Shown here one piece after another: positions 1 through 64,000 of a stretch of DNA of 64,000 nt. The translations under genes were made by a program, and so were the position numbers. The notes beneath the pieces are model-generated. The model did no database searches. It was not told the origin of the DNA and was given only the letters and a program-made list of their open reading frames with translations. How positions within the stretch are numbered: the stretch's first letter is position 1; every line of letters starts with the position of its first letter. Location of the stretch: positions 265,798-329,797 of the IMG/VR virus record IMGVR_UViG_3300031992_004563. One strand, written 5' to 3'. This stretch comes from a virus (taxonomy: Duplodnaviria > Heunggongvirae > Uroviricota > Caudoviricetes).

Positions 1-241
1 ATAGCGATTACACTGGAGCTTACAGGCTAGGCTACGATGGTTATATGGACATTAGCAATAAGAATGACGAGTATCGTACTTTCGTTTGCCTACACTTTGG
101 CGACGCGTTAGCGTCTTAATAAATAATAAAACTAATTTTTATTAATTATATGATTAAAAAATTGTCAAAATCACAGGTTTACATAATGTTTTTAATGTGT
201 CTGATTCTGATCTTGATATAACTTCTATAATATAAAAAAAG

Positions 242-1234
242 ATGCGATCAGAAATTAATCAAAACAGCATATTATTTTTAACTGCAAGTGAAGATACATC
301 ATATGGTTATCTAGATGGAAACAAATATATTTGGACAATGGGAACATTATATCCAACTAACAGTTATGATGAAATTATCAAAGATAATGAAGAAGTTATT
401 GCAACTTCAATAACAACAATGGCAAACACTTTAGGATTAAACAGTAGCCTTAATGTTGAATGGAGTGAAGAATCTGGTTTAACTGAAGATACTATTAAAG
501 CTGCTATAGAGGACATTGCAAAAAACAAACAAGATGTATTGATAACTGGTCAAAATATTTCAATCGATGCTTCTAATAATATATCTGCAGAAGGATATGT
601 ATTTAATATAATAAATGGTGCATTTGCAGAAAAATATAAACAACTTCCAAATGAAGGTGGCCAAATAGTATCAAATATTATTAGTCAATCTGGATCACAT
701 GCCGAAGGTTATAATACAGAATCTTTAAATTACGGAAGTCACTCTGAAGGATATAAAACTAAAGCATTAGGCGTAGGTTCTCACGCAGAAGGACAAAGCA
801 CTGAAGCAACTGGAAATTATACTCACGCTGAAGGCTCTTTAAATGTAGCTTCCGCCTTGGCTGCTCACGCAGAAGGCTAGAGTTCAACTGCTTCTGGCCA
901 AGGTTCTCACGCAGAAGGTCTTCGAACAGTTACATCTAACACAGTCGCTCACGCAGAAGGCGAATCAACAACTGCTTCTGGTCAAGGTTCTCACACAGAA
1001 GGTAAAGGCACAACAGCATCTGGTTTATTATCACACGCTAAAGGCTTTAATTCAACGGCATCAGAACAATGTTCTCACGCAGAAGGCTATAATACTTCAG
1101 CATCAGGACACTCATCACACACTGAAGGTTCTCGTACAATTGCATCTAATGAATGTGAACACGCGCAAGGTAATTGTAATGTATCACATAAAAATTCAAA
1201 TACCTATGGTGATGCAGGAAACACAATAGATTAA
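242..1234 (+). CDS. Tail-fibre-like repetitive protein, about 14-aa repeats (xSHAEGxxTxASGxG); read through an in-frame TAG at 878-880
   Basis: ATG at 242 follows an AT-rich intergenic region. Frame 2 is open from 242 to TAA at 1232-1234 apart from one TAG at 878-880. The SHAEG-type repeat continues unchanged across the TAG. Confidence 0.5.
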
Positions 1235-1252
1235 CTTGGTATTGGACATTTA

Positions 1253-1444
1253 TTGAATGATGTTCCTCAAAGAAAAAATGCAATTGAAGTAATGCAAAAT
1301 GGTGACTACTATTTATATGGTGTAGGTGGTTATCAAGGAACTGATACGAAAGTTCAAAATGCTTCAATTTTAACATTACAAGAATACATTGTATCACTTG
1401 AAGCACGTATTGCTGCATTAGAAGGTAACACTCCAGTATCATAA
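1253..1444 (+). CDS. Short coiled-coil/fibre C-terminal-like ORF (…QEYIVSLEARIAALEGN) in the same frame as 242-1234, separated only by TAA 1232-1234; TTG start in ORF track
   Basis: Same frame (2) as the upstream repeat protein. The heptad-like C-terminus resembles fibre trimerisation segments. Could be a separate small gene or the 3-prime part of a disrupted fibre gene. Confidence 0.3.
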   Translation: MNDVPQRKNAIEVMQNGDYYLYGVGGYQGTDTKVQNASILTLQEYIVSLEARIAALEGNTPVS

Positions 1445-1626
1445 TTCAAATAATGCATAATAACAAAATAATGGGATTCCAAAAGATTCCCATTATTTAT
1501 TTTTCATTTGAACAAAAATATATAAAAAGTAAACATTTATTATTCAAAAAATTAACGGTTCAGATCATCTATTATATAGATCTATTTCCAGATCCATTTG
1601 ATCTGCTTCTAGATAATATAGTATAT

Positions 1627-2448
1627 TTAGTGGCATTTTTCTAATCCTTCTTTAACAGATATGTATTTATTTAATATATTTGGAATACTAAAATCAACTT
1701 CTTGATCTGGATTATCTTTATCTCGTTTTTTATCTGTTAATACATATGCTCGTCCATATAAATCCGCAAATTCTTTAATTGTTATTTTTTCCGGATTGAC
1801 ACAATTATACAATCCTCCATTTTTATTTCCGGCTTCTATAATTCCTCTTACTGCATCATCAATATATGTAAAACATCTTGTATTTTGTCCATTATTATAT
1901 AATTCAACCCAATCTAAATGTTTTAAACACCATAATAAAGTGTCTTTTCTTGGTTCTGGTCCATATACATTATGAAGTCTTACTCCTGTTGCATATGGTG
2001 CATAAATTCTTGCAAAATCTTCATTGAATCTTTTGCTTAATCCATATAATGAAGTTGTGTTATTATTATTTGCGGTGCTGCTTGATGTATAAACCAGTTT
2101 AATTCCACGTTCATTACATATTTTAGCAAGTTTAACAAACGCTATTATATTATCTTCAACAATTGCATCTAAATCATTATTAAATACGCTTGTTTGTGCA
2201 GCCAAATGATAAACAATATCTATATTATACAAATTAATTAAAAATTCTATATGATTGACATCCATTCCGTGTTTTTTGTCGACTTCATATATATTTGATG
2301 TTGGATATGATTCTCTAAGTTTTTTAACTAATTCTTTTCCTATAAATCCATCACTTCCAGTCACAATAATATTTCTTTTTGCATTGTCATTTGGCATCAT
2401 TATCAATTCAGTATGTGAGTCATTAAATGTGCAATCCAAAACACCCAT
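1627..2448 (-). CDS. NAD-dependent epimerase/dehydratase (extended SDR family)
   Basis: Rossmann motif IIVTGSDGFIGKEL and a YxxxK catalytic motif (YGLSK). The 26-aa extension before the Rossmann motif suggests the true start may be the internal MM at residues 17-18. Confidence 0.7.
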   Translation of the reverse strand: MGVLDCTFNDSHTELIMMPNDNAKRNIIVTGSDGFIGKELVKKLRESYPTSNIYEVDKKHGMDVNHIEFLINLYNIDIVYHLAAQTSVFNNDLDAIVEDNIIAFVKLAKICNERGIKLVYTSSSTANNNNTTSLYGLSKRFNEDFARIYAPYATGVRLHNVYGPEPRKDTLLWCLKHLDWVELYNNGQNTRCFTYIDDAVRGIIEAGNKNGGLYNCVNPEKITIKEFADLYGRAYVLTDKKRDKDNPDQEVDFSIPNILNKYISVKEGLEKCH

Positions 2449-2451
2449 TGA

Positions 2452-3036
2452 CTAAAATATTTCACATTTATTATCTATTGTTATGAATTTTTGATTTGGA
2501 TCATTAGAATATTTTTTAAATGCATGACGCATTATAAATTGTTCTGAATTTTTTAGATTTTCAATATTTAAAAACTCTAATGATTCTTGATAGAATTTTT
2601 TAAGTGCTTCTTTTTTGCCTATACAGCATCCTGCATTAAAATATCTATATGGTCCTAAATGAATTCTATTTGGAATGCAATCAATAAAAACATCTGGATA
2701 ATTATTACATGATGGATTATATATAATGTCATAACCAATCCTTAAATACTTATCTACTATGTCATCTAGATGTGTCAAGAGAACATCGTAGCCATCTAAA
2801 AATAAAACATATTCTTGATCTATTTTTTCTAATGTATCTAAGAAAAATCTTATTTTATTTGGCATATACCATTGCTGTGTAGTATCATAATCTTTTGGAA
2901 CACAATTAATCAATGGAATATTATATTTTTTGCATTGTTGAAATAAACAGCAATCTTCGTCAGAAGTCCATGTAGAAATAATTGCCAATTTAGATTTATC
3001 ATAATTCGCATTAACTTGATGCTCATTGAAAATCAT
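2452..3036 (-). CDS. Hypothetical protein, possible nucleotide-sugar transferase (DGYD/DxD-like motif); ends in TAG, same frame as the epimerase ORF
   Basis: 194-aa ORF. Its stop is TAG (2452-2454) and the downstream epimerase ORF is in the same frame. A fusion by TAG read-through cannot be excluded from sequence alone. Confidence 0.4.
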   Translation of the reverse strand: MIFNEHQVNANYDKSKLAIISTWTSDEDCCLFQQCKKYNIPLINCVPKDYDTTQQWYMPNKIRFFLDTLEKIDQEYVLFLDGYDVLLTHLDDIVDKYLRIGYDIIYNPSCNNYPDVFIDCIPNRIHLGPYRYFNAGCCIGKKEALKKFYQESLEFLNIENLKNSEQFIMRHAFKKYSNDPNQKFITIDNKCEIF

Positions 3037-3236
3037 ATCAAATGTTCTTGGAAGTTGAGATTTATTCTATCCATGAAAATGAAGAACATTTGGATAAAAA
3101 TTATTAAAATTTGTTATTTTCATTATTATTTTTGCATAATATTTTAAAATTATATGTTATTTATAGATAAATGTTTTAATAAATATATTGAAAACAAATT
3201 GAAATAAACGAGTTAATAAAAATATATTTTTTAATT

Positions 3237-3617
3237 ATGGCAAAGAAGAAAAGAAAAACATGGATATCTCGTTTATTTGATATGGATGATTCTACCGTAT
3301 CAGCATCAACTGTCTTTTTATTTTTAACATCATTTATTGCATTATTTCTTTTATTAGTTCCAGCCGTTGCAATGCTAATTGAAGTTTATTTTAATCATAC
3401 TATTGCATCCGATATTTCCGGAATGGCAGAATATATTGCAGCTGTTTGTGGAATATTTGCATCTGGTGGAATTCTGAAAGGATGGACAAATTATACAAAT
3501 TATAGATTCAATAAAAAATCTAAAGAGGAAATTGCTCACAAATTAGAAAAAGAAATAAAAGAAGAACTTGAAGATGAAAATGATTCAGATGATGAAGAAC
3601 CTGAATTAGATGCATAA
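3237..3617 (+). CDS. Small membrane protein with two predicted TM helices and a highly acidic C-terminus (holin-like topology)
   Basis: Hydrophobic stretches VFLFLTSFIALFLLLVPAVAMLI and IAAVCGIFASGGIL, then a D/E-rich tail. Confidence 0.4.
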   Translation: MAKKKRKTWISRLFDMDDSTVSASTVFLFLTSFIALFLLLVPAVAMLIEVYFNHTIASDISGMAEYIAAVCGIFASGGILKGWTNYTNYRFNKKSKEEIAHKLEKEIKEELEDENDSDDEEPELDA

Positions 3618-3620
3618 TAA

Positions 3621-3648
3621 AAAGGAACTCTAAAATGAGTTCCTTTAA
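3621..3648 (+). terminator. Stem-loop terminator (AAAGGAACTC…GAGTTCCTTT)
   Basis: Perfect 10-bp inverted repeat immediately after the stop of 3237-3617, followed by T-rich sequence. Confidence 0.5.
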
Positions 3649-3654
3649 TTTCGT

Positions 3655-3700
3655 GGATCTAGTGGGATTCGAACCCACGTGTTACATATGTTCCAACCTG
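3655..3700 (-). tRNA. tRNA-like 3-prime half (T-arm GTGGG-TTCGAAT-CCCAC plus acceptor strand and an encoded CCA). No matching 5-prime half or anticodon arm could be folded.
   Basis: The minus strand reads …GTGGGTTCGAATCCCACTAGATCCA. The T-arm is canonical and close to that of the tRNA-Arg at 13159-13232. The complementary 5-prime acceptor strand GGATCTA was not found upstream. Confidence 0.3.
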
Positions 3701-4140
3701 CTTTCTACATGTTTAGTTTGATTTAATTTTCGTATATTGCTAAACCTCAAACTAGCCAACAATATCTTAAGCTATTATAATTTCAAATTTGTTTAATAGC
3801 ATCACAAATTCTAATATCCAATATTTCTGCACCACTATAATCAATTCACCCTTGGATTATGGGTTTGAGTGATGTATGGTGAAATTACCTTGTAACTTCA
3901 TTAAGCGTGATCTTACTGTACTTCAGATCAAGCAGCCATAGCGTATTCATCTTCGCCATTTATTATTTTCAAAGAACATTTATTAGACGCATATCTTTAT
4001 GGCGTCACATGCTTACAAATCAAAATCAATGCAGTCAAAACCAAATAGACCCATAATTTTAATTTATATATTTATTATAAACAAAAACTGTAAAAAGTTT
4101 CAAAAATAAATATAAAAATAAAAATTTATTTTTGAATAAA

Positions 4141-4443
4141 ATGAATAGTTCAACAAATGAAGTTTTAAAAAGAACATTATCTACTACAAATGCACATGTA
4201 GAATTAGATCATATGACTACAATGACCGAATAGTTGGGTGATGTTTCTATTGATGTTAGCGCATATTATGATTATGATAAAACAGAAATTCCAGCGGATC
4301 CAAGCATATCTGAAGAAGATATAGTTAAAATGCGTCATACACATTTATATTTAGAAAGTAATAATTCTTCTACATATTTTACAGATATGTTTCAATATTA
4401 TATAGATAATAGTTTATATCCAACCACAAATTTTTTTAAATAA
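4141..4443 (+). CDS. Hypothetical protein with one in-frame TAG (4231-4233)
   Basis: ATG at 4141 with a TAtttTTG -7-like box about 15 nt upstream. Frame 1 is open through the TAG to TAA at 4441-4443. Confidence 0.45.
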
Positions 4444-4450
4444 TTAAAAT

Positions 4451-6601
4451 ATGTCAAAAAAATATACAAATAAAAGTAAATTATTAGGAAAGATTGGCAC
4501 TGAAAATTATAGAGTATCAAATTGCCCAGTACATTTACCTAAAGAAAATGTCAAGTTTTTTATGGCAATGCAAGATGCAGGAAATAAAGATCCATTTTCT
4601 TCTAATACATGGAGTAATCAAATTACGCCTGATTGGATGAAACCATTTCATGAATCTGTTGTATCTGCAATTTCTAAAGGAATTAAAAATGCATTAAATG
4701 AATCAAATGGTCTTGTGTCTGAAGAAGAATGTCTAAGAGCAAATTTGGTTTGTTTATATGATCATTCAGAACAAAATAATTTCTTTATTATTAAAAATCC
4801 TAGTGTAGAAGATATTAAAGAAATTGGAACATTTCATGATAGATATTATTGGCATAAAAAGGATACAGACGATAAAAAAGATCGTTTGATTGCTGATATG
4901 ATACAATGGGCGTTTTATAATATTAAATTAGATGGGTTAACTAGTATAGAATATGATGATGAAAATGTTAATTTATGTAGTTTTGGTTTAAAAAATGATG
5001 AAGAACTTTATAAATCTGTATATAAATTATATTTAGATAAAGATTAGTGGGCAGATAGTTCAAAATTATTAGATAGATTAAAATATGTTTTAAATATGAT
5101 TGATCAAAGTGTATTAAATAAACGAGATCATTATGGTTTTGGACTTGGTACACGTTTGTCTTTCATTGAATATTTTTTTAAAGAATATAAAGAAAATTTA
5201 GAACGATATAATACAAAAGACGATAAAGATTATTATTTAAAACGCATAAAAGAAAAGGAACAAATATTGTCTTCATATGATTCATTTAAATCATATATGA
5301 AAGATTAGGTTAAAAAATCTGTATGTGCTGGTGATTCTAGTAGTGCTACACTATTATTGAATTTAAAAACTGAATAGATTTTTGATCAAGCACCTAAAAC
5401 AATAATTCATTTTATAAAAACATTTCAAGAATATAAAGATGAAATGTATAAAATTTTAACCGAAGATCATAAATTAAAAGAATCTCAAGAATTTGATTTT
5501 AATTCTTTATTAAATGAATCACAAGTAAATTTAGCAATTGATGATTTTGATTATAGTGATGCATCAATAAATAATGTAAAATCTGATATAATTGATGTTA
5601 ATGATGTCATTAAACATAGAATTGAATTAAATAAATTTAATGAGTTATGTGAAAAGGTAAGTGTTTTCAATATCACTTCTAATGAATTTTATCAAATTTG
5701 TAAATTACATAATTAGTATGGTTTTAAATATACTGTAAAAGCAGGCACAGATGGCAATGCTGAAGAATTATCAGAATTAATTGAATACATTACAAAAAAT
5801 ATTGATACAGAAGTTGATTTAAACTGGATTGATGTTACTTAGATAACTGATATGTCTTATCTTTTTAATAAATCATAGTTTAATGGTGATATTTCAGAAT
5901 GGGATGTTTCTAATGTAAAAGATATGGCACATATGTTTGACCAATGTGCATTTGATGGAACATTCTCAGATATTTCTGGGTGGGATGTTTCCAAAGTTGA
6001 ATGGTTTGATGGAATGTTTTCATATTCGCCATTCAATAAACCAGATATTTGCAACTGGAATATGAAAAATGCTCATAGTACGACTGGAATGTTTACTGAT
6101 TCAGTATTCTGTCAAGATATTTCAAATTGGAATCTTCCATTAGGATGTGATGTAACTCATATGTTTAGCGCAGATTTCCCACAAAGTTATAAGCCAAAAG
6201 TTATTAAAGACATAATTAAAAAAGCTAAAGACGAATTCGATGAAGATGTTGAAGATTAGGAATCATTTGAAGATGAAAGAATTCGTAATGGATATGATGA
6301 TGACACAGATGATTCGTATAATGATGAAGATGATTCAGATGTTAATGAAGGATTTGTATTTGAAGGCGAATGTGCAGGAGATTGTGGTGGTGTTTCAGGA
6401 TCTTATAATATACCAATGAATACTGTTGGTGTTGGAAATATTGTTCCTGCTGGTACACCCGCAATGACAGGATCACAACAAGCAAATGATTCTTAGAATG
6501 GTTCTGGTGATATTACCATTCCCACATCGTCGAAGAAAAAATCAAAAACTAAAATAAAAGAAAAAGAAACTTTATACTTTCCTATCGCTGTCAAGAAATA
6601 A
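4451..6601 (+). CDS. BspA/DUF285-type repeat surface protein (repeat FNGDISxWDVSxVxxMxxMF) with an acidic C-terminal region; 8 in-frame TAG codons
   Basis: Four track ORFs (4451, 5096, 5444, 5924) all lie in frame 2 and are separated only by TAG codons (5045, 5306, 5381, 5714, 5840, 5876, 6257, 6494). There is no TAA or TGA in frame until 6599-6601. The DUF285-like repeats are clear in the 5924-6259 segment. Confidence 0.6.
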
Positions 6602-6699
6602 TTAATAATTAATAACTAGAAAAGGATTTATCTTTCCGTTAATTACAAGTAATTATTTTAGGACTCCGCGACGAAAAGTTTTTTCGCTGCAGTGTATTA

Positions 6700-7440
6700 A
6701 TGAAAAATATTAGTAAACAAATATTAGAAGCTGTACATAGAGGTATTCAATTGGCACTAGATGATATAGAAAATAATGATTTAAATAATTCTATATCATC
6801 TAAAAATGATATCATAGATAGTGAAGATTATATTACAAATAAAATAAAGTTTGAAAAATTATCTAAACAAATTCATAAATATTTAGATGATTCATTATAT
6901 ACAAGTGAAAATGAAAAATTAACATAGGCAATATTTGATATAGCAGAAATATGTAAACATTTTCCATTTAAATTTAAAGTTTCTACAGAATTTGAGCTTA
7001 TATATATTATTGATGTATTAATAGTTAATGACCCTGAAATAAATTTAAATTGGGTAGATACATCTAATATAACCCTTATGAAACGATTATTTATGAATAA
7101 AAAATTCAATGGTGACATTTCAAAATGGGATACATCTAATGTAATTAGTATGGATAGTATGTTTTATGGATCTACATTCAATGGTGATATTTCCAAATGG
7201 AATGTATCTAAAGTTAAAAATGCTAATCAAATGTTTGCACATTCAGATTTTAATTCACCTATTGGAAATTGGAAATTTAAATCATTGCAATCTGGCGATG
7301 AAATGTTTTGGGGAACAAATTTTAACCAAGACATATCAGAATGGGGTGATTATATATCAAAAGATGAAACAATAAGAGATTTATTAGTTGGTGCTAATAA
7401 ACTTAGAAAGTATAATAGGCCAAAGGGCTATAATATTTAA
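6700..7440 (+). CDS. Second DUF285/BspA-type repeat protein; one in-frame TAG (6925-6927)
   Basis: ORFs 6700-6927 and 7078-7440 share frame 1 and are separated by a single TAG with no other stops. Repeats FNGDISKWDTSNV…MF, FNGDISKWNVSKV…MF and FNQDISEW are present. Confidence 0.6.
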
Positions 7441-7472
7441 ATAATAAATAATAAAAGAATTAATTTTAATTT

Positions 7473-7823
7473 ATGGAACCAAAAGAAAGAACAGAGAGAA
7501 CAGCTTATCCAAATGGCCCAAAGGTTAGTGTTGCATCAGTAAATGATGGAGGCGATAATCTTGGTCAAGATTTTAATTTGGATTCTGATGATACTAATGC
7601 TGATACATATTTTGAAGGTGGCGATTTAAATTTTGAAGATGATAATGCACCATCTACAGAAGATATTGAAAAAGCTGAAGAAGAAGTAAAGAAAATGTCT
7701 GATGAAGAAATTAAAATTAAAGCATTAAATCAAGCTGTTAATGTTGCAAAATTAATGTCAAATGTTGGAACAGATGATGTTATTGAAATTGCAAAGAAAT
7801 TAGCTAAATTTATTAAAGGATAA
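7473..7823 (+). CDS. Acidic protein with a conserved C-terminal helix (…ALNQAVNVAKLMSNVGTDDVIEIAKKLAKFIKG)
   Basis: 116-aa ORF. The N-terminus is D/E-rich and the C-terminal 35 aa are paralogous to 7860-8261. Confidence 0.5.
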   Translation: MEPKERTERTAYPNGPKVSVASVNDGGDNLGQDFNLDSDDTNADTYFEGGDLNFEDDNAPSTEDIEKAEEEVKKMSDEEIKIKALNQAVNVAKLMSNVGTDDVIEIAKKLAKFIKG

Positions 7824-7859
7824 TAATTAAAGAATAATAAAAAATATATCAAATATATT

Positions 7860-8261
7860 ATGAACGTTAATTTACAAAAGTTTATTGAAGAACATATGCT
7901 TCCAAAAAATGAAAAACCCCTAAATGAAGGTGAAATGCTTTAGGAAGATGTTCTTAATGAAGATGATGTTAATGAAGCAAATGAGTCAAAGCCAATGACA
8001 GAAGAAGAGCTCAAAATTGAATCATTAAAAATTGCTACTAATATTGCAAAGTTGATGTCTGATGTAACTACTGATGATATTATTACTATTGCTGATAAAG
8101 TATCAGGTTTTATTCGTGATCACCAAATTGGTTCTGAAGAAACTAAATCTGAAGAATCAGATGTAGCTGCTGATTTAGAATTACCATCTGATGAAGAAAG
8201 TTCTGAAGAAAAACCAGAAGAATCATCTGAAGAAAATAAAGAAGAAAATTCTGCTGAATAA
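7860..8261 (+). CDS. Paralogue of 7473-7823 with an acidic Ser/Glu-rich tail; one in-frame TAG (7941-7943)
   Basis: ATG at 7860 is in frame 0 with the track ORF 7995-8261. The shared motif LKIESLKIATNIAKLMSDVTTDDIITIADKV matches the upstream gene. Confidence 0.5.
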
Positions 8262-8266
8262 TTATA

Positions 8267-8926
8267 ATGGCTAAGAAAAAGAAAATAGAACATCCATTTA
8301 CAGTTGTTTATGTATATGCTCCTGAACAATATAAGCAAGCATATATGGAAGGCAAAGAAATTCCTCGAGTAAAAATTGGGGAAACATATGCTGATGCAAA
8401 TGATTGTCAAACCTGTATGGAAGCTTCTATGAAAAGAATTAATCAATAGTCAACTTCTTTTGAAGAATATAATTATTTGCTTCAATGGTTTGTATTTCCA
8501 TTTAAAGAAGGAACTGATATTGCTATTAGAAAAATTCTTACTGAAAACATTTATCATTTATCATCGTCTGCTAAGATAGATAATGTTAATGATATGAAAA
8601 TTAAAAGATATGGCGAAGATAAACGCCAATCTAAAATTGGTCAAGAATTTGCATATAAAGTTTCTATTGCACAAGTTAATACGGCAGTATCTGCATATAA
8701 ATTAAAAGCAAAAATGGAAGAACTTATAAATGACAGAGGAATTGATCCTGCATTTAAAGTCAGACTTCGAGGAATTATAACAGATATGCTGGAGAATCTT
8801 GATGATGTTGTTAAAGAATCTAAGGATTATTATGTTGAATTAAATGATATTGAAGATAATCATATTATTCACAAAAAACGCTCCAGATTCAATTTTGAAG
8901 AAGATAATATAGATTTTAATTATTAA
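8267..8926 (+). CDS. Hypothetical protein with a T5orf172/GIY-YIG-like N-terminal segment (VVYVYAP…KIGETY); one in-frame TAG (8447-8449)
   Basis: ORFs 8267-8449 and 8477-8926 are both in frame 2 and are separated by one TAG. Confidence 0.4.
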
Positions 8927-8953
8927 GTAATTAAAGTGTCCCAGAATTAAAAT

Positions 8954-8986
8954 AAATGCTATTAGAATTGATTTCTAATAGCATTT
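8954..8986. terminator. Bidirectional hairpin terminator (AAATGCTATTAGAA…TTCTAATAGCATTT) between convergent genes
   Basis: Long inverted repeat between the + gene ending 8926 and the - gene ending 8993. Confidence 0.5.
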
Positions 8987-8992
8987 GTTATT

Positions 8993-9670
8993 TTAAAATT
9001 CAAAATCAAACAAATCTTGTGTTTTTTCAAAAACTGAATTAAAATATTCAGTATTTTTATTGTCCTGTAAATAAATTAAAGTATTTCCAATATTATTTTT
9101 TCTAATATAATAATTAGTTAAATTATAATAATCTTGTAATTTTTTAGCAACCGTAGGTATAATATGTTTATTTCCATTTATATGTATAACACAAATATTT
9201 TCTGGATTTACTACATTTTTGATACATATTCCATAATTATAATTTTCTACAGTAAAACAAAATGCATAGTTTGAATAAGTGTTTTTAGATCTAAATACAT
9301 AATTACTCCAAAACATTCCACGTATGTAATAATCATATAATTCCTTTTTAACTGGAATATATTTTTCTCCTATATTGTCTTTGCTTTCTGGTGTAATTCT
9401 TAATTCTAAATAAAGGGTTGGACATAAATTATGATGTGCATATTGCATATATGCATAACCATACTCTGAAAATTTTTTATTAAACCAGTTTCTAATAAAA
9501 AACCGTTCGCCCTCATTATATTGGGATAACGTAAATTCTAATAATAGAATATTTTTACTAAGAAGTTCTTGACCATGTTGCCATTGATTCCAGCAACAAC
9601 AATTTGAATGTCCAATGAGAAAGGCCTTTAAAGGCGTGTCAATTGTTTTTAAGTTTAGTTTCTTTTCCAT
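8993..9670 (-). CDS. Hypothetical protein (Cys-rich motif GHSNCCCW)
   Basis: 225-aa ORF terminated by TAA. Confidence 0.5.
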   Translation of the reverse strand: MEKKLNLKTIDTPLKAFLIGHSNCCCWNQWQHGQELLSKNILLLEFTLSQYNEGERFFIRNWFNKKFSEYGYAYMQYAHHNLCPTLYLELRITPESKDNIGEKYIPVKKELYDYYIRGMFWSNYVFRSKNTYSNYAFCFTVENYNYGICIKNVVNPENICVIHINGNKHIIPTVAKKLQDYYNLTNYYIRKNNIGNTLIYLQDNKNTEYFNSVFEKTQDLFDFEF

Positions 9671-9780
9671 AATTTTAAAAATTTATTTTTATTAAACAAA
9701 TTTTAAACTTATATTACTTTACAGTATTTCATATAAGCCTAAACTTAAATATTATAGAATAAAAAATAAAAATAGTTTTA

Positions 9781-9817
9781 AAAATGCAATTAGAATCAGT
9801 TTCTAATTGCATTTTTT
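9781..9817 (-). terminator. Hairpin terminator (AAAATGCAATTAGAA…TTCTAATTGCATTTTTT) downstream of the OMP gene; same design as the 8954-8986 hairpin
   Basis: Inverted repeat followed by a T-run. Confidence 0.5.
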
Positions 9818-10013
9818 ATTTTATAAATTTCCATATATTATCAAAACCTAATTTAATAAATGGAAATTGAAATCTATAAGCAAGATGCAAATTAAAATAA
9901 TGTTCAGTTTTTGAATTCCCGTAATGAAAACTTAAATGTTTCCAATTATCTTTTAATGGTAATGCATGCCAATTAAATCTAATTAATCCATGTAAAAATT
10001 TATATTCCATCAT
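9816..10013 (-). CDS. 65-aa ORF resembling terminal OMP beta-strands (…YRFQFPFIKLGFDNIWKFIK); probably the frameshifted C-terminus of the 10010-10834 OMP
   Basis: The +2 frame relative to the upstream OMP ORF has a 4-nt ATGA overlap. A C-terminal aromatic-rich strand typical of the beta-barrel terminus is present. Confidence 0.35.
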   Translation of the reverse strand: MMEYKFLHGLIRFNWHALPLKDNWKHLSFHYGNSKTEHYFNLHLAYRFQFPFIKLGFDNIWKFIK

Positions 10014-10834
10014 AATTCAAATCCAAAACCAAGATTCCATCCAAAGTTTTTTCCATATGCAAATTTTTCACAGCCAATATCAAATAAATTAAATCTGATA
10101 CCAGCTAAAACATATGCATTTATAATATCATTATTGAAAAAAGAATAGTTAACAGAACATGCTAAATTATTCAATGCAAAACCTTCATGTTTCTTTTTTA
10201 CAGGATCATAATATGTATACATTGAAGGATTTGGAGAAAACCCTAATTCTGATTTTATTGTCCAGTTTTCAATCTCATGAGTGTATCTGAAATAAACATA
10301 AGTTGAATATAGCTTTTTATAAGTATTTGCGTCTTTTTCTATTTCTTCGCTATTGCCTGAAAAATAATCACCACCACCAATCATAACAGCTGCACCAATT
10401 TCTAATCCATTATTTTCTTCCATAAACATTAATGGCCGAATAATTAATTCAACTTCATCTTGAGTTGATCCTGCACGTGATTTATCATATGCAAAATTAA
10501 AATATTTTGATCCACCAAAATAATAAAAATGTGTAACCTTTGCAGTAACCCAATCACCAGGACATGTATATGATAAGTATACATCAATTTCTGGAACTAA
10601 ATGATAAAAATCTGAATATACCCCAGATCCAACATTTACCCATGTTCCTACAGTTACACCATATGCAGAAAATTCAAGCCAAGGTTGTAAACTTAAACCA
10701 CCTTCAGCAAAACCTCGCCAAGAATAATTGGCTACTGCTTCTGCACCTCCAGATAATGAAATATGTTCCCAATCGTGTGAATACATTGATAAAGAACATA
10801 CTAAACATATTAAAGTTATTAAAAATTTTTTCAT
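10010..10834 (-). CDS. Outer-membrane beta-barrel (porin-like) protein with an N-terminal signal peptide; TGA stop overlaps the next ORF in ATGA
   Basis: Signal peptide MKKFLITLICLVCSLSMYS followed by alternating aromatic/hydrophobic beta-strand pattern. Resembles Bacteroidota OMP beta-barrel proteins. Confidence 0.55.
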   Translation of the reverse strand: MKKFLITLICLVCSLSMYSHDWEHISLSGGAEAVANYSWRGFAEGGLSLQPWLEFSAYGVTVGTWVNVGSGVYSDFYHLVPEIDVYLSYTCPGDWVTAKVTHFYYFGGSKYFNFAYDKSRAGSTQDEVELIIRPLMFMEENNGLEIGAAVMIGGGDYFSGNSEEIEKDANTYKKLYSTYVYFRYTHEIENWTIKSELGFSPNPSMYTYYDPVKKKHEGFALNNLACSVNYSFFNNDIINAYVLAGIRFNLFDIGCEKFAYGKNFGWNLGFGFEL

Positions 10835-10846
10835 TATATTTTGTTT

Positions 10847-11161
10847 TTATTTTTTATTAGCAAATTGAGAATTTAATGGAGTAATTATTTGTTCAATTGG
10901 AGGTTCTTCCACCTTTACTTCATTTGTTATATTCTTTGTATTTAAACAATGATTTGGATTATGCAATTCTACTTTTAGTCCTTCAAATAATTTTTGAAGA
11001 ATTGTTTCTTCAATAACAACTTCAGGAACCAACACATTTTCAAACATATGTTCAGTTTCACATATTTGTCCTATAATAGGAGCTTTTTCTTTTACTACTA
11101 CGCCTTCATCTGTTAATGTTTCTCGTGTAAATACTATTTTATATTTTCGTGTTAAACCCAT
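10847..11161 (-). CDS. Hypothetical protein
   Basis: 104-aa ORF, co-directional minus-strand block. Confidence 0.45.
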   Translation of the reverse strand: MGLTRKYKIVFTRETLTDEGVVVKEKAPIIGQICETEHMFENVLVPEVVIEETILQKLFEGLKVELHNPNHCLNTKNITNEVKVEEPPIEQIITPLNSQFANKK

Positions 11162-11181
11162 AAATTATATAAACTTAATTT

Positions 11182-11769
11182 TTATAGGTAGTCTTTACCA
11201 TTTTCTACAATTCTCCAACAACGGTGATCCCATATATTGAATGGTTGAATATGCATACAAAATTCCTCTCTACCAGTTTTTTCATCTAATACACACCAAT
11301 AATCTTGGTCAATAAAAAATGCAACTCCTTTGCATATGCCATAAACATCTTCACCTATTTCATTTTGAACTTTTTTACCAACCCATTTTTTAAGTGTACG
11401 TCTATGATAATTATATACGCTATTTTTACTTTTTAAATCTTTATCACCAGCTTTTAATCTATCTTTAAATAGTTCATAAAGTTCTTTTGTATTAGTGACT
11501 ATACAATAATATGGACAATTATAATATGAAGAATATTCTCCATATTCCTTTTTTAAATCTTCACGTTGCTTTTTATATTCTTCAACATGTTCTGGAAATT
11601 TCTTACAATATTCATCAAATTTATCACTATCATCACATTCCATTGCATTAATTTCTGCTTTTTCTGCACGATTAATATTAGCAACTTTTTCCATGTATTC
11701 AAAGTGCCTTTCTAAATATGCTTTAGTTTTTTCTTTAAATTCCTGAATTGATACTTTTATTGCGTCCAT
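11182..11769 (-). CDS. Hypothetical protein (Cys/His-rich)
   Basis: 195-aa ORF. Confidence 0.5.
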   Translation of the reverse strand: MDAIKVSIQEFKEKTKAYLERHFEYMEKVANINRAEKAEINAMECDDSDKFDEYCKKFPEHVEEYKKQREDLKKEYGEYSSYYNCPYYCIVTNTKELYELFKDRLKAGDKDLKSKNSVYNYHRRTLKKWVGKKVQNEIGEDVYGICKGVAFFIDQDYWCVLDEKTGREEFCMHIQPFNIWDHRCWRIVENGKDYL

Positions 11770-11777
11770 ATTATTGA

Positions 11778-12170
11778 TTAAAAAGGTTTTGTATTAAAAT
11801 AATCATCAAACTTTTCTTGTTCCCACCAATCGATACTCTCAATTAGGCTTTTAATAGATTTTTCCATTGCTTTATATGATCTAAATGGTTTTTTGCTTCT
11901 TAGCCAAAATAGATATGATGGGTATGTATCACTGCCATCTGCAAGAATTTCCCATTTTCCATCACTATAATTTCTATTTACACATCTAAAAAGTTTTCCA
12001 AGCCTAACAAAATCATTACAAAAGAAAAATATCATATATCTTTCTTTTAAATGTCCACAACAACTTTCCCATGTTTCTACACCTGTTAACGAGTTAAGTT
12101 TTTGACATAACTCAACACATTCTTTATCCATATCTTCAATTGGAAGTTCTATTTGTCTATCATTTATCAT
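11778..12170 (-). CDS. Hypothetical protein (Cys-rich)
   Basis: 130-aa ORF overlapping the next gene by 4 nt. Confidence 0.5.
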   Translation of the reverse strand: MINDRQIELPIEDMDKECVELCQKLNSLTGVETWESCCGHLKERYMIFFFCNDFVRLGKLFRCVNRNYSDGKWEILADGSDTYPSYLFWLRSKKPFRSYKAMEKSIKSLIESIDWWEQEKFDDYFNTKPF

Positions 12171-13141
12171 ACATTTAATATTTGTTTTAATTGTTCTATT
12201 TCAATGTCAGATAATTTAGAAACAAATTTTGACATTTTGTTATATATTTTTTTAATCTCATTTTTCTGCTTTGTTTTTTCTTTTAGTATTGGAGTCATTT
12301 TTTCTTTATATAAACGCTTTGTTTTATTATAAATTTTAAAATGTGTTAACCATTGTCTAATTTCCCATTTAAAATTTACATCTTCAAATATATTGTGATC
12401 TTTATAGAATTTAGATTTTAATGCAGTATTAACAAACATTTCCGGAAAATCTTCTGGAATTTTTACATATGTAGAATAGCCTCTTAAATATTGCCAATGG
12501 GTATTTCCATATTTTTTTGCATCCATACATGGTTTAGAAACACCATTTTCATCTGGTTCAAAATGACATAAAAATGTTCTAAATGTATAAATTTCACGAA
12601 TGTCATCTTCATAATCCTTATAAAATTTTAATTCCCAGTTTTTTCTTAAACCAAATACAATTCCTTCGTTAGCAAATACAAAATTGCAATTTGCCTCATA
12701 ATAGCGTTTATTATTTTCATCTATATATGTATTAATAATATCTTCATATACTACTGTTTCATCTGGAATAATATCATATCCATCAGCAGATTTAAATTCT
12801 TCGTCAATAGTTTCATTAGCTTCATCTCCAGATAAACATATTTCATTTATACGTGTTCTATCGGCATAGCTTTTGCTTTGTTCATTATATGCTGGATCCT
12901 CTTCAATGTAATAAAAAATTCGTAATGCATATTTGCCATACATTATATATGCACCAGTTTTATTAACATATGTTTTGTATTTGTCAGATATATCTATAAG
13001 TTCAAAGCCACGATTGATTATCGTGACTTCTTTACCAATGATTTTTTCAAGATATTCATCTTTTCTAAAATCTGTATGAGAATTGTTTTTATTAACTACT
13101 TTAACTTTTTGTCCAATTTTGTATTTATATGTAATTTCCAT
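12167..13141 (-). CDS. Hypothetical protein
   Basis: 324-aa ORF. Confidence 0.5.
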   Translation of the reverse strand: MEITYKYKIGQKVKVVNKNNSHTDFRKDEYLEKIIGKEVTIINRGFELIDISDKYKTYVNKTGAYIMYGKYALRIFYYIEEDPAYNEQSKSYADRTRINEICLSGDEANETIDEEFKSADGYDIIPDETVVYEDIINTYIDENNKRYYEANCNFVFANEGIVFGLRKNWELKFYKDYEDDIREIYTFRTFLCHFEPDENGVSKPCMDAKKYGNTHWQYLRGYSTYVKIPEDFPEMFVNTALKSKFYKDHNIFEDVNFKWEIRQWLTHFKIYNKTKRLYKEKMTPILKEKTKQKNEIKKIYNKMSKFVSKLSDIEIEQLKQILNV

Positions 13142-13158
13142 AATTTTGTAATTTTTTG

Positions 13159-13232
13159 TACCTCGAGTGGGATTCTAACCCACAACTCCCATCTTAGAAG
13201 GATGGTACTCTATACAGTTGAGTTATCGAGGC
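13159..13232 (-). tRNA. tRNA-Arg (anticodon UCU, reads AGA)
   Basis: The minus strand reads GCCTCGA-TA-ACTC-AACTGTATA-GAGT-A-CCATC-CTTCTAA-GATGG-GAGTT-GTGGG-TTAGAAT-CCCAC-TCGAGGT-A. Acceptor, D, anticodon and T stems all pair, and loop positions 34-36 are TCT. Confidence 0.7.
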
Positions 13233-13234
13233 AT

Positions 13235-14005
13235 TTAATTTACTTTATATAAAAGTTTTTTCTTTTCATTATATCTCCAAAATTCACAATGTAATTTATT
13301 GATTATATAATTTTGCCTGTTTATGTCTCTTTGACATAAAATATTTTCATCTACATTTTCATAATGTGTAGATTCATCATATTCAAATGCAATATTTAAA
13401 TCTTTATCATAACCATCTAAAAAATATCCAGCTACTTCTATTTCCCCACCATTTTCTGCATGCTATAAATTCCAATGTTTTTCTTCATTTAATTTATTAA
13501 TATATTCACATCCCCTTTTAGAATACCTACATTTATATTTCACTTTGCATGATTTAAGATATTTTATAGTATTTAATCTTATTTTTTCTTTTTCTTCATC
13601 TGTCCATTTATGCCAATTTTGTGTCCATTTTCCATTAATATAATTTTCTTTTCTTTTTTCTACCTATTTTTTAACTCTTTCATCATTTTCAGATGTTAAT
13701 CCTTTATTCCATGCTATATGCCCTACTGTATGTCCATGATTTCCAGGATGAATTTTTCTATTTGGGTTTTCTTTACATCTATTTATATGAAATGTAATAC
13801 CAGATTTAGTAGATTTTATTTCATTATTACAATATGGACAAGTATTTGTAATTATCTCTTTAGTTCTTTTTGATATAGATTTAGTAATATTATCACACAC
13901 TACTTTATTCTTTTCATAATTTGGATTTAACTTGCAATGTGTAGAATGTCCAGCCAATTTATATTTAGATTCAAATTCTTTATTACAATATTTACATTTA
14001 AACAT
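13235..14005 (-). CDS. Homing-endonuclease-like protein (N-terminal zinc-finger/HNH-like Cys-His motifs, C-terminal YxLDGYD…NIAFEYDE nuclease-like segment); two in-frame TAGs (13664-13666, 13463-13465)
   Basis: The track ORF 13664-14005 ends in TAG. The same frame continues without TAA or TGA through a second TAG to TAA at 13235-13237, 3 nt before the tRNA-Arg 5-prime end. Motifs CKYCNKEF…HSTHC and HPGNHGH are present. Confidence 0.5.
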
Positions 14006-14034
14006 AAAAATAAAATAATTTTTATATTTATTTC

Positions 14035-14068
14035 TATGCTCTAGTCCATTGAGCTACCGAGCCAAGTT
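14035..14068 (-). pseudogene. Diverged partial copy of a tRNA 5-prime half (acceptor plus D-arm: GGCTCGGTAGCTCAATGGACTAGAGCA) immediately upstream of the endonuclease-like gene
   Basis: About 70% identical to the 5-prime 27 nt of the tRNA-Arg at 13232. No anticodon or T-arm follows. The ATG of the 13235-14005 gene lies about 30 nt downstream. Confidence 0.35.
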
Positions 14069-14274
14069 AAATTATCGTTTATAAAATTCTCTAAAAATAT
14101 CACTATGAATTTTTGAGGTTTTATTTAATTCTTTTTTATATGCTACAATTGCAATACCTGCACCTAATACAAATAAAAAACCAAATGCTATTCCAAAAAA
14201 CATTAATGCTTCCATCGTTAAACAAATTTATTTTTAATTATTATAATTATAAAAAATTAAAAGTTTAGGTAAAA

Positions 14275-15126
14275 ATGCATTTTGTACATTCATTATGGAC
14301 TAAACCTCTAATAGCTAATAGACGAAATATAGAGTTTAAAACATCATTATTAACAACTACATTATGTAATGCAGTTTCTGTTGCATGGGTTAATCATTTA
14401 GGTGGAAAAATAAACTTATATGCAGATGGTTTAGGAAGAGATATGTTAGGATTTCTTCCTTATGATAATATTTATGAATTACATGTACCTGTTCATATAC
14501 CCGTATGCACATGGGCATGTGGAAAGTTTTTAACATTAGAAAAAATGCCATTAGGCGATGTTCATATTGATGGTGATGTTTTTCTTAAATCTGAAAAACT
14601 TATTGAATTGTGTTCAGATAATTCATATGATATGGTTGTTCAATCAATAGAAAATGATAAAACAACACTTAAAAAATACTATTCAGCCGTAAGAGAACTA
14701 TTAAAGAAAAATAATATTAAGCCAAAAACATGTTCATTAGAAGAAAGTCCATCATATAATTGTGGAACAATTGGATTTTTTAATAATGAATTAAAACAAA
14801 AATATTTGATTGAATATTTTACAATGCTAAATAACATTATTAATAATAAATCATTATTAGTTGATTTAAATAAAAATTTAAATGCAATTCCTGATTTAAT
14901 AATGGAACAACAATTTCTTTATGAATTGGCTACACCATATAAAGTTAATAATCTATTAGGTGATGCAGAAACAATGTATGATAATGCAATTAAACTTAAC
15001 TATCAACATATTCTTGGAGGATTTAAAGAACAGCAATTGGATAAAATTTTGCAAGAACTTAAATATGTTGATGAAAAAATTTATAAAGAAACATTAAAAT
15101 ATATTAACTTTTTAATTAATTTTTAA
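14275..15126 (+). CDS. Hypothetical protein
   Basis: 283-aa ORF, TAA stop, followed by a hairpin. Confidence 0.5.
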   Translation: MHFVHSLWTKPLIANRRNIEFKTSLLTTTLCNAVSVAWVNHLGGKINLYADGLGRDMLGFLPYDNIYELHVPVHIPVCTWACGKFLTLEKMPLGDVHIDGDVFLKSEKLIELCSDNSYDMVVQSIENDKTTLKKYYSAVRELLKKNNIKPKTCSLEESPSYNCGTIGFFNNELKQKYLIEYFTMLNNIINNKSLLVDLNKNLNAIPDLIMEQQFLYELATPYKVNNLLGDAETMYDNAIKLNYQHILGGFKEQQLDKILQELKYVDEKIYKETLKYINFLINF

Positions 15127-15145
15127 AATTTAACATAAAAATATT

Positions 15146-15179
15146 AATGCCAATAAACTTAAGTTTGTTGGCATTTTTT
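15146..15179 (+). terminator. Hairpin terminator (AATGCCAATAAACTT…AAGTTTGTTGGCATTTTTT)
   Basis: Inverted repeat plus T-run after 14275-15126. Confidence 0.5.
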
Positions 15180-15231
15180 ATTAAAATAAATATAAAAAGT
15201 TATGCGATAAAAAATAATTTTTAAGAAAAAT

Positions 15232-18006
15232 ATGGTATATAAAAATTTAGGTTTGCCTGCTACATTAATTCATAGTGTTAATGGCAAGAAATATACTTTA
15301 AATGGAAAATTATTGGCAGTTAATGAATCTTCAAAAACATGTACAATGCAATTTGGAGATAAGCAAAGTGAAAATATTCCATTAACAGAAGTATATTTAA
15401 ATGAAGCTGCATTATCAGATCTTATTAAAAAGACTGGTAAAAAACTTAAAGATGTTGCTGGCAAATTATGGGAAAAAATTAAAGGAATTGCTAAAATTGT
15501 TGGTGGTTGGTTAGTTCCAGTTGATCAAGATGGAAATGAGTTAATTCAATACATTAATAACCCACTTAACTTAGCAGTAATGCCACTTCCTTCATCAATT
15601 TCATATGCTCCATCAGAAAGAACAATTGCATTATGTGAAGAAAATGGTGCTAAAGTTCGTAACACTGGTTCATTAGATGAAGCTTTTGGATCATTAATTG
15701 ATAATGATAAAAGCCAAATTGAGACTTATTGGTCAAGAGTAATGAAGGAATATGTTAAAAATGAAAGTTTAACATTAAGTGATACAGTTAAATTGGTTAA
15801 TGAATCATATTATCAACGCGAAACAATTGATGGCACAGAACCAATTAATGAAGCGGTGGTTTCATTAAAATCACCAAATGAAAGAATGTATGGACGTTTT
15901 GTAAATACAAATGAATTAATTAAATTAATTACAGACAATATTTTCCACCAAATGCATCCATTATATGTTCATAAAAAAGGTGATAGTTATGTAAAACCAC
16001 TTTTAATTTGGGGTGCTCCTGGTATTGGCAAAACAGCCGTTATTAAACAAGCTGCTAAATTTATGAAAGAAAACTATAATACCAAGCTTGATCTTGTTAC
16101 TATGGCATGCGGTGGTATTAAAGTGGATGACTTCAGTTTGCCAGATACAGCTAAAAACCAATATGGTCAAGAAATTGCAGTTGAAATTCCAAAAACATGG
16201 TTACCTGTATATGATATCGATGGTTTATCAAAAGAACAAATTGAAAGACTTGATGCTTTTTATAATAGTGGTAAATATCGTATTAGAGACTTTATGTCAG
16301 ATGACCTTAAAGATAGAAAAGATAAAAATGGTGAAAATGTTTTAAGCTTGGAAGATAATGGTGTTGGTGAATCATATGATGGTGGTATTTTATTCTTCGA
16401 TGAGTTTGCTCGTTTACGTCAACAAAAAGTAATGGATGTAATGATGACTCTTTGTGGTGATAGAACATACCAAAAAATGATTCTTGCATCAGGTTGGTCA
16501 ACAATTGCAGCTGCAAACCGTCTTACAGATGATAAACTTCCTGAAAATAATGTAGACTTCCGTTCTTTATGGGGTGAAGCAATGAAAACTCGTTTCACAC
16601 ACTTAACATTTGTTCCAACAAAAGTTGAATGGTTAAGATGGGCAAGAGAAGTCAATGAAGATGGATACCAAAATGTTGATGAATTAATTTGTAAATTTAT
16701 TGAAAAATCACCAGATGGTGTTTGGTATGATGCATTAGACTTTGGTTCAAGAGAAATTGCAGATCCAGATGTTGCAAGAATTCTTGGTGTTGATGCATCT
16801 TCCAAAGGCGCGAAGGGTGGTTCAAGTTCAAATGGAACATGGGGTACTAATGATTTAACACGTGATGAATTAAGAAAAGTTTCTAAATACAATTCAGATG
16901 TAAATGCAAATGTTGATAACATGGAAATGATTGCATGGAATGGCCGTACATGGGATCAAAAAATCTCACGTGTATTCTTAAGTGGTTTACGTCAATTATT
17001 CTATGGACATCCAGATTGGTACGAAGATTGCTTCTCAACACAAAAACGTGTTCGTGAATTAAATGGTGGTGCAAGTTCAGAAGAATATATTGTTAAAAAT
17101 ATAGATGTCAATAAATTAAAAACTCAATTAAATAAAGTTCCAAGAGATAGATGGTTCAATTGGACAAAAGGTATTTATGAAAAAATTGATCCAAGCCAAA
17201 ATTCAAGAAATAATGATAGATATGATTTCTTAATGAAATATCTTGGATATATTATTGAATCTGAAACAGGTAAAGGTGGTGTTCCAAGTAAAGCATGGGA
17301 TCATTATAACAGTATTGATTCAGTTATTGATGAAATTGATATCCGTGAAATTTATAATAAAGGACAACTTAGAAGCACAGCTGCAAGAAGAGATGATAAT
17401 ATGTTATTTGATACAATGGCAGATTATAGTCAAGCAACAGCTGTTAACTGGAAATCTAATATTGCAAATGTTGATGAAGTTATTTCTATTGTATTAGATG
17501 CACTTCCAAAATACATTACAGTTGATGAAATTATTAAAGATCAAAAACGTATTGAGAAATTTGCAGGTAAATATGCTGCTACTCCTGCTGATTTACAAAT
17601 GTTTAAAGATGAATATACTTTGCATTTAACAGATGAAAATGGAAAAGAAATTAAAACTGTTCCAACATTATTCTCAAAAGCACTTGAATATAATGAAGAT
17701 CTTGAAGAAAGAGTAACATTTGTATTAAAACAATCAGGTGTTGCTAAAAAACTTGCAAATGTTGCAATGTGGATTTCAAAAGTTGCAATTCAAATTAATC
17801 AAAATACTCCTATTACAGCTGCACTTGGTATTGAAGGTGAAGCAACCGATGGAACACTTGCAGATAGAGTATATAAGATTATGGAAGGCAATCAAGAAGC
17901 AATGGCATTCTATGAAAAAGATTCAGAAATTAGAAAATATAGAATCATGGATCCTGCAATTGTAATTTTGAAAGCAATGAGATTCTATAGAGAATCACAA
18001 CAATAA
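15232..18006 (+). CDS. Large AAA+ ATPase (MoxR/CobS/AAA_5-like); no in-frame TAG
   Basis: 924-aa uninterrupted ORF. Walker A LLIWGAPGIGKTAV, Walker B GGILFFDEFARL and a sensor-1-like motif STIAAANR. Confidence 0.75.
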   Translation: MVYKNLGLPATLIHSVNGKKYTLNGKLLAVNESSKTCTMQFGDKQSENIPLTEVYLNEAALSDLIKKTGKKLKDVAGKLWEKIKGIAKIVGGWLVPVDQDGNELIQYINNPLNLAVMPLPSSISYAPSERTIALCEENGAKVRNTGSLDEAFGSLIDNDKSQIETYWSRVMKEYVKNESLTLSDTVKLVNESYYQRETIDGTEPINEAVVSLKSPNERMYGRFVNTNELIKLITDNIFHQMHPLYVHKKGDSYVKPLLIWGAPGIGKTAVIKQAAKFMKENYNTKLDLVTMACGGIKVDDFSLPDTAKNQYGQEIAVEIPKTWLPVYDIDGLSKEQIERLDAFYNSGKYRIRDFMSDDLKDRKDKNGENVLSLEDNGVGESYDGGILFFDEFARLRQQKVMDVMMTLCGDRTYQKMILASGWSTIAAANRLTDDKLPENNVDFRSLWGEAMKTRFTHLTFVPTKVEWLRWAREVNEDGYQNVDELICKFIEKSPDGVWYDALDFGSREIADPDVARILGVDASSKGAKGGSSSNGTWGTNDLTRDELRKVSKYNSDVNANVDNMEMIAWNGRTWDQKISRVFLSGLRQLFYGHPDWYEDCFSTQKRVRELNGGASSEEYIVKNIDVNKLKTQLNKVPRDRWFNWTKGIYEKIDPSQNSRNNDRYDFLMKYLGYIIESETGKGGVPSKAWDHYNSIDSVIDEIDIREIYNKGQLRSTAARRDDNMLFDTMADYSQATAVNWKSNIANVDEVISIVLDALPKYITVDEIIKDQKRIEKFAGKYAATPADLQMFKDEYTLHLTDENGKEIKTVPTLFSKALEYNEDLEERVTFVLKQSGVAKKLANVAMWISKVAIQINQNTPITAALGIEGEATDGTLADRVYKIMEGNQEAMAFYEKDSEIRKYRIMDPAIVILKAMRFYRESQQ

Positions 18007-18031
18007 TTATTAAAAATAATTAAATTTGAAT

Positions 18032-18060
18032 AAAGGCATATTTTATTAAAGTATGCCTTT
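18032..18060 (+). terminator. Hairpin terminator (AAAGGCATA…TATGCCTTT)
   Basis: Inverted repeat directly after the ATPase stop codon. Confidence 0.5.
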
Positions 18061-18101
18061 ATTTATGTAAAATAAATATAAAAAATATTAAATAGAAAAA
18101 T

Positions 18102-19127
18102 ATGTCATCTATATTTAATGGGCAATTTGGAAAAAATACTACAGATGATCAAAAACGTACATATCAATGGCATGAAGATCAAGAGACACGATCAAAATAC
18201 CAATATAAAGAAAGATATAAAAGTATAAATATTTCCAAAATATTAGAAGATAAAATTCCATTAACAAGTGGTGGATATATAACAATTAAACCTGCAGCTA
18301 TTGCAGATGATGTCAAGTTAATGATGGATGAAATGAGGCGAGATCCAAAATATGAATTTATTAAGCCTTATATTCAAAAACCTGTTATTTGGACATATGA
18401 AATAGGTGCAGCATTAACAGATGGTATTCGTATTTATATGTCACCAATATTTGCAGCAACATTACTTAGTTCAAATCCTAGAACTGGTATGGGTGGTAAA
18501 GAAGCAGATGAATTTTGGAATAATTTAAATCCTACCGAACAACGTGATTCTAAAAACCGTGCACAATTCAGAATGATGAAAACTAAATATGTTAGATTTG
18601 CAATTATTCATGAAGTTTATCATATCATATATAATCACGTTAGACGTGGTATTCTTAAATATGGTTCAAATCCAACTAAACAAGAACATGATGTTGGTAA
18701 TATTTCAATGGACCTTGAAATCAATAGAGATATTGAATCAACTTTTCCAGATTTAAGAGGCTCAACAGAAAAAATTGGTGCAATATGGTATATGCATGAA
18801 AAATTCTTTAATAAAAATGGTAAGCCATTTATTAAAGATATTTGGGAAGATATATGGGATGATTTTATGAATAGAAATAAAGATTTTGATCTTTCTGATC
18901 CATTTGCAAATGAAGGAGCAAATCCTGTTCAAGAAGATAAAACTAAACAAGGCCCATTTGCAGATGGTTGGAGAAAAGCTGTTGATGCAATTAAAGGTAA
19001 AATGATTGATCCACGAACATTTAATATACCGGGTGGCTCTGGTACAATTAGTGGAAATATTAAAGACGCTTTAGACCAAATATTTAAAGCTGCCGCTGAA
19101 GGAAATGGTGTAGAAGATGAAGACTAA
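18102..19127 (+). CDS. Putative zinc metallopeptidase-like protein (HExxH: FAIIHEVYHIIYNH)
   Basis: 341-aa ORF without TAG. The HEVYH motif lies in a helix-like context. Its position between the AAA+ ATPase and the VWA protein recalls DUF2201-type metallopeptidase+VWA proteins that pair with MoxR ATPases. Confidence 0.5.
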   Translation: MSSIFNGQFGKNTTDDQKRTYQWHEDQETRSKYQYKERYKSINISKILEDKIPLTSGGYITIKPAAIADDVKLMMDEMRRDPKYEFIKPYIQKPVIWTYEIGAALTDGIRIYMSPIFAATLLSSNPRTGMGGKEADEFWNNLNPTEQRDSKNRAQFRMMKTKYVRFAIIHEVYHIIYNHVRRGILKYGSNPTKQEHDVGNISMDLEINRDIESTFPDLRGSTEKIGAIWYMHEKFFNKNGKPFIKDIWEDIWDDFMNRNKDFDLSDPFANEGANPVQEDKTKQGPFADGWRKAVDAIKGKMIDPRTFNIPGGSGTISGNIKDALDQIFKAAAEGNGVEDED

Positions 19128-19147
19128 AAATAATAATTAATTATTAT

Positions 19148-21727
19148 ATGAAAAAAGAAAAGATTAATACTGATAGATTATTTGGAAAGCCTTTAAACGA
19201 AACAGACATTTATTAGGTTCCACCAACAGATGAAAATGGAAATGTTCATATGTTTTCAATTGATTAGCTTGCTGCAATTTATGAAGCAATGAAGCCATTA
19301 TTAAATGCATAGGAATTATAGGATTTTAATGATATGTCTCCTGAAGATTAGGAACAATATTTAACAGGCTTTGGTGCAAATATATTAGAATGGAAAAAAG
19401 CTAAAGAAGCAGCAAATGATCCTGACTCAGACGAATAGAAACCTGGTATGCCAGGACAACAACCACCAGAAGATGGTTTAGACCATTGGCAACCAGTAAA
19501 AAAATCAAAAAATAAAAGTCAACAAGGATAGCAACCAAAAGGCAATAAAGTTTATTCAGATATTCAAGAAGAACTTGATAAAATTGAATAGGAAAATCAA
19601 TAGGCTGAATAGGATGCAGAAAATAGTAACAATCAATCTGCTGATAGTAGTGATGCATAGGATATTGCAGATAACGCAAATGATATTGCATCTTCTGCAC
19701 AAAAAATGGCAGATGCAGCTTAGGCCGCTGCTGATGCTGCACAAAATGCGGCAGATTAGGCAGATGAAAATGCTCGTGATTCCGGCTCACCAAAGGATGT
19801 AAGAAATGCTGATAGATCTTAGAATTCAGCAGATGCTGCATAGGATTTAGCAAATCAAGCAAAAGAAGCAGCTGAAAGAGCATCTCAATTAGCAAAGGAT
19901 GCATAGGAAGCTGCTGATAGAGGTGATACATTAGAAGCTGAAAGAAAAACTAAAGAAGCGTATGATGCGGCTAAAGAAGCATCTAATAAAACTAGAGCCG
20001 CATAGATAAATGCAAAAGATGCATTAAATGCAAGTAAATAGACAGCACAAAATCAACCTGGCCAAAATGGTCAAGGACAATCAGGTCCAGGTCAAAATGG
20101 TCAAGGACAATCAGATAGTGATATTAATAATATGTCTGCATAGGATGCTGCTAATGCTGCTCAACAATCTGCTACAAATGCTCAAAATTAGGCAAATCAA
20201 GCATAGGCAGCCGCTGATGCAGCATAGGAAAAAGCAGATACATCTGGAAGTTCGGCTGATTAGGCAAAAGCAGATGCGGCTCAATAGGCAGCCGATAATG
20301 CTCAATCAGCTGCTGATTAGGCATAGGCCGCTGCTAATGCTGCTCAACAGGCAGCCGACAATGGAAATACATCTTCAGCACAACAATAGGCAAAAAATGC
20401 AAGAGATGCTGCAAATAGTGCTCAACAATATGCTCAGTCTGCTCAATAGAATACTGGACAATCTGGTCAACAATCTTCACAAATGTCAGGAGGCGAATCA
20501 GGTCAGAAAGGACAAAACAGTGAATAGGGTTCTGGCCAAGAATCTAATTCACAAGGCCAAAGCCAAGCTGGTTCAAATTCAGGTCAATTAGATCCAAATG
20601 GACGTCATGGATAGATTGGTAAACCTGGACAATAGGGCCAACAAGGACAACCTGGTGATATGGATGATGCCGATACAGACCCAACATTAAAAAAGGTTGA
20701 TAATAAATTTGACCAAAATGGCGAAATTGTTCATAAAAGGCCTGTAAGTCTTGATATGCCATTTGATGGAAATGATTTTGTTGCAAATGATGAAGAAATG
20801 AGAGAAAAATGTCGTGAAATGGCAGAACGTGCAGGTCAGCCACTTGACGCAGATGATTATATTTCTCCACAAGAATATGCTACAAGAAAATATCAAGAAG
20901 CAAAATCTGCATTACAAAAATGGAAACAAAATACACCTGGTTCTGCTGGTAATCCTCCTGGATATCTTACAGAAGTAATGGATAGATTATTTGCTACAGA
21001 AATTGATTGGCGTGATTTAGTTCAAGAATTTATGACAGATAAATCACCTGAAGATATTATTGATGTATGGTCTAAACGCCGTATGGGATTGCCTGATACA
21101 CACCCATTCCATAGAGGAAGATATTTGCATCCTTATGAAGATTTTGAAGAAAGAAGATCAGGTATTGCACAAGTATTCTTCTTAGTGGATGCATCTGGTT
21201 CTATGGGTGTAACTGCAGGTGATGGCAGAAATATATTTGAACATATTATGTCAGAACTTATTCAAATTGAATTATAGGTTAAAATTAAACGTTCTGCATA
21301 TGCAACATTTAATGCTGGTCATATTTATAGAGATGATATTTTCACTTGGACATATCAAGATGCAATGGATGAAGAATCATTAATGGAAGAATTTAAATTA
21401 CCTTCTGCTGGTGGTGGAACATCTGCAATAGAGGGTATTAAATCTATTCAAGAATATGAAGATGTATATAGTACAAATGACCCATGGACATTATTAATTG
21501 TAGTAACTGATGGTGGTGACTATTATGAAGGATTAAAAGATATTTGTAAAGACCCAGAATAGGTTGAACATATGTTATGGATTATAACAGCCGAAGGCGA
21601 AGATTATTTTAAAGGCAGAATTAAAGCTTTAGGTGAACAAGGTGTTCCTAGTGATCATATTGTATGTGTAGATATTAATAAAGAATGGGGTGTAGATGAA
21701 GAAATGGTTAAAAAGAGCAAAAGATAA
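19148..21727 (+). CDS. von Willebrand factor A (VWA/MIDAS) domain protein with a long N-terminal Ala/Gln-rich low-complexity region; about 40 in-frame TAG codons
   Basis: ATG at 19148 is in frame 2 with track ORFs 20660-21277 and 21365-21562, and there are no TAA or TGA codons until 21725-21727. The MIDAS motif VFFLVDASGSMG is present. TAG codons replace CAA/CAG in parallel AAQ-AADNA repeats. Confidence 0.65.
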
Positions 21728-21796
21728 TTAATGCCACATTTATATTAAAATAAATAATAAAATAAGATAATATATAAAAATATATAATATTTTAAA

Positions 21797-23752
21797 ATGA
21801 AGAGAAATTTAAATGAAAATGCACATTTAGACGAAGGTGTAAAAATTTGTGTATCTGAAATTCGTAATGATGATCAATCAATGGATTGCAATGAATTAAG
21901 AGATATCTTTGTTGAAGAAGGTGCTGAAGTAGAAGGCAGTCATGGTTTTTATGATGGTGCGCCTGCAACATTCATGACAGTTTACAATTTAAATAAAGAT
22001 AGAGTTGTAGAAATTCTTCAAGATTTTTTAAATGCATCTGAAGATGTAGCTCCAGCAGAAGACTATATTCAAGAAGATGAAGAATTAGAAAACGATTTTC
22101 CTGCATATGAAGACGTTGAAGCTGAAAATGATTTAGATCCTGAAGAAGATGCATTAAATGACGAAGCATTATTAGAAGGTGATAATATTCTTGATGATGC
22201 TAAAGAAGAATTAAGAGATGTATTATCACGTATAGATGATGAGATTTATCTTAGTTATGATGGAATTGTATTGGATACTGTTTTATCAGATGACAATTTA
22301 ACCGTATATTCTATTGATTCTGATGGTAATATGGAAACTAATGAGGAAGATATTGTAAATGCATTTGATTTAACAGATGCCGATGATATCTTTACATTAT
22401 GTGACGTTATTAAAGATGCTTTAGAATTTGATGCTCAATATCCTGCATATGATGACGTTGATATTGATGACGATGAATAGCCACGATTTGAAAAAATGAA
22501 ACGTCATGGTCGTCTTGATGAAAAGAAGAAAAATGATTGTTGCCCAGGTACAGGTAAAGTAAATGAGGCTGAAGCAATTGATGCAGTATTAACTGATATT
22601 GATGCACAAGTTTTAAATGAGTCTAAAGAAGCTGAAGCTAAAAAACAAAATGCATTAGAAGTTAAAACTTTAAAAGCATTATCTGAAAATCAACATTCAT
22701 TACATTCTAATATTAGTTATAATGGCAAAACATTTGATAAGATGACACTTAAAGAGTTAAAGAATTTATATGAAACTGTTAATGCATCTGTTGAAGAATT
22801 AACTAATAAAACACTTAATGAAAGTGCAATAGATGAAAAATTATTAAACACAATTAATAATAAGAAACAACTTCTTAACTATCTTGATGAAGAAATTACA
22901 TACAGAACAACTCGTATGGAATGCTTAAAGAAACTTAATGAAGATGGCGCTGAAATTTCTGATGAAGAATTAAAGAACTTATTTGGACCAGCACAAGGTG
23001 AAGAAGAAACACCTGCTGAAAACAAAGAAGAATCATCTAAGGAAAATAAAGAAGAAAGTTCAGAAGAAAACAAAGAAGAATCATCTGATGAAAATTCAGA
23101 AGAAGATGGTGAAACTGTTGAATTATCACGTATTGTAATTACATTAAAAGATTCTGAAGCCGCAAATGATTTAAAACAAGCTTGTATTGAAGCAGAAATT
23201 CCAGAAGATGCATTTGAATTAGAAAATGTTGAAGAAGAATCAGCAACTGAAGATGAAGAAAATTCAGAAGAAAATAAAGAATCTGATGAAAATTCAGAAG
23301 AAAATTCAGAAGAAAACACTGAAGAAAATGCAAATGAATCTTATGAATATGCTAAATATGTTAAGTATTTAATGGAAGGTGAAATTCCTACAGAAGAACA
23401 ACCTGCAGAAGAAGCTCCAGTCGAAGATCAACAACCAGAAGAAAATGCTGAAGAAAATTCAGAAGAAAATAAAGAATCTGATGAAAATTCAGAAGAAGAT
23501 GAAGAAGATAAACAACCTAAATTTATTTTAACTAATACAGATTATGCATCTAAATTAGCTAAAGTATTAGAAGATGTTTATGGAATTTCTAAAGAAGAAT
23601 TCGAAGAAATGGTTGGTGGTAAAATTGTAGAAGAAGATTCAGAAGAAGAAAACAAAGATGAAAATTCTGAAGAAAATAAAGAAGAAAGTTCAGAAGAAAA
23701 TAAAAATGATGAGGAAGAAATTGATCCATCAGATTTATTTAAAAATCTCTAA
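21797..23752 (+). CDS. Hyperacidic repetitive protein (ENSEENKEES repeats); one in-frame TAG (22478-22480) joins the two track ORFs
   Basis: ORFs 21797-22480 and 22496-23752 share frame 2 and are separated by a single TAG. D/E content is extreme. Confidence 0.45.
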
Positions 23753-24149
23753 TATATGAATTACAAGCGCATCCAATTTTTGAATTGGGTGTTTGCTCGT
23801 TTTTCAATTAGTTTTCATTTTTAGAAGGAGTGGCTTGTGAAAGTCATTCCTTTGTTTATATAATAAACAAAACAATATATAAATCGTATAATAATCAAGA
23901 TATAGTGTTTTTATGATAATAAATAAACTGAAAAATGAAAACTAATTTTAATGAAGATAAATGAATTTATCAATATTGCTAAAGAATTTATTATAACACA
24001 ATATAATAGATTTATTGTTTTTGTTAAAAATGTGTTTAATAAAAAACCTAAAATAAATAAACAAACAGATAACAATGACATTCATATTGTAAAAGTTAAA
24101 GTTAAAAATGTCAAAGTTAAAATTAAATGAAAACTAATTTATAAACAAT

Positions 24150-25241
24150 ATGGCACAAACTAGATTTTTTCAACATTTAAATGAGAATGAAAGTGATTTT
24201 CAAAAAGTGACTACATTGGAATATATTGATAATTCTGATGGTTTTTCTATGTATTATTTTAAAGATGGATCTAAATGTAATAAAACTTATATTGCACCTG
24301 TAAATGCTAATTCAATTGAAGGATTTGAATTTGCAGAGGTTACAAGTCCTGGTAATGTATGGAAACTAAAAAAAGTTATTCCTGTGCAAGAAAAAAGGCA
24401 AACAGCTGTTAATGCAGATGGTGTTTTAGTAGAAGCTCCTACATGGGAAGAATTTACAAATAGTAAAGCAGAACGTAAAACACGCGTAGATGTTTTAGGA
24501 AAACCATTAAAGGTTGATAATTATGAAATTCCAAATGATAGTGATTATTCTGTACAAGCTTATATGGATGCATTAAAAACAAAACCTAAAACTGCACCTG
24601 TACCTGCGCCTGCACAATCATTTGATTTTAATAATGATACACAAAAATCTGCAAAAAAAGTTGAAACACAAAAGCCTGAATTGCTTAATAAACTTGCTGA
24701 AGTATCAGTTGTAGATGATACAATGTATATTTATATGGATCCATTTATAAAAAATGTTAAAAATGTTGAATTTATTTTTGAAAACAAAAATCGTTGTGAA
24801 ATGACAGCCGATGAGTTTATAGATAATGCATTAACACCAAAAGAAGAAAAAGTTGTTGAAAAAGTCGTTGAAAAAGAAGTTGTAGTTAAAACATCTGATA
24901 CAGATATTGATCTTGGAATTGATAATGTTCAAAAAGGTTTATTAGACAATATGATTGATATGTCTAATAAAATGGAATGTGCAATTGATATGGAATTAAC
25001 TTTAAAACTTCCACCATCATCTGTTTATAAACTTATTAAATCGGTTTATCCTGAAGGAATGGATAAAGGGTTTGTTAATATTCTTGCAAATAGAATGCAG
25101 GTTAAAGAGCTTAAAGAATCTGTGGCTGAAGGATTATTAGCATTTTATGACGATGAATATAATAATGAAGATTCTAATAAAAATAATGGTAATGATTCTA
25201 ATATTACCGATACTGTTAAAAAACCAGGTCGTAAAAAATAG
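24150..25241 (+). CDS. Hypothetical protein; ends with TAG then TAA two codons later
   Basis: 363-aa ORF. TAG 25239-25241 is followed by ACA GTA TAA. Confidence 0.5.
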   Translation: MAQTRFFQHLNENESDFQKVTTLEYIDNSDGFSMYYFKDGSKCNKTYIAPVNANSIEGFEFAEVTSPGNVWKLKKVIPVQEKRQTAVNADGVLVEAPTWEEFTNSKAERKTRVDVLGKPLKVDNYEIPNDSDYSVQAYMDALKTKPKTAPVPAPAQSFDFNNDTQKSAKKVETQKPELLNKLAEVSVVDDTMYIYMDPFIKNVKNVEFIFENKNRCEMTADEFIDNALTPKEEKVVEKVVEKEVVVKTSDTDIDLGIDNVQKGLLDNMIDMSNKMECAIDMELTLKLPPSSVYKLIKSVYPEGMDKGFVNILANRMQVKELKESVAEGLLAFYDDEYNNEDSNKNNGNDSNITDTVKKPGRKK

Positions 25242-25292
25242 ACAGTATAATATTTCATTATAAATAATAAAAATCATTTTTTAGTTTTATTA

Positions 25293-25763
25293 ATGAATAC
25301 AATATATATGACATCTGATAGTGAGAATAAGTTGAGGTCAATATATACAAATTTAAAAAACTATTATATATTAGATGTATAGTCTTTTATAAAAAGTTTA
25401 AATTTGGATATGAATAAACAAAGTAGTATATTCATTATTAATGATGAAATACAAACTTTAGTGAGTTCATAGTTGAAACTTAAAAAATATAAAGGTGTCA
25501 TATATATTAATCATCATTTATCAAAAGAATTATACAATTCATTTAAACTTTATTTTTAGAAATGTGGAGAAGATATTAAAATTGTCTTAATTGACAATGG
25601 ATAGTTTCCAAAGCATTAGGATATAATGGATATATTTGATGAAGTTATTTTCTATGAAAGATTTAGAAAAAATAAAATCGTAGAATTTAATGGTTTTGAT
25701 AAAAATCAAAATGACGTCATTAATAATATTAATATGGATGAAAATGATTTAGGCGATGAATAA
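25293..25763 (+). CDS. Small hypothetical protein with 5 in-frame TAG codons
   Basis: ATG at 25293. Frame 0 is open to TAA 25761-25763 apart from the TAGs. TAATG overlap with the next gene. Confidence 0.4.
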
Positions 25764-27907
25764 TGAAATACTTTACATTTGAATAGTTTAGTCGTTCTGA
25801 TACAGCAAAAAGGAAAAATATAGATAATTCTGTTCCGTCTGATCTTAGACCACATGCTGAAGAATTAATTAATAATATATTAGATCCTTTACGTGATGCG
25901 TGGGGTAGTGATTTATATTTAACCTCTGCCTATCGTGGTTATGCACTTAATAAAGCTGTAGGTGGTTCTACGACATCTGCACATTCTTATGCGTATGCAG
26001 CTGATTTAGTTCCAAAAAATGGAAAAACTCTTGAATTTAAAGAGTTTGCAATGAAATGGCTTCTTAATAATGGAGTCAATTTTGATTAGTTTATTGATGA
26101 ATATAGTGGAAAAAGTTCATGGGTTCATATAGGTATTCGTAATGGTAGTGGAAATTAGAGAAAACAATATTTAAAATACCTTAATGGAAAATACACATCA
26201 ATTAATCCAAATATATATAAGCCTGGTTCTAACTCACAATCTTCTACGTCATCTGCGTTACCAAGTTTTGGTGGTTCATCTTCTAGTTCTTCACAATCAA
26301 CAGGAATTAATGTTACTGAAATAACAACCGGTGGCAGTACACAAACTGGTAGCACTGAAGGATTATTAAAAGGTCGTTCAGTCTATTTAAAAGATATAGA
26401 TTATGAAGGCATTAAAGCAAACGATGTTTTTGCAAAAGATGAATCAGGTGAGCCATTGCTTGATGAAAATGGAGATTTTATTATTTCTGACGCATATTTA
26501 ATGGATGGTGCAAATGAATCTGAATCTGATGCTATTGAAAGCACTGATGAATTAGATCCAGAACCATTTGATTTTGATATGTCATCTATTACTATTGAAA
26601 ATACTGAATAGATGAAAGGCATTCAATATAATGCCGATGGTTCATATGTTGTTAAATAGAGTAAAACCATTCAAGAAATAATGGCATTAGTTCAACAATG
26701 GTGGCAAATGATTCAATCTTTAAAGAAAATTGATTTTAAACATATTTAGGATTCAATTAAAAACGTAAAAGCAGAGACTGAAAATGCAGAGACTCCATCT
26801 ATTAATGCAATGGTTTATATGAAAGCAGCATTCGATATGTATGGACATGCATATAGAGAAGGAATGACTTGCCCAATTTGTGGAAAGAAAGCAAGATTTT
26901 TACCACCTGGTGGATATTGTTCCATTGAGTGTTTGTTAAAAGCTGTAAAAGATAAATCACTTGCATTTCTAATGTCTCCTAATGATAAGTATGGTTGGCT
27001 TCAAGAAATTATTGATCAATTATGTGCGGTATTGGATTTAACAAATTTATTAATTAATTCAATAGTATTAATTCCTGACATTATTAGAGAATTGGCATAG
27101 CTTCCATAGGAATATAAAGATTATGTATAGGCAAAAATTGCTGAAGGGTTTGCAGAATTATAGGAATTAATTCAAAAAGCAATGGTTAAGAAAAATGAAT
27201 TGCTTGCAAAAATATTAAAACCTATTAATTTTGGTATTATTGCAAAACCTGTTGCAATGGCAATGCAGGTAATTGAAGTTATTAGAAATGCATTATAGGT
27301 TGCATAGGAAGCATTTAATATGGCATTTGATGTTGTTAAAATGATATTAAGTAAATTATCATTACCAAGTGTTGCACCAGGATTAGTTCTTCCAGCAGAA
27401 TCATTTGCGTGGTCATTAACTCCAAGATCATTTATAAGCCCAATGCCATATACATGCCCAGATGCAGGTAAAATATTTGTGGTTTTGCCTGGTGGCAGCG
27501 GTGCACCTATACAGGGTTTAAAACCTTTGTTGCCATCAGCACTATAGGATCTTAATATGGAATCAATAGATTCAGTAATTTAGGGATTATTTCCACCATT
27601 AACGCCAATGGATTATTATTTAGAGCCAGAATTATTTCAAATAAGATATCTGTTCAGTGATCAAAGTGATTTAGTTTTTTAGATTAGGCAACAATTAGAA
27701 GATTTTTTAAGATGCGGTCCAGATTATCTTCCAAAATTTGAAAATTTATTACCAATTAAAATGTTTACATTTGGAAAAGGCACACCTAATGAAATATAGA
27801 TTCCACTTCCAAATATGGGATATTTATGGTTTTTATTAGGATTACTGGATGCATGGGCACCTCATAGCCAATCAATGGTAGGAAGTATATTAAATCCTGC
27901 AATATAA
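25763..27907 (+). CDS. Large protein with an N-terminal peptidase M15 (D-Ala-D-Ala carboxypeptidase/lysin-like) domain; many in-frame TAGs; candidate tail-associated lysin or tape-measure-like protein
   Basis: Motifs LTSAYRGYALNKAVGGSTTSAHSYAYAADL match the Zn-dependent M15/VanY-type fold. Track ORFs 26810 and 27320 and the TAGs at 25784 and 26087 are all in frame 2. Terminates at TAA 27905-27907. Confidence 0.55.
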
Positions 27908-27909
27908 TA

Positions 27910-27938
27910 AAAGGAATGCACTAGAATGCATTCCTTTC
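27910..27938. terminator. Bidirectional hairpin (AAGGAATGCA…TGCATTCCTT) between convergent genes
   Basis: Perfect 10-bp inverted repeat. Confidence 0.5.
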
Positions 27939-27966
27939 TGTTTATATATAAACTATTACTATTAAC

Positions 27967-28296
27967 TCAATACCCAAGTTCTGCGCCTAAAGCTGACATT
28001 ACTAATGATGAAGTCATCAATTTTCCTAAAGTTCCATTTTGATCAATGCCAAGTATCTTACAAATTGCTTTCATAATTGCCGGCCCAATTGTTGCACCTG
28101 CAACACCACCAAGAAGTGCAGTAAATAACCCTTCATCCATCACATCGTCTATTGACTTTCCTTCTTCCTATGCAATTGCAGCCGATTCAACAATATAGTT
28201 AAAAAGCTTCTTTGCATTTTGAACTTCTTTTACTGAAACTTTACTTAAATCTACTCCTTCAAATAATTCATTAGTTGCATGTGAATGCTAAATCAT
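27967..28296 (-). CDS. Small Gly/Ala-rich hydrophobic protein with two in-frame TAGs (possible membrane protein)
   Basis: Minus-strand ATG at 28296, TGA stop at 27967-27969, 110 codons. Segment LLGGVAGATIGPAIMKAI. Confidence 0.3.
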
Positions 28297-28323
28297 AATA
28301 ACCTTTATTATTTTTATTATTTA

Positions 28324-28488
28324 TTAAAATAAGTTGTTTTTAGGTTTCTTTTTTCCGCCAACAATTGTAAATTTTTTTGTTGGTTCTTTTTGTTCAGCTT
28401 TTATAATTAAATCTGGAGCTTTAGATAATTCAAGATTTTTATGTCCACAACCTGGACAAAATGTTGCTATTTTTGGATCTAATTTCAT
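28324..28488 (-). CDS. Small zinc-ribbon protein (CPGCGH)
   Basis: 54-aa ORF directly after the stop of 28490-28888. Confidence 0.35.
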   Translation of the reverse strand: MKLDPKIATFCPGCGHKNLELSKAPDLIIKAEQKEPTKKFTIVGGKKKPKNNLF

Positions 28489-28489
28489 A

Positions 28490-28888
28490 TTATTTCTTAA
28501 TTTGTTGAATATTATTCAAATTAAATTTTTTAAGCTTAAATTCATTATTACCAACAACTGAACAATTAAAAATAAAATTATCTTTATCAAATTTATGAAC
28601 AACACATCCTTCATAAAGTTGATCATCTTTATCTGAATGCCATCTATATTTTGGCCTAAGTTCTTCTACTGGTATATCTAAATCAATACCTAAATTTTTT
28701 GCATTTAATAAACGTCTAGATTCGAAATATGATTTTTCATTTTCTAATTGTTGTTTCTTTTCTTCTTTTTCATCTTCCAAATCTTGAATATCTTGTTCTT
28801 CTTGAAATTCTTCTTCTAAATCTTGCATTAGCATTTGTTCTTCAAGATCCACATTGTCAATATCATAGTTAATATCATTTACGTCCAT
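28490..28888 (-). CDS. Hypothetical protein with an acidic N-terminus
   Basis: 132-aa ORF. Confidence 0.45.
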   Translation of the reverse strand: MDVNDINYDIDNVDLEEQMLMQDLEEEFQEEQDIQDLEDEKEEKKQQLENEKSYFESRRLLNAKNLGIDLDIPVEELRPKYRWHSDKDDQLYEGCVVHKFDKDNFIFNCSVVGNNEFKLKKFNLNNIQQIKK

Positions 28889-28946
28889 GTTAACCCATAT
28901 TATTAATTTTCTTTGTATTTATTTCGTTTCATTTTCAAAAAAGTTA

Positions 28947-29708
28947 TCAGTCTATGTGCCAATAATTATTCCTAATAACTTTATATTCATATACATTCTG
29001 TGTATTATAGTCAATATCATCATTTTGTTTATCACGAATATCAGAAGGATCAATATTTTTATCTTCTTGAATAACTAATGGAATTGATGGAATATATGTA
29101 TTTAATTCTGGTTTATCCATTGGAGCCCTGTATAAAGGCCCATCAGCAACCCAAAGAAATTTATCAATAAAATCCAAATAATATTCCATTCCTTTTCGTG
29201 AAAGAGCATACATTGATGTAGTCCATAACCCAACACCTGGGTGTTTTACCCACCATTTAGACTCATCCATATAGTCTTTAATTCTTGGATCAGCCGTAAA
29301 ACCACCAAATTGAAGAATATCAAAATCTTCTGGAATATTTTTTAAAAATTCTTCCCATGCAACATGATCTTTTAAAAATCTAATATCATCTTCCATAATA
29401 AGACAATATTCATATCCTTGGTCATATGCTTGTTTAACCATTGAATAATGATTATGCGTGCAATCATATTCATTAGGTTTTGTTAATTTACCTAATTTAT
29501 TTTGATTTAGAACATACATCATCACTTTATTGTATTTCGAAAATGGTACAGTTGTTCTAATATCAAGTTCTTCTTGTGTATATAAATCTTCTAAAAGACC
29601 AAAATCTCGAAGTTGTTTAAGCATTAAATCTCTCCTATCCTTACGAGTGGAGAGATTTAACATAAAGATATGTTGAAATTTTGAAAGTAGTGTATAGTAA
29701 ATATTCAT
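28947..29708 (-). CDS. Glycosyltransferase family 25-like (LPS/LOS glycosyltransferase)
   Basis: N-terminal motif LNLSTRKDRRDLMLKQL is typical of GT25. Confidence 0.6.
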   Translation of the reverse strand: MNIYYTLLSKFQHIFMLNLSTRKDRRDLMLKQLRDFGLLEDLYTQEELDIRTTVPFSKYNKVMMYVLNQNKLGKLTKPNEYDCTHNHYSMVKQAYDQGYEYCLIMEDDIRFLKDHVAWEEFLKNIPEDFDILQFGGFTADPRIKDYMDESKWWVKHPGVGLWTTSMYALSRKGMEYYLDFIDKFLWVADGPLYRAPMDKPELNTYIPSIPLVIQEDKNIDPSDIRDKQNDDIDYNTQNVYEYKVIRNNYWHID

Positions 29709-29803
29709 TTCAAGACACTTTATTTTAATTATAATAGTTCAATTATTTAAATTGTTTAAATTCACTAGAGTGTATCTAAATTATAATAGTAATTAATTTA
29801 ATA

Positions 29804-30877
29804 CTACCATATAGCTTTAAATATTTCAACTACATTATTTTTAGTATCATCAAAAGATTTTTTAACAGTGTTTTTTATAACTGTTCCTGCCTCTTTTAAT
29901 TCTCCTAAATCTGATTTACTTAATTTAAAATCAGTTGAACTACTTTTCTTTTTAGCAAATTTTCTTCCGCCTGACATATATTTTTCTTCTAATGTCATAT
30001 CATTAGATATTTTTGTACTCATTATAAGAGACATATGTTGTTCACCATATTTATTGACCAATTTATTCCATTGTTTTTCAGTAAATACTCTATTGCCAAT
30101 ATTATATGTCGGGTGTTGTTCACTATATTGATTATCATAATAAACCTTTGTTGTATTTTTACCATCTGAAACTATAAAATATAATACCATTTCATATACA
30201 TCATAACCAACATTTTTAATTGTCCATTTTACATATGATGTAGTATAATTAATTTTCTTTTTAGTATTAATATCTGTTTCATATGAGTTATTATAAAAAG
30301 GTGCATATGATTCTTCTAAGAACATTCCGTATCCATTTGTTGCAAAAACCAAATTTGTTCCAATAAGAGACTTTAAATAATTATAGTGTTTTTCAACAAT
30401 GAAAGGAAAATTCTCCATATCAATTCGTGTATATTTCTTTTCACCATTGCATATATATTTAACTTTTTCTCCTGTATTCAAATCAGTTAAATATAATACC
30501 CAATCATCATAGTCTTCAATACGTTTAACATCATTAACATAAAATCTATGTCCTTCTATCCAACGTTTATGCGTACCGGCAACCATACCATCTAAATAAT
30601 TAAACGCATCATATTTATATTGATTTGCTGTATACATTAAACCAAAGTCTTCTTTCCAAAATCTGTCATAATCCATAAAATTATGATAGTGCTCTATAGG
30701 TTGATCAAACAAATCAGTATAATTTGAACCGGTTAAAGGAACAAGATATAATGTTTCACCTTTTAAAGATGAAATGTTTTTAAACTGATAATTTGTTTCT
30801 TTGTTAAAAGACGAATTTGCAAATACACAAATAATATTTAAACAATAGACCGAAAAAATTAAAAAAAGGCGTTTCAT
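29804..30877 (-). CDS. Secreted hypothetical protein (signal peptide)
   Basis: N-terminal MKRLFLIFSVYCLNIICVFA. Promoter motif upstream. Confidence 0.5.
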   Translation of the reverse strand: MKRLFLIFSVYCLNIICVFANSSFNKETNYQFKNISSLKGETLYLVPLTGSNYTDLFDQPIEHYHNFMDYDRFWKEDFGLMYTANQYKYDAFNYLDGMVAGTHKRWIEGHRFYVNDVKRIEDYDDWVLYLTDLNTGEKVKYICNGEKKYTRIDMENFPFIVEKHYNYLKSLIGTNLVFATNGYGMFLEESYAPFYNNSYETDINTKKKINYTTSYVKWTIKNVGYDVYEMVLYFIVSDGKNTTKVYYDNQYSEQHPTYNIGNRVFTEKQWNKLVNKYGEQHMSLIMSTKISNDMTLEEKYMSGGRKFAKKKSSSTDFKLSKSDLGELKEAGTVIKNTVKKSFDDTKNNVVEIFKAIW

Positions 30878-30894
30878 AATCGTAATCTTTAAAA

Positions 30895-30943
30895 TTAACG
30901 ATACAAAATTACTAATATTTCATTATATTAAAAAATAGAAGTT
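30895..30943 (-). promoter_or_regulatory. Conserved promoter motif (coding strand AACTTCTATTTTTTAA-N19-TAATTTTGTATCGTTAA), -7 box TAnnTTTG about 26 nt upstream of ATG
   Basis: One of six near-identical copies upstream of minus-strand genes. Matches the Bacteroides-type -7 element. Confidence 0.55.
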
Positions 30944-30966
30944 AAAATAACTCCTATTTAAAAATG

Positions 30967-30997
30967 TTTGAGGCCATATTATTTCAATGGCCTCAAA
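30967..30997 (-). terminator. Hairpin terminator (TTTGAGGCCAT…ATGGCCTCAAA) after the flotillin gene
   Basis: Inverted repeat downstream of the 31013 stop. Confidence 0.5.
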
Positions 30998-31012
30998 CAA
31001 ATATTAATTGAA

Positions 31013-32965
31013 TTACTTCACCTCTTTAAACTCTACATTATCCTTTTTAGATTTTGTATGTTTTACAGGTTCTTCTGTTGAAGGTGTTTCAACCTCTACT
31101 GGAATTTTTGATTCCTCTGGCTTTGGCAACGATGTTGTAGGTTGATTTTTACCAAGAAGATTCAAAATTTGAGGTTTAAGACCATCATTAACCATGCTAA
31201 CCATTGGAGCAAACTTCTCAAGCCAAGTCTTAGCAAATTCAGCGCTTGTATTCTTATCACCATAAACTGTAACATTGCCAAGTTGAATATGTTCAAGAGT
31301 CTTAGATTGTGCTTCAGCAATACCCTTCCATTGATCAGTCATCATATATTGAACAACTACCTCAGGATTTCCACCAGCGGTTTCAACCATTTGCTTAAAT
31401 GCAAGTGCTGGTGCCAATGCAATTTGTTGTTGCTGTTCAGCCTCTGCCATAAGAGATGCTCGTTTACCCTCAGCTTGTGCAAGCAAAATAGATTTTTCAC
31501 CTTCTGCATCTGCAAGTTTCTTTTTACGAATTGCTTCAGCTTGTGCTTCAGCCTCTTTCAAAATTTTTGCAGCGGCTGCTTCTGCCTCAAGTGTTGCAAC
31601 AGCCTTTGTCTGTTCAGCTTTAATTGTTGCTTGCTCTTTTTCTTTTTGAGCCTTAACAATCATTGTTGCTTGTAACTCGGTTTCTTGAGCTTTAGCCTTC
31701 ATTTCATTAACTTTCACTTGTTGTTCTTGCTCAGTTTGTGCAACGGCCATTCGAGCTTCAACCTTTGCCATACCAGTAACCTTTTCTGCTTCTGCCTCAG
31801 CCTTGCCTGCTTCTGCTTTTGCTTTAGCAACATCAATAGTTGCGGTCTGTTCTGCTACACCTGCCTTTTTATTAGCCTCTGCTGCTTTTTGACGGCGTTC
31901 AGATTCATATTCAGCAATGCTTGCTTGTTTCTTTTGAGTTGCCTCAGAAATCTTTGCCTCTTTTAATTGTTCTGCCTCAGCTGCTTTTGCTTCAGCATCA
32001 GCCTTTGCTTTAGCAACATTAACAGCTGCAATGGATTCTTGCTCTGCTTTTGCAGAATCAGCTTTTTGACCAGCAGTAGCAACTGCAATTGTTTGTTCTG
32101 CCTCAGCGTCGGCAACACCTTCAGCACGTTCCTTTTCAGCTTGCGCCAATTGAATTGCCTGATCCTTACGAGCTTGTGCAACTGCAACCTCTTGTTCCTG
32201 AACTGTTTTAGCAACTGTTGCCAATTGTTCACGCTCAGCCTCTGCAACTTGAATTGCTTCCTCCTTTTTAGTATTGGCAATTTTAATTTTACCTTGCTTT
32301 TCTTGCTCTGCAATATCTGCTTCTGCTTGCGCCTTTGCTTGAGTTGCGGCTTTCTTACCCAAGTTTACAATATAGTTTGCGTCATCATCAATATTAGAAA
32401 TATTAATATTAATAATACCAAAACCAACTTTATTCAACTCCAACTCAATCTTTTGCTTTGCATTCTCAAGGAACTTATTACGGTCAGCGTTAATTTCCTC
32501 AATAGGCATTGTTGCCATAATAGCACGAGTTTCACCAATAAGAATATCCTCAATTTGGCTATCCATTGCTCGTACATCAGAACTTAAGAAACGAGCTGCT
32601 GCATTTTGCATAAGGGTATCAGTTGTTCCAATACCAGTAATCAATGTTACAGGAATAGTTACTTTAATGTTTTGTGAAGATAGACCTGTAATATCGGCTT
32701 TAATCTTGTGAGGTACTAAACTCATCATTTTATATTCCTGGATAACTGGCCATACAAAAGTACCACCGCCATGAATAATTTTTGATGTAAGGATACGATC
32801 TACAGATTTACCATTTTCATCAAATGATTTCTTTGTGCCAGCCTTACCAAATACTACAAGAATTTGGTCACTCGGGCAACGACGATAGCGAGATAAAATC
32901 CAAATAGTTGTCAAAACAACCACAAGTACAATAACTGCTACAGTAATAAAAATTGATACATTCAT
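31013..32965 (-). CDS. Flotillin-like SPFH/band-7 domain protein with a long Ala/Glu/Gln-rich coiled coil
   Basis: N-terminal TM helix, an SPFH-like domain, then an EA-repeat flotillin-type region. 650 aa. Antisense ORFs in this region are low-complexity artefacts. Confidence 0.75.
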   Translation of the reverse strand: MNVSIFITVAVIVLVVVLTTIWILSRYRRCPSDQILVVFGKAGTKKSFDENGKSVDRILTSKIIHGGGTFVWPVIQEYKMMSLVPHKIKADITGLSSQNIKVTIPVTLITGIGTTDTLMQNAAARFLSSDVRAMDSQIEDILIGETRAIMATMPIEEINADRNKFLENAKQKIELELNKVGFGIININISNIDDDANYIVNLGKKAATQAKAQAEADIAEQEKQGKIKIANTKKEEAIQVAEAEREQLATVAKTVQEQEVAVAQARKDQAIQLAQAEKERAEGVADAEAEQTIAVATAGQKADSAKAEQESIAAVNVAKAKADAEAKAAEAEQLKEAKISEATQKKQASIAEYESERRQKAAEANKKAGVAEQTATIDVAKAKAEAGKAEAEAEKVTGMAKVEARMAVAQTEQEQQVKVNEMKAKAQETELQATMIVKAQKEKEQATIKAEQTKAVATLEAEAAAAKILKEAEAQAEAIRKKKLADAEGEKSILLAQAEGKRASLMAEAEQQQQIALAPALAFKQMVETAGGNPEVVVQYMMTDQWKGIAEAQSKTLEHIQLGNVTVYGDKNTSAEFAKTWLEKFAPMVSMVNDGLKPQILNLLGKNQPTTSLPKPEESKIPVEVETPSTEEPVKHTKSKKDNVEFKEVK

Positions 32966-32998
32966 AATTTTTAAATATTTAAAAGTTTATAAAATTTG

Positions 32999-33523
32999 TT
33001 ATACATAAAATTTTCCATTATCAGCTGATATAATAATTACTTCATCGCCAAGTTTATGTTTTTCATTCAATGAATACACTTTAATTTCTTGACCATTGAA
33101 ATCTGGAATATTTACATAATATGCATTTTCTTCATCTGTGCATACAATTGAAACTACACCTTTATGCCCAATAAAATCTTCTGGTGTTTGACCAACAGGT
33201 TCATGCCGTAATTTGAGCAATAATATTCCTATATAAAATAGAATTACTGTAAATGCAATTCCAAGTACAATAGCAATCAAATAATCATACCAAACAAGTG
33301 TACCATTATATGATACTAATGACAACCATCCAGCAAAACCCATTAAGAAATGAATAATTCCTTTAAATGATAGAATATCACCCCATGACAAATCACCAAA
33401 TCCATCACCATCAAAGTCAATATCCGTATCAAAATCAGTTCCACCAAACATGGCAATAAAAAATTGAATAAGGAAAATTGAATAGGCTATAATAGCCAAA
33501 GAATAATAAATTGTTGTTAACAT
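32999..33523 (-). CDS. NfeD-like membrane protein (YuaF/YqiJ-type), the usual partner of SPFH proteins
   Basis: Polytopic N-terminus with a DxDxD-rich loop and a C-terminal soluble OB-like domain. Lies immediately upstream of the flotillin gene. Confidence 0.6.
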   Translation of the reverse strand: MLTTIYYSLAIIAYSIFLIQFFIAMFGGTDFDTDIDFDGDGFGDLSWGDILSFKGIIHFLMGFAGWLSLVSYNGTLVWYDYLIAIVLGIAFTVILFYIGILLLKLRHEPVGQTPEDFIGHKGVVSIVCTDEENAYYVNIPDFNGQEIKVYSLNEKHKLGDEVIIISADNGKFYV

Positions 33524-33628
33524 TATTAATTAAATTTAAATGTTAGTAAATAATTTAATTTGTTTAAAATATAGGTTTATGCCAAATTACACAAACCTAT
33601 ATTTTATATTCATTAATTTTTAAATGTT

Positions 33629-35023
33629 TCACTTATTATCTTTGAGATCATTAAGAAAATTCCAAATTTTATTAATTACTTCATCATGTTCTTGTATCTT
33701 TTTATTAAGATCCGTATGAATATCAGTAATTGCATCATTAACAATCTTAACAACCGGCTTAGTAACAGGAGTAGTATACTCTTTTTTAGGCTCAACATAT
33801 TTATCAAGTTGATAGCTATAAAATTCTTTATAATTTGATACATGAACATTTAATTTGCTACCAAATCGTACAAGATACTTAGTTTTTGTACCACTATCAC
33901 ATCGATGTCGAATAATTTCATCAATAACTCCATGTGTGCCTTTCAAACTGCCAGTTTTAACCACAACTTTATCACCAACTTTAAATTTATTTACAAAGCG
34001 CGGTTCAGATTTAACTGTATCCTGTGGTCTAAATTCAACCATTTGAATAGGATTGGTTTTTGCCGGTTTTTCAGCATCCTTTTTTGTATCACTTTGCTTA
34101 ATATCGTCATTTACAACATCTGCAATAACATCCATAATAGAATTAAATGTTAAACGGCCATCCTCATTAGCATTAAGAATATTATAAATGTCATGAAACA
34201 TTTCTTGTGTAATGGTATAAATTTTATCCTGACCAAGATTAAGTTTAAATATTGTAATTGTAAATTTAGACCCTGTAAAATTCTTACGATGCTTAAGCAT
34301 TACTGCATAATCCTTTGTCAATTCACGATAAAGTGTGCATTGTTCAGTTTCACACCAATGAGGGTTCTCAGTCTTAACATTTTTCTTAAGTTCATCAACC
34401 AACTTTGACACACCTGATTTAACAGTTTCCTTTGCATCATTATAGGTCTTTTTAAATTTGTCAGAATCCTTTGTAAATGTTTCAACCTGATTTTTGGCAG
34501 AATTATAATAATCATTTACAATATCCAAAAAATCATCTAACTTATCTTGAAGATTTGCATTTTGTGCAATATCCAAAAGTTGTGAAACATATTTACGAAC
34601 ATTTTGACAGCCGTCTTTAATATCATCAATTTTAAAATTGAATACTTTATTAAGCAATCTCATTTCATTTCCAGCAAATACAGCATATTGTTTATCTTCA
34701 TAAACATAAAGATCATGTTCACTAGTATAAAGAATACGTTCAACACCAACACATTTATGTACTAATACATTTTGATATTTAACTGTTGAATTTTTACCAG
34801 CATTTGGCGTAGAAGGGGTAATTGTAATTTTTACAATAACTGGGTCATTTGGATGAGATTTGCTTGCAGCATATCCAAGAATAGTGTTTTGATCACGACC
34901 CTCACTTACATTTTTAATATATTGATCTGTTGAAATAACAAGATCATAAGTACCATCTTTTTCCTGATACTCTACTACATATTTAGGTTTAAATGACATG
35001 TAATCTAAAAATTTCTTTGCCAT
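33629..35023 (-). CDS. Hypothetical protein containing a KOW-like motif (FKVGDKVVVKTGSLKGTHGVIDEI)
   Basis: 464-aa ORF. Confidence 0.45.
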   Translation of the reverse strand: MAKKFLDYMSFKPKYVVEYQEKDGTYDLVISTDQYIKNVSEGRDQNTILGYAASKSHPNDPVIVKITITPSTPNAGKNSTVKYQNVLVHKCVGVERILYTSEHDLYVYEDKQYAVFAGNEMRLLNKVFNFKIDDIKDGCQNVRKYVSQLLDIAQNANLQDKLDDFLDIVNDYYNSAKNQVETFTKDSDKFKKTYNDAKETVKSGVSKLVDELKKNVKTENPHWCETEQCTLYRELTKDYAVMLKHRKNFTGSKFTITIFKLNLGQDKIYTITQEMFHDIYNILNANEDGRLTFNSIMDVIADVVNDDIKQSDTKKDAEKPAKTNPIQMVEFRPQDTVKSEPRFVNKFKVGDKVVVKTGSLKGTHGVIDEIIRHRCDSGTKTKYLVRFGSKLNVHVSNYKEFYSYQLDKYVEPKKEYTTPVTKPVVKIVNDAITDIHTDLNKKIQEHDEVINKIWNFLNDLKDNK

Positions 35024-35054
35024 AATTTTAAAAATTTTAAGTTTATAATGTTAA

Positions 35055-35330
35055 TTATTTTTTCTTATCTATAAATGACCAAGTTGAACAGTGTCTAAAA
35101 ATTTCTGGATTTGCATCAGTAAAATCATTAAAATCAATTTCACTAAGAGGAATTTTTACACCCGTTCCCATGTAATCACAACTAATCCATGCAAATTCTT
35201 TTTCAAGATTTGAAGTATTTACAATAATAGGATATCTTACATGAACATTTTTCTCTTTAAGCAATTTAAGCACCTTTTTATAGGTTTCATTAGATTGCTC
35301 AAGTTCTTCAGCATTTAATTTTTTAATCAT
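35055..35330 (-). CDS. Hypothetical protein
   Basis: 91-aa ORF. Confidence 0.4.
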   Translation of the reverse strand: MIKKLNAEELEQSNETYKKVLKLLKEKNVHVRYPIIVNTSNLEKEFAWISCDYMGTGVKIPLSEIDFNDFTDANPEIFRHCSTWSFIDKKK

Positions 35331-35470
35331 ACGCTTTATAAATTTATGTTTATAATTTCATTTCGCTTTATTATTATAATTAAGGTTTTAAAAAAGTTTA
35401 CAGTTTTTTCAAATAAAAACAATATTTTGGTTTTGTACTAAAATATTCAAATAAAAATTTAAGGCATTTA

Positions 35471-36049
35471 ATGAAAGTAATTATTATTGAGGGGCCTGAT
35501 AATACTGGTAAAAATACATTAATAAATCATGTTTTGGATAATAATGAAATTGTGAAAATTATTCATTGCAGTAAGCCAAAACAATTGGACAATGTTTTAT
35601 ATCATCAATTCATTTCATTTAAAAAATTAGCTGAAGAAGCAATTAAAGATTATAGTTTAAATTCAGATGAGGTTTTAATTTATAATCGTTATCATATTGG
35701 CGAATATGTTTATGGTCAATTATATAGAGATGAAAATCCTGAACAAATTCTTGAAGTAATTCATCTTATTGAAGATACAATATTAAATGCAATTCCTCAA
35801 GATAATATTTCATATATTCAATTGTTATCTCGTTCAGCAAAACTTTTACAAAACAATGATGATAATAAATCTTTATCTAATGCAAGACTTGATTTAATTG
35901 AAAAAGAAAATCAATTATTTAAAGAAGCTTTTGAAAAATCAAAATTTAAAAACAAACATATAATTTATATCGATAAAGAAAATACAGATACATTTAAAAC
36001 AAGAGAACAAATTATTGACGAATTTGATATTTTTACAAAAAATGATTAA
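35471..36049 (+). CDS. P-loop (d)NMP kinase-like protein (thymidylate/deoxynucleotide monophosphate kinase family)
   Basis: N-terminal IIIEGPDNTGKNT P-loop in the typical dNMP/thymidylate kinase context. Confidence 0.5.
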   Translation: MKVIIIEGPDNTGKNTLINHVLDNNEIVKIIHCSKPKQLDNVLYHQFISFKKLAEEAIKDYSLNSDEVLIYNRYHIGEYVYGQLYRDENPEQILEVIHLIEDTILNAIPQDNISYIQLLSRSAKLLQNNDDNKSLSNARLDLIEKENQLFKEAFEKSKFKNKHIIYIDKENTDTFKTREQIIDEFDIFTKND

Positions 36050-36058
36050 TAATAGTTT

Positions 36059-36778
36059 ATGTTAAAAACTGAAGATATTAAAAATCTATTAAAAGAAAAA
36101 TATAAAAATGAAGAATTTAGAGTAACTAAATCTGGTGTAAAAACTGTTGAACTTCAAGGTATTCAGTTTGAAGCTGATAAAGATTCTATTATTCGTGAAC
36201 CAAATTATGATTATGCAAATAGGGAAATTCAATGGTATGAATCACAATCATTAAATGTTAATGATATTCCAGGTGGAGCACCAACAATTTGGAAACAATG
36301 TGCAGATGTAAATGGTGATATTAATTCAAATTATGGTTGGATGATTTATTCAAAGGAAAATGGCTCACAATATAATAACTGCGTTTGGCAATTAGTTAAT
36401 GACCCAACTACAAGAGAAGCTTGTATGATTTATAATAGACCAAGTATGCATGTTGATGCAACATCAAATCATAAACATGATTTTTGTTGTACTTATGCAG
36501 TTCAATGTTTCTTAAATGAAGTTAATAGATATCACACATCGCCAGATGGTGATAAAGTTAAAATTGGTTTAGATTATTATACATTAGATTATATTGTATA
36601 TCAAAGAAGTTGTGATGCAGTATTTGGTTATAATAATGATGTTTTATGGCATACATATGTACGTGATAAAATGCTAAAAGATTTTAATGAAATGGGTTTA
36701 AATGTTAAAAAAGGCATAATAAATTATAATTGTGGCAGTTTACATGTTTACGAGAGACACTTTAAGTTCTTAGACTAA
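36059..36778 (+). CDS. Thymidylate synthase/pyrimidine hydroxymethylase family enzyme, divergent (Cys-Cys in place of the canonical Pro-Cys-His)
   Basis: YQRSCDAVFGYNNDVLWH aligns with ThyA YQRSCDVFLGLPFN. The active-site region HDFCCTYAVQCF aligns with PPCHAFFQFYV. Confidence 0.6.
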   Translation: MLKTEDIKNLLKEKYKNEEFRVTKSGVKTVELQGIQFEADKDSIIREPNYDYANREIQWYESQSLNVNDIPGGAPTIWKQCADVNGDINSNYGWMIYSKENGSQYNNCVWQLVNDPTTREACMIYNRPSMHVDATSNHKHDFCCTYAVQCFLNEVNRYHTSPDGDKVKIGLDYYTLDYIVYQRSCDAVFGYNNDVLWHTYVRDKMLKDFNEMGLNVKKGIINYNCGSLHVYERHFKFLD

Positions 36779-36802
36779 TAACTTAATTAATATATAAAAT
36801 GA

Positions 36803-36900
36803 AGGCTAGAAATTTAATTTCTAGCCTTTTATATTTTGCATAATGAATAATTTTTAATTCATTATGCTGCAAAATACTGCATAATGAATAATTTTTAAAT
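36803..36900. repeat. Terminator hairpin (GGCTAGAAATT…AATTTCTAGCC) followed by two tandem ~33-bp direct repeats, each a perfect palindrome (GCATAATGAATAATTTTTA(A)ATTCATTATG)
   Basis: Direct reading of 36803-36900 between convergent genes. Confidence 0.5.
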
Positions 36901-37212
36901 CATTATGACAAAATTCTTTGCTGAATCAAGTTCATTATCTGTACATACCAATGTATGTGCTCTATTAATACCTTGTAAACTCAATGTTTCCAAACTTGGA
37001 TTTACTGATGCCACAATAAACAAATCATAATCATTTAAACTTGTTGCATCCTTTAATTCACCTGTAATTGTATTATAGTTGTCAGTGTTAAGATAACGTG
37101 TACAAATTACTGCATCCTTAATTTGGCGATCTGTATACTTTTCAAGCTTGTGTACAAAGGTGTTAATTTTTTCTTGATTTTCTGTTGTTGCTCTTACGAT
37201 AATTGTTTTCAT
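36895..37212 (-). CDS. Hypothetical protein
   Basis: 105-aa ORF. Confidence 0.45.
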   Translation of the reverse strand: MKTIIVRATTENQEKINTFVHKLEKYTDRQIKDAVICTRYLNTDNYNTITGELKDATSLNDYDLFIVASVNPSLETLSLQGINRAHTLVCTDNELDSAKNFVIMI

Positions 37213-37306
37213 GCTTCATTAATATAAATTTTTGATTTATATATTATATGTTGGTATTTTAGAATGTTTCATTTTTTAATAAATATATTGAAAATAAATG
37301 TATTTT

Positions 37307-38425
37307 ATGAATAAAAAACAATTATATGAATCAATAATGTCTTCTGTTTCTAAAGAGGTTAAAAAGGCTTTATTAGAATATAGAACAAAATCTGTAGATA
37401 CATATGATATAAATCTAAAAGATGTTGAATAGTATTTAAAAACTACATTACAACAATGGATTTATGCAAAAATTAAAAGTATTCAAGGCTTACGCTATGA
37501 ATTTTGGAGTTGGGGTGATTCTGGAGCAATATATGTATATGTTGGATCTATATATCCTAATCAACCTATAAATATTACTATTTCTAATAAATCATATTAT
37601 AGAGATATTCGATCAGACTTACAAAAAATACAAGATTACCTTAAAGATCATAAAGAATTTCAAATAACATCTTCTAGAATAGCAAGAGATCAACGTTTAG
37701 AATGTAGATATTTTGTTGAAAAAGATAAAGATTTATATGATGCCATACAAAATGCAAAGAATAAATTTGAACAAGATGTTGAAGAAGCTAATACAGATGA
37801 ATTTGCACCAACAGAAAGAGATTGGATTAAGATGGTTGGATATATGAATAATCATTCAAATCCAGAACGTGTTGCAAAATCTTGTAAAGAACCAAGAAAA
37901 ATTGTTGCAAGATATATAATTGCTAGAACTCTTGGTTGGGATGAAGCTGCACATGAATTTAAGTATAAAATTTTATCCGAACATATTTTAAGTGAAGCTC
38001 AACTTGAAGCATATAGAAGAAAATATGCAACATATAATATTCCAGATGATATAAAGGAATTAATAGAAGATTTTAAAGAAGCTGATGAAACTGGTGGTTT
38101 AAATAGAAATATAGAACATGCTGATATATTGCCAAATCAACTTAAAAAATATATACATGATAATATAAACATTAAATCTTATACAATTGAAATTCCAGAA
38201 GATAAAAATGTAGTTCCAATTAAAAAGACTGGAAGATATAGAAGTGGATTTGGATATAATTATATTCCAGTTGGCAATGCAAAATGTGTGATTTTACATA
38301 TTACATTAATAAATGGACAAACTAAAGATTTATTATTTGTTTATAAACATAATAATAATAAACAATGTTTTATTACAACAAGAGATTTATATAATATATC
38401 ATATTTTGATAATAATGATTTTTAG
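37307..38425 (+). CDS. Hypothetical protein with one in-frame TAG (37430-37432)
   Basis: ATG at 37307 and the track ORF 37832-38425 share frame 2. No other stops lie between them. Confidence 0.45.
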
Positions 38426-38482
38426 GGAGCAAATCCAAAAACATCAGCATATACTCTAGATACAATTATAAATCAATAAAAT

Positions 38483-38509
38483 AAAAGGTTGGAAATTTTC
38501 CAACCTTTT
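38483..38509. terminator. Bidirectional hairpin (AAAAGGTTGGAAA…TTTCCAACCTTTT)
   Basis: Inverted repeat between convergent genes. Confidence 0.5.
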
Positions 38510-38510
38510 A

Positions 38511-38816
38511 TTATGCAGAAAAACTTATAGTTCCAACCTCATTTTCCAATTCACATACAGAATCTGTACATGCGCACCATTTTCCGTGTTTAGCAGATTC
38601 TTGTAAACAATCTGCTGTAAAGTTTACTCGCCAAATATCAGTATTGCCTTTTTCATTAATAAAATCAAGGCAACATTGAACCAAACGGTCTTGAAGTTCC
38701 CTTGCAAGATTATTAGCTTCAGGATTTTCAAGCAATTCTTGACGTCTTTTAATGGCCTCTGCTTCTCTTTTGCAGATTTCATCATATGCTTTTGCTTTTC
38801 TTTCTTCTAATGTCAT
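38511..38816 (-). CDS. Hypothetical protein
   Basis: 101-aa ORF. Confidence 0.45.
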   Translation of the reverse strand: MTLEERKAKAYDEICKREAEAIKRRQELLENPEANNLARELQDRLVQCCLDFINEKGNTDIWRVNFTADCLQESAKHGKWCACTDSVCELENEVGTISFSA

Positions 38817-38948
38817 AATTATTAATATTTTAAATTTTAACTAAGCAATAAACCAACTATTACACCAATAATTGCGCCAATACATCCACATCCAATTATT
38901 AAATAATTGCATATAGCCAATCTGGTATTTCAAATTCAATTTTCATAC

Positions 38949-39563
38949 TTATTTTTTAATATATGCATAAAGTAAAGTTAAACCTTCTTTTTTTAATTCA
39001 GCAGGAACCCCAATATTATTCAATACACGAGTATCAAATGCATGAGTAATAAAATGGCAACCATGTGCAGTATCAACTGCTTTAATAATATTTCCTTCTG
39101 GATAATCAGATGCTGCATAATTAATTTTATTATATGCAAGTTGGATTTCAACTGGGTCCTGAGTATCTACGTCAATAACCCAGTACTTATTATCTTTATC
39201 ACTGCCGGATTTCATAACAGCTGAATCAAGCATTCCTTTAAGAAGCATTGAAGAACCGCCGTTAACTTCATTTTTAATATTCTGCATTACAATAGATTGC
39301 AGTGCAAAAAGAACATTAAGAATTGGTTTTGGATTTACACAAATATATGCACGACATTGATGTTGTTTGCAAAGCTCGATGATTTCTTGTTCACGCTTCT
39401 CAAAATCTTCCATACTTTGAATATGATAAGATTTAATAGTACGCTCAATGTGCTCATCATTATCTTTTGCACGCATACAAACCCAAACCCAAATAATGGT
39501 TTTCTTTTTAGGGTCAAACTCTAAAAAGGATTTAATTGCTTTAAAATTGTTAATTTCTATCAT
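38949..39563 (-). CDS. Hypothetical protein
   Basis: 204-aa ORF. Confidence 0.5.
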   Translation of the reverse strand: MIEINNFKAIKSFLEFDPKKKTIIWVWVCMRAKDNDEHIERTIKSYHIQSMEDFEKREQEIIELCKQHQCRAYICVNPKPILNVLFALQSIVMQNIKNEVNGGSSMLLKGMLDSAVMKSGSDKDNKYWVIDVDTQDPVEIQLAYNKINYAASDYPEGNIIKAVDTAHGCHFITHAFDTRVLNNIGVPAELKKEGLTLLYAYIKK

Positions 39564-39568
39564 AACTA

Positions 39569-39868
39569 TTAATTATTTTTAGGTCTAAATGATACATAAT
39601 AAGAACCATCTACAATTTCATTTCCAATTGTGTGTCTTCCAAAGAAAAATTTTCGATAAGTTCCAATTATACAATTTCCAAGAATTTCATTTTCAAATAA
39701 TTCTTTATTTTCATCAAAGAGATAAAAATCTCCTGTATGAGAACCACGTGGAGTTTTAATACTAACATAAGTAATTCCTAAATTCTTTAATGCTTCTTCA
39801 CATTCCATTGTTGCACCAATGTGCCAACCTAAATTAGGAATTTTAGTATTTACATGGATTTCTTTCAT
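39569..39868 (-). CDS. Hypothetical protein
   Basis: 99-aa ORF. Confidence 0.45.
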   Translation of the reverse strand: MKEIHVNTKIPNLGWHIGATMECEEALKNLGITYVSIKTPRGSHTGDFYLFDENKELFENEILGNCIIGTYRKFFFGRHTIGNEIVDGSYYVSFRPKNN

Positions 39869-40040
39869 AATTACAATAATGTTCCTGTAAATTGGCCAAC
39901 AGTAATATCTCGACCATTGAATTTAGCAGTTACATCACATTTATATCTATTTGATAATTTAGACATTTCTGCTTGTAAATGTCCAAGACTGCATCCAGGC
40001 GCAGGTTCTACATGTATTTTACTAATGCCAGGTATCATAA

Positions 40041-40310
40041 TTATTTAAGATTTTGTAATTCACGTTTTCTACGTTCTGCACAGTATTTACAATTGCCTTT
40101 GTGGGAAAAATATCCATATCCACCATAGCCAGTAGAGATTGAACCAATAAGATATTCGCAGCTATCAATAATTACAACTCTAACGTTAAGATCGTCATAT
40201 ACTCTATATACATCATTTGTTTTTTCAACTTTATGATATACATTAGTATCAGGCTGTTCACTGCAAGAAATCATTGCAAATAATGCTACTAAGATAAAAA
40301 ATTTCTTCAT
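40041..40310 (-). CDS. Small lipoprotein (signal peptide plus lipobox …AMISCSE)
   Basis: N-terminal MKKFFILVALFAMISC. Confidence 0.5.
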   Translation of the reverse strand: MKKFFILVALFAMISCSEQPDTNVYHKVEKTNDVYRVYDDLNVRVVIIDSCEYLIGSISTGYGGYGYFSHKGNCKYCAERRKRELQNLK

Positions 40311-40311
40311 A

Positions 40312-40698
40312 TTATTTTGATTTTTTAGTTCTTGTTTTCTTTGGTTTTTCTTCTATTTCACCTTTAGCGATTTTCTCAGCTTTTTCTTTTTCTTTAGCCT
40401 CACGTTTCAATCGGCGTTGTTCATCACCCCAGGCTTTTGCACGTTCAACGAGTTCTTTATGTTTTTGCTCAGCTTCTTCAGGGTGTTCACGTTCCCAATT
40501 AATTTGGTCCCAAACAAAACTTCCATAACCAAGTTTCCAACTATGATAATGAGGACACATTAAAAACCAATGGCTATTACCTTTATATTTTTCAATACAT
40601 GCACCTTTCATTATGCATGTTTTCTTACATACATCCTCTTGAAATTGAGGAACATCGCTAGCTTTATAAAAGTCTTTATTTGCCATATTATTCTTCAA
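40312..40698 (-). CDS. Hypothetical protein (Cys/His-rich N-terminus, lysine-rich tail)
   Basis: 128-aa ORF. Confidence 0.45.
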   Translation of the reverse strand: MKNNMANKDFYKASDVPQFQEDVCKKTCIMKGACIEKYKGNSHWFLMCPHYHSWKLGYGSFVWDQINWEREHPEEAEQKHKELVERAKAWGDEQRRLKREAKEKEKAEKIAKGEIEEKPKKTRTKKSK

Positions 40699-41560
40699 TA
40701 AGATTCATTTCTATGAGCATGCTATATAATTTTTTCAAATCACATGCATAGTATCCATAAGAACAATATCCACCATAATAATCAGATTCGCCTCGTTCCT
40801 CTACAGTTACAGTTTCACGATAAAGTTTCTTATATTGAAGCATTGAAATGTTAGGACATACTTCAGTAAGCAAATCATCAAATTCTTTAAATTCGCTTGG
40901 TTGGGCTTCAGCACTAATATTACCACTAGCACCAGTATAATCACCCCATGTCCCGCCAAGACACCATTCTTCACTTCTCATTTCATCTTGTTTCATCCAA
41001 GATTCACGTATTTTAAACAAAGATTCATACTTATTCATTTTATGTACCTCCATTTCTTTAATTACAAATTCAATTTCACTAAATTCTTTAGATAGACCAT
41101 CAATATCAGGTTTTTCAAATTCTGCATGCTTAATAGTAATATGTGCCTTACGATCTTGTTGACGAATGCTATCATTATATAAACATGTATCTCTATCTTC
41201 TTTAAAATATACAAATTGAATTTTAACATGTTCACTATCAAAAATATAATGTGTACATTCATTATAAATGGCTTTAACCAATTTATGTTGTGTTTCATTG
41301 GTTAAAAATAATCCATCTATAATCCAATGATTATAATTTGCATTATGATGTATAATTGAATAGCAAAAACTTGAGTCTCTTAAAACATTTGTAAAAGATC
41401 TTTTCTCACGTTTAAGATAATCTTTATCAAAATCAATGTAGCATGTATTTGAATTAAATGTAGATAAAAACTTTTCACCATTATTGGCACTTTGTGCATA
41501 ATGAGTTTTACCACTACCAGGCAATCCAATTAAAATTTCTACTAATACTTGATTTTTCAT
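40688..41560 (-). CDS. P-loop kinase, polynucleotide kinase-like (Walker A GLPGSGKTH)
   Basis: N-terminal ILIGLPGSGKTHYA resembles PNK/AAA_33-type kinases. Lies immediately downstream of the RNA ligase gene. Promoter motif at 41579-41627. Confidence 0.5.
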   Translation of the reverse strand: MKNQVLVEILIGLPGSGKTHYAQSANNGEKFLSTFNSNTCYIDFDKDYLKREKRSFTNVLRDSSFCYSIIHHNANYNHWIIDGLFLTNETQHKLVKAIYNECTHYIFDSEHVKIQFVYFKEDRDTCLYNDSIRQQDRKAHITIKHAEFEKPDIDGLSKEFSEIEFVIKEMEVHKMNKYESLFKIRESWMKQDEMRSEEWCLGGTWGDYTGASGNISAEAQPSEFKEFDDLLTEVCPNISMLQYKKLYRETVTVEERGESDYYGGYCSYGYYACDLKKLYSMLIEMNLIEE

Positions 41561-41578
41561 AACTATTCAATTTTTAAA

Positions 41579-41627
41579 TTAACGATACAAAATTAATATA
41601 TTTTATTTAAATTAAAAAATAGAAGTT
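41579..41627 (-). promoter_or_regulatory. Conserved promoter motif copy (…AACTTCTATTTTTTAA…TAATTTTGTATCGTTAA…)
   Basis: Lies between the terminator hairpin 41636-41658 and the ATG at 41560. Confidence 0.55.
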
Positions 41628-41635
41628 AAAAATTT

Positions 41636-41658
41636 AAAGGTGGAATTGCACCACCTTT
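41636..41658 (-). terminator. Hairpin terminator (AAAGGTGGAATTGCACCACCTTT)
   Basis: Perfect inverted repeat after the RNA ligase stop codon. Confidence 0.5.
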
Positions 41659-41661
41659 AAA

Positions 41662-43335
41662 TCAATTTTCATCTGGATTTTCTTCACCATATCTTTCTTG
41701 CATTTCATAATCTGATGTAACACCTTTATCCATATCTTCAGCTTCCTTACCAAGGAATTTCAAACATTTAAGTTTGAATGCTTCTGCTACAGGGTCATCA
41801 TTAATTCTAAGAACGATACCTTCACGAGGAAGTTCATTTTTACACATTGGTTCATTTTCTTCCATTCCAAAGTTTTTATCCTTTTTCATTCTAGAAAGAA
41901 CATTTTCATTCCAATGATTTCTAAGATCCAAATCAGGATAAAGATCTTTCATTAAGCCATTATACAAAATTGTAATTGGTTTAATTTTTGAAGCATCATT
42001 AGTATTATTTTCTTTATCACGTTTTTGAAGTGCAGGAATAAGAGTATGCAATGTATAATCATGTACATCTTGAACATTAAATTCATATACATCCCCATTT
42101 TCAAGTACATGTTTAATACGGTAAATCATTAAATAATTATCACCTGTTTTACAACCATAGTCATAAACTTTTCCACCAAGTGATTGGATTCCCGATGTAG
42201 AATTTGTTACATATCCACAAATTTCTCCATAAAATGTCATTCCTTGAGGAATAAAATCTTTAAGGATTTTGTAATATGTTGCCCAAATATCTACTCCATA
42301 AAAACCTCCAGACTTGCCACCATATTTAAATCTAAACAATGATTTAAATTTATCCCAAAAAGTAATTTCTGGTTCATTTTGGTTTTTACGTTTCTTTTTC
42401 TTAAACATTGATTTCAATGTGCTTGTAATATGAAGCCACCATGCATAAATTATTTGGTAAATAATTGCAATCATATTTTGATTTTTAATTACACCACGAG
42501 AGCTATAAATTACATCATAGCCTTCAGTAGTAAATTGCAAAACTTTAGGCAAATATACAAAAGCTTTTTCATACAAACCACCATACTTAGGTTTATGAAC
42601 TTTTACATTACCAAAAATCGCTGATGAACCATGTTCCTTAACGGTAATTGATACTGAAGTTTCAGGTTTAATTCTATTCATTGAACGTTGAAGTTGTTCA
42701 GTATCATAATGAAATGCAAATTGTCCAGGAATCATACGATCATATTTTTTAATTTGCTTTTCATGACGGCCTTTTTTAACTCCACCATTTCGGCCTTTTA
42801 CTTCAGGAACATATGCTTTTACAAACAAACGTTCACCTACAGTATCAAAATCTTCACCAAGATGTGCAGACCAATCAAAATTTTCCAAGTCTGCTTCGTA
42901 TTCACCCATTTGGTATGGAGAAATAAGATAACCCATTGACATTACACCACGAAGTTTCTTCATACGAACACGACAGTTCTTACCAAAATAACCTTTATTA
43001 AGATTCAAATAATGTTGAATCTCTTCTTCAGATGCATTTTGTTTTCTCATTTTTTCCAAATGAGGACCTACATCTTGATAATTTGAATTAAGTGTGATAT
43101 CATCAAATTGATTAGTTGAAGATAGAAACAAACTATCAAGTTGACATTCATTGGCTACATAAATCATATAGCTTCCTGTTTTAACCAAATCTTTACGAAC
43201 TACGATATCTCTGCCTTCAACCATCACTGTGGCAAGAAAATCGGAATTTTCAATTGGTGTCAATTCACCAATTTGAACAACAGTTGCACAATATTCATGT
43301 GACATGTCTTTTGATTGTGATAATACATTTTCCAT
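41662..43335 (-). CDS. ATP-dependent RNA ligase-like protein (N-terminal OB-like domain as in DraRnl/NgrRnl-type ligases; motif I KEHGS; motif IV EGIVLR; motif V KLKCLKF)
   Basis: N-terminus …YCATVVQIGELTPIENSDFLATVMVEGRDIVVRKD… resembles the N-domain of Rnl5-type ligases. Nucleotidyltransferase motifs are present. Confidence 0.55.
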   Translation of the reverse strand: MENVLSQSKDMSHEYCATVVQIGELTPIENSDFLATVMVEGRDIVVRKDLVKTGSYMIYVANECQLDSLFLSSTNQFDDITLNSNYQDVGPHLEKMRKQNASEEEIQHYLNLNKGYFGKNCRVRMKKLRGVMSMGYLISPYQMGEYEADLENFDWSAHLGEDFDTVGERLFVKAYVPEVKGRNGGVKKGRHEKQIKKYDRMIPGQFAFHYDTEQLQRSMNRIKPETSVSITVKEHGSSAIFGNVKVHKPKYGGLYEKAFVYLPKVLQFTTEGYDVIYSSRGVIKNQNMIAIIYQIIYAWWLHITSTLKSMFKKKKRKNQNEPEITFWDKFKSLFRFKYGGKSGGFYGVDIWATYYKILKDFIPQGMTFYGEICGYVTNSTSGIQSLGGKVYDYGCKTGDNYLMIYRIKHVLENGDVYEFNVQDVHDYTLHTLIPALQKRDKENNTNDASKIKPITILYNGLMKDLYPDLDLRNHWNENVLSRMKKDKNFGMEENEPMCKNELPREGIVLRINDDPVAEAFKLKCLKFLGKEAEDMDKGVTSDYEMQERYGEENPDEN

Positions 43336-43436
43336 AATTTTAAATGTTTAAATTTTTACTAAAGTTCGAGTTTCTCCGCCACCAGCGATATTTCTATCGC
43401 AATTTTATTATTATAAATATTATTTTATTTTTGTTT

Positions 43437-43634
43437 TTAAGGCAATATTTTCCATTGATAACACCACCATTTAATATTGTATTTTTCTTTAAGCCAATCC
43501 CAATGGGTTTTTACTGATTTAAGAACCCCAATCTTTTTGTTTGCAGTACAATAAATAATTGGTTCATTTGGCAATTCTGGAAAATACACATCTGCATTTT
43601 TCCATTCTAGTGTTAATATAAAATTATTTTCCAT
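43437..43634 (-). CDS. Small hypothetical protein
   Basis: 65-aa ORF. Confidence 0.3.
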   Translation of the reverse strand: MENNFILTLEWKNADVYFPELPNEPIIYCTANKKIGVLKSVKTHWDWLKEKYNIKWWCYQWKILP

Positions 43635-43691
43635 AATTTAAAAAATTAAAAAATGGTGACTCTTTTTCAAAGCCACCATTTAAAAAGTTAA

Positions 43692-45071
43692 TTAAAATAA
43701 CTCTTCGCTTTTTGGCTTTTCTTTAGTCTTTGGCTTTGTTTCTTCTTCATCCTCAATAGGTGTATTATCCAATGCACATAATTCATTATAGTATTCATTT
43801 TCACCATCGTGGAAGCAGTCATCAACCATTTTTTGTGCAATAGAACGTGCATCACAATTTTTCTTAAATGCATCAAAAATCCTATTGCGTAACTCATCAT
43901 ACTTTTCTTTATTACTTGCAAGCTCATCCATTTGTGCAAGACATTCATCAAGATTTGATAAGTCCTTTTTAATGAATACACCAAGTCCTAATTCAAGTGC
44001 TGTTTTATTTAGACACTTTGTGTTTTCATCATACATACGACATGCATTACCTGCATTCCAATCTAACAATGGAATTGAACCCATTTGAATAATCTCAAAT
44101 ACTGAATATTCAAAATCATCTCCATAACATCCATCAGTTTTAAGATGGAAAAAGTCACATCCAAATGCAGACTTTGCAACGCATCTCATTCCTTCTTCAC
44201 GTTTATATGCATCAAATACATAACACCAACCTTTTTCACGTTTAGGGGTATCAAGCATTGGATCATCATATGCAATACCATTTTCTTCTCTCCACTTTTT
44301 ATCTGAAGCCATTATACAAGCCTTAGATGGAAGACGGTTTCCTTGCTCATCAAATGAATAAAGCAAGTCAGGAATTGTAGATACATTAATTGTACGTTTA
44401 ATACCACGCATTTCCAACTCATAATCATGTGCATAAAATTTATCACGACCACGAAGTAAACGAGTTGGGTCTTTAAATCCAGAATGACGACCAAGATAAG
44501 TTATTCGACGTAATTTCTCATCAAATGGAACCCATTGTTTCTTATCTTCATCTGAATAATTATGTGGAAGAATTAATTGAACAAAACGTTTTCTAAATTC
44601 TTCTTCACCACACGCTGCACAAATTTTTTGTGCTACCATTGCCTTTGGTGCAAATGTAATAATTTTATCAAATGCCAACCAAAATTCTGAATTATGCAAT
44701 AGTGGTCCATAATATGCAGCAAATCCCAATACATTATGATCATTACATACAATTGCTTTTCTTGTAGTAATTTTATTCATAACCAAATCCATCCAGAGAT
44801 TATGATATTTTTCATCTGCTTTTTTCTCCATAATGGAATTAATGATAACCAAATCAGCTTCATTAATATGATTAACTGTATTTTCAGAATAATCATATTC
44901 TACGGCGAATGGAATGCTTTGTGTGCCACCATCCATCTCAGCCTTTTCATGTGCTTTTACATAAATAACTTCAACTTCATGGCCAGCAAGCTTCAAGCCT
45001 TTATTTAATTCTATAACATATCGGGTTACACCAGAACCCTCAATGCGTGCCATCAATTGTACAATTTTCAT
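43692..45071 (-). CDS. Glycosyltransferase, GT4-like N-terminal domain
   Basis: N-terminus MKIVQLMARIEGSGVTRYVIELNKGLKLAGHEVEVIY is typical of GT-B/GT4 enzymes. Confidence 0.5.
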   Translation of the reverse strand: MKIVQLMARIEGSGVTRYVIELNKGLKLAGHEVEVIYVKAHEKAEMDGGTQSIPFAVEYDYSENTVNHINEADLVIINSIMEKKADEKYHNLWMDLVMNKITTRKAIVCNDHNVLGFAAYYGPLLHNSEFWLAFDKIITFAPKAMVAQKICAACGEEEFRKRFVQLILPHNYSDEDKKQWVPFDEKLRRITYLGRHSGFKDPTRLLRGRDKFYAHDYELEMRGIKRTINVSTIPDLLYSFDEQGNRLPSKACIMASDKKWREENGIAYDDPMLDTPKREKGWCYVFDAYKREEGMRCVAKSAFGCDFFHLKTDGCYGDDFEYSVFEIIQMGSIPLLDWNAGNACRMYDENTKCLNKTALELGLGVFIKKDLSNLDECLAQMDELASNKEKYDELRNRIFDAFKKNCDARSIAQKMVDDCFHDGENEYYNELCALDNTPIEDEEETKPKTKEKPKSEELF

Positions 45072-45074
45072 ATA

Positions 45075-46415
45075 TTAAAATAAACTTTGTTTTGTTGCTA
45101 TATTAAGTACTTCTTGTTTTGTATTATCTTGAAATGCTACATTAGAAGTATGTTCTCGATTATTATATTCCCAATTATTCAAAATGTTTACAACTTGAGA
45201 AACAATAAATTTCGCTGTGTTAACTGGAACATTTTGACCAATTTTTGCAAGATTTGTTTTATCTCCATATATAATAAAATCTTCTGGCATACCCATTAAT
45301 GAAAGATATTCCCTTATTGTGCAAAATCTCTTACCAGTATAATGAATCATATTAGGTATTGATCTAAATTGAACAGATGGAAAATAATCCTTAAATACCC
45401 ATGCATCTTCGCCATAATAATTCAAACCTTGTGAAGTTTTTTCAAAGATATGTTTAAAATACTTTTCAACCTTTGCCTTTTCTTCATCAGTGTATTTATC
45501 AGATTCTTTAACAAATTTCAAAAAATCTTCAAGTTTACCAGTTTTCATTATATATGTTATAATGTTTCTTTTATCTTTTATTTCATCTGCCCAATTTTCA
45601 CCATAATTTTTAACATTATAATCAATAGCTGCGTAATTATGAATAAATGATTCTACTGGTGTTTGTTGAGGAGCGTCCTTTGATATTGATTCAAAAAATT
45701 CTGGAATAAGAATAGAATCTTTTTCATAACCAAACAATGGTGGTTTTTGTTCTGTGTTTTTTCCTTGCCATTGAGTAAAAATAACAAATGTTCTTGGTCT
45801 GCGTTGGCAATTATGATGAAGAACTGTATCTGTTTTATAATAAAGAACAGAATATCCTGCATTCTTTGCAATATCCTCCAATGATGCACGAACATCATCG
45901 CCTCTGTCACCAACCAATGTAGGTGCATTTTCAAACACATATACTTTAGGTTTAATAACATTTAAAGTATAATATGTAATCCATTGCATATTACAATTTC
46001 TGGATTCTTTTGTTTCATTAGCAGCTTTAGTAACAACTGATAAACCTGAACATACAGGAACTGCAACAACTAAATCCATATCTGAAAAATCTGGCAATGG
46101 AACATCATCTTCAAGTCCTTTTCGTACTTTTAAATCAGTTGAATGAATGTCCATATCAAACATCTTTCTATTTGTTATTTGATAATATGGAACTTTATAT
46201 CCATCCTTTGTAGATTTAAATAACCATTCTCTTAAATTATATTCATTACCTGCACCTGTTATAATAGGATTATCTTTATCACCAGCTACAGTTATTGCAT
46301 CAAGCCCATCATACGATAAAATCCATTCGGCTTGATGGCCAATGGCTTTTAACGCTCCTATATACATTCCGCCTGTTAATGGTTGAATACATCCCCATTT
46401 AATTTCTTTTGACAT
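45075..46415 (-). CDS. DNA (cytosine-5)-methyltransferase family protein, divergent
   Basis: Motif I-like PLTGGMYIGA, motif IV-like AVPVCSGLS, motif VI YVFENAP, motif VIII CQRRPR, motif X IGQNVPVNTAKFI. Confidence 0.55.
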   Translation of the reverse strand: MSKEIKWGCIQPLTGGMYIGALKAIGHQAEWILSYDGLDAITVAGDKDNPIITGAGNEYNLREWLFKSTKDGYKVPYYQITNRKMFDMDIHSTDLKVRKGLEDDVPLPDFSDMDLVVAVPVCSGLSVVTKAANETKESRNCNMQWITYYTLNVIKPKVYVFENAPTLVGDRGDDVRASLEDIAKNAGYSVLYYKTDTVLHHNCQRRPRTFVIFTQWQGKNTEQKPPLFGYEKDSILIPEFFESISKDAPQQTPVESFIHNYAAIDYNVKNYGENWADEIKDKRNIITYIMKTGKLEDFLKFVKESDKYTDEEKAKVEKYFKHIFEKTSQGLNYYGEDAWVFKDYFPSVQFRSIPNMIHYTGKRFCTIREYLSLMGMPEDFIIYGDKTNLAKIGQNVPVNTAKFIVSQVVNILNNWEYNNREHTSNVAFQDNTKQEVLNIATKQSLF

Positions 46416-46423
46416 ATAATATT

Positions 46424-46786
46424 TTATTTTCTTTTTCTATATACAAAATCCAAAAATCGTTTAATTGGACAAATTTTTTCTTTTGGTTTTTCTTTTTCGA
46501 CATTGTGATATGATCCACGATTACATACATTAAAAATATGTGGTGTGCTATAACCAGATACATCTAAAAAGTCATCAGATAAATCATCAAACATATCTTC
46601 CAAATCATCTGTTATATCATCAATCATATCATCTATATCATCTATTAAATCATCTACATCATCCGATAAGTATTTTATATCATCCATATCAGATGCATAG
46701 TATTTATTTGATTTAATTTTATAATTAGATGAAAATGGTTTACTTAAATCTTTATATTTAAAATGTCTATATATCATTCTTTGCAA
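46424..46786 (-). CDS. Hypothetical protein with a DD-rich repeat segment
   Basis: 120-aa ORF. Confidence 0.4.
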   Translation of the reverse strand: MQRMIYRHFKYKDLSKPFSSNYKIKSNKYYASDMDDIKYLSDDVDDLIDDIDDMIDDITDDLEDMFDDLSDDFLDVSGYSTPHIFNVCNRGSYHNVEKEKPKEKICPIKRFLDFVYRKRK

Positions 46787-46974
46787 ATTGCAACACCGCC
46801 TTCTGGTGTAGTTACAACTAAATACTTTGAATTACCAACTTCAATCTCATCTACGCCATAACTTGCAGTTTGGCCATTTACAAAATACTTTCCATAGTTA
46901 CGATATGGAACAAATGATGTAAATAATACTATTACAGTAAATATTACACAAAACCAAATTAAAAACTTTTTCAT
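46774..46974 (-). CDS. Small secreted/membrane protein
   Basis: 66-aa ORF with a hydrophobic N-terminus. Confidence 0.35.
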   Translation of the reverse strand: MKKFLIWFCVIFTVIVLFTSFVPYRNYGKYFVNGQTASYGVDEIEVGNSKYLVVTTPEGGVAICKE

Positions 46975-47090
46975 ATTAAATGTATTTAAAAAATCTTTGG
47001 CGTTTTAACTCAACATCTGTTATAAATTTAGTACAACTGCATGTTTTAGTTTTTTCACAAGTATCGAATAACTTGCATATTTTACAATAT

Positions 47091-47723
47091 TCACTTACCA
47101 TAATAATCTCCGTAAAAATACTTTAAACCATTTGATTTAACATAATTATTATATAACACTTTTAAGTGATGTTTATTAAAATACTCTTCAGGCGTATAAC
47201 CAATTAAAGGCTTTTCTACATCTCCAATTTCAATATCTTTTAATGTATCGAATACAACTAAAACAAAATTGGCAGTGTTTTTATGAATTTTTGGATGAGT
47301 ATTTTCTAATTTATTTACCAACCAATTATACTCTTTTTGATATGAAAAATCTTTTCCAAAATATGCTTTAGCCGCACCAAGCCAATCACATATAAGTTCT
47401 ACTGCATATTTATATGGCATTTCAATACATGTTGTTCCATTGTCATAATTATCTGTCCAATACTCATAATGATGAGGATTGCGGCCTTTATGATGTTGCC
47501 ATGCCAATGAATAACCTTTATCCGCTTTACATGCATTAATTGGAGAACTTGAGCCTTGATAATATTTTACAGACTCCCAAAATTCAATCCATGAAAATTT
47601 GGACATATCATGCATAATACCTTGCCAATAAAGACCAGCTTTAAAGCAATAATATGCAACCCAATATTTATGAATACAAATTTTCTTAAAATGCAACCAA
47701 GTATTTTTAAGCGTTATTTTCAT
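47091..47723 (-). CDS. Hypothetical protein (His-rich motif WQHHKGRNPHHYEYW)
   Basis: 210-aa ORF. Confidence 0.45.
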   Translation of the reverse strand: MKITLKNTWLHFKKICIHKYWVAYYCFKAGLYWQGIMHDMSKFSWIEFWESVKYYQGSSSPINACKADKGYSLAWQHHKGRNPHHYEYWTDNYDNGTTCIEMPYKYAVELICDWLGAAKAYFGKDFSYQKEYNWLVNKLENTHPKIHKNTANFVLVVFDTLKDIEIGDVEKPLIGYTPEEYFNKHHLKVLYNNYVKSNGLKYFYGDYYGK

Positions 47724-47737
47724 ATTGTTTATTTGTT

Positions 47738-48052
47738 TTATTTAAAATTACACGTATTGTTAGAATTATAAATTTTTTTAAGTCTGTCAAATATGTAGAA
47801 AAACCATAATGGAGTAATATATGCATCATCTTCTTTTACCAATCCCAACATTTCTCTATAAGTATCTAAATTTATAATTTTAAATACTGTATCAATTCCA
47901 ATACTTCCAAATAATAGCCATGCAATTGGTGTTAATACTATCAACATTGGTATTGAAAATGCCCAGCAAAACACTACAGTTATAAGATACAAAAGAAAAC
48001 CTATTATACAATACAATGTAATTAAAATTCTAAATAAAAAATTTCTTATCAT
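47738..48052 (-). CDS. Small membrane protein (two or three TM helices)
   Basis: 104-aa hydrophobic ORF. Confidence 0.45.
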   Translation of the reverse strand: MIRNFLFRILITLYCIIGFLLYLITVVFCWAFSIPMLIVLTPIAWLLFGSIGIDTVFKIINLDTYREMLGLVKEDDAYITPLWFFYIFDRLKKIYNSNNTCNFK

Positions 48053-48053
48053 A

Positions 48054-50045
48054 TTAATTAAATTTTTGAAGTTTATTTAAAATTTGTTTATATGCCAACT
48101 CATCATTAGATGTTATTGGGCGTTTAATTTTATTCTTAAGCTTCCACCATTTAATGGTTTCTTTAATAAGTTCATCGCTTACGTTAGGAACTTTACCCTT
48201 AAGCATTAAAATGAACGAATCCTCCATTTTGCTCTCTTCAACAAGTTTTGCATGAACTGATTCAAGCATTGGCATTATATCCAAATAATCTGCACGGTTA
48301 ACTCGGTTATTAAGATAATATTCAACAGTTTCAAGATCTAATGCATCATAATTAAGAAGTTCACGTTCATCGGTATATACTTTGAATGCTATACGATTTT
48401 TACGTTCAGTTTCTCTCCACCAATCACTTTCTTTAGATGGCATATATTTGATAACAAATTCACCAACCGAATTTTTCTCGATATTATATACTCCAGTACT
48501 TGGTCTAACTGGCAAACCCCAATCATCATCTCTATTACGATTCCAGGAATAGAAACGTTCATCAAATCTTTCTTGAGTTCCAGCCACATAGTTTTCAAGG
48601 AATAATACACGGGTTCCAACCTTAATATCTTTATTAACTTCTTTTACAAACTCCCAATAACTTGGATGTCCATCAGTTAATTTCTTAACTCCTGCATCAT
48701 ATATAAATTCTATATAAGGAGAATCCAAACCATCCGTAAATAGATTAACAGGATTATGAGGAGCAAGAACATCAGAACGATCAAGTAATCCTTGAAGCAA
48801 ACAGAAATTAAATTTGTATCTGTCGATAAAGTCCTCAATTTGTTCTTTTTTGCTTGAAGCCCAATAATGAGTACCAGACTCTTCCAGTTCATTAATAAGT
48901 TTTTGAAGCTCATCTTGTTTTGGGAACAAATATGGATAGATAATCAAATCTGCCCAAATACGATATACATTATCTCCATTACGAATAATAATATATGTTT
49001 GTTTATCTTCCAAATCTAATTCATTTCTGAAATATGGGTTATGAACAAAATGATTTCCAATTCTCATGTCTTTACCACGTTTGCCATAACGACGAGGCCT
49101 AAATACTCGAATACCCTTTTCCGGCAAGAACAAATCAATATGATTATCACGAAGAAGCCATTCATCAAATTGTTCAATTTTCGAAAAATCAAGACCACCA
49201 TCTCTCCAATCACCTACCTCTTCATCCATGTATAATACATCCTGGAAGAAATGAATAGGTGTATCAATAGGTGCAGGCATTCCCTCTTGAATTTGAACAA
49301 TATCCTCGTTAACACCAAGATACAATTCAATTTGTCCAAGAACTCGTTGAATACGTGTTATTTTTCGTTGAACAATAGCAATTGCTTTTTCGCAATCTCT
49401 ACGAATAATATCAAATTTTGCTTGTTGTTCGGCTATACTCATTTTAACAATCGCCAATCGCCGATCCAATTCCTCTTTAAGAGCTAACGTACTTTTTTCA
49501 GCATTTACATACGTCATTTTAGATGACATACTTACCAATGCAGTAGAGTTGTCATCATTCTCATTATCATCAATATCATATTTTTTAAGGAAATCGGTGT
49601 CTTTACCCATAATAGCATTTGTAGCGCCATTTATGTATTCAAGCAACTCTTCTTTATCCTTAAACACAAAATATTTACGACCATCTTCATTGCGATCCAG
49701 ACTTAATGCTTTAATCTCCCATTTGTAATCGTGTCCAAAACCATCACCAACTTGGCATTCTTCACCAGTGAATGGATTAAATCTAACAGCTTTTACATCA
49801 AGATGATATGTATCGAGTTCTACCTCAACCCGTTGATTATCTTTAAACTCGATTTTAGTATCTTTTACCGGTTCAATGGAAATAATACGATAGCAGTATG
49901 GATCGTGCCATTGCACATCCACTATATAATTACCTGGATGGATTTCCTTTTTCCACTCATCTGGATGGGTTTCACGAGCATTAGCGATTTGACCCTCAAT
50001 TGTTGTTAAATCTCTACTCGTGTATTTTTCAATTCCGTTCTCCAT
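48054..50045 (-). CDS. Large hypothetical protein
   Basis: 663-aa ORF preceded by a promoter motif copy at 50069-50110. Confidence 0.5.
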   Translation of the reverse strand: MENGIEKYTSRDLTTIEGQIANARETHPDEWKKEIHPGNYIVDVQWHDPYCYRIISIEPVKDTKIEFKDNQRVEVELDTYHLDVKAVRFNPFTGEECQVGDGFGHDYKWEIKALSLDRNEDGRKYFVFKDKEELLEYINGATNAIMGKDTDFLKKYDIDDNENDDNSTALVSMSSKMTYVNAEKSTLALKEELDRRLAIVKMSIAEQQAKFDIIRRDCEKAIAIVQRKITRIQRVLGQIELYLGVNEDIVQIQEGMPAPIDTPIHFFQDVLYMDEEVGDWRDGGLDFSKIEQFDEWLLRDNHIDLFLPEKGIRVFRPRRYGKRGKDMRIGNHFVHNPYFRNELDLEDKQTYIIIRNGDNVYRIWADLIIYPYLFPKQDELQKLINELEESGTHYWASSKKEQIEDFIDRYKFNFCLLQGLLDRSDVLAPHNPVNLFTDGLDSPYIEFIYDAGVKKLTDGHPSYWEFVKEVNKDIKVGTRVLFLENYVAGTQERFDERFYSWNRNRDDDWGLPVRPSTGVYNIEKNSVGEFVIKYMPSKESDWWRETERKNRIAFKVYTDERELLNYDALDLETVEYYLNNRVNRADYLDIMPMLESVHAKLVEESKMEDSFILMLKGKVPNVSDELIKETIKWWKLKNKIKRPITSNDELAYKQILNKLQKFN

Positions 50046-50068
50046 AATGTAAATCTTTTAAATTTTGT

Positions 50069-50110
50069 GCAAAATTAATACAAAACTATTAATCTAAAAA
50101 ATAGAAGTTA
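50069..50110 (-). promoter_or_regulatory. Conserved promoter motif copy (variant with GCAAAATTAATA)
   Basis: -7 box TAATTTTG lies 26 nt upstream of the ATG at 50045. Confidence 0.5.
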
Positions 50111-50114
50111 TATT

Positions 50115-50339
50115 TTATATTAATTCCAAATCCTCTTCGGCCCAATTAAGCGCAGTTAATCTATGAGTAAATCCATTTTCATAAAAATCAAAAATATCTC
50201 CCCTTTTTCTATGACGAATTTTACATTTTAAATGTGTTTCTACTTCATCACCCCATAAATCGCGTGACCACCAAGTAAAATCTATTGGTGTATTATATGG
50301 TATATCTTTACCATTTATATCTTTTAAACCTGTTAACAT
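50115..50339 (-). CDS. Small hypothetical protein
   Basis: 74-aa ORF. Confidence 0.35.
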   Translation of the reverse strand: MLTGLKDINGKDIPYNTPIDFTWWSRDLWGDEVETHLKCKIRHRKRGDIFDFYENGFTHRLTALNWAEEDLELI

Positions 50340-50346
50340 ACAAAAA

Positions 50347-50598
50347 TTATCTATCTGCCCATGGGCCAGATTTTTCTTTAAATTTTACACATAAATCATT
50401 ATCATAACGATTATATGTTACATCAAAACCCGCTTCAGTTAACAATTGCTGTAATCCATCTTCATATGGGATTACAGTAAAAGAATTATTCATTAATCCT
50501 TGTTTAATTCTCGGTAATGCTTTTTCAAAGGCAATTTGTGCCTGCATTTGTTCTGCTATTGTCATCATATTATTCAAGTAATTTGCATTCTTCTTCAC
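50347..50598 (-). CDS. Small hypothetical protein
   Basis: 83-aa ORF. Confidence 0.35.
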   Translation of the reverse strand: MKKNANYLNNMMTIAEQMQAQIAFEKALPRIKQGLMNNSFTVIPYEDGLQQLLTEAGFDVTYNRYDNDLCVKFKEKSGPWADR

Positions 50599-51247
50599 TA
50601 TATAATGAATGGAGTTTTTCTAACCACCATTTAGTTTTTACTTTAACAGATGGACGTCTTTGACCTTTAAGTAAAGTACTGCGTTTAAATACCACACCTT
50701 CTTTGACTGTTGGGTATTTTGCATCTGCCTGTGTCCAATCATTTTCCTGTATATCTTTAATAATTTCAGCAGTTAGAGGGCCTTTATATATAAGTTCAGG
50801 TATTTCTATACCACAGCCATTAAATATTGTGTAATATTCTTCTGGTTCAATATATCCCTTTTTCTTAAGAAATACATCTGTAAGAGCTAATCTCATTTCA
50901 TCACCTTCAACATGCTTACCAGCAAATGAATTATCTCCATACCATTCAAACACAAATGTTAATTCATCTACACCATTAAAGACTTTTTTCTTTGCAGAAT
51001 TTTCTTTAATGAGTTTAGCCAAAATATCTTGATAATTTGAATTATAAAACCATTGAACAACTGGTCCAAACTGTTCACTGTTTTCATCTACAGTAACAGT
51101 ACGTGAACCACATGGGCCAAATGTTTTCTTGCGACAATTATATGCCACAACAAAATTTTGTCCATCTAATTTATTAAAACCCCAAACAATATCTCCTTTT
51201 AAAGAGCCATCATCTTGGATTCTCGGTATACTATCGTAATGTTTCAT
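50570..51247 (-). CDS. Minimal ATP-dependent ligase-family nucleotidyltransferase (motif I KLDG, III FVFEWYG, IV EGVVFK, V KVKTKWW); RNA ligase-like
   Basis: Covalent nucleotidyltransferase motifs occur in canonical order in a 225-aa protein. Confidence 0.5.
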   Translation of the reverse strand: MKHYDSIPRIQDDGSLKGDIVWGFNKLDGQNFVVAYNCRKKTFGPCGSRTVTVDENSEQFGPVVQWFYNSNYQDILAKLIKENSAKKKVFNGVDELTFVFEWYGDNSFAGKHVEGDEMRLALTDVFLKKKGYIEPEEYYTIFNGCGIEIPELIYKGPLTAEIIKDIQENDWTQADAKYPTVKEGVVFKRSTLLKGQRRPSVKVKTKWWLEKLHSLYSEEECKLLE

Positions 51248-51251
51248 AAAT

Positions 51252-51512
51252 TTATTCTCTTTCTTTTAAACAAGCTTCCAAATCTTTAATTATGGTTTCA
51301 TCGCTCAAAAGACAGGTTTCTTGCGTATATGGATAGTACTTATGTTTACCATCAAGAGATTCAACATAATACGGTTTACTTGGATCTTTTCCATTGTTAT
51401 ATCCATTAACTACTCGGCCTACTTTCAATGTTCCTTTTACATCAATAAGAACAATGTCGCCATCATTTAATACAACCGGATTCCATCCAGATAATGATAC
51501 AAATCGTTTCAT
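51252..51512 (-). CDS. Hypothetical protein
   Basis: 86-aa ORF. Confidence 0.4.
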   Translation of the reverse strand: MKRFVSLSGWNPVVLNDGDIVLIDVKGTLKVGRVVNGYNNGKDPSKPYYVESLDGKHKYYPYTQETCLLSDETIIKDLEACLKERE

Positions 51513-51513
51513 A

Positions 51514-51966
51514 TTAGCAATATGGTAAATTATAGTATTTGTTTAGTTTATAATTATACACATTTTCCTGTAAGTACGCCCAATATAAGCATTTTAAATG
51601 TGAAAGAATTTTTTCATCTTTAATATTATCTTCTAAATGCTTAAAATATTTTGAATTTAATTTTTCGATAAATGCATCTCTATAATATTGTCTAACATTT
51701 TTTGGAAGACAATTATAGTACATACCAGTTTCATGAATTATTTTAGAAAATATATTAACAAACCAATATTTAACAGATTGATCTTCTGTATGTAAAATAA
51801 TATCTTCACACACATCTACAATATATTGTCTTGCTGTATGTTTTCCTGTTAATGAATCAAAAAGTAAAGTAGCTTTATATTTTTCTGATTTGCCTATTAA
51901 ACCTCGTAATTGATTAAATAATGAGGATATAGTATTTTCATTATAATTTTTAAAGTTCTTTTTCAT
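51514..51966 (-). CDS. Hypothetical protein
   Basis: 150-aa ORF. Confidence 0.45.
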   Translation of the reverse strand: MKKNFKNYNENTISSLFNQLRGLIGKSEKYKATLLFDSLTGKHTARQYIVDVCEDIILHTEDQSVKYWFVNIFSKIIHETGMYYNCLPKNVRQYYRDAFIEKLNSKYFKHLEDNIKDEKILSHLKCLYWAYLQENVYNYKLNKYYNLPYC

Positions 51967-51968
51967 AA

Positions 51969-52457
51969 TTATGCTAAAATATTTTTAAGGCGAAAATAAC
52001 TTTCATTAAAAAGATTATCATATGCATCATAATATGGCTTAAATAAATCCATCGTCCTAGCCCATCTAAGTGAATCTTTTTGACGCTCTTTCTTTTCATA
52101 TTCTTCATAAGACATCTCAGGATGAAGTTTATTCCATTCCTCGATAAATTTATCATGAGAATCTTTATAATATACATATGAATCTTTAGGCTCAAAATAT
52201 GGTTTAGATATAGATTGAACAAAATCTCTAAATTGAGCAGTTATTTTATATACATCATAAAATATACCATTTTTATTAACAAACTGCTCATAAATATCTC
52301 CAAGTGTTATAGATTCTCTAATAACATTTTTACGCTCAATACCCATATCGCCTGTATGTTCAAATGCCCAGGTATCAAGATAATTTCTTACTACAAAATC
52401 TTTACCAAGTTTTTCAATAAGAGCATTAAACTCTTTAATTTGTTTGTTGTACGTCAT
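51969..52457 (-). CDS. Hypothetical protein
   Basis: 162-aa ORF. Confidence 0.45.
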   Translation of the reverse strand: MTYNKQIKEFNALIEKLGKDFVVRNYLDTWAFEHTGDMGIERKNVIRESITLGDIYEQFVNKNGIFYDVYKITAQFRDFVQSISKPYFEPKDSYVYYKDSHDKFIEEWNKLHPEMSYEEYEKKERQKDSLRWARTMDLFKPYYDAYDNLFNESYFRLKNILA

Positions 52458-53004
52458 AATAGTATAAACTGTTTGTATTAAATTGTCCTACCCGATTAAT
52501 TGAACTAAATGTTCCTTCCCAATCTTGCAAAGGAATATTATGTTGAAACAAATCATTAATATGATTCATAAAATAGATTTCATATTCACAAATTTCATGA
52601 TCCAACATAATATCATTTATGCATTGAGTATTTAAATATTGATGTGCTTCTTCTAAATTAGAAATAAACATACCAGTAAAAAATCCATGAAGATGATGAG
52701 TTTGTGCAAATGCAGACGCCCAACACCAAACACCAATAATATTTTGAGCATGAATTAAATGTACATTATTTTCATGTATAATATATTGGCCAGAATCCAA
52801 ATTAGGATGAAGCAAACCATAAGATGTTCCATGACCACAAATAATTAATGTGTCATCTTCAGTTATTAATGCTTCTTCTACTGCATCTTCATAATTCTCA
52901 TCATCATGACAAATTACAATTAACCGGTCAATATGCAATCCTTGCCACATTGCCTGTAGCAAGCCAGTATCCCGATCACCACTATTTGCATATATTACTG
53001 TCAT
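52435..53004 (-). CDS. Hypothetical protein
   Basis: 189-aa ORF. Confidence 0.45.
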   Translation of the reverse strand: MTVIYANSGDRDTGLLQAMWQGLHIDRLIVICHDDENYEDAVEEALITEDDTLIICGHGTSYGLLHPNLDSGQYIIHENNVHLIHAQNIIGVWCWASAFAQTHHLHGFFTGMFISNLEEAHQYLNTQCINDIMLDHEICEYEIYFMNHINDLFQHNIPLQDWEGTFSSINRVGQFNTNSLYYYDVQQTN

Positions 53005-53010
53005 ATCTTA

Positions 53011-53427
53011 TTATTTTATTAAATATTTCTTATATGTTTCAAAAATAGATAAAATGTTATCTCTTCCAGGAGGATTGCTTGAATGGCATTCATAATATGG
53101 AAATTCAAATCCATAATCTTCTATAATATCACATATTTCTACTGCAACATTATATCCTGTTTTTTCATCATCACTTATGTATGAGCCTAAATCATGGTCA
53201 AGACAAAAACAATTAACATATTCATTTGGATCTTCTTTTATCCATTTATTGCTCCAATCTACCCATGCATCATATGATTTACACCATACGATTTCAACAT
53301 CATGCCCATCAACCAAAGATAAAAATTCCTTTGGAACAACTTTATTCCAATAAGTAAATAAACTCATTGGATCACGTTGATCATCAATCCAAATTACTCT
53401 GTACTTTGTCTGCTTCATTATTGTCAA
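53011..53427 (-). CDS. Hypothetical protein
   Basis: 138-aa ORF. Confidence 0.45.
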   Translation of the reverse strand: MTIMKQTKYRVIWIDDQRDPMSLFTYWNKVVPKEFLSLVDGHDVEIVWCKSYDAWVDWSNKWIKEDPNEYVNCFCLDHDLGSYISDDEKTGYNVAVEICDIIEDYGFEFPYYECHSSNPPGRDNILSIFETYKKYLIK

Positions 53428-54046
53428 ATATTTTTAAATTCATAAGTTTTTTAACTAATTCATCTGGAATATCTTGAAAATCAATCCAGTCCCATTTAGC
53501 TATCATAAATGAAACCCCATTTTCTCGAGGAGTATCATATGCATCAAATATTCCATTCCAAACTTTGCTACGTTGTCTCCATTGTCTCCATGTTAAATTT
53601 GGATCAGGATCGCCTTGGTCACCATACCAATACTCATCAACAATGGTCATCAATAAATCTATATTTTCATCTTTTCCATAACCAAATTCTGGACCAAAAT
53701 AATTTCCATATAAATTTCCATGATATGGATAAATCATTACTTCAAACGGATAATCAAGTTCTCCTCTTAATCTAGCTTTTTCTGTATCATCACCAATTCT
53801 ATGAAGATCCCTAACAATTTCAAGTTTAACTGCTAGTAAATTCATTTCAGTTGGATCATTTTTATATTTTATAATATCTTTTTTAAGATAATCACTCATC
53901 TTAGAAGCCAACCCATAAAAATTTTTATTAAGCAATGAATTTGCCATATTTTTCAATGCTTGTTTTCTAATAGACTTTAATTGGTCTAAAGCTTTTTCAA
54001 TACTTTTTGTACGAAACTTAATTCCTGTGTATACAGTAAAACTCAT
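53384..54046 (-). CDS. Hypothetical protein
   Basis: 220-aa ORF with a promoter motif copy at 54073-54114. Confidence 0.45.
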   Translation of the reverse strand: MSFTVYTGIKFRTKSIEKALDQLKSIRKQALKNMANSLLNKNFYGLASKMSDYLKKDIIKYKNDPTEMNLLAVKLEIVRDLHRIGDDTEKARLRGELDYPFEVMIYPYHGNLYGNYFGPEFGYGKDENIDLLMTIVDEYWYGDQGDPDPNLTWRQWRQRSKVWNGIFDAYDTPRENGVSFMIAKWDWIDFQDIPDELVKKLMNLKIFDNNEADKVQSNLD

Positions 54047-54072
54047 ATAATTAACATTTTTAAATTTTATGA

Positions 54073-54114
54073 TGCAAAATTAATATATTTCTATTAAATT
54101 AAAAAATAGAAGAT
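54073..54114 (-). promoter_or_regulatory. Conserved promoter motif copy
   Basis: GCAAAATTAATA…AAAAAATAGAAG upstream of the ATG at 54046. Confidence 0.5.
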
Positions 54115-54189
54115 TCCAATTATTATATAAAAACATAGAAGGTTGTTTCACAACAACCCTCTATTTAAAATCTTCTAATATTAACAAAT

Positions 54190-55359
54190 TTAATATGATT
54201 CAATATTAAGATCATGGAAACATTGTGCAATTTCCGTTTGATCACCCATTACTTTGCCAGCATCGTCACTTACTTTAATACAATTAACCATTGGGCTATT
54301 TGCATTCATTCGACACATTGTAAGTTTCATTACAATATTCTGACTTGGCGTATTGGTATCACATGTAAGATTAGTTCCAATACCGGCAGAACATTTAATT
54401 TTGCCTTTGCAATAATCAGCAATTGCTTTAAATTTTGGGAATGTTAATGCATTAGAGAATACAATTGTTTTGTCCTTTGGATCAATTCCCTTAGATTTAT
54501 AAGCTTCAATTGCCATTTGGGTGAATTCATACTCATCACCTGAGTCATGACGAACACCATCAAACAATTTTGCATGCTTCAAACTAAATGTATCGAAGAA
54601 TGCTTTACTTCCATAAGTATCTGTCAATGCAATACCAAGAGCACCATCATAAACAGATACCCAATCCTCATAGGCTTTATAGTTTGCATTGCGATAACCA
54701 AACTGTGCGCCATGGAACATTACCCACTCATGAGCAACAGTGCCAATAGGCTTCATATCATACTTCATTGCAAGGTGTACATTGGATGTTCCTACACAAT
54801 AAAGTGCATTTTCTTTAAGACGTTTTACAACGGCATCCTGAACGGCATAACTGAAACGACGACGAGTACCAAACTCACTAAATACCAATCCATGCTCATT
54901 GGACAATGCAATTTTCTTATCGAGACGAGAAAGTACATCAGCCATATTAACGATATGAACACTATTAGAAATTTCAGATACAATTGCAAGACATGCAATC
55001 TCCCAAAGTGTTAAACTATAAAGTTTATCAGCTGCAGTAATATGCAAAATTTGACTATCATCAAGCCATGCAGTTACTTTAGTTGAATCAAATCTAAATC
55101 CACGAAGCCATTCCCAATAGAATTGAGGAATATATGTAATATGATTTTTACACCAATAAAACTCTTCGTCAGTAAGACTTAAATTTTCAAGTTCTTTAAT
55201 ACTTTTGATAATTCTATCCAATTCACCACGAGTTCGTTTAACTCGATTTCGGTCAAAAAACTCAAATACACCTTCAGCTTCAGGATAAAGCTTCATGTAT
55301 GCATAACTCATACTAAGTTTGTACAAGTCAGTGTCCAAAATACTTTTAATTACTCCCAT
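54190..55359 (-). CDS. pncB: Nicotinate phosphoribosyltransferase
   Basis: Aligns with E. coli PncB at ILDTDLYKLSM, FSEFGTRRRFSYAVQDAVVKRL, IGTVAHEW, GIALTDTYGS and VRHDSGDEYEF. Confidence 0.85.
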   Translation of the reverse strand: MGVIKSILDTDLYKLSMSYAYMKLYPEAEGVFEFFDRNRVKRTRGELDRIIKSIKELENLSLTDEEFYWCKNHITYIPQFYWEWLRGFRFDSTKVTAWLDDSQILHITAADKLYSLTLWEIACLAIVSEISNSVHIVNMADVLSRLDKKIALSNEHGLVFSEFGTRRRFSYAVQDAVVKRLKENALYCVGTSNVHLAMKYDMKPIGTVAHEWVMFHGAQFGYRNANYKAYEDWVSVYDGALGIALTDTYGSKAFFDTFSLKHAKLFDGVRHDSGDEYEFTQMAIEAYKSKGIDPKDKTIVFSNALTFPKFKAIADYCKGKIKCSAGIGTNLTCDTNTPSQNIVMKLTMCRMNANSPMVNCIKVSDDAGKVMGDQTEIAQCFHDLNIESY

Positions 55360-55362
55360 ATC

Positions 55363-56835
55363 TTATTTTAAATTAAAATGTTGTTCAATATATTCATATA
55401 ATGCTTCTGGAGTGTTTTCAATAATGTTATCCAAAAGAGCATCTTTCATCATTTTTTTAATTTCACCAATTTGTTTACCTGGTTCAAGATGGTATTTCTC
55501 CATAAGATCATTGCCAGTTACGCATGGTTGGAACATACGAACATAATCCTTATGAGCAATATCTTCAATACGTTCCATTAATTCATTATATCTAAATTGG
55601 AAGTTTTGTTTCTTGTTTTCGTTCTTTGTCGTAATATCAGAATTAGCAAGAATCATCAATTCCTTGATATAACCATTTGCATCATTAACCAAACGACGAA
55701 CACCTGCATCGGTTACTTCATCTCCACAAATTGCTTGAGGACGCATATGAAGTTGAACCATAAGAGCAGTAAATTTCATATTTTCATCCTGAGGCATTTT
55801 TAACCGTTTAAATATAGATTCCACCATCTTTGCACCTACATATTCATGATTGTCAAAAGAATAACCATTGTGGGCATCATAATGACGTGTAGGTATTTTA
55901 CCTATGTCATGTAATAGTGCGGCAATACGAAGATATACATTCTCAGTTTGTAAACAAACACTTCGTAAAACATCTAATGTATGCCAATAGATATTTTTAT
56001 GTTTATCTGTATATCGAGGACCACACTTACCAGTAGTATCAAGTGCATCCACTTCAGGCAAAAACTTTTTAAGTAATCCAGTATTCTTTAAAATCTCAAT
56101 GCCATCAGCTGCATAATCTGAACTCATAATTTTTAAGAATTCTGTCATAATACGTTCAGCTGAAATAATATCCAAACGATCCAAATTTTTTACAATTGCA
56201 TTATATGTAGTTTGTTCAATGCCAAAACCAAGTTTACATGCAAAACGAACTGCACGTAACATACGCAATGGGTCATCAGAAAAAGTAATATCTGGATTAG
56301 TAGGAGTTTTAATAGTACCAGTTTTCAAATCTTCAATACCACCAAATGGATCAACCAATTCTCCAAAATGATCACTATTAAGGCAAATAGCCATTGCATT
56401 AATTGTAAAGTCACGACGAAGTTGGTCATCTTGAAGAGTGCCTTCCTCAACAATAGGTTTACGACTACCACGCTCATAAGATTCCTTACGTGCTCCGACA
56501 TATTCTACTTCAAAATCACCAAATCGAACCTGTGCAGTTCCAAAGTTTTCAAAAATAGACAATTTAATATTTTTGAAATTAGTTTGTGTTTTAAGATATT
56601 GCTCAAAATGACGAGCCATTACTTGCCCTTTTCCAACTACAACGACATCAATATCGTCATTAGGTCTGCCAAGAAGCAAATCACGAACATAACCACCAAC
56701 AACATAACAAGGATATTGAAGGTGATCAGCCACATATTTGATATTGCATAAAACTCCAAAAACTTCTTTATTTCGTTTTTGAATTTCTTTTAAAATACTT
56801 TCTTTGTCTAATTGTTTTAACATATATTTTTTCAA
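55363..56835 (-). CDS. cca: tRNA nucleotidyltransferase (CCA-adding enzyme, class II head domain plus HD domain)
   Basis: GGYVRDLLLGRPNDDIDVVVVG, RRDFTINAM and HD motif HTLDV…LLHDIGK. Confidence 0.8.
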   Translation of the reverse strand: MKKYMLKQLDKESILKEIQKRNKEVFGVLCNIKYVADHLQYPCYVVGGYVRDLLLGRPNDDIDVVVVGKGQVMARHFEQYLKTQTNFKNIKLSIFENFGTAQVRFGDFEVEYVGARKESYERGSRKPIVEEGTLQDDQLRRDFTINAMAICLNSDHFGELVDPFGGIEDLKTGTIKTPTNPDITFSDDPLRMLRAVRFACKLGFGIEQTTYNAIVKNLDRLDIISAERIMTEFLKIMSSDYAADGIEILKNTGLLKKFLPEVDALDTTGKCGPRYTDKHKNIYWHTLDVLRSVCLQTENVYLRIAALLHDIGKIPTRHYDAHNGYSFDNHEYVGAKMVESIFKRLKMPQDENMKFTALMVQLHMRPQAICGDEVTDAGVRRLVNDANGYIKELMILANSDITTKNENKKQNFQFRYNELMERIEDIAHKDYVRMFQPCVTGNDLMEKYHLEPGKQIGEIKKMMKDALLDNIIENTPEALYEYIEQHFNLK

Positions 56836-56843
56836 TTTGATGT

Positions 56844-56884
56844 TGCAAAATTAATATATTTCTATTAAATTAAAAAATAGAAGC
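56844..56884 (-). promoter_or_regulatory. Conserved promoter motif copy upstream of cca
   Basis: TTGCAAAATTAATA…AAAAAATAGAAG. The -7 box lies about 12 nt from the ATG at 56835. Confidence 0.5.
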
Positions 56885-56928
56885 TAATTATTTTAGCTCC
56901 TATTCATTATTTTGTTTCACATTATGTA

Positions 56929-57576
56929 TTAGATTACATTAATTTGACAAGATCTCATTACTTCAAGTGCAGCCTCATGTTTTTCAGGAGTAACACCTGC
57001 ACAGCATTTACTATCTACTGTAATCTCCGCAAAATCATATGTAAATGCTTTAAGAATAAGTGCATTAGATACTACACAAATATCTGTACAGAATCCACAC
57101 ATTTCAATCTCCATAGGAATAGGCTCATTTTGATGGTCTTTTTCCAAATTCATAATACACTCAGGCAGAGACACATGATTCTCGAAAAATTCTTTCCATT
57201 GGCCAACAAGTTTCTCCTTAATGCGTCCACCCTCTACAGAGCCAAAAGTAAACTTAGGAATAAACTTGATTTCCAATCCTTGTTTTGCTTTTTCCATTGC
57301 AGCATCTTCAATTTGACTAGTTACTCGCCAACCACATTGAATTTCATATCCTTGATCACATATACAATGCTCTACTGGAAGCTTCTTGCCCTCACGGGTT
57401 TCAAGATAATTATTAAAATGGGTATCCATTGTCAAGAAAATAGCATCACCATCAAATGTCAAAATCTTGTCTACAATATTAGGCACTGCTTTCTGCGCCT
57501 CTGTATTTTCTAATGTTCCATAGATGAAGTCATTCTGAGCATCAACTACAACCAAAACTTTAATCTTGTCTTTCAT
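56929..57576 (-). CDS. pncA: Isochorismatase-family hydrolase, probable nicotinamidase
   Basis: VLVVVDAQNDF and GFCTDICVVSNA match the PncA/isochorismatase fold. First gene of an operon with cca and pncB. Confidence 0.65.
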   Translation of the reverse strand: MKDKIKVLVVVDAQNDFIYGTLENTEAQKAVPNIVDKILTFDGDAIFLTMDTHFNNYLETREGKKLPVEHCICDQGYEIQCGWRVTSQIEDAAMEKAKQGLEIKFIPKFTFGSVEGGRIKEKLVGQWKEFFENHVSLPECIMNLEKDHQNEPIPMEIEMCGFCTDICVVSNALILKAFTYDFAEITVDSKCCAGVTPEKHEAALEVMRSCQINVI

Positions 57577-57578
57577 AA

Positions 57579-58391
57579 TTAAATTAATGTTTTTGCTTTT
57601 TCTAACAAATCTTTAAAACAATTCATAAACTCCTCTGCCATTTCTTGTGTCGGGAATGATAGCATTGTTATCCAACCATTATAGCATTTGTTAACTGTGA
57701 ATCCTTCAGACACTGTAGAAACAATACAATATTTAGGATTTTTATGTGATGTTTCTTTACTCCAATCTGGACGCCAATTGTCAATCCATGCTCTACGCAA
57801 TCTAATTAATCGACCATATGCAATAAATGCATCTGCATCATCCTCGTCAAAGCCATGCGCAAAATGAGGATAATAATGCATATGTTTTTCAAATGGATAA
57901 AAATTATCACAGTAATCTTCCCATGTTTGAGGAACTTTAGGTTTAGGATTTAATTCCTCTTCATCAAAAACTTGAAGAGCAAATTCTTTTGCCTGACCAC
58001 CAGCTTTATACATTTTTTGAGCTTCCTTAAGAGTAAGCCTAATGCATCTTTCTACTATATCAGTGTCACCATATCGATTTTTTACTACATTATCGTCAAC
58101 TATAATTTTAGATGCAATGCGTTTAAGTTGTTCTGCTGACTTAGAATCAATATCTTTAAATGGACTTTGATCAAATTCCAAAATCACTTTTGGCCAATGT
58201 CCATTGCGTTTTGTATTTGTGTTTTTCTCACATTTTTGAATTTCATATGAGTAATAAAATCCTATAGCGCTGCCAACATCAACTCCATACACACGACGCT
58301 CACCATTTGAACATGAACTATCAATTACTCCAATTTTTCCAGTTTTATTAACTTTAACCCTGTCGCCAATTTGAAATTTTTTTTGTGCCAT
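57579..58391 (-). CDS. Hypothetical protein
   Basis: 270-aa ORF with a promoter motif copy at 58411-58459. Confidence 0.5.
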   Translation of the reverse strand: MAQKKFQIGDRVKVNKTGKIGVIDSSCSNGERRVYGVDVGSAIGFYYSYEIQKCEKNTNTKRNGHWPKVILEFDQSPFKDIDSKSAEQLKRIASKIIVDDNVVKNRYGDTDIVERCIRLTLKEAQKMYKAGGQAKEFALQVFDEEELNPKPKVPQTWEDYCDNFYPFEKHMHYYPHFAHGFDEDDADAFIAYGRLIRLRRAWIDNWRPDWSKETSHKNPKYCIVSTVSEGFTVNKCYNGWITMLSFPTQEMAEEFMNCFKDLLEKAKTLI

Positions 58392-58410
58392 AATATATTC
58401 ATTTTAAAAT

Positions 58411-58459
58411 TTAACGATACAAAATTATTCTATTTCTATTAAAATAAAAAATAGAAGTT
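58411..58459 (-). promoter_or_regulatory. Conserved promoter motif copy
   Basis: TTAACGATACAAAATTA…AAAAAATAGAAGTT lies 29 nt upstream of the ATG at 58391. Confidence 0.5.
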
Positions 58460-58499
58460 AATTATTATAACCTCTATTTAATATTTGTTTTAATTTTAA

Positions 58500-58916
58500 T
58501 TACCAATTATCAGTAATATCTTTAGTTTCTTTACATTCATTGCATTTAATACTTACACTGTGTCCTAACCCACCAGGTGTAATTTCATATGTAAATTGTT
58601 GTCCCATTGCAGAGAAAAATGTTTTGCCTTGTTCAGCAAATTCTTCTTTATGACGATGTGCATTTTTAAATTCCATTGCTGCTTTAGTTTCATTATCAGT
58701 CAATTCAAAAACTACATTGTTTTTTCCATTTTGATAACATGGTTCTAAATCAACATTTTTTCCAGTATTTGGATGTCCGCATATTGGGCATTTCCATGCA
58801 TATTCATCATTTGCAACCTTTGGCATTCCAAATTGAGCTTCTGACTCACGTAAATCTTCAATACTTGCAACAAAATCTCCATTACAATGTTCACAATGAC
58901 ATTTGTAATATGTCAT
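58500..58916 (-). CDS. Zinc-ribbon hypothetical protein (CxxC…CxxC)
   Basis: 138-aa ORF with the pairs CHCEHC and CPICGH. Confidence 0.45.
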   Translation of the reverse strand: MTYYKCHCEHCNGDFVASIEDLRESEAQFGMPKVANDEYAWKCPICGHPNTGKNVDLEPCYQNGKNNVVFELTDNETKAAMEFKNAHRHKEEFAEQGKTFFSAMGQQFTYEITPGGLGHSVSIKCNECKETKDITDNW

Positions 58917-58976
58917 ATAATATTCCTTTTCTGCCTATTCTAATGTTCTAATCATATATAATTATTTAATTTTTAT

Positions 58977-59768
58977 TTAATCCCACCAGCCTTCAATACC
59001 AGCACCATCATTAATTTCGTCCCATATTTTTCTTTTTAATTCTGTTAATTCTTCTTCTGGTAATGTTTGTGGGCCAGATGTTAATTCTTTAATACGTTTT
59101 TTATATTCTTTTTCTTTTTCTTCATAATCTTTGCCAATAATTAAATCAAATATCTTTTTATAATGAAGTTTACGTTCTTTTGCCAATTCTGTGTAGAATT
59201 CTTTACTTTTTTGCTTATGTTCTTTTGATTCATCACCATGCATACAAGTAGAACCATCAGCATAAAGAGTTACTTTACCAGACGCTATTAAATCATAACC
59301 TAAACGTTCTCTAAGTTCTTCTTCATAATCACGATCAATTTCAGCAATAAGTGCTTTCATCGCAGAAATACATTTATTACGTTCTGTTTCTTCTGTATTA
59401 CCATAATAATCCAAAGCATTTGCCAATTGTACAATACCAAATTTAAATAAATCAATTTGATAATGATAATCAAATGAACGCCAAGTTTTAAGAACTGGCT
59501 GAAATCTTTTCAAATTGCTAAAATACCATTTAGTATTATACCACCAATCTCTTAATCGATAATATACGCTATATTTCCAAAAATCTTTAAATTTTTTTGA
59601 AAACTTTTTATTTTCTTCATCCCATTTCTTTTCTTGCCAATCCCAATATTCACGTGGGTTATTCCATTCTTGAACAACCTCTTTGCTTTTTATAGGATCT
59701 GGTTTTTCAATTTTATCCAAACCCATTCGTTTAATAGCTTTTTCGCTTAATGCATGACTTACTGGCAT
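58977..59768 (-). CDS. Hypothetical protein (Lys/Glu-rich, Trp-rich)
   Basis: 263-aa ORF. Confidence 0.45.
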   Translation of the reverse strand: MPVSHALSEKAIKRMGLDKIEKPDPIKSKEVVQEWNNPREYWDWQEKKWDEENKKFSKKFKDFWKYSVYYRLRDWWYNTKWYFSNLKRFQPVLKTWRSFDYHYQIDLFKFGIVQLANALDYYGNTEETERNKCISAMKALIAEIDRDYEEELRERLGYDLIASGKVTLYADGSTCMHGDESKEHKQKSKEFYTELAKERKLHYKKIFDLIIGKDYEEKEKEYKKRIKELTSGPQTLPEEELTELKRKIWDEINDGAGIEGWWD

Positions 59769-59788
59769 AATATTAAAAATTAGTTTAT

Positions 59789-60217
59789 TTATAATAGGCT
59801 TAAATGACCTGTTAGTTTATTTAATGATTCACTTTCCCATGGGCCAATTCCTAAACATGTATTTGTTGGAATACCATGAAATTCAGTTAAACCTGCATCT
59901 GTTATTAATGCATGAGGAATATCTAGTTCTTCACATTTTTTATTTAATTCTAAAAGTTGTTCTTCATTATCAATACCTACAACAATTTTAGTAAATATTC
60001 CATTTAACCAATTATCCAATATACAATCATCACCAAATTCAACTTCATATCTTGTTGTAAATTGATTGTTAGGATATTCACATTTTATTTTACTAAAAAA
60101 TTTTAAAAGTGAACCCAAACTTGCGTGACAACATTGTGCAGCAAATTTGCCTTTTCTAATTCCATGTTCACCTTTTAAAAGGTCTTTTCTAAATACTATT
60201 ACTTGTTTTGTTTCCAT
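59789..60217 (-). CDS. Peptidyl-tRNA hydrolase, PTH2 family
   Basis: VIVFRKDLLKGEHGIRKGKFAAQCCHAS, …ITDAGLTEF…CLGIGP and C-terminal TGHLSLL align with PTH2. Confidence 0.75.
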   Translation of the reverse strand: METKQVIVFRKDLLKGEHGIRKGKFAAQCCHASLGSLLKFFSKIKCEYPNNQFTTRYEVEFGDDCILDNWLNGIFTKIVVGIDNEEQLLELNKKCEELDIPHALITDAGLTEFHGIPTNTCLGIGPWESESLNKLTGHLSLL

Positions 60218-60750
60218 AAGTCAAATTTATCAATTGTTTCTTGTCCATACTTTTTCCAATGGGCCAATGAACTTTTATTTAATTTTATATTAAGTGTTGG
60301 GTTGTTAATAATATGTCTTAAACATTCTCTATGAATATGATTCAATATATTTTGTATTTCATGCACATAATTAAAATTTATTGAATCATTAGATGTATTT
60401 GGATGAAATTCAAATCTTCCATAATAAAAGTTTATACGGCCATATTGAGTATCAAAATAATAATCATAAGGGTTTTCATTATATGGTAATGGCCATCCCT
60501 CTTTATTATACTTATCTATTTCTGATTGAAAAATTACAGTTTGATGATAAGTACTATACCTACCATTTTTTATAATTTCTTCTGTTACTTCTATAGGTTC
60601 AATATTATCCAGCTTTTCAGTTATTTTATTACCATTCTTGGATAATAATGTAACCCTGTTTTTACTGGCAATAATATCTTCAACTTTAAGATATTCTTTA
60701 TTGCCTTTAATGGTAACATAATTTCCAGTTTTTAATTCAGATGCTTCCAT
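60199..60750 (-). CDS. Hypothetical protein
   Basis: 183-aa ORF. Confidence 0.45.
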   Translation of the reverse strand: MEASELKTGNYVTIKGNKEYLKVEDIIASKNRVTLLSKNGNKITEKLDNIEPIEVTEEIIKNGRYSTYHQTVIFQSEIDKYNKEGWPLPYNENPYDYYFDTQYGRINFYYGRFEFHPNTSNDSINFNYVHEIQNILNHIHRECLRHIINNPTLNIKLNKSSLAHWKKYGQETIDKFDLWKQNK

Positions 60751-60765
60751 AATTATTTAAGATTT

Positions 60766-61152
60766 TTACACCATTCTTTTTTCGCTATAAATACACCAGC
60801 CTTTAACATTCATTTTTTCATTTTTCTTTGGACAAAATACATGTCGTTTATCATCTTCAATAGGTTGAGCATGTACACAATGCTGGCATGTATCATCATC
60901 CCATCTATTATGGAATTTTTCGCATCCGCATCTGCCCTTAATATATTCTTGTCCTTTACACCTGCCACTTCTAGCCTCATCACAGTACTTACATTTAGGA
61001 TCCATAAAATCCTTTTCTCCAATAAGAAAAACCTCTGGAGTGACATTATCAAAATGTAATCTATCCATGTCGTCTTGAGCATAATTACCCATACGCACAC
61101 GATTCAACATATCTAATAATTGATTTTCATATTCTTTACCAATATTTCCCAT
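60766..61152 (-). CDS. Cys/His-rich hypothetical protein
   Basis: 128-aa ORF with many Cys and His. Confidence 0.45.
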   Translation of the reverse strand: MGNIGKEYENQLLDMLNRVRMGNYAQDDMDRLHFDNVTPEVFLIGEKDFMDPKCKYCDEARSGRCKGQEYIKGRCGCEKFHNRWDDDTCQHCVHAQPIEDDKRHVFCPKKNEKMNVKGWCIYSEKRMV

Positions 61153-61156
61153 GATA

Positions 61157-61450
61157 TCACGCTAAAGTTTTTAATCTTGTAAATAACAAATCTTTATCAC
61201 CCAAACATGCTACGGCTGTAATGGTATTATTTAAATCTGGTTCTTCGAAGAAACTAAAGTCATATTCATGTTCTTTCATTTCTTCAATCTTTTTATCTAA
61301 TCGGCAATTAAGATAAATTAAAGTTGTATTTAAATCATACTCACCTGGGTGTTCAAGAATCCATTGTGCCAAAGCATGTCCACCTTGAACAGATGCATAC
61401 ATAGGTGCTAACCTACGATTGCATAAAATATACATTCTTTTTTCTTCCAT
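61157..61450 (-). CDS. Small PTH2-like protein (degenerate; …SVQGGHALAQ…TAVACLGD…)
   Basis: Weak pattern similarity to PTH2 in a 97-aa ORF. Confidence 0.3.
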   Translation of the reverse strand: MEEKRMYILCNRRLAPMYASVQGGHALAQWILEHPGEYDLNTTLIYLNCRLDKKIEEMKEHEYDFSFFEEPDLNNTITAVACLGDKDLLFTRLKTLA

Positions 61451-62283
61451 TATTCTATAGGTTTTATAAACTTAAGTGTTTTATATGTGTTTATTGCATA
61501 ATTTGGTATATTGTCAAATGTATATACACCATTCCCATCTGGTATACTTGGGTCTGAATAAAATTTTATATTTTCTGGCAGTTTTTTAATATCTATCTAT
61601 AATATTGTATATTCATTATCATCAAGATGTTCAGTTTTATCTCTAAAATCCTAAAGCATTTTCATTATACATAGTTGATGATCTGATAATGCATCAGTTT
61701 TTGTTCCCATTAAATATATTCTATCTGGATAAGAAAATACATTATTTTTATGTTTTGGAATTAAACCATTTTTTAAAATTTTATTTACATTAATAGAGGG
61801 TGTTGCATGATACAAATATTTATATGTTTTAATTATATCTGTAATATCTTTTGCAAATTTCTATTCAAAAATTATAATTAAAAGACCTTTATAATGTCGA
61901 GGATTTAATAATTTATAATATCCACATGTATTCATAAAATGAATTAATTCACCAACTATATTTTTCGATGTATTTTCATCTAACATAAATACAATTTGAT
62001 TATTTAAAATACCATTATTTCTACGCTTTGTTATTTCAACTTGAAAATCTTTTAAATCAAATTTTCTACATGCCAATTCTTTAACTTTATTTATATCATA
62101 TGATTTAATTAAACCTTCATTTATTTCATCTTTTAACATATTCTCATATGATAATATATTTGTTAATATTTCAGTTTTTAAAGATTCATCTATTTTTTCT
62201 AATTTTCCAGATGAACCTGATTTAAATAATTCTTTATTTTTATGATATTGTATTATTAAATTTTCAAGTTCCTGTGTAGACAT
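61450..62283 (-). CDS. Hypothetical protein read through three in-frame TAGs (61861-61863, 61651-61653, 61597-61599)
   Basis: Track ORF 61861-62283 ends in TAG. The same minus-strand frame has no TAA or TGA until 61450-61452, which overlaps the next ATG (TAATG). Confidence 0.45.
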
Positions 62284-62349
62284 TTTTACTAAAATTATTT
62301 TTAATATAATATTATTTTATTTTTATGAAAAAGTTTAAAAATATCATAA

Positions 62350-62380
62350 AAATAGAGGACCGATTTCTCGATCCTCTATA
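62350..62380 (-). terminator. Hairpin terminator downstream of the capsid gene (AGAGGACCGATTTCTCGATCCTCT)
   Basis: Near-perfect inverted repeat after the 62406 stop. Confidence 0.45.
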
Positions 62381-62405
62381 ATATAATGGTTTTTAATTAT
62401 TAAAA

Positions 62406-64000
62406 TCAAAGACCACGGCAATCAACGAAGAATGTAAGGTATTGAGTTTCTGGGAAGAAACCTGCGTCTACCAATGCATAACGTGATTTAATCATGAGTT
62501 TTGGAGCCATTGTACCTTCAGCGATGATACGAACAACTTCGGCCATGATGTATGGGCAGAAATGAACACCTGGTTCGTCTTTTGCACCTTTACGTCCAAC
62601 TAATACACGAGTATCAGAAGCTTTCATCAATGGGTCTACGTAAACTGTTAAACCACATACTGTACCGATTGGGTAAAGTTGACCTGCAGTTTGTTTAACT
62701 GTATTTTCAATTGGTGAGAAGCTATAATGTGCATCAGATTGTAACAATGTAGCAACACGGATGTTAGTTACAACGAATGTAGCAGCACCGTAACGACCAC
62801 GTTGTTGGATCCAGTTAGAAGCAGCTAAGATATTTGTGAAGATTCTCTTGATGAGAGTGTCACGGTTTTCGAAGTTAGCGCCTTCAATAACACCCATAGG
62901 CATTAATGGAAGTTCAACCATTCTTTGAGAAGCGTAACGTTGTTCAGCATCAATATATTCACCTTCAGGAATAGCAAATGCGCGTACTTCAGGATCAGCT
63001 GTTTTGTCGAATTTTTGGAAAGTCATATTTAAGCAAGCTTCAAGACCTTCAACTTCAACAAGTTTAGCGTGGTTCTTCCAACCAAGAGCAAATAAACGAG
63101 ATGTGATGTGACGGTTGATAGTTTGTGATAATTCATTAACACCAGCGTTTTCAACGATCTTTAATACATCGATACCCCATTGTTTTTGTAAGTCAGAAAC
63201 TTGTTCTTGAGTTACTGCACATGCAACTTGGATTGTACCAACTGCAATGTTCTTTGTGAAGAGTTGTAATGAGATTTGACGAGCAGGAGTTAATTCACCT
63301 GTAGCGCGGCTCATTGGTTCATAAAGAACTGTACCATCTTGGTATGTACCAGCCCAAGCATCTTTATCTACTTCACCAGCACCAGTAAAACCAAGAAGTG
63401 AATCTTCTAACATAGAGATTAATTTAGGAGCTTTAACTGTTAAGTTTACATCACCTTCTAATTCTACGTCACCATTAGCGAATGTTTCGCCAAGAGATTG
63501 GTCACCATTAACAACTTTGAACATTGGGTCACCATCAATACGACTCCAACCAATAAATTCAACTGTAAGGTGTTCGTCTTTTTCAACTAAAACTGTACCA
63601 GCTTTTAAACCAGCTTCTTCAAGTTCATGTTTAACAATAACTGCTGGTTTTGCATCAGAACCTTCAGCAAGTACAAGAGCAGCTTTAAATGCGTGAGGAA
63701 GACCATATGCTTCAAATGCTCTATTTGCAACAGTATTAGCTTTTGGTGTACGAGCACTATGAATGTATGCAGGATTTGCATGATCAGCATCAAATGCAGG
63801 AGTTGCACCATATGGTTGTTTGCTACCACTGTATACATAATCCATATATGGAAGAACACCACTAGGACCTGCAAGAGGAGTAGTATTTACAAGTTCAAAA
63901 CCAATAGTTTTAGCAGCAACTTTCATTGCTAATGGAAGAAGAGCTGGGAATTTATCACCAGAACCAAGGATTTGGTCATCAGCTTGTGCTGAACCAGACA
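62406..64000 (-). CDS. Major capsid protein, T4 gp23 family (5-prime partial; the ORF continues beyond the window edge)
   Basis: C-terminal GVHFCPYIM…KSRYAL matches T4 gp23 GIYYAPYV…KTRYGI, and upstream DKFPALLPLA matches KKFPALAAS. The frame stays open beyond 63926 to position 64000. GC content and codon bias are noticeably higher than in surrounding genes, and there is no in-frame TAG. Confidence 0.75.
   Translation of the reverse strand, partial: SGSAQADDQILGSGDKFPALLPLAMKVAAKTIGFELVNTTPLAGPSGVLPYMDYVYSGSKQPYGATPAFDADHANPAYIHSARTPKANTVANRAFEAYGLPHAFKAALVLAEGSDAKPAVIVKHELEEAGLKAGTVLVEKDEHLTVEFIGWSRIDGDPMFKVVNGDQSLGETFANGDVELEGDVNLTVKAPKLISMLEDSLLGFTGAGEVDKDAWAGTYQDGTVLYEPMSRATGELTPARQISLQLFTKNIAVGTIQVACAVTQEQVSDLQKQWGIDVLKIVENAGVNELSQTINRHITSRLFALGWKNHAKLVEVEGLEACLNMTFQKFDKTADPEVRAFAIPEGEYIDAEQRYASQRMVELPLMPMGVIEGANFENRDTLIKRIFTNILAASNWIQQRGRYGAATFVVTNIRVATLLQSDAHYSFSPIENTVKQTAGQLYPIGTVCGLTVYVDPLMKASDTRVLVGRKGAKDEPGVHFCPYIMAEVVRIIAEGTMAPKLMIKSRYALVDAGFFPETQYLTFFVDCRGL

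What the first reader, a model, noticed from the sequence alone, without database searches (positions are those of the whole stretch)
242..27907. TAG is read as a sense codon (most likely Gln) in a subset of genes: genetic code 15-like recoding
At least 14 genes are open over hundreds to thousands of nt in a single frame but interrupted by TAG, never by TAA or TGA. These are 242-1234, 4141-4443, 4451-6601, 6700-7440, 7860-8261, 8267-8926, 13235-14005, 19148-21727, 21797-23752, 25293-25763, 25763-27907, 27967-28296, 37307-38425 and 61450-62283. Sequence repeats continue across the TAGs, for example the SHAEG repeat at 878 and the DUF285 repeats at 5876. In the Ala/Gln-rich region of 19148-21727, TAG sits in repeat positions where CAA/CAG occur in parallel copies: GCG GCT CAA TAG GCA GCC GAT AAT versus GCT GCT CAA CAG GCA GCC GAC AAT. 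This indicates Gln. True stops in these genes are TAA or TGA.
Basis: seen in the sequence. Interest (0 to 1): 0.9.

Follow-up and report, generated by a model that had tools for sequence, protein, structure and literature searches.

The report
TAG read as glutamine, Lak-like megaphage

Summary
All 14 listed frames are interrupted by TAG only (1-33 times) and never by TAA or TGA. I count 82 in-frame TAGs in 18 genes.

Glutamine is strongly supported:
- In three syntenic relatives, window TAGs align to TAG (62), CAA (34) or CAG (3). The reverse comparison gives the same pattern.
- A substitution-profile likelihood puts Gln 97 log units ahead of Glu.
- Two of three TAGs in the M15 lysin domain fall on Gln columns that are nearly invariant in distant endolysins. 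The third falls on a Glu column.

The window belongs to a 497,886-bp metagenomic contig. Its major capsid protein is 63.6% identical to Prevotella phages Lak-A/B/C, for which code 15, a tRNA(CUA) and RF2 are published.

TAG use is gene-specific: 75 in the left 28 kb and 7 in the right 36 kb. It is dense in a lysin-like gene and its neighbours. It is absent from the metabolic and nucleic-acid genes and from the capsid gene.

No tRNA(CUA) or release factor lies in the 81 kb of this genome I could read, so those parts of the mechanism are inferred.

Verdict: a new member of a known kind, of low to moderate interest.

The parts
242..1234 (+). YadA-head-like repeat protein (HAEG repeats), 330 aa, 1 in-frame TAG (at 878)
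   Evidence: public gene call of the same 330 aa
1627..3123 (-). Glycosyltransferase (GT_PLOD) fused to an NAD-dependent epimerase, 498 aa, 2 in-frame TAGs.
3651..4052 (-). Phage-encoded tmRNA, tag peptide GEDEYAMAA. Context feature, not part of the recoding claim.
   Evidence: Rfam RF00023, 81 bits
4141..4443 (+). Hypothetical protein, 100 aa, 1 TAG
4451..6601 (+). DUF285 repeat protein, 716 aa, 8 TAGs
   Evidence: PF03382, 4.9e-29
6700..7440 (+). DUF285 repeat protein, 246 aa, 1 TAG
7860..8261 (+). Acidic hypothetical protein, 133 aa, 1 TAG
8267..8926 (+). Hypothetical protein, 219 aa, 1 TAG
13235..14005 (-). C2H2 zinc-finger protein that sits next to tRNA genes, 256 aa, 2 TAGs. Lies next to tRNA-Arg(tct) at 13158-13232.
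15232..19127 (+). AAA ATPase (924 aa) and a 341-aa partner protein. Both are TAG-free, directly upstream of the most TAG-rich gene.
19148..21727 (+). Ala/Gln/Asp-rich protein with a C-terminal VWA-like (DxSxS) domain, 859 aa. 33 TAGs against 59 CAA and 4 CAG.
21797..23752 (+). Acidic hypothetical protein, 651 aa, 1 TAG
24150..25250 (+). Hypothetical protein, 366 aa, 1 TAG three codons before the stop. That position is TAG in two relatives and a Gln codon in the third.
25293..25763 (+). Hypothetical protein, 156 aa. 5 TAGs against 3 CAA.
25763..27907 (+). Protein with an N-terminal Peptidase_M15_3 / endolysin-like domain, 714 aa, 16 TAGs. Codons 109 and 132 fall on conserved Gln columns.
27967..28296 (-). 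Small hydrophobic protein, 109 aa, 2 TAGs. The TAG at codon 3 is conserved in all relatives. Candidate lysis-associated membrane protein (inferred).
29798..30877 (-). Secreted protein with a TAG as its penultimate codon followed by TAA. The pattern is conserved in 3 of 4 lineages.
28490..61450 (-). Almost TAG-free block, mostly on the minus strand: thymidylate synthase, C5 DNA methylase, AGT-like glucosyltransferase, RNA ligases, CCA-adding enzyme, NAPRTase, isochorismatase, PTH2, Band_7.
37298..38479 (+). Hypothetical protein, 393 aa, 2 TAGs.
58500..58955 (-). Zinc-ribbon-like protein, 151 aa, 1 TAG at codon 7. The start is uncertain.
61450..62283 (-). Protein of 277 aa with 3 TAGs and weak RNA 2'-phosphotransferase / PARP-like similarity
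62406..64000 (-). Major capsid protein (Gp23 family), cut by the window end. The full gene is 623 codons (to about 64277) and has 0 TAGs.

Best explanation
The window is part of a ~498-kb Lak-like megaphage genome that uses genetic code 15. TAG is a glutamine codon, used alongside CAA and CAG, and only TAA and TGA end genes.

Shown here:
- TAG-containing frames are real genes. They are conserved and under purifying selection.
- TAG is interchangeable with CAA/CAG and corresponds to Gln.
- TAG use is concentrated in particular genes: the lysin-like gene and its neighbours, surface-repeat proteins and the VWA-like protein. It is absent from nucleotide, DNA and RNA metabolism genes and from the capsid gene.

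Inferred from published work on Lak phages and from my scan of Lak-A2, not shown for this genome:
- The phage encodes a suppressor tRNA with anticodon CUA, presumably charged with Gln by the host GlnRS as in supE-type amber suppressors.
- It also encodes its own RF2, which keeps termination going at TAA and TGA.
- Early in infection the host RF1 stops translation at TAG, so TAG-bearing genes give only truncated products. The M15 lysin would stop after 7 residues and the small membrane protein after 2.
- Once the suppressor is expressed, these genes are translated in full. This would act as a timing lock on late and lysis functions.

A gene with 33 TAGs needs about 98% read-through per codon to give 50% full-length product. 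Reassignment late in infection must therefore be nearly complete, which implies that RF1 is outcompeted or neutralised (inference).

The confidence of 0.88 is for the whole statement. For TAG = Gln alone it is about 0.95, and for the inferred switch and timing about 0.7.
For: Coding and TAG-only interruption:
- 14 of 14 frames have TAG only and no TAA/TGA. Coverage gains are specific to TAG-as-sense.
- 41 full-length homologues at 47-95% identity.
- Amino-acid identity downstream of the first TAG equals that upstream. Among differing codons, 41-86% are synonymous in the closer relatives.
- In gene 19148-21727, 23 of 33 inter-TAG segments contain no ATG, and some segments are 1-3 codons long.

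Gln:
- Window TAG aligns to TAG 62, CAA 34, CAG 3, and never to TAT, TAC, TGG, TTG or TCG. The reverse comparison gives TAG 62 and CAA 36.
- CAA differs from TAG at two positions, so mutational proximity cannot explain the swap.
- Log-likelihood: Gln -187.8, next best Glu -284.8.
- In 74 distant standalone M15 endolysins, codon 109 is Q in 67 and codon 132 is Q in 63.
- Q-rich repeats just outside the window carry TAG at Q positions.

Lineage:
- The contig is 497,886 bp. Its MCP is 63.6% identical to Lak-A/B/C. Window GC is 29.4%.

Machinery in the family:
- Lak-A2 carries two tRNA(cta) genes, one tRNA(tta) and an RF2-type gene, all in TAG-free surroundings.
- Published for Lak phages: PMC6784885, PMC8346664. 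Timing model: 10.1101/2021.08.26.457843.

Gene specificity:
- chi-square 197, 63 d.f., p = 1e-15. There are 75 TAGs in the left 28 kb and 7 in the right 36 kb.
- The lysin domain matches PHROG endolysin family phrog_894 at 3.6e-31.
- The TAG at codon 3 of the adjacent membrane protein is conserved.
Against: - No tRNA(CUA), release factor or GlnRS was found in the window or in the 17 kb flanking it. The remaining ~417 kb of the contig could not be read.
- 13 of 51 published Lak genomes lack a detectable tRNA(CTA) (PMC8346664).
- M15 codon 8 is a conserved TAG where 72 of 74 distant homologues have Glu.
- The major capsid gene, a typical late gene, has no TAG. The two genes upstream of the 33-TAG gene also have none. 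A simple rule that late genes are recoded does not fit.
- No expression or proteomic data exist for this phage.
Confidence: 0.88

Rival explanations
1. The TAG-interrupted frames are pseudogenes or assembly/sequencing errors in a decaying genome.
For: Frames with many internal stops look like pseudogenes under the standard code.
Against: - Only TAG interrupts the frames, never TAA or TGA.
- The same genes are full length in 41 homologues and in three syntenic contigs from independent samples, and many TAGs sit at identical positions.
- Sequence downstream of the TAGs is as conserved as upstream, with an excess of synonymous changes.
Confidence: 0.01
2. TAG is a true stop. Each inter-TAG segment is a separate small gene, or the products are meant to be truncated.
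For: A few TAGs sit where re-initiation is conceivable. In 1627-3123 a Met lies two codons after the TAG at codon 225, between the GT and epimerase domains. The penultimate TAG of 29798-30877 may once have been the real stop.
Against: - Single domains span TAGs. The M15 domain covers codons 1-159 across three TAGs, and the DUF285 domain also spans TAGs.
- Segments of 1-3 codons occur, and 23 of 33 segments in one gene have no ATG.
- TAG swaps with CAA in relatives.
Confidence: 0.02
3. TAG is a sense codon but encodes something other than Gln (Glu, Lys, Tyr, Trp, Ser, Leu or pyrrolysine), or is decoded ambiguously.
For: - M15 codon 8 is a conserved TAG where distant homologues have Glu in 72 of 74.
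- ARAGORN labels any tRNA(cta) as 'Pyl'.
- The better-matching Lak-A2 tRNA(cta) resembles tRNA-Gln(ctg) only slightly more than tRNA-Met (68% against 67%); the second tRNA(cta) is closest to tRNA-Lys.
Against: - The Gln profile is 97 log-likelihood units better than Glu and more than 110 better than Lys.
- No alignments to Tyr, Trp or Leu codons and none to TCG, though four fall on other Ser codons; only one to AAG.
- Two invariant-Gln columns are matched.
- Published inference for Lak phages is Gln (PMC6784885, PMC8346664). Code 15 has been confirmed by metaproteomics in crAss-like phages (PMC9523058).
Confidence: 0.04
4. TAG is read through without a dedicated phage suppressor tRNA, for example by near-cognate host or phage tRNA-Gln after RF1 is inactivated.
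For: - No tRNA(CUA) lies in the 81 kb read from this genome, although in Lak-A2 both copies are within 3 kb of the tmRNA.
- 13 of 51 Lak genomes lack a detectable tRNA(CTA) (PMC8346664).
Against: - Only 16% of the genome was examined.
- 33 TAGs in one gene need about 98% read-through per codon, which near-cognate decoding is unlikely to reach.
- Most Lak genomes do encode tRNA(CTA).
Confidence: 0.07

Closest known systems
Prevotella phages Lak-A1/A2/B1-B9/C1 and the wider Lak megaphages (proposed order 'Grandevirales'), genetic code 15
   Same: - Genome of about 0.5 Mb with low GC.
- T4-like Gp23 capsid protein whose best match is Lak (63.6%).
- TAG used as Gln, with large TAG-free regions next to TAG-dense ones.
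- Phage tmRNA and tRNA genes.
- The AAA / VWA-like / M15 block is syntenic with Lak-A2, though inverted (PMC6784885, PMC8346664).
   Different: - Much more divergent than the published 'Lakviridae', which share 72 core proteins at 70% identity or more (PMC11165621). Here the MCP is 63.6% identical and most other shared proteins 27-59%. Only 23 of 68 window genes find any Lak-A2 match.
- The contig is 498 kb with ~29% GC in the window. Its closest relatives are ~491-kb contigs from other metagenome assemblies.
- The tmRNA is not next to a tRNA(CUA).
- The capsid gene is TAG-free.
TAG-recoded crAss-like phages and other alternatively coded gut phages (Ivanova 2014; Borges et al. 10.1101/2021.08.26.457843; Peters et al. 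PMC9523058)
   Same: TAG is reassigned to Gln. Recoding is concentrated in lysis and some structural genes. The host is presumed to use the standard code. A suppressor tRNA plus release factor is the proposed switch.
   Different: These are unrelated phage lineages with genomes about five times smaller. There, the structural and lysis genes form one recoded module. Here, recoded and non-recoded genes are interleaved.
E. coli supE (glnV) amber suppression
   Same: A tRNA-Gln-type tRNA with a CUA anticodon inserts Gln at UAG in competition with RF1 (established knowledge).
   Different: supE suppression is partial and affects a host with normal TAG stops.

Membership tests
Genetic code 15 (TAG = Gln) stop-codon recoding in phages | Conserved ORFs interrupted by in-frame TAG only, never by TAA or TGA | tested here: met
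Genetic code 15 (TAG = Gln) stop-codon recoding in phages | TAG positions align with Gln codons or residues in homologues | tested here: met
   Aligned to TAG 62, CAA 34, CAG 3. Log-likelihood Gln -187.8 against Glu -284.8. Two of three M15 sites fall on invariant Q columns and one on an E column.
Genetic code 15 (TAG = Gln) stop-codon recoding in phages | TAG is not used as a gene terminator | tested here: met
   All 68 gene models close on TAA or TGA. Only one gene has a conserved TAG one codon before its TAA. This is partly by construction.
Genetic code 15 (TAG = Gln) stop-codon recoding in phages | The genome encodes a suppressor tRNA with anticodon CUA | tested here: inconclusive
   None in the window, in 6.7 kb to the left or in 10.4 kb to the right. 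The remaining ~417 kb could not be read. Lak-A2 has two.
Genetic code 15 (TAG = Gln) stop-codon recoding in phages | The genome encodes RF2 and not RF1. This is common in Lak phages but not universal among recoded phages. | not testable with these tools
   No release factor in the window. An RF2-type gene is present in Lak-A2. The search for this lineage's copy was swamped by near-identical Lak variants.
Genetic code 15 (TAG = Gln) stop-codon recoding in phages | Peptide evidence for Gln at TAG | not testable with these tools
   Needs metaproteomics. This has been done for crAss-like phages only (PMC9523058).
Lak megaphages (order 'Grandevirales') | Marker proteins (MCP, terminase) group with Lak phages | tested here: met
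   The 15 best MCP hits are all Lak at 63.4-63.7% identity. The next best is 39% over a partial match and ~30% at full length. No tree was built.
Lak megaphages (order 'Grandevirales') | Genome above ~460 kb with GC of ~26-31% | tested here: met
   Contig of 497,886 bp. Window GC 29.4%.
Lak megaphages (order 'Grandevirales') | Family 'Lakviridae': 72 core proteins shared at 70% amino-acid identity or more | tested here: inconclusive
   MCP is 63.6% identical and other shared proteins 27-59% to Lak-A2. This suggests the phage lies outside the family as defined. I do not know which window genes are among the 72, and the GC31 subfamily was not available for comparison.
Lak megaphages (order 'Grandevirales') | Host is Prevotella | not tested
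Pyrrolysine decoding of TAG | pylT, pylS and pylBCD genes present, and TAG at Lys-like or Pyl sites | tested here: not met
   No such genes in the window. TAG aligns with Gln, not Lys.

The most novel reading that the evidence does not exclude
The phage tmRNA, and possibly the PTH2 peptidyl-tRNA hydrolase and CCA-adding enzyme in the same window, may be a working part of the code switch.

In Lak-A2 the tmRNA lies 1.9-2.8 kb from both tRNA(CUA) genes. If RF1 is neutralised late in infection, ribosomes would stall at UAG on host messages, and on phage messages when suppressor tRNA is limiting. They would then need rescue. This is what happens at unassigned UAG codons in RF1-deleted recoded E. 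coli (PMC6207430). A phage tmRNA with its own tag (GEDEYAMAA) could handle that load.

Separately, this lineage may be an undescribed family-level branch of the Lak order whose suppressor arrangement differs from that of Lak-A.
Probability: 0.15. Interest if true: 0.6.

Novelty: new member of a known kind. Interest (0 to 1): 0.3.

Why it matters
Practical point: this sequence must be annotated with translation table 15. Under table 11 at least 18 genes are split or truncated, including the lysin-like gene, surface-repeat proteins and the VWA-like protein.

Scientific points:
- It extends the evidence that TAG means Gln to a Lak-like lineage far from the well-studied GC26 clade. For groups outside that clade, the 2021 survey said there was too little information to tell how TAG is translated (PMC8346664).
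- It sharpens the regulatory picture. TAG is dense in the lysin-like gene and is conserved at codon 3 of the neighbouring membrane protein. It is absent from the capsid gene and from two genes in the same apparent operon as the 33-TAG gene.
- This argues for selection gene by gene rather than a simple split between early and late genes.

None of this changes the accepted view of phage stop-codon recoding.

Tried and rejected
1. Megablast of 24 kb of the window against GenBank phages found no match. The lineage is too divergent at the DNA level.
2. A scan of IMG/VR for relatives of the M15 protein found none.
3. Local synteny with Lak-A2 near the capsid gene gave only 5 hits in 100 kb. I then fetched the whole Lak-A2 genome. 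The AAA-to-M15 block is there, but inverted and only ~30% identical.
4. A PDB sequence search with the M15 domain gave one weak hit that did not cover the TAG sites.
5. The hunt for this genome's tRNA(CUA) failed:
   - ARAGORN with introns and relaxed thresholds, plus Rfam at E <= 1, on the window and both flanks found nothing.
   - Walking further was blocked because only window proteins or search results can be looked up.
   - The RF2 search returned only ~99%-identical GC26 Lak variants.
   - The search with the tRNA-associated C2H2 gene returned no protein from this contig.
6. A base-context effect after TAG was rejected. G follows TAG in 52% of cases against 27% after CAA (p = 4e-5), but the effect disappears when the Ala/Asp-rich 33-TAG gene is left out (p = 0.24).
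7. SPF and GGQ tripeptides in 57579-58391 hinted at a release-factor relative. No Pfam hit appeared even at E = 0.5, so I treat this as chance.
8. The tRNA identity of the Lak-A2 suppressor is weak evidence. Its best match is tRNA-Gln(ctg), but only by 68% against 67% for tRNA-Met.
9. The HAEG and DUF285 repeat positions holding TAG are variable, so they do not identify the amino acid.

Full report
**Observation.** The window has 29.4% GC. The opposite strand of the same intervals carries 5-68 TAA/TGA. Treating TAG as sense raises coverage by open frames of at least 600 nt from 0.59 to 0.75 and doubles coverage by frames of at least 1500 nt (0.16 to 0.32). Treating TGA as sense has no effect. 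I found four more TAG-bearing genes: 1627-3123(-), 24150-25250, 29798-30877(-) and 58500-58955(-). In four long ORFs the TAG lies upstream of the likely true start, so I did not count them. The curated total is 82 in-frame TAGs in 18 genes, against 588 CAA and 48 CAG over all 68 gene models. TAG is therefore more common than CAG.

**What the sequence is.** A TAG-free gene from the window is found, identical, on a 497,886-bp ENA metagenome contig (ERZ27257202 k141_6601451). The public gene calls on that contig already read through TAG, giving products of 330, 498 and 716 aa. The capsid protein belongs to the T4 Gp23 family. Its 15 best matches among GenBank phages are the Prevotella phages Lak-A1/A2/B1-B9/C1, at 63.4-63.7% identity. 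The next best are ~30% at full length, or 39% over a partial match. The window therefore comes from a Lak-like megaphage. It is a distant relative. No nucleotide-level match exists. Only 23 of 68 window genes find any Lak-A2 counterpart, mostly at 27-59% identity. The block from the AAA ATPase to the M15 gene is syntenic but inverted. Closer relatives, at 50-95% protein identity and fully syntenic, sit on contigs of 36, 140 and 491 kb from other metagenome assemblies.

**The frames are real genes.**
- The 16-TAG M15 gene has 41 full-length homologues.
- In the three syntenic relatives, amino-acid identity downstream of the first TAG equals that upstream. Among differing codons, 41-86% are synonymous in the two closer relatives. 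This is the signature of purifying selection on the frame.
- Domains span TAGs. The M15/endolysin match covers residues 1-159 across three TAGs.
- In gene 19148-21727, inter-TAG segments can be 1-3 codons long, and 23 of 33 contain no ATG.
- Pseudogenes and split genes are therefore excluded.

**Which amino acid.**
- Of the 174 window TAGs inside pairwise alignment spans, 149 fall on an aligned residue rather than a gap.
- At the codon level they align to TAG (62), CAA (34), CAG (3), then GAT (10), AAA (8), GAA (6) and rarer codons. None aligns to TAT, TAC, TGG, TTG or TCG, and only one aligns to AAG. The reverse comparison (relatives' TAG against the window codon) gives TAG 62 and CAA 36.
- CAA differs from TAG at two positions, so the exchange reflects synonymy and not mutational proximity.
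- I scored the TAG-aligned residues against the substitution profile observed for each amino acid in the same alignments. Gln scores -187.8, Glu -284.8 and Lys -300.0.
- As a check against distant homologues that are most likely standard-code, I ran a profile search of 1.84 billion representative proteins and aligned 74 standalone M15 endolysins at 32-57% identity. The TAG at codon 109 sits in the FDQ motif (Q in 67 of 74). The TAG at codon 132 sits in the QR motif (Q in 63 of 74).
- The third site, codon 8, is TAG in the window and in all three relatives, but Glu in 72 of 74 distant homologues. This is one unexplained exception.
- Just beyond the window, a Q/P/A repeat carries TAG at Q positions (QQPQQqAQPQQQ...AQqPAQQq, where q marks TAG).

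**Distribution.** TAG use differs strongly among genes (chi-square 197, 63 d.f., p = 1e-15). Thirty-three genes with five or more Gln-type codons have no TAG, against a permutation mean of 14 and a maximum of 23. The left 28 kb holds 75 TAGs and 259 CAA/CAG. The right 36 kb holds 7 TAGs and 377 CAA/CAG.

TAG-dense genes:

| Gene | TAGs | Note |
|---|---|---|
| 19148-21727, VWA-like | 33 | 34% of its Gln-type codons |
| 25763-27907, M15 lysin-like | 16 | PHROG endolysin match 3.6e-31 |
| 25293-25763 | 5 | against 3 CAA |
| 4451-6601, DUF285 | 8 | |
| 27967-28296(-), small hydrophobic protein | 2 | TAG at codon 3 conserved in every relative |

TAG-free genes include thymidylate synthase, a C5 DNA methylase, an AGT-like glucosyltransferase, RNA ligases, a CCA-adding enzyme, NAPRTase, an isochorismatase, PTH2 and a Band_7 protein. 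This fits published descriptions of Lak genomes, which have large TAG-free regions and use TAG in structural regions (PMC6784885). It also fits the proposal that recoding locks late and lysis genes until the code switch (10.1101/2021.08.26.457843).

The fit is not perfect:
- The full 623-codon capsid gene, cut by the window end, has no TAG, although its neighbours do.
- The AAA ATPase and the 341-aa gene directly upstream of the 33-TAG gene have none.

**Machinery.**
- The window contains one tRNA (Arg-tct, 13158-13232) and one tmRNA (3651-4052, 81 bits, tag GEDEYAMAA). It contains no tRNA(CUA), even with intron-aware ARAGORN or Rfam at E <= 1.
- The 6.7 kb to the left and 10.4 kb to the right also lack one. 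No release factor or GlnRS is present.
- The remaining ~417 kb of the contig could not be reached with the available tools.
- I assembled the complete Lak-A2 genome (541,299 bp, 26.0% GC) from 12 fetched pieces. ARAGORN finds two tRNA(cta) genes (c144866-144938 and c145771-145845), one tRNA(tta) and a tmRNA (c142605-142997) that lies only 1.9-2.8 kb from the two suppressors.
- An RF2-type gene (SPY and GGQ motifs; Pfam PF03462 and PF00472; named RF2 by JGI) lies at about 287.2-288.4 kb.
- Apart from a 10-TAG GIY-YIG endonuclease between the two suppressor tRNAs, the genes around them and the RF2 gene itself are TAG-free. This is what the code-switch model predicts.
- These findings reproduce the published account (PMC6784885, PMC8346664). 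That account also notes that 13 of 51 Lak genomes lack a detectable tRNA(CTA).

**Mechanism and confidence.**
- That TAG is a Gln sense codon in this phage is, in my judgement, about 95% certain.
- The switch itself is inferred from the family and was not shown for this genome. It comprises a phage tRNA(CUA) charged with Gln, phage RF2, and host RF1 stopping TAG-bearing genes early in infection.
- A 33-TAG gene needs about 98% read-through per codon for 50% yield. Late decoding must therefore be nearly complete, which implies that RF1 is outcompeted or neutralised.

**Comparison and novelty.** The phenomenon is that already described for Lak megaphages and for crAss-like and other gut phages. 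It has been validated by proteomics in crAss-like phages (PMC9523058). The lineage appears to fall outside the published 'Lakviridae' criterion of 70% core-protein identity (PMC11165621), though I could not test that properly. For Lak groups outside the ~26% GC clades, the 2021 survey reported too little information to assign the amino acid (PMC8346664). The present data supply that evidence for one such lineage. I rate it a new member of a known kind, with interest about 0.3.

Noticed in passing
window 3651-4052 (-); Lak-A2 MK250019 c142605-142997: The phage encodes a tmRNA (Rfam 81 bits, tag GEDEYAMAA). In Lak-A2 the tmRNA (tag DDEIDFRMAA) lies 1.9-2.8 kb from both tRNA(CUA) genes. In this window that linkage is absent.
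   Followed up: partly
window 59789-60217 (-), 55363-56823 (-), 41662-43335 (-), 50570-51247 (-), 40688-41560 (-), 61450-62283 (-): A cluster of tRNA, translation and RNA-repair genes lies in the mostly TAG-free block: PTH2 peptidyl-tRNA hydrolase, a CCA-adding enzyme with an HD domain, two RNA-ligase-like genes, an AAA_33 kinase-like gene, and a weak Tpt1/PARP-like gene that itself carries 3 TAGs.
   Followed up: partly
window 13158-13232 (-) and 13235-14005 (-): tRNA-Arg(tct) sits directly downstream of a C2H2 zinc-finger gene. The Lak-A2 paralogues of that gene sit inside the main tRNA cluster and next to tRNA-Leu and RF2. The family has 384 homologues, many on Lak-size contigs. It looks like a mobile gene that travels with tRNA genes.
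   Followed up: partly
window 62406-64000 (-), continuing to about 64277 on the contig (L018 7174-9045): The major capsid gene is cut by the window end. The full 623-codon gene has no TAG, although genes on both sides use it.
   Followed up: yes
window 29798-30877 (-): A secreted protein ends ...W-TAG-Y-TAA. The pattern of a TAG as penultimate codon followed by a TAA stop is conserved in 3 of 4 lineages. It may be a former TAG stop with a backup stop one codon later.
   Followed up: partly
window 25784-25786 (codon 8 of 25763-27907): This TAG is conserved in all close relatives, but distant M15 endolysins have Glu there in 72 of 74. It is the one site that does not fit Gln.
   Followed up: partly
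window 27967-28296 (-): A small hydrophobic protein is encoded on the opposite strand immediately downstream of the M15 lysin-like gene. The TAG at its codon 3 is conserved in all relatives. It is a candidate holin-like or lysis-control protein, but has no family match.
   Followed up: partly
window 54190-55359 (-) and 56929-57576 (-): An NAD-salvage pair: nicotinate phosphoribosyltransferase and an isochorismatase/nicotinamidase-family protein.
   Followed up: no
window 43692-45071 (-) and 45075-46415 (-): DNA-modification genes: a T4 alpha-glucosyltransferase-like protein next to a C5 cytosine methylase.
   Followed up: no
window 31013-32965 (-) and 32999-33523 (-): A 650-aa SPFH/Band_7 protein with a long Ala/Glu/Lys/Gln-rich coiled region lies next to a small multi-pass membrane protein, an arrangement like an NfeD pair. 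The Band_7 gene is missing from the 491-kb relative (L007).
   Followed up: no
window 57579-58391 (-): This protein has SPF and GGQ tripeptides 55 residues apart, reminiscent of RF2, but no release-factor profile match even at E = 0.5. Probably chance.
   Followed up: yes
L018 219-3905 (contig, about window 67.5-71.2 kb, minus strand): A 1228-aa acidic protein upstream of the capsid gene ends in a Q/P/A repeat in which 5 TAGs occupy Gln positions.
   Followed up: partly
Lak-A2 MK250019 144969-145739 (-): A GIY-YIG endonuclease-like gene with 10 in-frame TAGs lies between the two tRNA(CUA) genes, while all other neighbouring genes are TAG-free.
   Followed up: no

What the first reader, a model, noticed from the sequence alone, without database searches (positions are those of the whole stretch)
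13159..14068. Endonuclease-like gene sandwiched between a tRNA-Arg(UCU) and a diverged partial copy of that tRNA's 5-prime half
On the minus strand the order is a tRNA 5-prime-half-like fragment (14068-14035), a 256-codon zinc-finger/HNH-like and nuclease-like ORF with two in-frame TAGs (14005-13235), then, 3 nt after its TAA, an intact tRNA-Arg (13232-13159). The fragment is about 70% identical to the tRNA-Arg 5-prime half. This looks like the footprint of a homing endonuclease gene inserted at or next to a tRNA gene with partial target duplication, comparable to segB in the T4 tRNA cluster. An alternative is a disrupted intron-like arrangement. The endonuclease itself needs TAG suppression to be made.
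Basis: partly seen in the sequence, partly recalled or inferred. Interest (0 to 1): 0.6.

Follow-up and report, generated by a model that had tools for sequence, protein, structure and literature searches.

The report
Mobile nuclease cassette replacing a phage tRNA-Arg gene
A selfish nuclease gene that carries its own arginine tRNA has replaced the resident arginine tRNA gene of a ~500-kb phage and left a 28-base stub of a tRNA; near-identical phages without the insertion have one intact tRNA at exactly that spot.

Summary
On the minus strand lie a 28-nt tRNA-Arg 5' fragment (14063-14036), a 30-nt spacer, a 256-codon ORF (14005-13235) and an intact tRNA-Arg(UCU) (13232-13158).

The ORF is intact under TAG=Gln. 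One of its two TAGs aligns to an invariant Gln, and dN/dS is about 0.2. It encodes two C2HC/C2H2 zinc fingers, a NUMOD3-like linker and a Vsr/DUF559-like PD-(D/E)xK nuclease. It is not an HNH enzyme.

Three independent contigs are 96-98% identical in both flanks but lack the ORF. They carry a single intact tRNA-Arg(UCU) starting at the same base as the fragment. The fragment-ORF-tRNA unit also occurs at about 80% identity in unrelated contexts. The 22 closest full-length homologues found are nearly all next to tRNA-Arg(UCU) genes, and half are preceded by an orphan Arg D-arm.

Best reading: a free-standing homing-endonuclease cassette aimed at tRNA-Arg genes, analogous to T4 SegB but with a different nuclease. 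It brings a D-arm-variant replacement tRNA and uses the tRNA pieces as recombination arms. The insertion is shown. Cleavage specificity and resistance are inferred.

This is a new variant of a known kind and moderately interesting.

The parts
14036..14063 (-). Orphan 5' fragment of a tRNA-Arg gene (tRNA positions 1-28: acceptor strand, U8 A9, complete D-arm, A26). It forms the left end of the cassette.
   Evidence: Read from the sequence. The exact 21-mer occurs only inside tRNA-Arg genes of 9 viral contigs, with 0 chance hits in shuffles. It starts at the same base, 8 nt after the stop of the 47-aa gene, as the intact tRNA-Arg of the insertion-free relatives L180-L182. Its D-arm is near-invariant among cassette copies.
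14006..14035 (-). AT-rich spacer and leader of the nuclease gene, conserved among cassette copies. It can form a weak A/U hairpin that includes the AUG.
   Evidence: Alignment with L095, L004, L099 and L100. RNA fold of 13990-14080(-): -16 kcal/mol, z = -2.7.
13235..14005 (-). Homing-endonuclease-like gene: 256 codons plus TAA, with in-frame TAG codons (read as Gln) at 13666-13664 and 13465-13463.
   Evidence: Translation. There are 388 homologues, with full-length ones at 100% coverage. The second TAG aligns to an invariant or near-invariant Gln in WNLQHAENGG. dN/dS is 0.21-0.25 against L095 and L004.
13766..14002 (-). Two zinc fingers (C-x2-C-x12/13-H-x3-C; residues 2-24 and 54-80), presumed to recognise nucleic acid.
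   Evidence: C56, C59, H73 and C77 are invariant; C4, C7, H20 and C24 are at least 90% conserved. C2H2 Pfam models hit 44 of 60 family members. PDB profile hits are C2H2 fingers only.
13238..13528 (-). C-terminal nuclease domain (residues ~160-256) with a PD-(D/E)xK, Vsr/DUF559-like fold. Residues ~96-152 upstream of it form a NUMOD3-like helical linker.
13158..13232 (-). Intact tRNA-Arg(UCU), the right end of the cassette. It is a variant allele with D stem ACUC/GAGU, D loop AACUGUAUA (no G19) and T loop UUAGAAU (A56), which gives a U19-A56 pair in place of G19-C56.
   Evidence: ARAGORN and Rfam at 61 bits. It is 89-93% identical to the tRNA of cassette copy L095 but about 60% identical to the resident tRNA of the insertion-free relatives.

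Best explanation
Window 14063-13158(-) is a compact mobile cassette made of an orphan tRNA-Arg 5' piece, a leader, a nuclease gene and a complete tRNA-Arg(UCU). It has replaced the resident tRNA-Arg(UCU) gene of a ~498-kb, AT-rich, TAG-recoded phage.

The gene encodes a free-standing homing-endonuclease-type protein: two zinc fingers, a NUMOD3-like linker and a Vsr/DUF559-like PD-(D/E)xK nuclease.

Proposed mechanism:
1. In a co-infected or recombining genome that lacks the cassette, the enzyme cuts the resident tRNA-Arg gene between the D-arm and the anticodon.
2. The broken ends find homology in the donor. The left end pairs with the orphan 5' piece and the right end pairs with the cassette's own tRNA.
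3. Repair copies everything in between.
4. The recipient gains the nuclease gene and a functional tRNA-Arg with an altered D-arm, presumably uncuttable, so no tRNA function is lost and no splicing is needed.
5. The 5' stub of a tRNA remains upstream.
6. The two TAG codons restrict synthesis of the enzyme to the stage of infection when TAG is read as Gln.

Shown: the insertion or replacement at a tRNA-Arg locus, the cassette boundaries, the presence/absence polymorphism, the family-wide linkage to tRNA-Arg(UCU) and to orphan D-arms, purifying selection, the fold and TAG=Gln.

Inferred: DNA cleavage, its site, resistance of the variant tRNA gene, and late timing of expression.
For: Empty site. 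L180, L181 and L182 come from three different samples. They are 97-98% identical to the window upstream and 94-98% identical immediately downstream. Between the 47-aa gene and the 324-aa gene they carry only a 76-nt tRNA-Arg(UCU), whose first base coincides with the first base of the fragment. Three other assemblies carry the insertion.

Cassette unit. The only homology between the window and L095 or L004 is window 14063-13149. This is the fragment through the ORF, plus the tRNA in the case of L095, at about 80% identity. All flanks are unrelated.

Chimeric fragment. Its acceptor strand GGCTCGG matches the resident GGCCCGG at 6 of 7 positions, but L095 at only 3 of 7. Its D-arm matches L095 at 19 of 21 positions, but the resident at only 15 of 21. 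This is what a crossover inside the tRNA 5' homology would produce.

Family linkage. Nearly all of the 22 closest full-length homologues found (at least 44% identity) have a tRNA-Arg(UCU) within -22 to +65 nt downstream and/or within 39-190 nt upstream. More distant subfamilies sit next to tRNA-Leu, Lys, Ser or Cys genes.

Orphan D-arms. An orphan canonical Arg D-arm lies within 150 nt upstream of 9 of 18 non-redundant Arg-subfamily ORFs, against 7 hits in 144 kb of control sequence. Four of those 7 are inverted D-arm copies just upstream of other family ORFs. 17 of about 20 D-arm columns are invariant across five cassettes whose ORFs differ at about half of their synonymous sites.

Altered adjacent tRNAs. 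Every tRNA-Arg(UCU) directly downstream of a family ORF has a changed D-arm, while the orphans keep GGA(Y)TAGARCA.

Recombination scars elsewhere. In L008 an orphan 5' piece (GCACCCG...) and an orphan 3' remainder (...CGGGTGT) of one tRNA-Arg are separated by 1.77 kb holding the ORF and a new tRNA-Arg. In L007 the tRNA's first 22 nt lie inside the ORF and the orphan is 21 nt long. L004 and L095 share the ORF and flanks, but the tRNA body is swapped.

Protein. Fold and domains are. dN/dS is 0.21-0.25 and TAG aligns to Gln.

Precedents. T4 SegB cuts tRNA genes and drives inheritance of the tRNA region (PMC2330249). Recoded stop codons have been proposed to delay homing-endonuclease synthesis (bioRxiv 10.1101/2021.08.26.457843).
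Against: - No biochemical evidence exists. Neither the cleavage site nor even the substrate type (DNA or RNA) is known.
- The resident tRNA of the insertion-free relatives is itself non-canonical in its D-arm (GAUC/GAUC stem, A19-U56), so 'canonical = sensitive' is too simple.
- The orphan keeps the canonical D-arm, so the target must extend 3' of position 28, or the orphan would be cut.
- No co-conversion gradient is seen in the flanks.
- One close homologue, L097, sits between tRNA-Met and tRNA-Asn with no Arg sequence nearby.
- Some members have the D-arm copy inverted, which a pure homology-arm role does not explain.
Confidence: 0.7

Rival explanations
1. The orphan D-arm is kept mainly as a binding site (operator or decoy) for the nuclease upstream of its own start codon. 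This would give autoregulation, as I-TevI does at an operator that resembles its homing site. The idea is compatible with the homing model and may be an added function rather than an alternative.
For: The D-arm is conserved far above the synonymous-site level, while the acceptor part is lost in L098, L099, L100 and L006. It lies 29-71 nt upstream of the ATG. Inverted copies upstream of L104, L106, L008/L109 and L110 fit a protein site better than a recombination arm. Leu-linked subfamilies carry an orphan Leu D-arm 19-34 nt before the ATG. I-TevI autorepression is recalled from the literature and was not checked here.
Against: No promoter could be assigned and no binding data exist. Conservation can also arise if the fragment is renewed from conserved tRNA genes at each homing event.
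Confidence: 0.25
2. The nuclease no longer acts, or never acted, as a homing enzyme. The cassette spreads by ordinary homologous recombination between the many similar tRNA genes of huge-phage tRNA arrays. On this view the orphan is a passive scar of an unequal exchange or deletion between two tRNA-Arg copies.
For: Arrangements with complete tRNA-Arg(UCU) genes on both sides exist in L101-L103 and L006. tRNA bodies are swapped independently of the ORF in L004 versus L095.
Against: The ORF is under purifying selection with invariant acidic and His residues. The D-arm orphan is conserved well above neutral expectation. The linkage to one tRNA species per subfamily argues for sequence-specific targeting.
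Confidence: 0.12
3. The protein acts on RNA. It would be a tRNase that cleaves canonical (host or rival) tRNA-Arg, while the linked variant tRNA-Arg is a resistant replacement. The orphan D-arm in the leader would be an RNA decoy or feedback site.
Against: NUMOD3 and the Vsr/DUF559 fold are DNA-enzyme hallmarks, and phage look-alikes are annotated as homing endonucleases. The DNA-level scars, the presence/absence polymorphism and the context-independent cassette are the signature of DNA mobility.
Confidence: 0.08
4. It is an intron-like or split-tRNA arrangement. The fragment would be a 5' exon and the ORF would lie in a self-splicing intron.
For: The 5' piece sits upstream and tRNA sequence sits downstream. 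Group I introns do occur in bacterial tRNA genes (bioRxiv 10.1101/2025.07.03.662931).
Against: The downstream tRNA is complete on its own. Only 30 nt and 2 nt of non-coding sequence flank the ORF. No intron family matches at E<=10 in 13000-14300 or in related loci. The fragment ends in the D-arm and anticodon-stem region, not the anticodon loop.
Confidence: 0.02
5. The ORF is a decaying pseudogene and the two TAGs are real stop codons.
For: Under table 11 the ORF breaks into three pieces.
Against: The second TAG aligns to an invariant Gln. Relatives carry TAGs at other Gln or Lys columns. The frame is intact and dN/dS is about 0.2. Reading through TAG lengthens many ORFs of the window. The database stores the homologue P0001 with Gln at its TAG positions.
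Confidence: 0.02

Closest known systems
T4 SegB (free-standing GIY-YIG homing endonuclease in the T4 tRNA gene cluster; PMC2330249)
   Same: Both are free-standing nuclease genes embedded among phage tRNA genes, with a target inside a tRNA gene. Both drive preferential inheritance of the tRNA region, and both are absent from close relatives.
   Different: SegB is a GIY-YIG enzyme that recognises the T-psi-C stem-loop motif of many tRNA genes, and no target duplication is reported. The present protein combines zinc fingers, NUMOD3 and a PD-(D/E)xK domain. Each subfamily is tied to one tRNA species, here Arg(UCU). The scars map to the region from the D-arm to the anticodon. The cassette carries an orphan 5' piece and its own replacement tRNA.
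I-Bth0305I / EDxHD family and other Vsr- or DUF559-like PD-(D/E)xK homing endonucleases
   Different: I-Bth0305I is intron-encoded in recA-like genes. There is no sequence-level relationship and the literal EDxHD motif is absent. The zinc-finger N-terminus differs. No Pfam family covers this nuclease domain.
I-TevI (autorepression at an operator resembling its homing site; recalled from the literature)
   Same: Both are modular enzymes with a zinc finger or NUMOD-type DNA-binding part joined to a nuclease. In both, a partial copy of the target sits just upstream of the enzyme's own gene.
   Different: I-TevI is a GIY-YIG enzyme encoded in an intron, and its operator is not a remnant of a displaced gene. 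Binding has not been tested here.
Integrase-driven islands and prophages that insert into tRNA genes and carry a copy of the displaced tRNA end (recalled from the literature)
   Same: Insertion into a tRNA gene is made harmless because the element restores the gene, and a partial tRNA duplicate is left at the other junction.
   Different: Those elements use tyrosine or serine recombinases and duplicate the 3' end of the tRNA. Here there is no recombinase, the orphan is the 5' part, and the mechanism is presumably double-strand-break repair.
Homing-endonuclease insertions that split host genes without an intron (for example mobE in nrdA of Aeromonas phage Aeh1; recalled from the literature)
   Same: An intron-less endonuclease gene inserts inside a functional gene whose function is retained.
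   Different: There the two protein halves reassemble. Here function is retained by supplying a complete replacement gene.

Membership tests
Free-standing homing endonuclease genes (functional class) | Presence/absence polymorphism among otherwise near-identical genomes, at a precise site | tested here: met
   Three contigs (L180-L182) are 96-98% identical in both flanks and lack the ORF. Three assemblies carry it.
Free-standing homing endonuclease genes (functional class) | Same element in unrelated genomic contexts (horizontal mobility) | tested here: met
   Homology of the window to L095 and L004 is limited to the cassette.
Free-standing homing endonuclease genes (functional class) | Site-specific double-strand cleavage of the element-free allele near the insertion point | not testable with these tools
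   This is only inferred, from scars in tRNA-Arg genes between positions ~21 and ~37.
Free-standing homing endonuclease genes (functional class) | Modular architecture: DNA-binding modules (such as NUMOD) plus a nuclease domain | tested here: met
   C2H2-type fingers hit 44 of 60 members and NUMOD3 hits 7 of 60 (best E 8.8e-10). In the window protein itself NUMOD3 is below threshold.
PD-(D/E)xK nuclease superfamily, Vsr/DUF559-like branch | Restriction-endonuclease-like alpha/beta core fold | tested here: met
PD-(D/E)xK nuclease superfamily, Vsr/DUF559-like branch | Conserved acidic (and His) catalytic residues on the core strands | tested here: inconclusive
   E188, D197, D200, E208, E211 and H214 are invariant. 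Their assignment to catalytic positions was not verified by superposition.
HNH (beta-beta-alpha-Me) endonucleases | HNH motif or Pfam HNH-family match, beta-beta-alpha-metal fold | tested here: not met
GIY-YIG endonucleases (SegB family) | GIY-YIG catalytic domain | tested here: not met
   There is no GIY-YIG hit. A separate GIY-YIG-like gene lies next to tRNA-Met in L004.
Group I intron-encoded endonuclease / intron-containing tRNA | Ribozyme core flanking the ORF, and exons that join to one tRNA | tested here: not met
   No intron family matches. The non-coding flanks are 30 nt and 2 nt. The downstream tRNA is complete.
TAG-to-Gln recoded phages (genetic code 15) | In-frame TAG at conserved Gln positions of intact genes | tested here: met
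   The WNL-TAG-HAENGG column is all Gln, and L095/L004 TAGs also fall on an all-Gln column. ORFs lengthen when TAG is read through.
TAG-to-Gln recoded phages (genetic code 15) | Phage-encoded suppressor tRNA(CUA) | tested here: inconclusive
   None is present in the 64-kb window, which has only tRNA-Arg and a tmRNA. The remaining ~434 kb of the contig was not examined.

The most novel reading that the evidence does not exclude
The cassette is a self-sufficient, splicing-free equivalent of a mobile intron. It carries both recombination arms, an orphan 5' tRNA piece and a complete tRNA, so it can home into any genome that has a tRNA-Arg(UCU) gene whatever the flanking DNA. It also pays for the damage by delivering a cleavage-resistant tRNA. 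Recurrent attack by such elements would then be what has driven phage tRNA-Arg genes to rewrite their D-arm. That rewriting includes compensated changes of the otherwise almost universal G19-C56 elbow pair, to U-A, C-G and A-U.
Probability: 0.35. Interest if true: 0.75.

Novelty: new variant of a known kind. Interest (0 to 1): 0.6.

Why it matters
- It offers a clean natural filled-site versus empty-site pair for a homing-type element that targets a tRNA gene in a ~500-kb recoded phage.
- It defines an uncharacterised nuclease family (zinc fingers, NUMOD3, Vsr-like domain with no Pfam model). The family has hundreds of members, and its subfamilies each track one tRNA species.
- It suggests a design not described for SegB-type elements: the element duplicates part of its target and carries a replacement gene, so it needs neither splicing nor flanking homology.
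- If the specificity is confirmed, these would be compact zinc-finger-guided nucleases with readable targets.
- They would also explain why tRNA arrays of huge phages are mosaics littered with tRNA fragments, and why assemblies break there.
- Practically, annotators should expect orphan tRNA pieces and TAG-containing nuclease genes in such arrays, and should not call them pseudogenes.

Tried and rejected
- Pfam and PHROGs on the recoded protein gave only sub-threshold zinc-finger hits.
- The PDB sequence profile found zinc fingers only.
- Searches for relatives of the flanking genes found nothing in IMG/VR or in GenBank phages. The empty site was found only through the large protein index.
- An exact-word search for the L004/L095 downstream flank in IMG/VR found nothing.
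- My fuzzy D-arm regex allowing 4 errors is not specific in this AT-rich DNA (2.2 hits per shuffled window). It was replaced by the exact and 3-mismatch tests.
- The sigma-70 promoter scan was uninformative (17 found against 13 expected).
- No co-conversion gradient was found in the flanks.
- The simple model in which the element carries only a new 5' half and the 3' half is resident fits the overlap geometry of L007. It does not fit the window, whose whole tRNA differs from the resident one. It also does not fit L004 versus L095, where the whole tRNA body is swapped.
- The intron and pseudogene readings were rejected, as set out under the rival explanations.
Full report
WHAT IS THERE

On the minus strand the order is as follows:
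- the stop of a 47-aa membrane-protein gene (TAA at 14074-14072), then 8 nt;
- a 28-nt tRNA 5' piece (14063-14036: GGCTCGG UA GCUC AAUGGACUA GAGC A U);
- a 30-nt A/T spacer;
- a 256-codon ORF (14005-13235, stop TAA) with in-frame TAGs at 13666-13664 and 13465-13463, then 2 nt;
- tRNA-Arg(UCU) (13232-13158; ARAGORN; Rfam 61 bits), then 16 nt;
- the ATG of a 324-aa gene.

THE FRAGMENT IS A REAL tRNA-Arg PIECE

It is 70% identical to the neighbouring tRNA's 5' half, but that is not the informative comparison.
- Its 21-mer GTAGCTCAATGGACTAGAGCA occurs exactly in nine IMG/VR contigs. In all eight that can be resolved it lies inside a tRNA-Arg gene: six UCU and two UCG.
- A 22-nt version with up to three mismatches hits the window once and hits none of 100 dinucleotide shuffles.
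- The fragment therefore comes from a canonical tRNA-Arg allele.
- The intact tRNA next door is a variant allele with D stem ACUC/GAGU, a D loop without G19 and a T loop UUAGAAU.

THE ORF IS AN INTACT, SELECTED GENE READ WITH TAG=Gln

Coding state:
- A search of the large protein index returns 388 relatives, many of them full length at 100% coverage.
- The second TAG falls in the motif WNL-Q-HAENGG, where Gln is at least 90% conserved. All eight close relatives have Gln there.
- Relatives L095 and L004 have their own TAGs at other Gln or Lys columns.
- dN/dS against L095 and L004 is 0.21-0.25, at dS 0.64-0.81.
- Reading through TAG lengthens many ORFs of the window.
- The only nucleotide matches in GenBank phages are the TAG-recoded Prevotella Lak megaphages, and those matches cover only this ORF.
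- The window is part of a 497,886-bp contig.

Domains:
- There are two C-x2-C-x12/13-H-x3-C fingers, with their Cys/His ligands invariant or at least 90% conserved.
- A helical linker matches NUMOD3 in 7 of 60 relatives.
- The C-terminal domain has no Pfam model.
- In the viral structure library its nearest neighbours are phage proteins annotated as homing endonuclease, DUF559, NUMOD3 or C2H2.
- Nothing supports an HNH or AP2 assignment.

THE EMPTY SITE

The 324-aa neighbour has a 96%-identical homologue, encoded on contigs from three other samples (L180, L181, L182).
- These contigs are 97-98% identical to the window for 4.9 kb upstream. They are 94-98% identical over the first kilobase downstream, falling to about 90% and lower farther out.
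- They have no nuclease gene.
- Between the 47-aa and 324-aa genes lies one 76-nt tRNA-Arg(UCU).
- Its first base is 8 nt after the same stop codon, exactly where the window's fragment begins. Its last base is followed by the same sequence, AAAAATTACAAAATTATG.
- The window's 906 nt (14063-13158) therefore stand in the place of a single 76-nt tRNA gene.
- Flank identity is already 96-98% in the first 250 nt on both sides, so the exchanged tract is confined to the tRNA locus.
- Three further assemblies contain the filled site. Two of them break inside the ORF.

THE CASSETTE IS A UNIT THAT MOVES

- The closest relatives of the ORF (L095 and L004, 75% amino-acid identity) lie in different gene contexts.
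- By blastn and tblastx, the only similarity to the whole 64-kb window is window 14063-13149. This is fragment, spacer and ORF, plus the tRNA for L095.
- The window's fragment looks chimeric. Its acceptor strand (GGCTCGG) matches the resident tRNA of the empty site (GGCCCGG) at 6 of 7 positions, but L095's orphan at only 3 of 7.
- Its D-arm matches L095's orphan at 19 of 21 positions, but the resident tRNA at only 15 of 21.
- That pattern is what a crossover within the short tRNA 5' homology would leave.
- The window's complete tRNA is 89-93% identical to L095's, but only about 60% identical to the resident one. The replacement tRNA therefore arrived with the cassette.

THE PATTERN IS FAMILY-WIDE

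- Across about 160 fetched loci, nearly all of the 22 full-length homologues with at least 44% identity are flanked by tRNA-Arg(UCU). The gene starts between -22 and +65 nt of the stop codon, and/or lies 39-190 nt upstream.
- More distant subfamilies sit beside tRNA-Leu, Lys, Ser or Cys genes.
- An orphan canonical Arg D-arm lies within 150 nt upstream of 9 of 18 non-redundant ORFs. The control is 7 hits in 144 kb, and four of those are inverted D-arm copies just upstream of other family members.
- 17 of about 20 D-arm columns are invariant among five cassettes whose ORFs differ at about half of their synonymous sites. Some of these proteins are only 48% identical.
- The acceptor part is variable or lost. 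The orphan D-arm is therefore either selected or regularly renewed.
- Leu-linked subfamilies carry an orphan Leu D-arm 19-34 nt before the ATG.
- Every tRNA-Arg(UCU) immediately downstream of a family ORF has an altered D-arm. The changes are stem swaps, a 1-nt insertion, or loss of G19.

Other loci show the same kind of scar:
- In L008 an orphan 5' piece and an orphan 3' remainder with complementary acceptor strands are 1.77 kb apart. Between them lie the ORF, a new tRNA-Arg and the 3' remainder of yet another tRNA-Arg.
- In L007 the first 22 nt of the tRNA lie inside the ORF and the orphan is 21 nt long.
- In L004 versus L095 the tRNA body is swapped between identical flanks.
- Junctions fall between tRNA positions ~21 and ~37.

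MECHANISM

I conclude that this is a free-standing homing-endonuclease cassette specialised on tRNA-Arg(UCU) genes.

Shown: the insertion or replacement at a tRNA locus, the cassette boundaries at the tRNA ends, the presence/absence polymorphism, context-independent spread, the family-wide linkage to tRNAs and orphans, purifying selection, a nuclease fold with DNA-binding modules, and TAG=Gln.

Inferred:
- The enzyme cuts element-free tRNA-Arg genes between the D-arm and the anticodon.
- The orphan 5' piece and the cassette tRNA act as the two homology arms during repair.
- The variant D-arm makes the delivered tRNA gene resistant.
- The TAG codons delay synthesis until TAG is decoded. This idea has been proposed for a recoded intron endonuclease.

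Precedent comes from T4 SegB, which cuts tRNA genes and drives inheritance of the tRNA region. It is a GIY-YIG enzyme that recognises the T-psi-C motif, and it has no reported target duplication.

CAVEATS AND RIVALS

- The orphan may also, or instead, be an operator for autoregulation. Its inverted copies and the selective retention of the D-arm favour this.
- The enzyme might act on RNA. RAP-like fold hits and dsRNA-type finger hits point that way, but the DNA-level evidence points the other way.
- The nuclease could be inactive, with ordinary recombination moving the cassette. Selection on the ORF and on the orphan argues against this.
- The intron and pseudogene readings are rejected.
- The resident tRNA of the empty site is itself non-canonical (A19-U56). 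The simple rule that a canonical D-arm means a sensitive gene is therefore unproven.

SIDE FINDING

Among 528 unique tRNAs from the fetched loci with a parsable T loop, position 56 is not C in 18 of 64 tRNA-Arg, against 2 of 464 other tRNAs (Fisher p = 5e-16). In every parsable case the D loop contains G18 followed by the complement of N56, giving U-A, C-G or A-U. The sample is biased towards loci that contain this nuclease family, so a causal link to the nuclease is only a hypothesis.

VERDICT

It is wrong on the nuclease type and on the origin of the fragment. This is a new variant of a known kind, with interest 0.6.

Noticed in passing
window 3651-4052 (-): A phage-encoded tmRNA (Rfam 81 bits) with ARAGORN tag peptide GEDEYAMAA. 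It lies about 9 kb from the cassette.
   Followed up: no
whole window: Reading through TAG raises the total length of ORFs of at least 100 aa from 20.9k to 24.8k codons and creates new ORFs of 868, 717, 715 and 654 aa. Only some genes use the alternative code. No tRNA(CUA) is present in these 64 kb.
   Followed up: partly
tRNA-Arg genes in window 13158-13232, L001, L006, L008, L095, L098, L099, L101, L106, L110, L119, L147, L180: The tertiary elbow pair 19-56, normally G-C, is U-A, C-G or A-U in 18 of 64 tRNA-Arg (UCU, CCU, ACG) but in only 2 of 464 other tRNAs of the same loci. It always shows Watson-Crick complementarity. The insertion-free relative L180 also has A19-U56.
   Followed up: partly
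L007 2896-2925, L008 2916-2945, L104 211-230, L106 451-470, L110 1865-1884: Inverted copies of the Arg D-arm lie upstream of the nuclease ORF. In L007, L008 and L106 they directly follow a truncated direct copy and a T-run, forming a long hairpin or palindrome. Their function is unexplained: an operator, a processing site or a repair scar are all possible.
   Followed up: partly
L008 3930-4680; also downstream of the tRNA in L107: About 750 nt lack any ORF of 50 aa or more and look less AT-rich by eye than their surroundings (composition not measured). The stretch lies between the cassette tRNA remnants and an orphan tRNA-Arg 3' remainder. No Rfam family matches.
   Followed up: partly
L004 1486-1700 and 1834-2700; L095 2512-2728: A conserved ~215-nt spacer that looks comparatively GC-rich by eye (composition not measured) follows the cassette tRNA and precedes tRNA-Met. 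In L004 it is followed by a second, GIY-YIG-like endonuclease gene that also contains in-frame TAGs. These tRNA arrays therefore host several nuclease families.
   Followed up: no
window 13990-14035 (-): The A/U-only leader can pair across the AUG of the nuclease gene (z = -2.7). This resembles the start-codon sequestration described for T4 endonuclease genes, but the hairpin is very weak.
   Followed up: no
L176 1-60; L178 and L179 ends: Assemblies of two other samples break inside the nuclease ORF. This may be because the family is multi-copy or polymorphic in those populations.
   Followed up: no
P0108: One family member keeps the zinc-finger and NUMOD part but has a different, classical DUF559-type C-terminal nuclease (…IGIEVNGNQHY…). 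This indicates domain shuffling within the family.
   Followed up: no

What the first reader, a model, noticed from the sequence alone, without database searches (positions are those of the whole stretch)
15232..64000. Recoding is confined to a gene subset. The capsid, ATPase and metabolic/repair genes are TAG-free, and no suppressor tRNA lies in this window.
Long genes without a single in-frame TAG include the AAA+ ATPase (924 aa), flotillin (650 aa), the 48054-50045 ORF (663 aa), pncB, cca, the RNA ligase and the gp23-like capsid gene. Adjacent genes such as the VWA protein carry dozens. This bimodal distribution fits the proposed use of stop-codon recoding to gate expression of a late/lytic gene set until a suppressor tRNA is available. 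Unusually, the major capsid gene is on the TAG-free side. The only intact tRNA here is Arg(UCU), not a suppressor.
Basis: partly seen in the sequence, partly recalled or inferred. Interest (0 to 1): 0.7.

Follow-up and report, generated by a model that had tools for sequence, protein, structure and literature searches.

The report
Amber-codon use follows promoter class
This is part of a roughly 500-kb Lak-like gut megaphage that reads the TAG stop codon as glutamine, but only in genes behind late-type promoter motifs. Genes behind host-type early promoter motifs contain no TAG, which refines a pattern already published for Lak phages.

Summary
The AAA+ ATPase, Band7/flotillin, the 663-aa ORF, pncB, cca, both RNA ligases and the gp23-like capsid gene have no in-frame TAG. 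The VWA-like gene has 33, and a peptidase-M15 (endolysin-type) gene has 16. Only tRNA-Arg(TCT) and a tmRNA are present.

The window is an exact piece of a 497,886-bp ENA contig. Its capsid protein is 64% identical to those of Prevotella Lak megaphages. Patchy TAG use, tRNA(CTA) and RF2 were already reported for Lak phages (Devoto 2019), and the "gating" idea comes from Borges et al.

What I add:
- TAG use tracks promoter-like motifs. Six copies of a conserved element with a Bacteroidota-type TAnnTTTG box head transcription units with 1 TAG in 200 Gln-type codons. Units behind a T4-late-like ATAAATA motif have 90 in 492.
- The complete Lak-C1 genome shows the same split (39 of 40 versus 28 of 119 first genes TAG-free).
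- Inside the late class, TAG is optional. AAA+ and VWA swap status between lineages.
- The capsid gene is not special. It sits among TAG-containing genes, and its closest relatives carry 1–2 TAGs.

Overall this is a known kind of system with a useful refinement.

The parts
15232..18006 (+). AAA+ ATPase, 924 codons, 0 TAG out of 30 Gln codons. A late-like motif AAAATAAATATAAAAA lies at 15183-15198, 39 nt before the ATG.
   Evidence: Lak orthologues carry 5-10 TAG.
18102..19127 (+). Metallopeptidase-like ORF, 341 codons, 0 TAG. It corresponds to the N-terminal part of a single fused gene in Lak-C1. A late-like motif lies at 18069-18084.
19148..21727 (+). VWA-like protein, 859 codons, 33 TAG. 31 of them lie in the low-complexity N-terminal 500 codons. 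A DASGS MIDAS-like motif sits in the C-terminal domain.
   Evidence: The Lak orthologue has 0-1 TAG in about 77 Gln codons.
25293..25763 (+). 156-codon ORF with 5 TAG out of 8 Gln-type codons. A late-like motif lies 26 nt upstream. The Lak-C1 orthologue also has 5 TAG.
25763..27907 (+). 714-codon protein with an N-terminal Peptidase_M15_3 / endolysin-type domain and 16 TAG.
   Evidence: phrog_894, 3.6e-31; PF08291, 2e-13
28947..30877 (-). Early-type transcription unit: a 359-codon ORF plus a family-25 glycosyltransferase. Its only TAG is the penultimate codon of 29798-30877, followed by Tyr and then TAA.
30902..30953 (-). Copy 1 of the conserved early-promoter-like element (T-run, about 20 nt, then TAATTTTGTA).
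   Evidence: families D4/D6
31013..35330 (-). Band7/flotillin operon of 4 ORFs, 0 TAG out of 70 Gln codons. TTATAAAC lies 24-27 nt before three of the ATGs. Promoter class unassigned.
38949..58391 (-). TAG-free block of about 19.4 kb. It holds RNA ligases, an AGT-like glucosyltransferase, a C5 methylase, DUF5662, the 663-aa ORF, pncB, cca, an isochorismatase-family gene and others. It is divided into units by early-type elements at 41586-41637, 50068-50119, 54073-54124, 56844-56895 and 58418-58469.
61450..62283 (-). 277-codon ORF directly downstream of the capsid gene, 3 TAG out of 8 Gln-type codons.
62406..64000 (-). C-terminal 531 codons of the gp23-like major capsid gene. The full gene is 623 codons and ends outside the window at 64277. 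It has 0 TAG and 25 CAA.
13158..13232 (-). tRNA-Arg(TCT), the only tRNA in the window. It is not a suppressor.
4451..6601 (+). DUF285-repeat protein, 716 codons, 8 TAG. It lies outside the stated range but belongs to the same recoded class, in a unit headed by the late-like motif at 4103-4118.

Best explanation
The window comes from a Lak-like megaphage in which TAG encodes glutamine. TAG use is set first by when a gene must be translated.

Genes transcribed from host-sigma-type early promoters must be read by the unmodified host machinery, where TAG is still a stop. These promoters are a conserved element of about 50 nt containing a Bacteroidota -7 box, TAnnTTTG. Genes behind them are kept strictly TAG-free.

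Genes transcribed from T4-late-like promoters ((A)ATAAATA, 20-40 nt before the ATG) are translated after the phage tRNA(CTA) is available, so TAG is tolerated there.

Within the late class, TAG density is not functionally fixed. It drifts, with CAA/CAG and TAG interchanging and with repeat expansion in low-complexity segments. It is held near zero in some genes, most clearly the very abundant capsid protein. It can flip between orthologues in different lineages.

Shown: the codon counts, the motifs, their association, and the orthologue comparisons. Inferred: that the motifs are promoters of early and late classes, and that the suppressor is expressed before late translation.
For: Identity of the phage:
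- The capsid protein is 63.7% identical to Prevotella phage Lak-A2.
- The window is identical to ENA contig k141_6601451, 497,886 bp.

TAG encodes Gln:
- TAG aligns with invariant Gln columns in capsid alignments, and with CAA in this phage where the closest relatives have TAG.

Promoter association in the window plus flanks:
- The early element appears as an unsupervised repeat family, 6 copies. Four copies match within 3 mismatches against 0 expected.
- The 27 genes in those units have 1 TAG in 200 Gln-type codons. The 39 genes in late-motif units have 90 in 492.
- The late 16-mer occurs 6 times against 0.64 expected.

Complete Lak-C1 genome:
- TAG share per gene is bimodal.
- ATAAATA is enriched upstream of TAG-rich genes: 60 of 77 versus 11 of 55, p = 4.5e-11. 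It peaks 20-30 nt from the ATG.
- The first gene after GTATCTTTG is TAG-free in 39 of 40 cases (1 TAG in 163). The first gene after the late motif is TAG-free in 28 of 119 (555 TAG in 1670).
- At transcription-unit level, Fisher p = 5e-12.

Closest relatives L001-L003: all 25 genes in early-type units are TAG-free.

TAG is optional within the late class:
- AAA+ has 0 TAG here and 5-10 in Lak phages, both behind the late motif. VWA has 33 here and 0-1 there.
- The capsid gene has 0-2 TAG across 19 relatives.
- The Lak-C1 capsid gene uses 23 CAG, 2 CAA and 2 TAG, which indicates codon selection.

Early and TAG-containing genes share composition and codon usage (GC 0.309 versus 0.298, r = 0.94), which argues against recent import. 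The Lak-C1 tRNA(CTA) genes lie at the end of a five-gene TAG-free run.
Against: - No transcription data are available. The promoter assignment rests on motif resemblance and fixed spacing only. No gp55-like factor was looked for.
- The motifs were partly discovered by contrasting TAG-free with TAG-rich genes, so part of the association is circular. The unsupervised repeat family and the relatives mitigate this.
- In Lak-C1 the late class has far more TAG-free genes than a single binomial predicts: 21 observed versus 0.7 expected among genes with at least 10 Gln codons. Promoter class therefore does not explain everything.
- 9 early-unit genes in Lak-C1 do contain TAG. These may be unit-assignment errors.
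- TAG codons in Lak-C1 lean toward the 5' part of genes, which would suit an active gate.
- The suppressor tRNA of this particular genome was not located.
- The promoter class of the Lak-C1 suppressors is unresolved.
- The Band7 operon and tmk-thyA are TAG-free but carry neither motif.
Confidence: 0.6

Rival explanations
1. Active translational gate (Borges et al.). In-frame TAGs are positively selected in lysis and structural genes so that their proteins cannot be completed until the suppressor tRNA accumulates. TAG is itself the timing device.
For: - The most TAG-dense genes with a recognisable function include an endolysin-type peptidase with 16 TAG, the first at codon 8.
- Genes flanking the capsid gene are recoded.
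- TAG is skewed toward the 5' end of genes in Lak-C1.
- Orthologue class is mostly conserved between this phage and Lak-C1: RNA ligases, cca and the glycosyltransferase are TAG-free in both, and the 156-aa and 714-aa genes are recoded in both.
- The model is published.
Against: - TAG-containing genes already sit behind a distinct late-type motif, so a translational gate would be redundant.
- The capsid gene, the archetypal late gene, has 0-2 TAG across the clade.
- AAA+ and VWA swap TAG status between lineages.
- Late-class genes without any TAG are much more common than chance predicts.
- The 5' skew may partly reflect start-codon miscalls.
Confidence: 0.25
2. Expression-level selection alone. 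TAG is decoded slowly or leakily in competition with RF1, so it is purged from highly expressed or long genes and accumulates by drift elsewhere. There is no temporal component.
For: - The capsid gene is TAG-poor in all relatives and shows strong Gln-codon bias in Lak-C1, 23 CAG of 27.
- TAG piles up in a fast-evolving low-complexity segment of the VWA gene.
- TAG status flips between orthologues.
Against: This does not explain why whole multi-gene units of small accessory genes behind one conserved element are uniformly TAG-free: 1 in 200 here, 1 in 163 in Lak-C1, and 0 in 134 in relatives. Those genes are unlikely all to be highly expressed.
Confidence: 0.1
3. Recent acquisition. TAG-free genes (NAD salvage, tRNA and RNA repair, DNA modification) were imported from standard-code bacteria or phages and have not yet accumulated TAG.
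For: Most genes of the TAG-free block have no Lak-C1 homologue, and many are auxiliary metabolic genes.
Against: - GC, GC3 and codon usage match the TAG-containing genes (r = 0.94).
- The units are headed by a phage-specific repeated element rather than by diverse foreign promoters.
- Those genes that do have Lak-C1 orthologues are TAG-free there too, at 28-60% identity, so TAG-freedom has been maintained over long divergence.
Confidence: 0.05

Closest known systems
Prevotella Lak megaphages (Lak-A/B/C; Devoto et al. 2019, Crisci et al. 2021), genetic code 15
   Same: - gp23-like capsid protein 63-64% identical.
- Contig of about 0.5 Mb, low GC, TAG read as Gln.
- TAG absent from multi-kb regions and present in others, exactly as described for Lak-A1/A2.
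- Syntenic AAA+ / metallopeptidase-VWA / acidic protein / 156-aa / peptidase-M15 module.
   Different: - Only 22 of 77 window genes have a Lak-C1 homologue.
- GC is 29% versus 26%.
- The window-wide TAG share of Gln-type codons is 0.12, versus 0.26 genome-wide in Lak-C1.
- The metallopeptidase-VWA gene is split in two.
- TAG status of AAA+ and VWA is reversed.
- The early-element sequence differs: TAATTTTGYA here versus TGTATCTTTG in Lak-C1.
Stop-codon recoding as a regulator of late and lysis genes (Borges et al. 2021/2022; crAss-like, Garnet, Agate and other clades)
   Same: Only a subset of genes carries in-frame recoded stops. Lysis-type and structural-neighbourhood genes are recoded, and standard-code-compatible genes are presumed early.
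   Different: That work did not use promoters; the word is absent from the text. Here TAG-freedom maps onto a specific promoter-like element. The capsid gene and some other late-motif genes are TAG-free, which the model does not predict.
T4-type late promoters (TATAAATA, read by gp55; textbook knowledge) and Bacteroidota sigma-A promoters (-7 box TAnnTTTG; textbook knowledge)
   Same: The late-like motif (A/T)ATAAATA lies at a fixed distance of about 20-40 nt from start codons. The early element ends in TAATTTTG or TATCTTTG, 22-50 nt from start codons.
   Different: Function is untested. No gp55-like factor was sought. The canonical -33 TTTG at the usual spacing is not evident, and a T-run is conserved instead.

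Membership tests
Lak-clade megaphage | gp23-like major capsid protein closest to Lak phages | tested here: met
   tblastn gives 63.7% identity over 100% of the query to Lak-A2. All top 15 hits are Lak phages. The full-length alignment is 63% over 655 columns.
Lak-clade megaphage | Genome of about 0.5 Mb or more with low GC | tested here: met
   The source contig is 497,886 bp. Window GC is 29.4%. Completeness of the contig is unknown.
Genetic code 15 (TAG = Gln) phage | Long conserved ORFs interrupted only by TAG. Coding density rises when TAG is read through. | tested here: met
   Open frames of at least 150 codons cover 47.9 kb with the standard code and 58.2 kb with TAG open. The VWA, peptidase-M15 and DUF285 genes are restored.
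Genetic code 15 (TAG = Gln) phage | TAG aligns with glutamine in homologues | tested here: met
   In capsid alignments, TAG sits in two Gln columns (Gln in all 19 and in 16 of 19 other sequences). TAG in L001-L003 aligns with CAA in this phage. Comparison with the distant Lak-C1 is only weakly informative: Q or TAG in 6 of 38 positions, against a 2.5% background.
Genetic code 15 (TAG = Gln) phage | Genome encodes a tRNA(CTA) suppressor | not testable with these tools
   None was found in the 78 kb readable. The rest of the contig cannot be fetched. Lak-C1 has two, at 184.5 and 185.4 kb. The literature reports one in 38 of 51 Lak genomes.
Genetic code 15 (TAG = Gln) phage | Phage-encoded release factor 2 | not tested
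   No RF domain appears among the window proteins scanned or in the precomputed Pfam lists. It is reported for all complete Lak genomes.
T4-type late promoter class | TATAAATA-like box at a fixed short distance upstream of late genes | tested here: met
   In Lak-C1, ATAAATA lies 20-40 nt before the ATG in 52 of 77 TAG-rich genes versus about 4 of 55 TAG-free genes. In the window it lies before 16 genes, and the 16-mer occurs 6 times versus 0.64 expected.
T4-type late promoter class | gp55-like late sigma factor, and late timing of transcription | not tested
   No search for gp55 or gp33 homologues was made, and no expression data exist.
Bacteroidota sigma-A promoter | -7 box TAnnTTTG upstream of the transcription start | tested here: met
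   TAATTTTG occurs in all six window elements. TATCTTTG occurs in about 43 correctly oriented Lak-C1 elements, with 55 genomic copies of the 9-mer. I estimate about 6 copies would be expected from base composition.
Bacteroidota sigma-A promoter | -33 TTTG box at canonical spacing, and recognition by host RNA polymerase | tested here: inconclusive
   A conserved T-run (TTTTTTAATTT or TTTTTTTATTT) lies about 20 nt upstream, instead of a clear TTTG. Binding and activity are not testable here.

The most novel reading that the evidence does not exclude
In Lak-type megaphages the amber codon may not be the switch but a passenger of a transcriptional programme. A conserved host-sigma-type early promoter element marks transcription units that are kept strictly standard-code. 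A T4-like late promoter marks units where TAG is merely permitted, with its density then set by drift and expression level. If true, this gives the first promoter and temporal map for an uncultivated megaphage clade. It also gives a sequence-only way to separate 'must be translated before the code switch' genes from the rest.
Probability: 0.45. Interest if true: 0.55.

Novelty: new member of a known kind. Interest (0 to 1): 0.4.

Why it matters
Why some gut phages reassign a stop codon is still debated. The leading idea, a translational lock on late and lysis genes, rests mainly on which functional categories carry the codon.

Linking TAG-freedom to a specific, repeated, host-type promoter element, and TAG use to a T4-late-like motif, turns that idea into something testable from sequence alone. 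It also suggests a weaker reading: early genes are constrained, and late genes are free.

There are practical consequences too. The capsid gene cannot be used as evidence for or against recoding. Gene callers for such genomes need code 15 even where long stretches look standard-code.

Tried and rejected
- Megablast of 9 kb against phage genomes gave no hit.
- Exact look-up of the 506-aa capsid fragment failed because the gene runs off the window. One look-up was wasted on wrong coordinates.
- Walking along the source contig beyond about 7 kb on each side is blocked, because only window-encoded proteins may be looked up. The genome's tRNA(CTA) and RF2 could therefore not be located.
- The search for related loci with the single AAA+ protein found nothing. 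It worked with a two-sequence alignment, but returned only classical Lak and more distant loci, not the closest relatives.
- A degenerate tRNA(CTA) pattern scan of viral contigs returned 14 unrelated contigs and none from the close relatives.
- Inferring the TAG amino acid from alignments with Lak-C1 at about 30% identity was uninformative, with Lys the commonest partner.
- An Rfam relaxed scan did not recognise the tRNA-like fragment at 14034-14063.
- I considered and rejected a strand effect: TAG-free and TAG-rich genes occur on both strands.
- I considered and rejected a frameshift or assembly error at the metallopeptidase/VWA junction. It is a clean TAA, spacer, ATG boundary.
- I considered and rejected recent horizontal acquisition.

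Full report
**What the window is.** The window has 29.4% G+C. Its gp23-family capsid protein is 63-64% identical over its full length to those of Prevotella Lak megaphages, and all 15 best phage records are Lak. There is no nucleotide-level match to any deposited phage. Exact-protein look-ups show that the window is an identical piece of ENA metagenome contig ERZ27257202:k141_6601451 (497,886 bp), at contig positions 378,288-442,287 in the same orientation. I could read 6.8 kb further left and 7.5 kb further right, but no more. Three IMG/VR contigs have capsid proteins about 80% identical and are the closest relatives available.

**Checking the observation.** I used only TAA and TGA as stops. 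Several fragmented standard-code ORFs then fuse into long frames that contain many TAGs but no other stop.
- 19148-21727(+): 859 codons, 33 TAG.
- 25763-27907(+): 714 codons, 16 TAG.
- 25293-25763(+): 5 TAG.
- 4451-6601(+): 8 TAG.
- 61450-62283(-): 3 TAG.

A 500-codon frame free of TAA and TGA is essentially impossible by chance in a 29% GC sequence. The translations are also sensible proteins. They include a Peptidase_M15_3 / endolysin-type N-terminus and a C-terminal domain with a DASGS MIDAS-like motif.

Heterogeneity among genes is overwhelming. Chi-square gives p = 2e-42 by length and p = 8e-13 after normalising by each gene's number of Gln-type codons. ARAGORN and Rfam agree that the window holds only tRNA-Arg(TCT) and a tmRNA.

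Four corrections apply.
1. The capsid gene is cut by the window end. The full gene has 623 codons and remains TAG-free.
2. 31 of the 33 VWA TAGs lie in a Q/A/D/N-rich low-complexity half that contains TAG-bearing internal repeats, so they are not independent events.
3. Inside the window the distribution is graded rather than strictly two-peaked.
4. The VWA label is only motif-level.

**TAG means glutamine.** In an alignment of 20 full-length capsid proteins, TAG codons fall in a column that is Gln in all other sequences. They also fall in a column that is Gln in 16 of 19 others. A third column has CAA in this phage and TAG in its three closest relatives. This agrees with the literature for Lak phages.

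**This is already known in outline.** Devoto et al. [quoted passage not shown] They report that TAG is used in most regions encoding structural proteins, and that the genomes encode tRNA(CTA) and RF2. Borges et al. proposed that recoding keeps late structural and lysis proteins from being made before the code switch, and listed Lak among the examples.

**Whole-genome control in a relative.** I fetched the complete Lak-C1 genome (540,217 bp) and called 571 ORFs with TAG open. TAG makes up 26% of Gln-type codons overall. The per-gene share is clearly bimodal: 52 genes fall at 0-0.1, of which 37 are exactly zero, only 8 fall at 0.1-0.2, and a second mode sits at 0.4-0.5. Two tRNA(CTA) genes lie at 184.5 and 185.4 kb, 163 kb from the capsid gene, at the downstream end of a run of five TAG-free genes. 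The lack of a suppressor in a 64-kb slice that happens to contain the capsid gene is therefore expected.

**The capsid gene is not an anomaly.** In the source contig the capsid gene is flanked on both sides by TAG-containing genes. The 277-codon gene downstream has 3 TAG. The genes upstream have 1, 7, 3 and 5. Full-length capsid genes of the three closest relatives carry one or two in-frame TAGs. Classical Lak capsid genes carry one at codon 11, and others carry 0-2. The capsid protein is therefore made when suppression is available. It is simply TAG-poor, 0-2 of 25-30 Gln codons. In Lak-C1 its Gln codons are 23 CAG, 2 CAA and 2 TAG in a CAA-rich genome. This points to selection on codon choice in a very abundant protein.

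**TAG status is not fixed by gene function.** The AAA+ / metallopeptidase-VWA module is syntenic between this phage and the classical Lak phages, but the pattern is reversed.
- Here, AAA+ has 0 TAG out of 30 Gln-type codons and VWA has 33 of 96.
- In eight Lak loci and in Lak-C1, AAA+ has 5-10 TAG, and the fused metallopeptidase-VWA gene has 0-1 TAG in about 77 Gln codons.
- Here the fused gene is also split at a clean TAA/ATG boundary into a TAG-free metallopeptidase part and a TAG-rich VWA part.

Other orthologue pairs keep their class. RNA ligases, cca and the glycosyltransferase are TAG-free in both. The 156-aa and peptidase-M15 genes are recoded in both.

**Promoter class.** In Lak-C1, a k-mer contrast of upstream regions showed ATAAATA in 60 of 77 TAG-rich genes versus 11 of 55 TAG-free genes (p = 4.5e-11). 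The motif is concentrated 20-30 nt before the ATG. It resembles the T4 late promoter TATAAATA; that comparison rests on textbook knowledge.

TAG-free genes are instead preceded by a strongly conserved element, roughly TTTTTTTATTT-N12-TGTATCTTTG. Its 3' end is a Bacteroidota -7 box, TAnnTTTG.
- The first gene after this element is TAG-free in 39 of 40 cases, with 1 TAG in 163 Gln-type codons.
- The first gene after the late-like motif is TAG-free in 28 of 119 cases, with 555 TAG in 1670.
- Propagating along same-strand gene strings gives TAG shares of 0.066 versus 0.309, and Fisher p = 5e-12.

The window has its own version of both motifs. An unsupervised repeat search returns a six-copy family at 30902, 41586, 50068, 54073, 56844 and 58418, all on the minus strand. 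Four copies match within 3 mismatches against 0 expected. The consensus is CTTCTATTTTTTAATTTAATAGAAATATATTAATTTTG(C/T)A, ending 22-28 nt before a start codon. The 27 genes in the units these copies head contain 1 TAG in 200 Gln-type codons. These genes include the 663-aa ORF, pncB, cca, both RNA ligases, the methylase and the glucosyltransferases. That single TAG is the penultimate codon of 29798-30877, in the sequence TAG-TAT-TAA.

The late-like 16-mer AAAATAAATA(A/T)AAAAA occurs six times against 0.64 expected. ATAAATA lies 10-55 nt before 16 genes, and their units hold 90 TAG in 492 Gln-type codons. In the three closest relatives, all 25 genes in early-type units are TAG-free. Notably, the TAG-free AAA+ and metallopeptidase genes each sit directly behind a perfect late-like 16-mer, as does the TAG-containing AAA+ orthologue in Lak-C1. 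The capsid gene has a late-like motif about 230 nt upstream, and this is conserved in relatives.

**Interpretation.** The simplest reading is a temporal constraint. Genes transcribed by host polymerase early must be translatable with TAG as a stop, so they are purged of TAG. Genes transcribed late are translated when the phage tRNA(CTA) is present, so TAG is allowed. Within the late class, TAG share ranges from 0 to about 0.6 and changes between lineages. Some genes, above all the capsid gene, are kept nearly free of it.

This agrees with the published model on timing. It weakens the stronger claim that TAG is itself the gate, because late genes appear to be gated transcriptionally already and many of them have no TAG at all. 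In Lak-C1, 21 late-class genes with at least 10 Gln codons are TAG-free, against 0.7 expected.

Some points favour an active gate and keep that rival alive. The endolysin-type gene is among the most TAG-dense, with its first TAG at codon 8. TAG also leans toward the 5' part of genes in Lak-C1, with a mean relative position of 0.45 versus 0.51 (KS p = 5e-6). Start-codon miscalls may contribute to that skew.

Recent import of the TAG-free genes is unlikely. Their composition and codon usage match the rest, and they share a phage-specific promoter-like element.

**Limits.**
- All promoter statements are inferences from motif, spacing and resemblance. No transcript data were used, and no late sigma factor was sought.
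- Motif discovery partly used the TAG classes themselves.
- Transcription-unit assignment is crude.
- The Band7 operon and tmk-thyA are TAG-free with neither motif.
- This genome's suppressor tRNA and RF2 were not found, because the rest of the contig is out of reach.
- The three key papers read here do not mention promoters. I cannot exclude that the association is described elsewhere.

**Verdict.** The phenomenon is a known property of Lak-type megaphages, seen here in an undescribed member. The 'unusual' TAG-free capsid gene is ordinary for the clade. The useful new element is the link between TAG exclusion and a conserved host-type promoter element, together with the optional, lineage-variable use of TAG behind late-type promoters.

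Noticed in passing
window 3651-4052 (-): A phage-encoded tmRNA (Rfam 81 bits, tag peptide GEDEYAMAA). It lies in the same window as PTH2 (59789-60217), the CCA-adding enzyme and two RNA ligases, which together form a cluster of translation-rescue and tRNA-repair functions.
   Followed up: no
window 14034-14063 (-), next to 13235-14005 (-) and tRNA-Arg 13158-13232 (-): A 30-nt fragment resembling a tRNA acceptor plus D-arm (GGCTCGGTAGCTCAATGGACTAGAGCATAG). It lies just upstream of a late-like motif and an HNH/zinc-finger-like ORF (2 TAG) that abuts the intact tRNA-Arg. The ORF's Lak-C1 homologue (14 TAG) sits inside the tRNA array. It looks like a homing-endonuclease insertion that truncated a tRNA gene. 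Rfam does not call the fragment.
   Followed up: partly
window 18102-21727 (+): The single 851-aa metallopeptidase / Q-rich linker / VWA gene of Lak-C1 is split here into two ORFs in different frames with a clean TAA ... ATG boundary. The first part is TAG-free and the second carries 33 TAG.
   Followed up: partly
just outside the window: L036 6891-7173 (contig equivalent of window 64278-64560); also L001-L003 upstream of the capsid gene: The roughly 230-nt region between a late-like motif and the capsid start codon is well conserved among relatives. It contains a hairpin (GTTAC...GTAAC) 25-45 nt before the ATG, with a compensatory C-G to T-A change in L001/L002. This may be a structured capsid mRNA leader.
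   Followed up: no
window 32992, 35048, 35355 (-): TTATAAAC lies 24-27 nt upstream of the start codons of three genes of the TAG-free Band7/flotillin operon. This may be a third (middle?) promoter class.
   Followed up: partly
window 25239-25250 (+) and 29798-29806 (-): Two genes have a TAG one to three codons before their TAA stop (KKK-TAG-T-V-TAA and I-W-TAG-Y-TAA). This looks like former TAG terminators backed up by a nearby TAA. One of them is in an early-type unit, where TAG would still act as a stop.
   Followed up: no
L023 (Lak-C1 184533-185512) and L025 (Lak-C1 254126-254198): The two Lak-C1 tRNA(CTA) genes are separated by a TAG-rich, homing-endonuclease-like ORF. A tRNA with anticodon TTA (it would read TAA) is also present, as the literature reports for all Lak genomes, although TAA is clearly a stop.
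   Followed up: no
Lak-C1 whole genome (L020-L030): TAG codons are shifted toward the 5' part of genes relative to CAA/CAG. Decile counts fall from 192 to 96 for TAG but are flat for CAA/CAG (KS p = 5e-6). This could be biological (early abortion of translation) or partly an artefact of over-long start calls.
   Followed up: partly
window 15127-15231, 18007-18101; L036 upstream of the 1228-aa gene: Terminator-like G+C hairpins followed by a T-run sit immediately upstream of the late-like motifs of the AAA+, metallopeptidase and 1228-aa genes. This suggests each is an insulated late transcription unit.
   Followed up: no
window 242-1234 (+) and L034 476-3631: Proteins built of 14-residue (42-nt) S-H-A-E-G repeats, with a faint YadA-head-like hit. 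One repeat uses TAG at a position that is Gln, Tyr, Glu, Lys or Ser in the other repeats.
   Followed up: no
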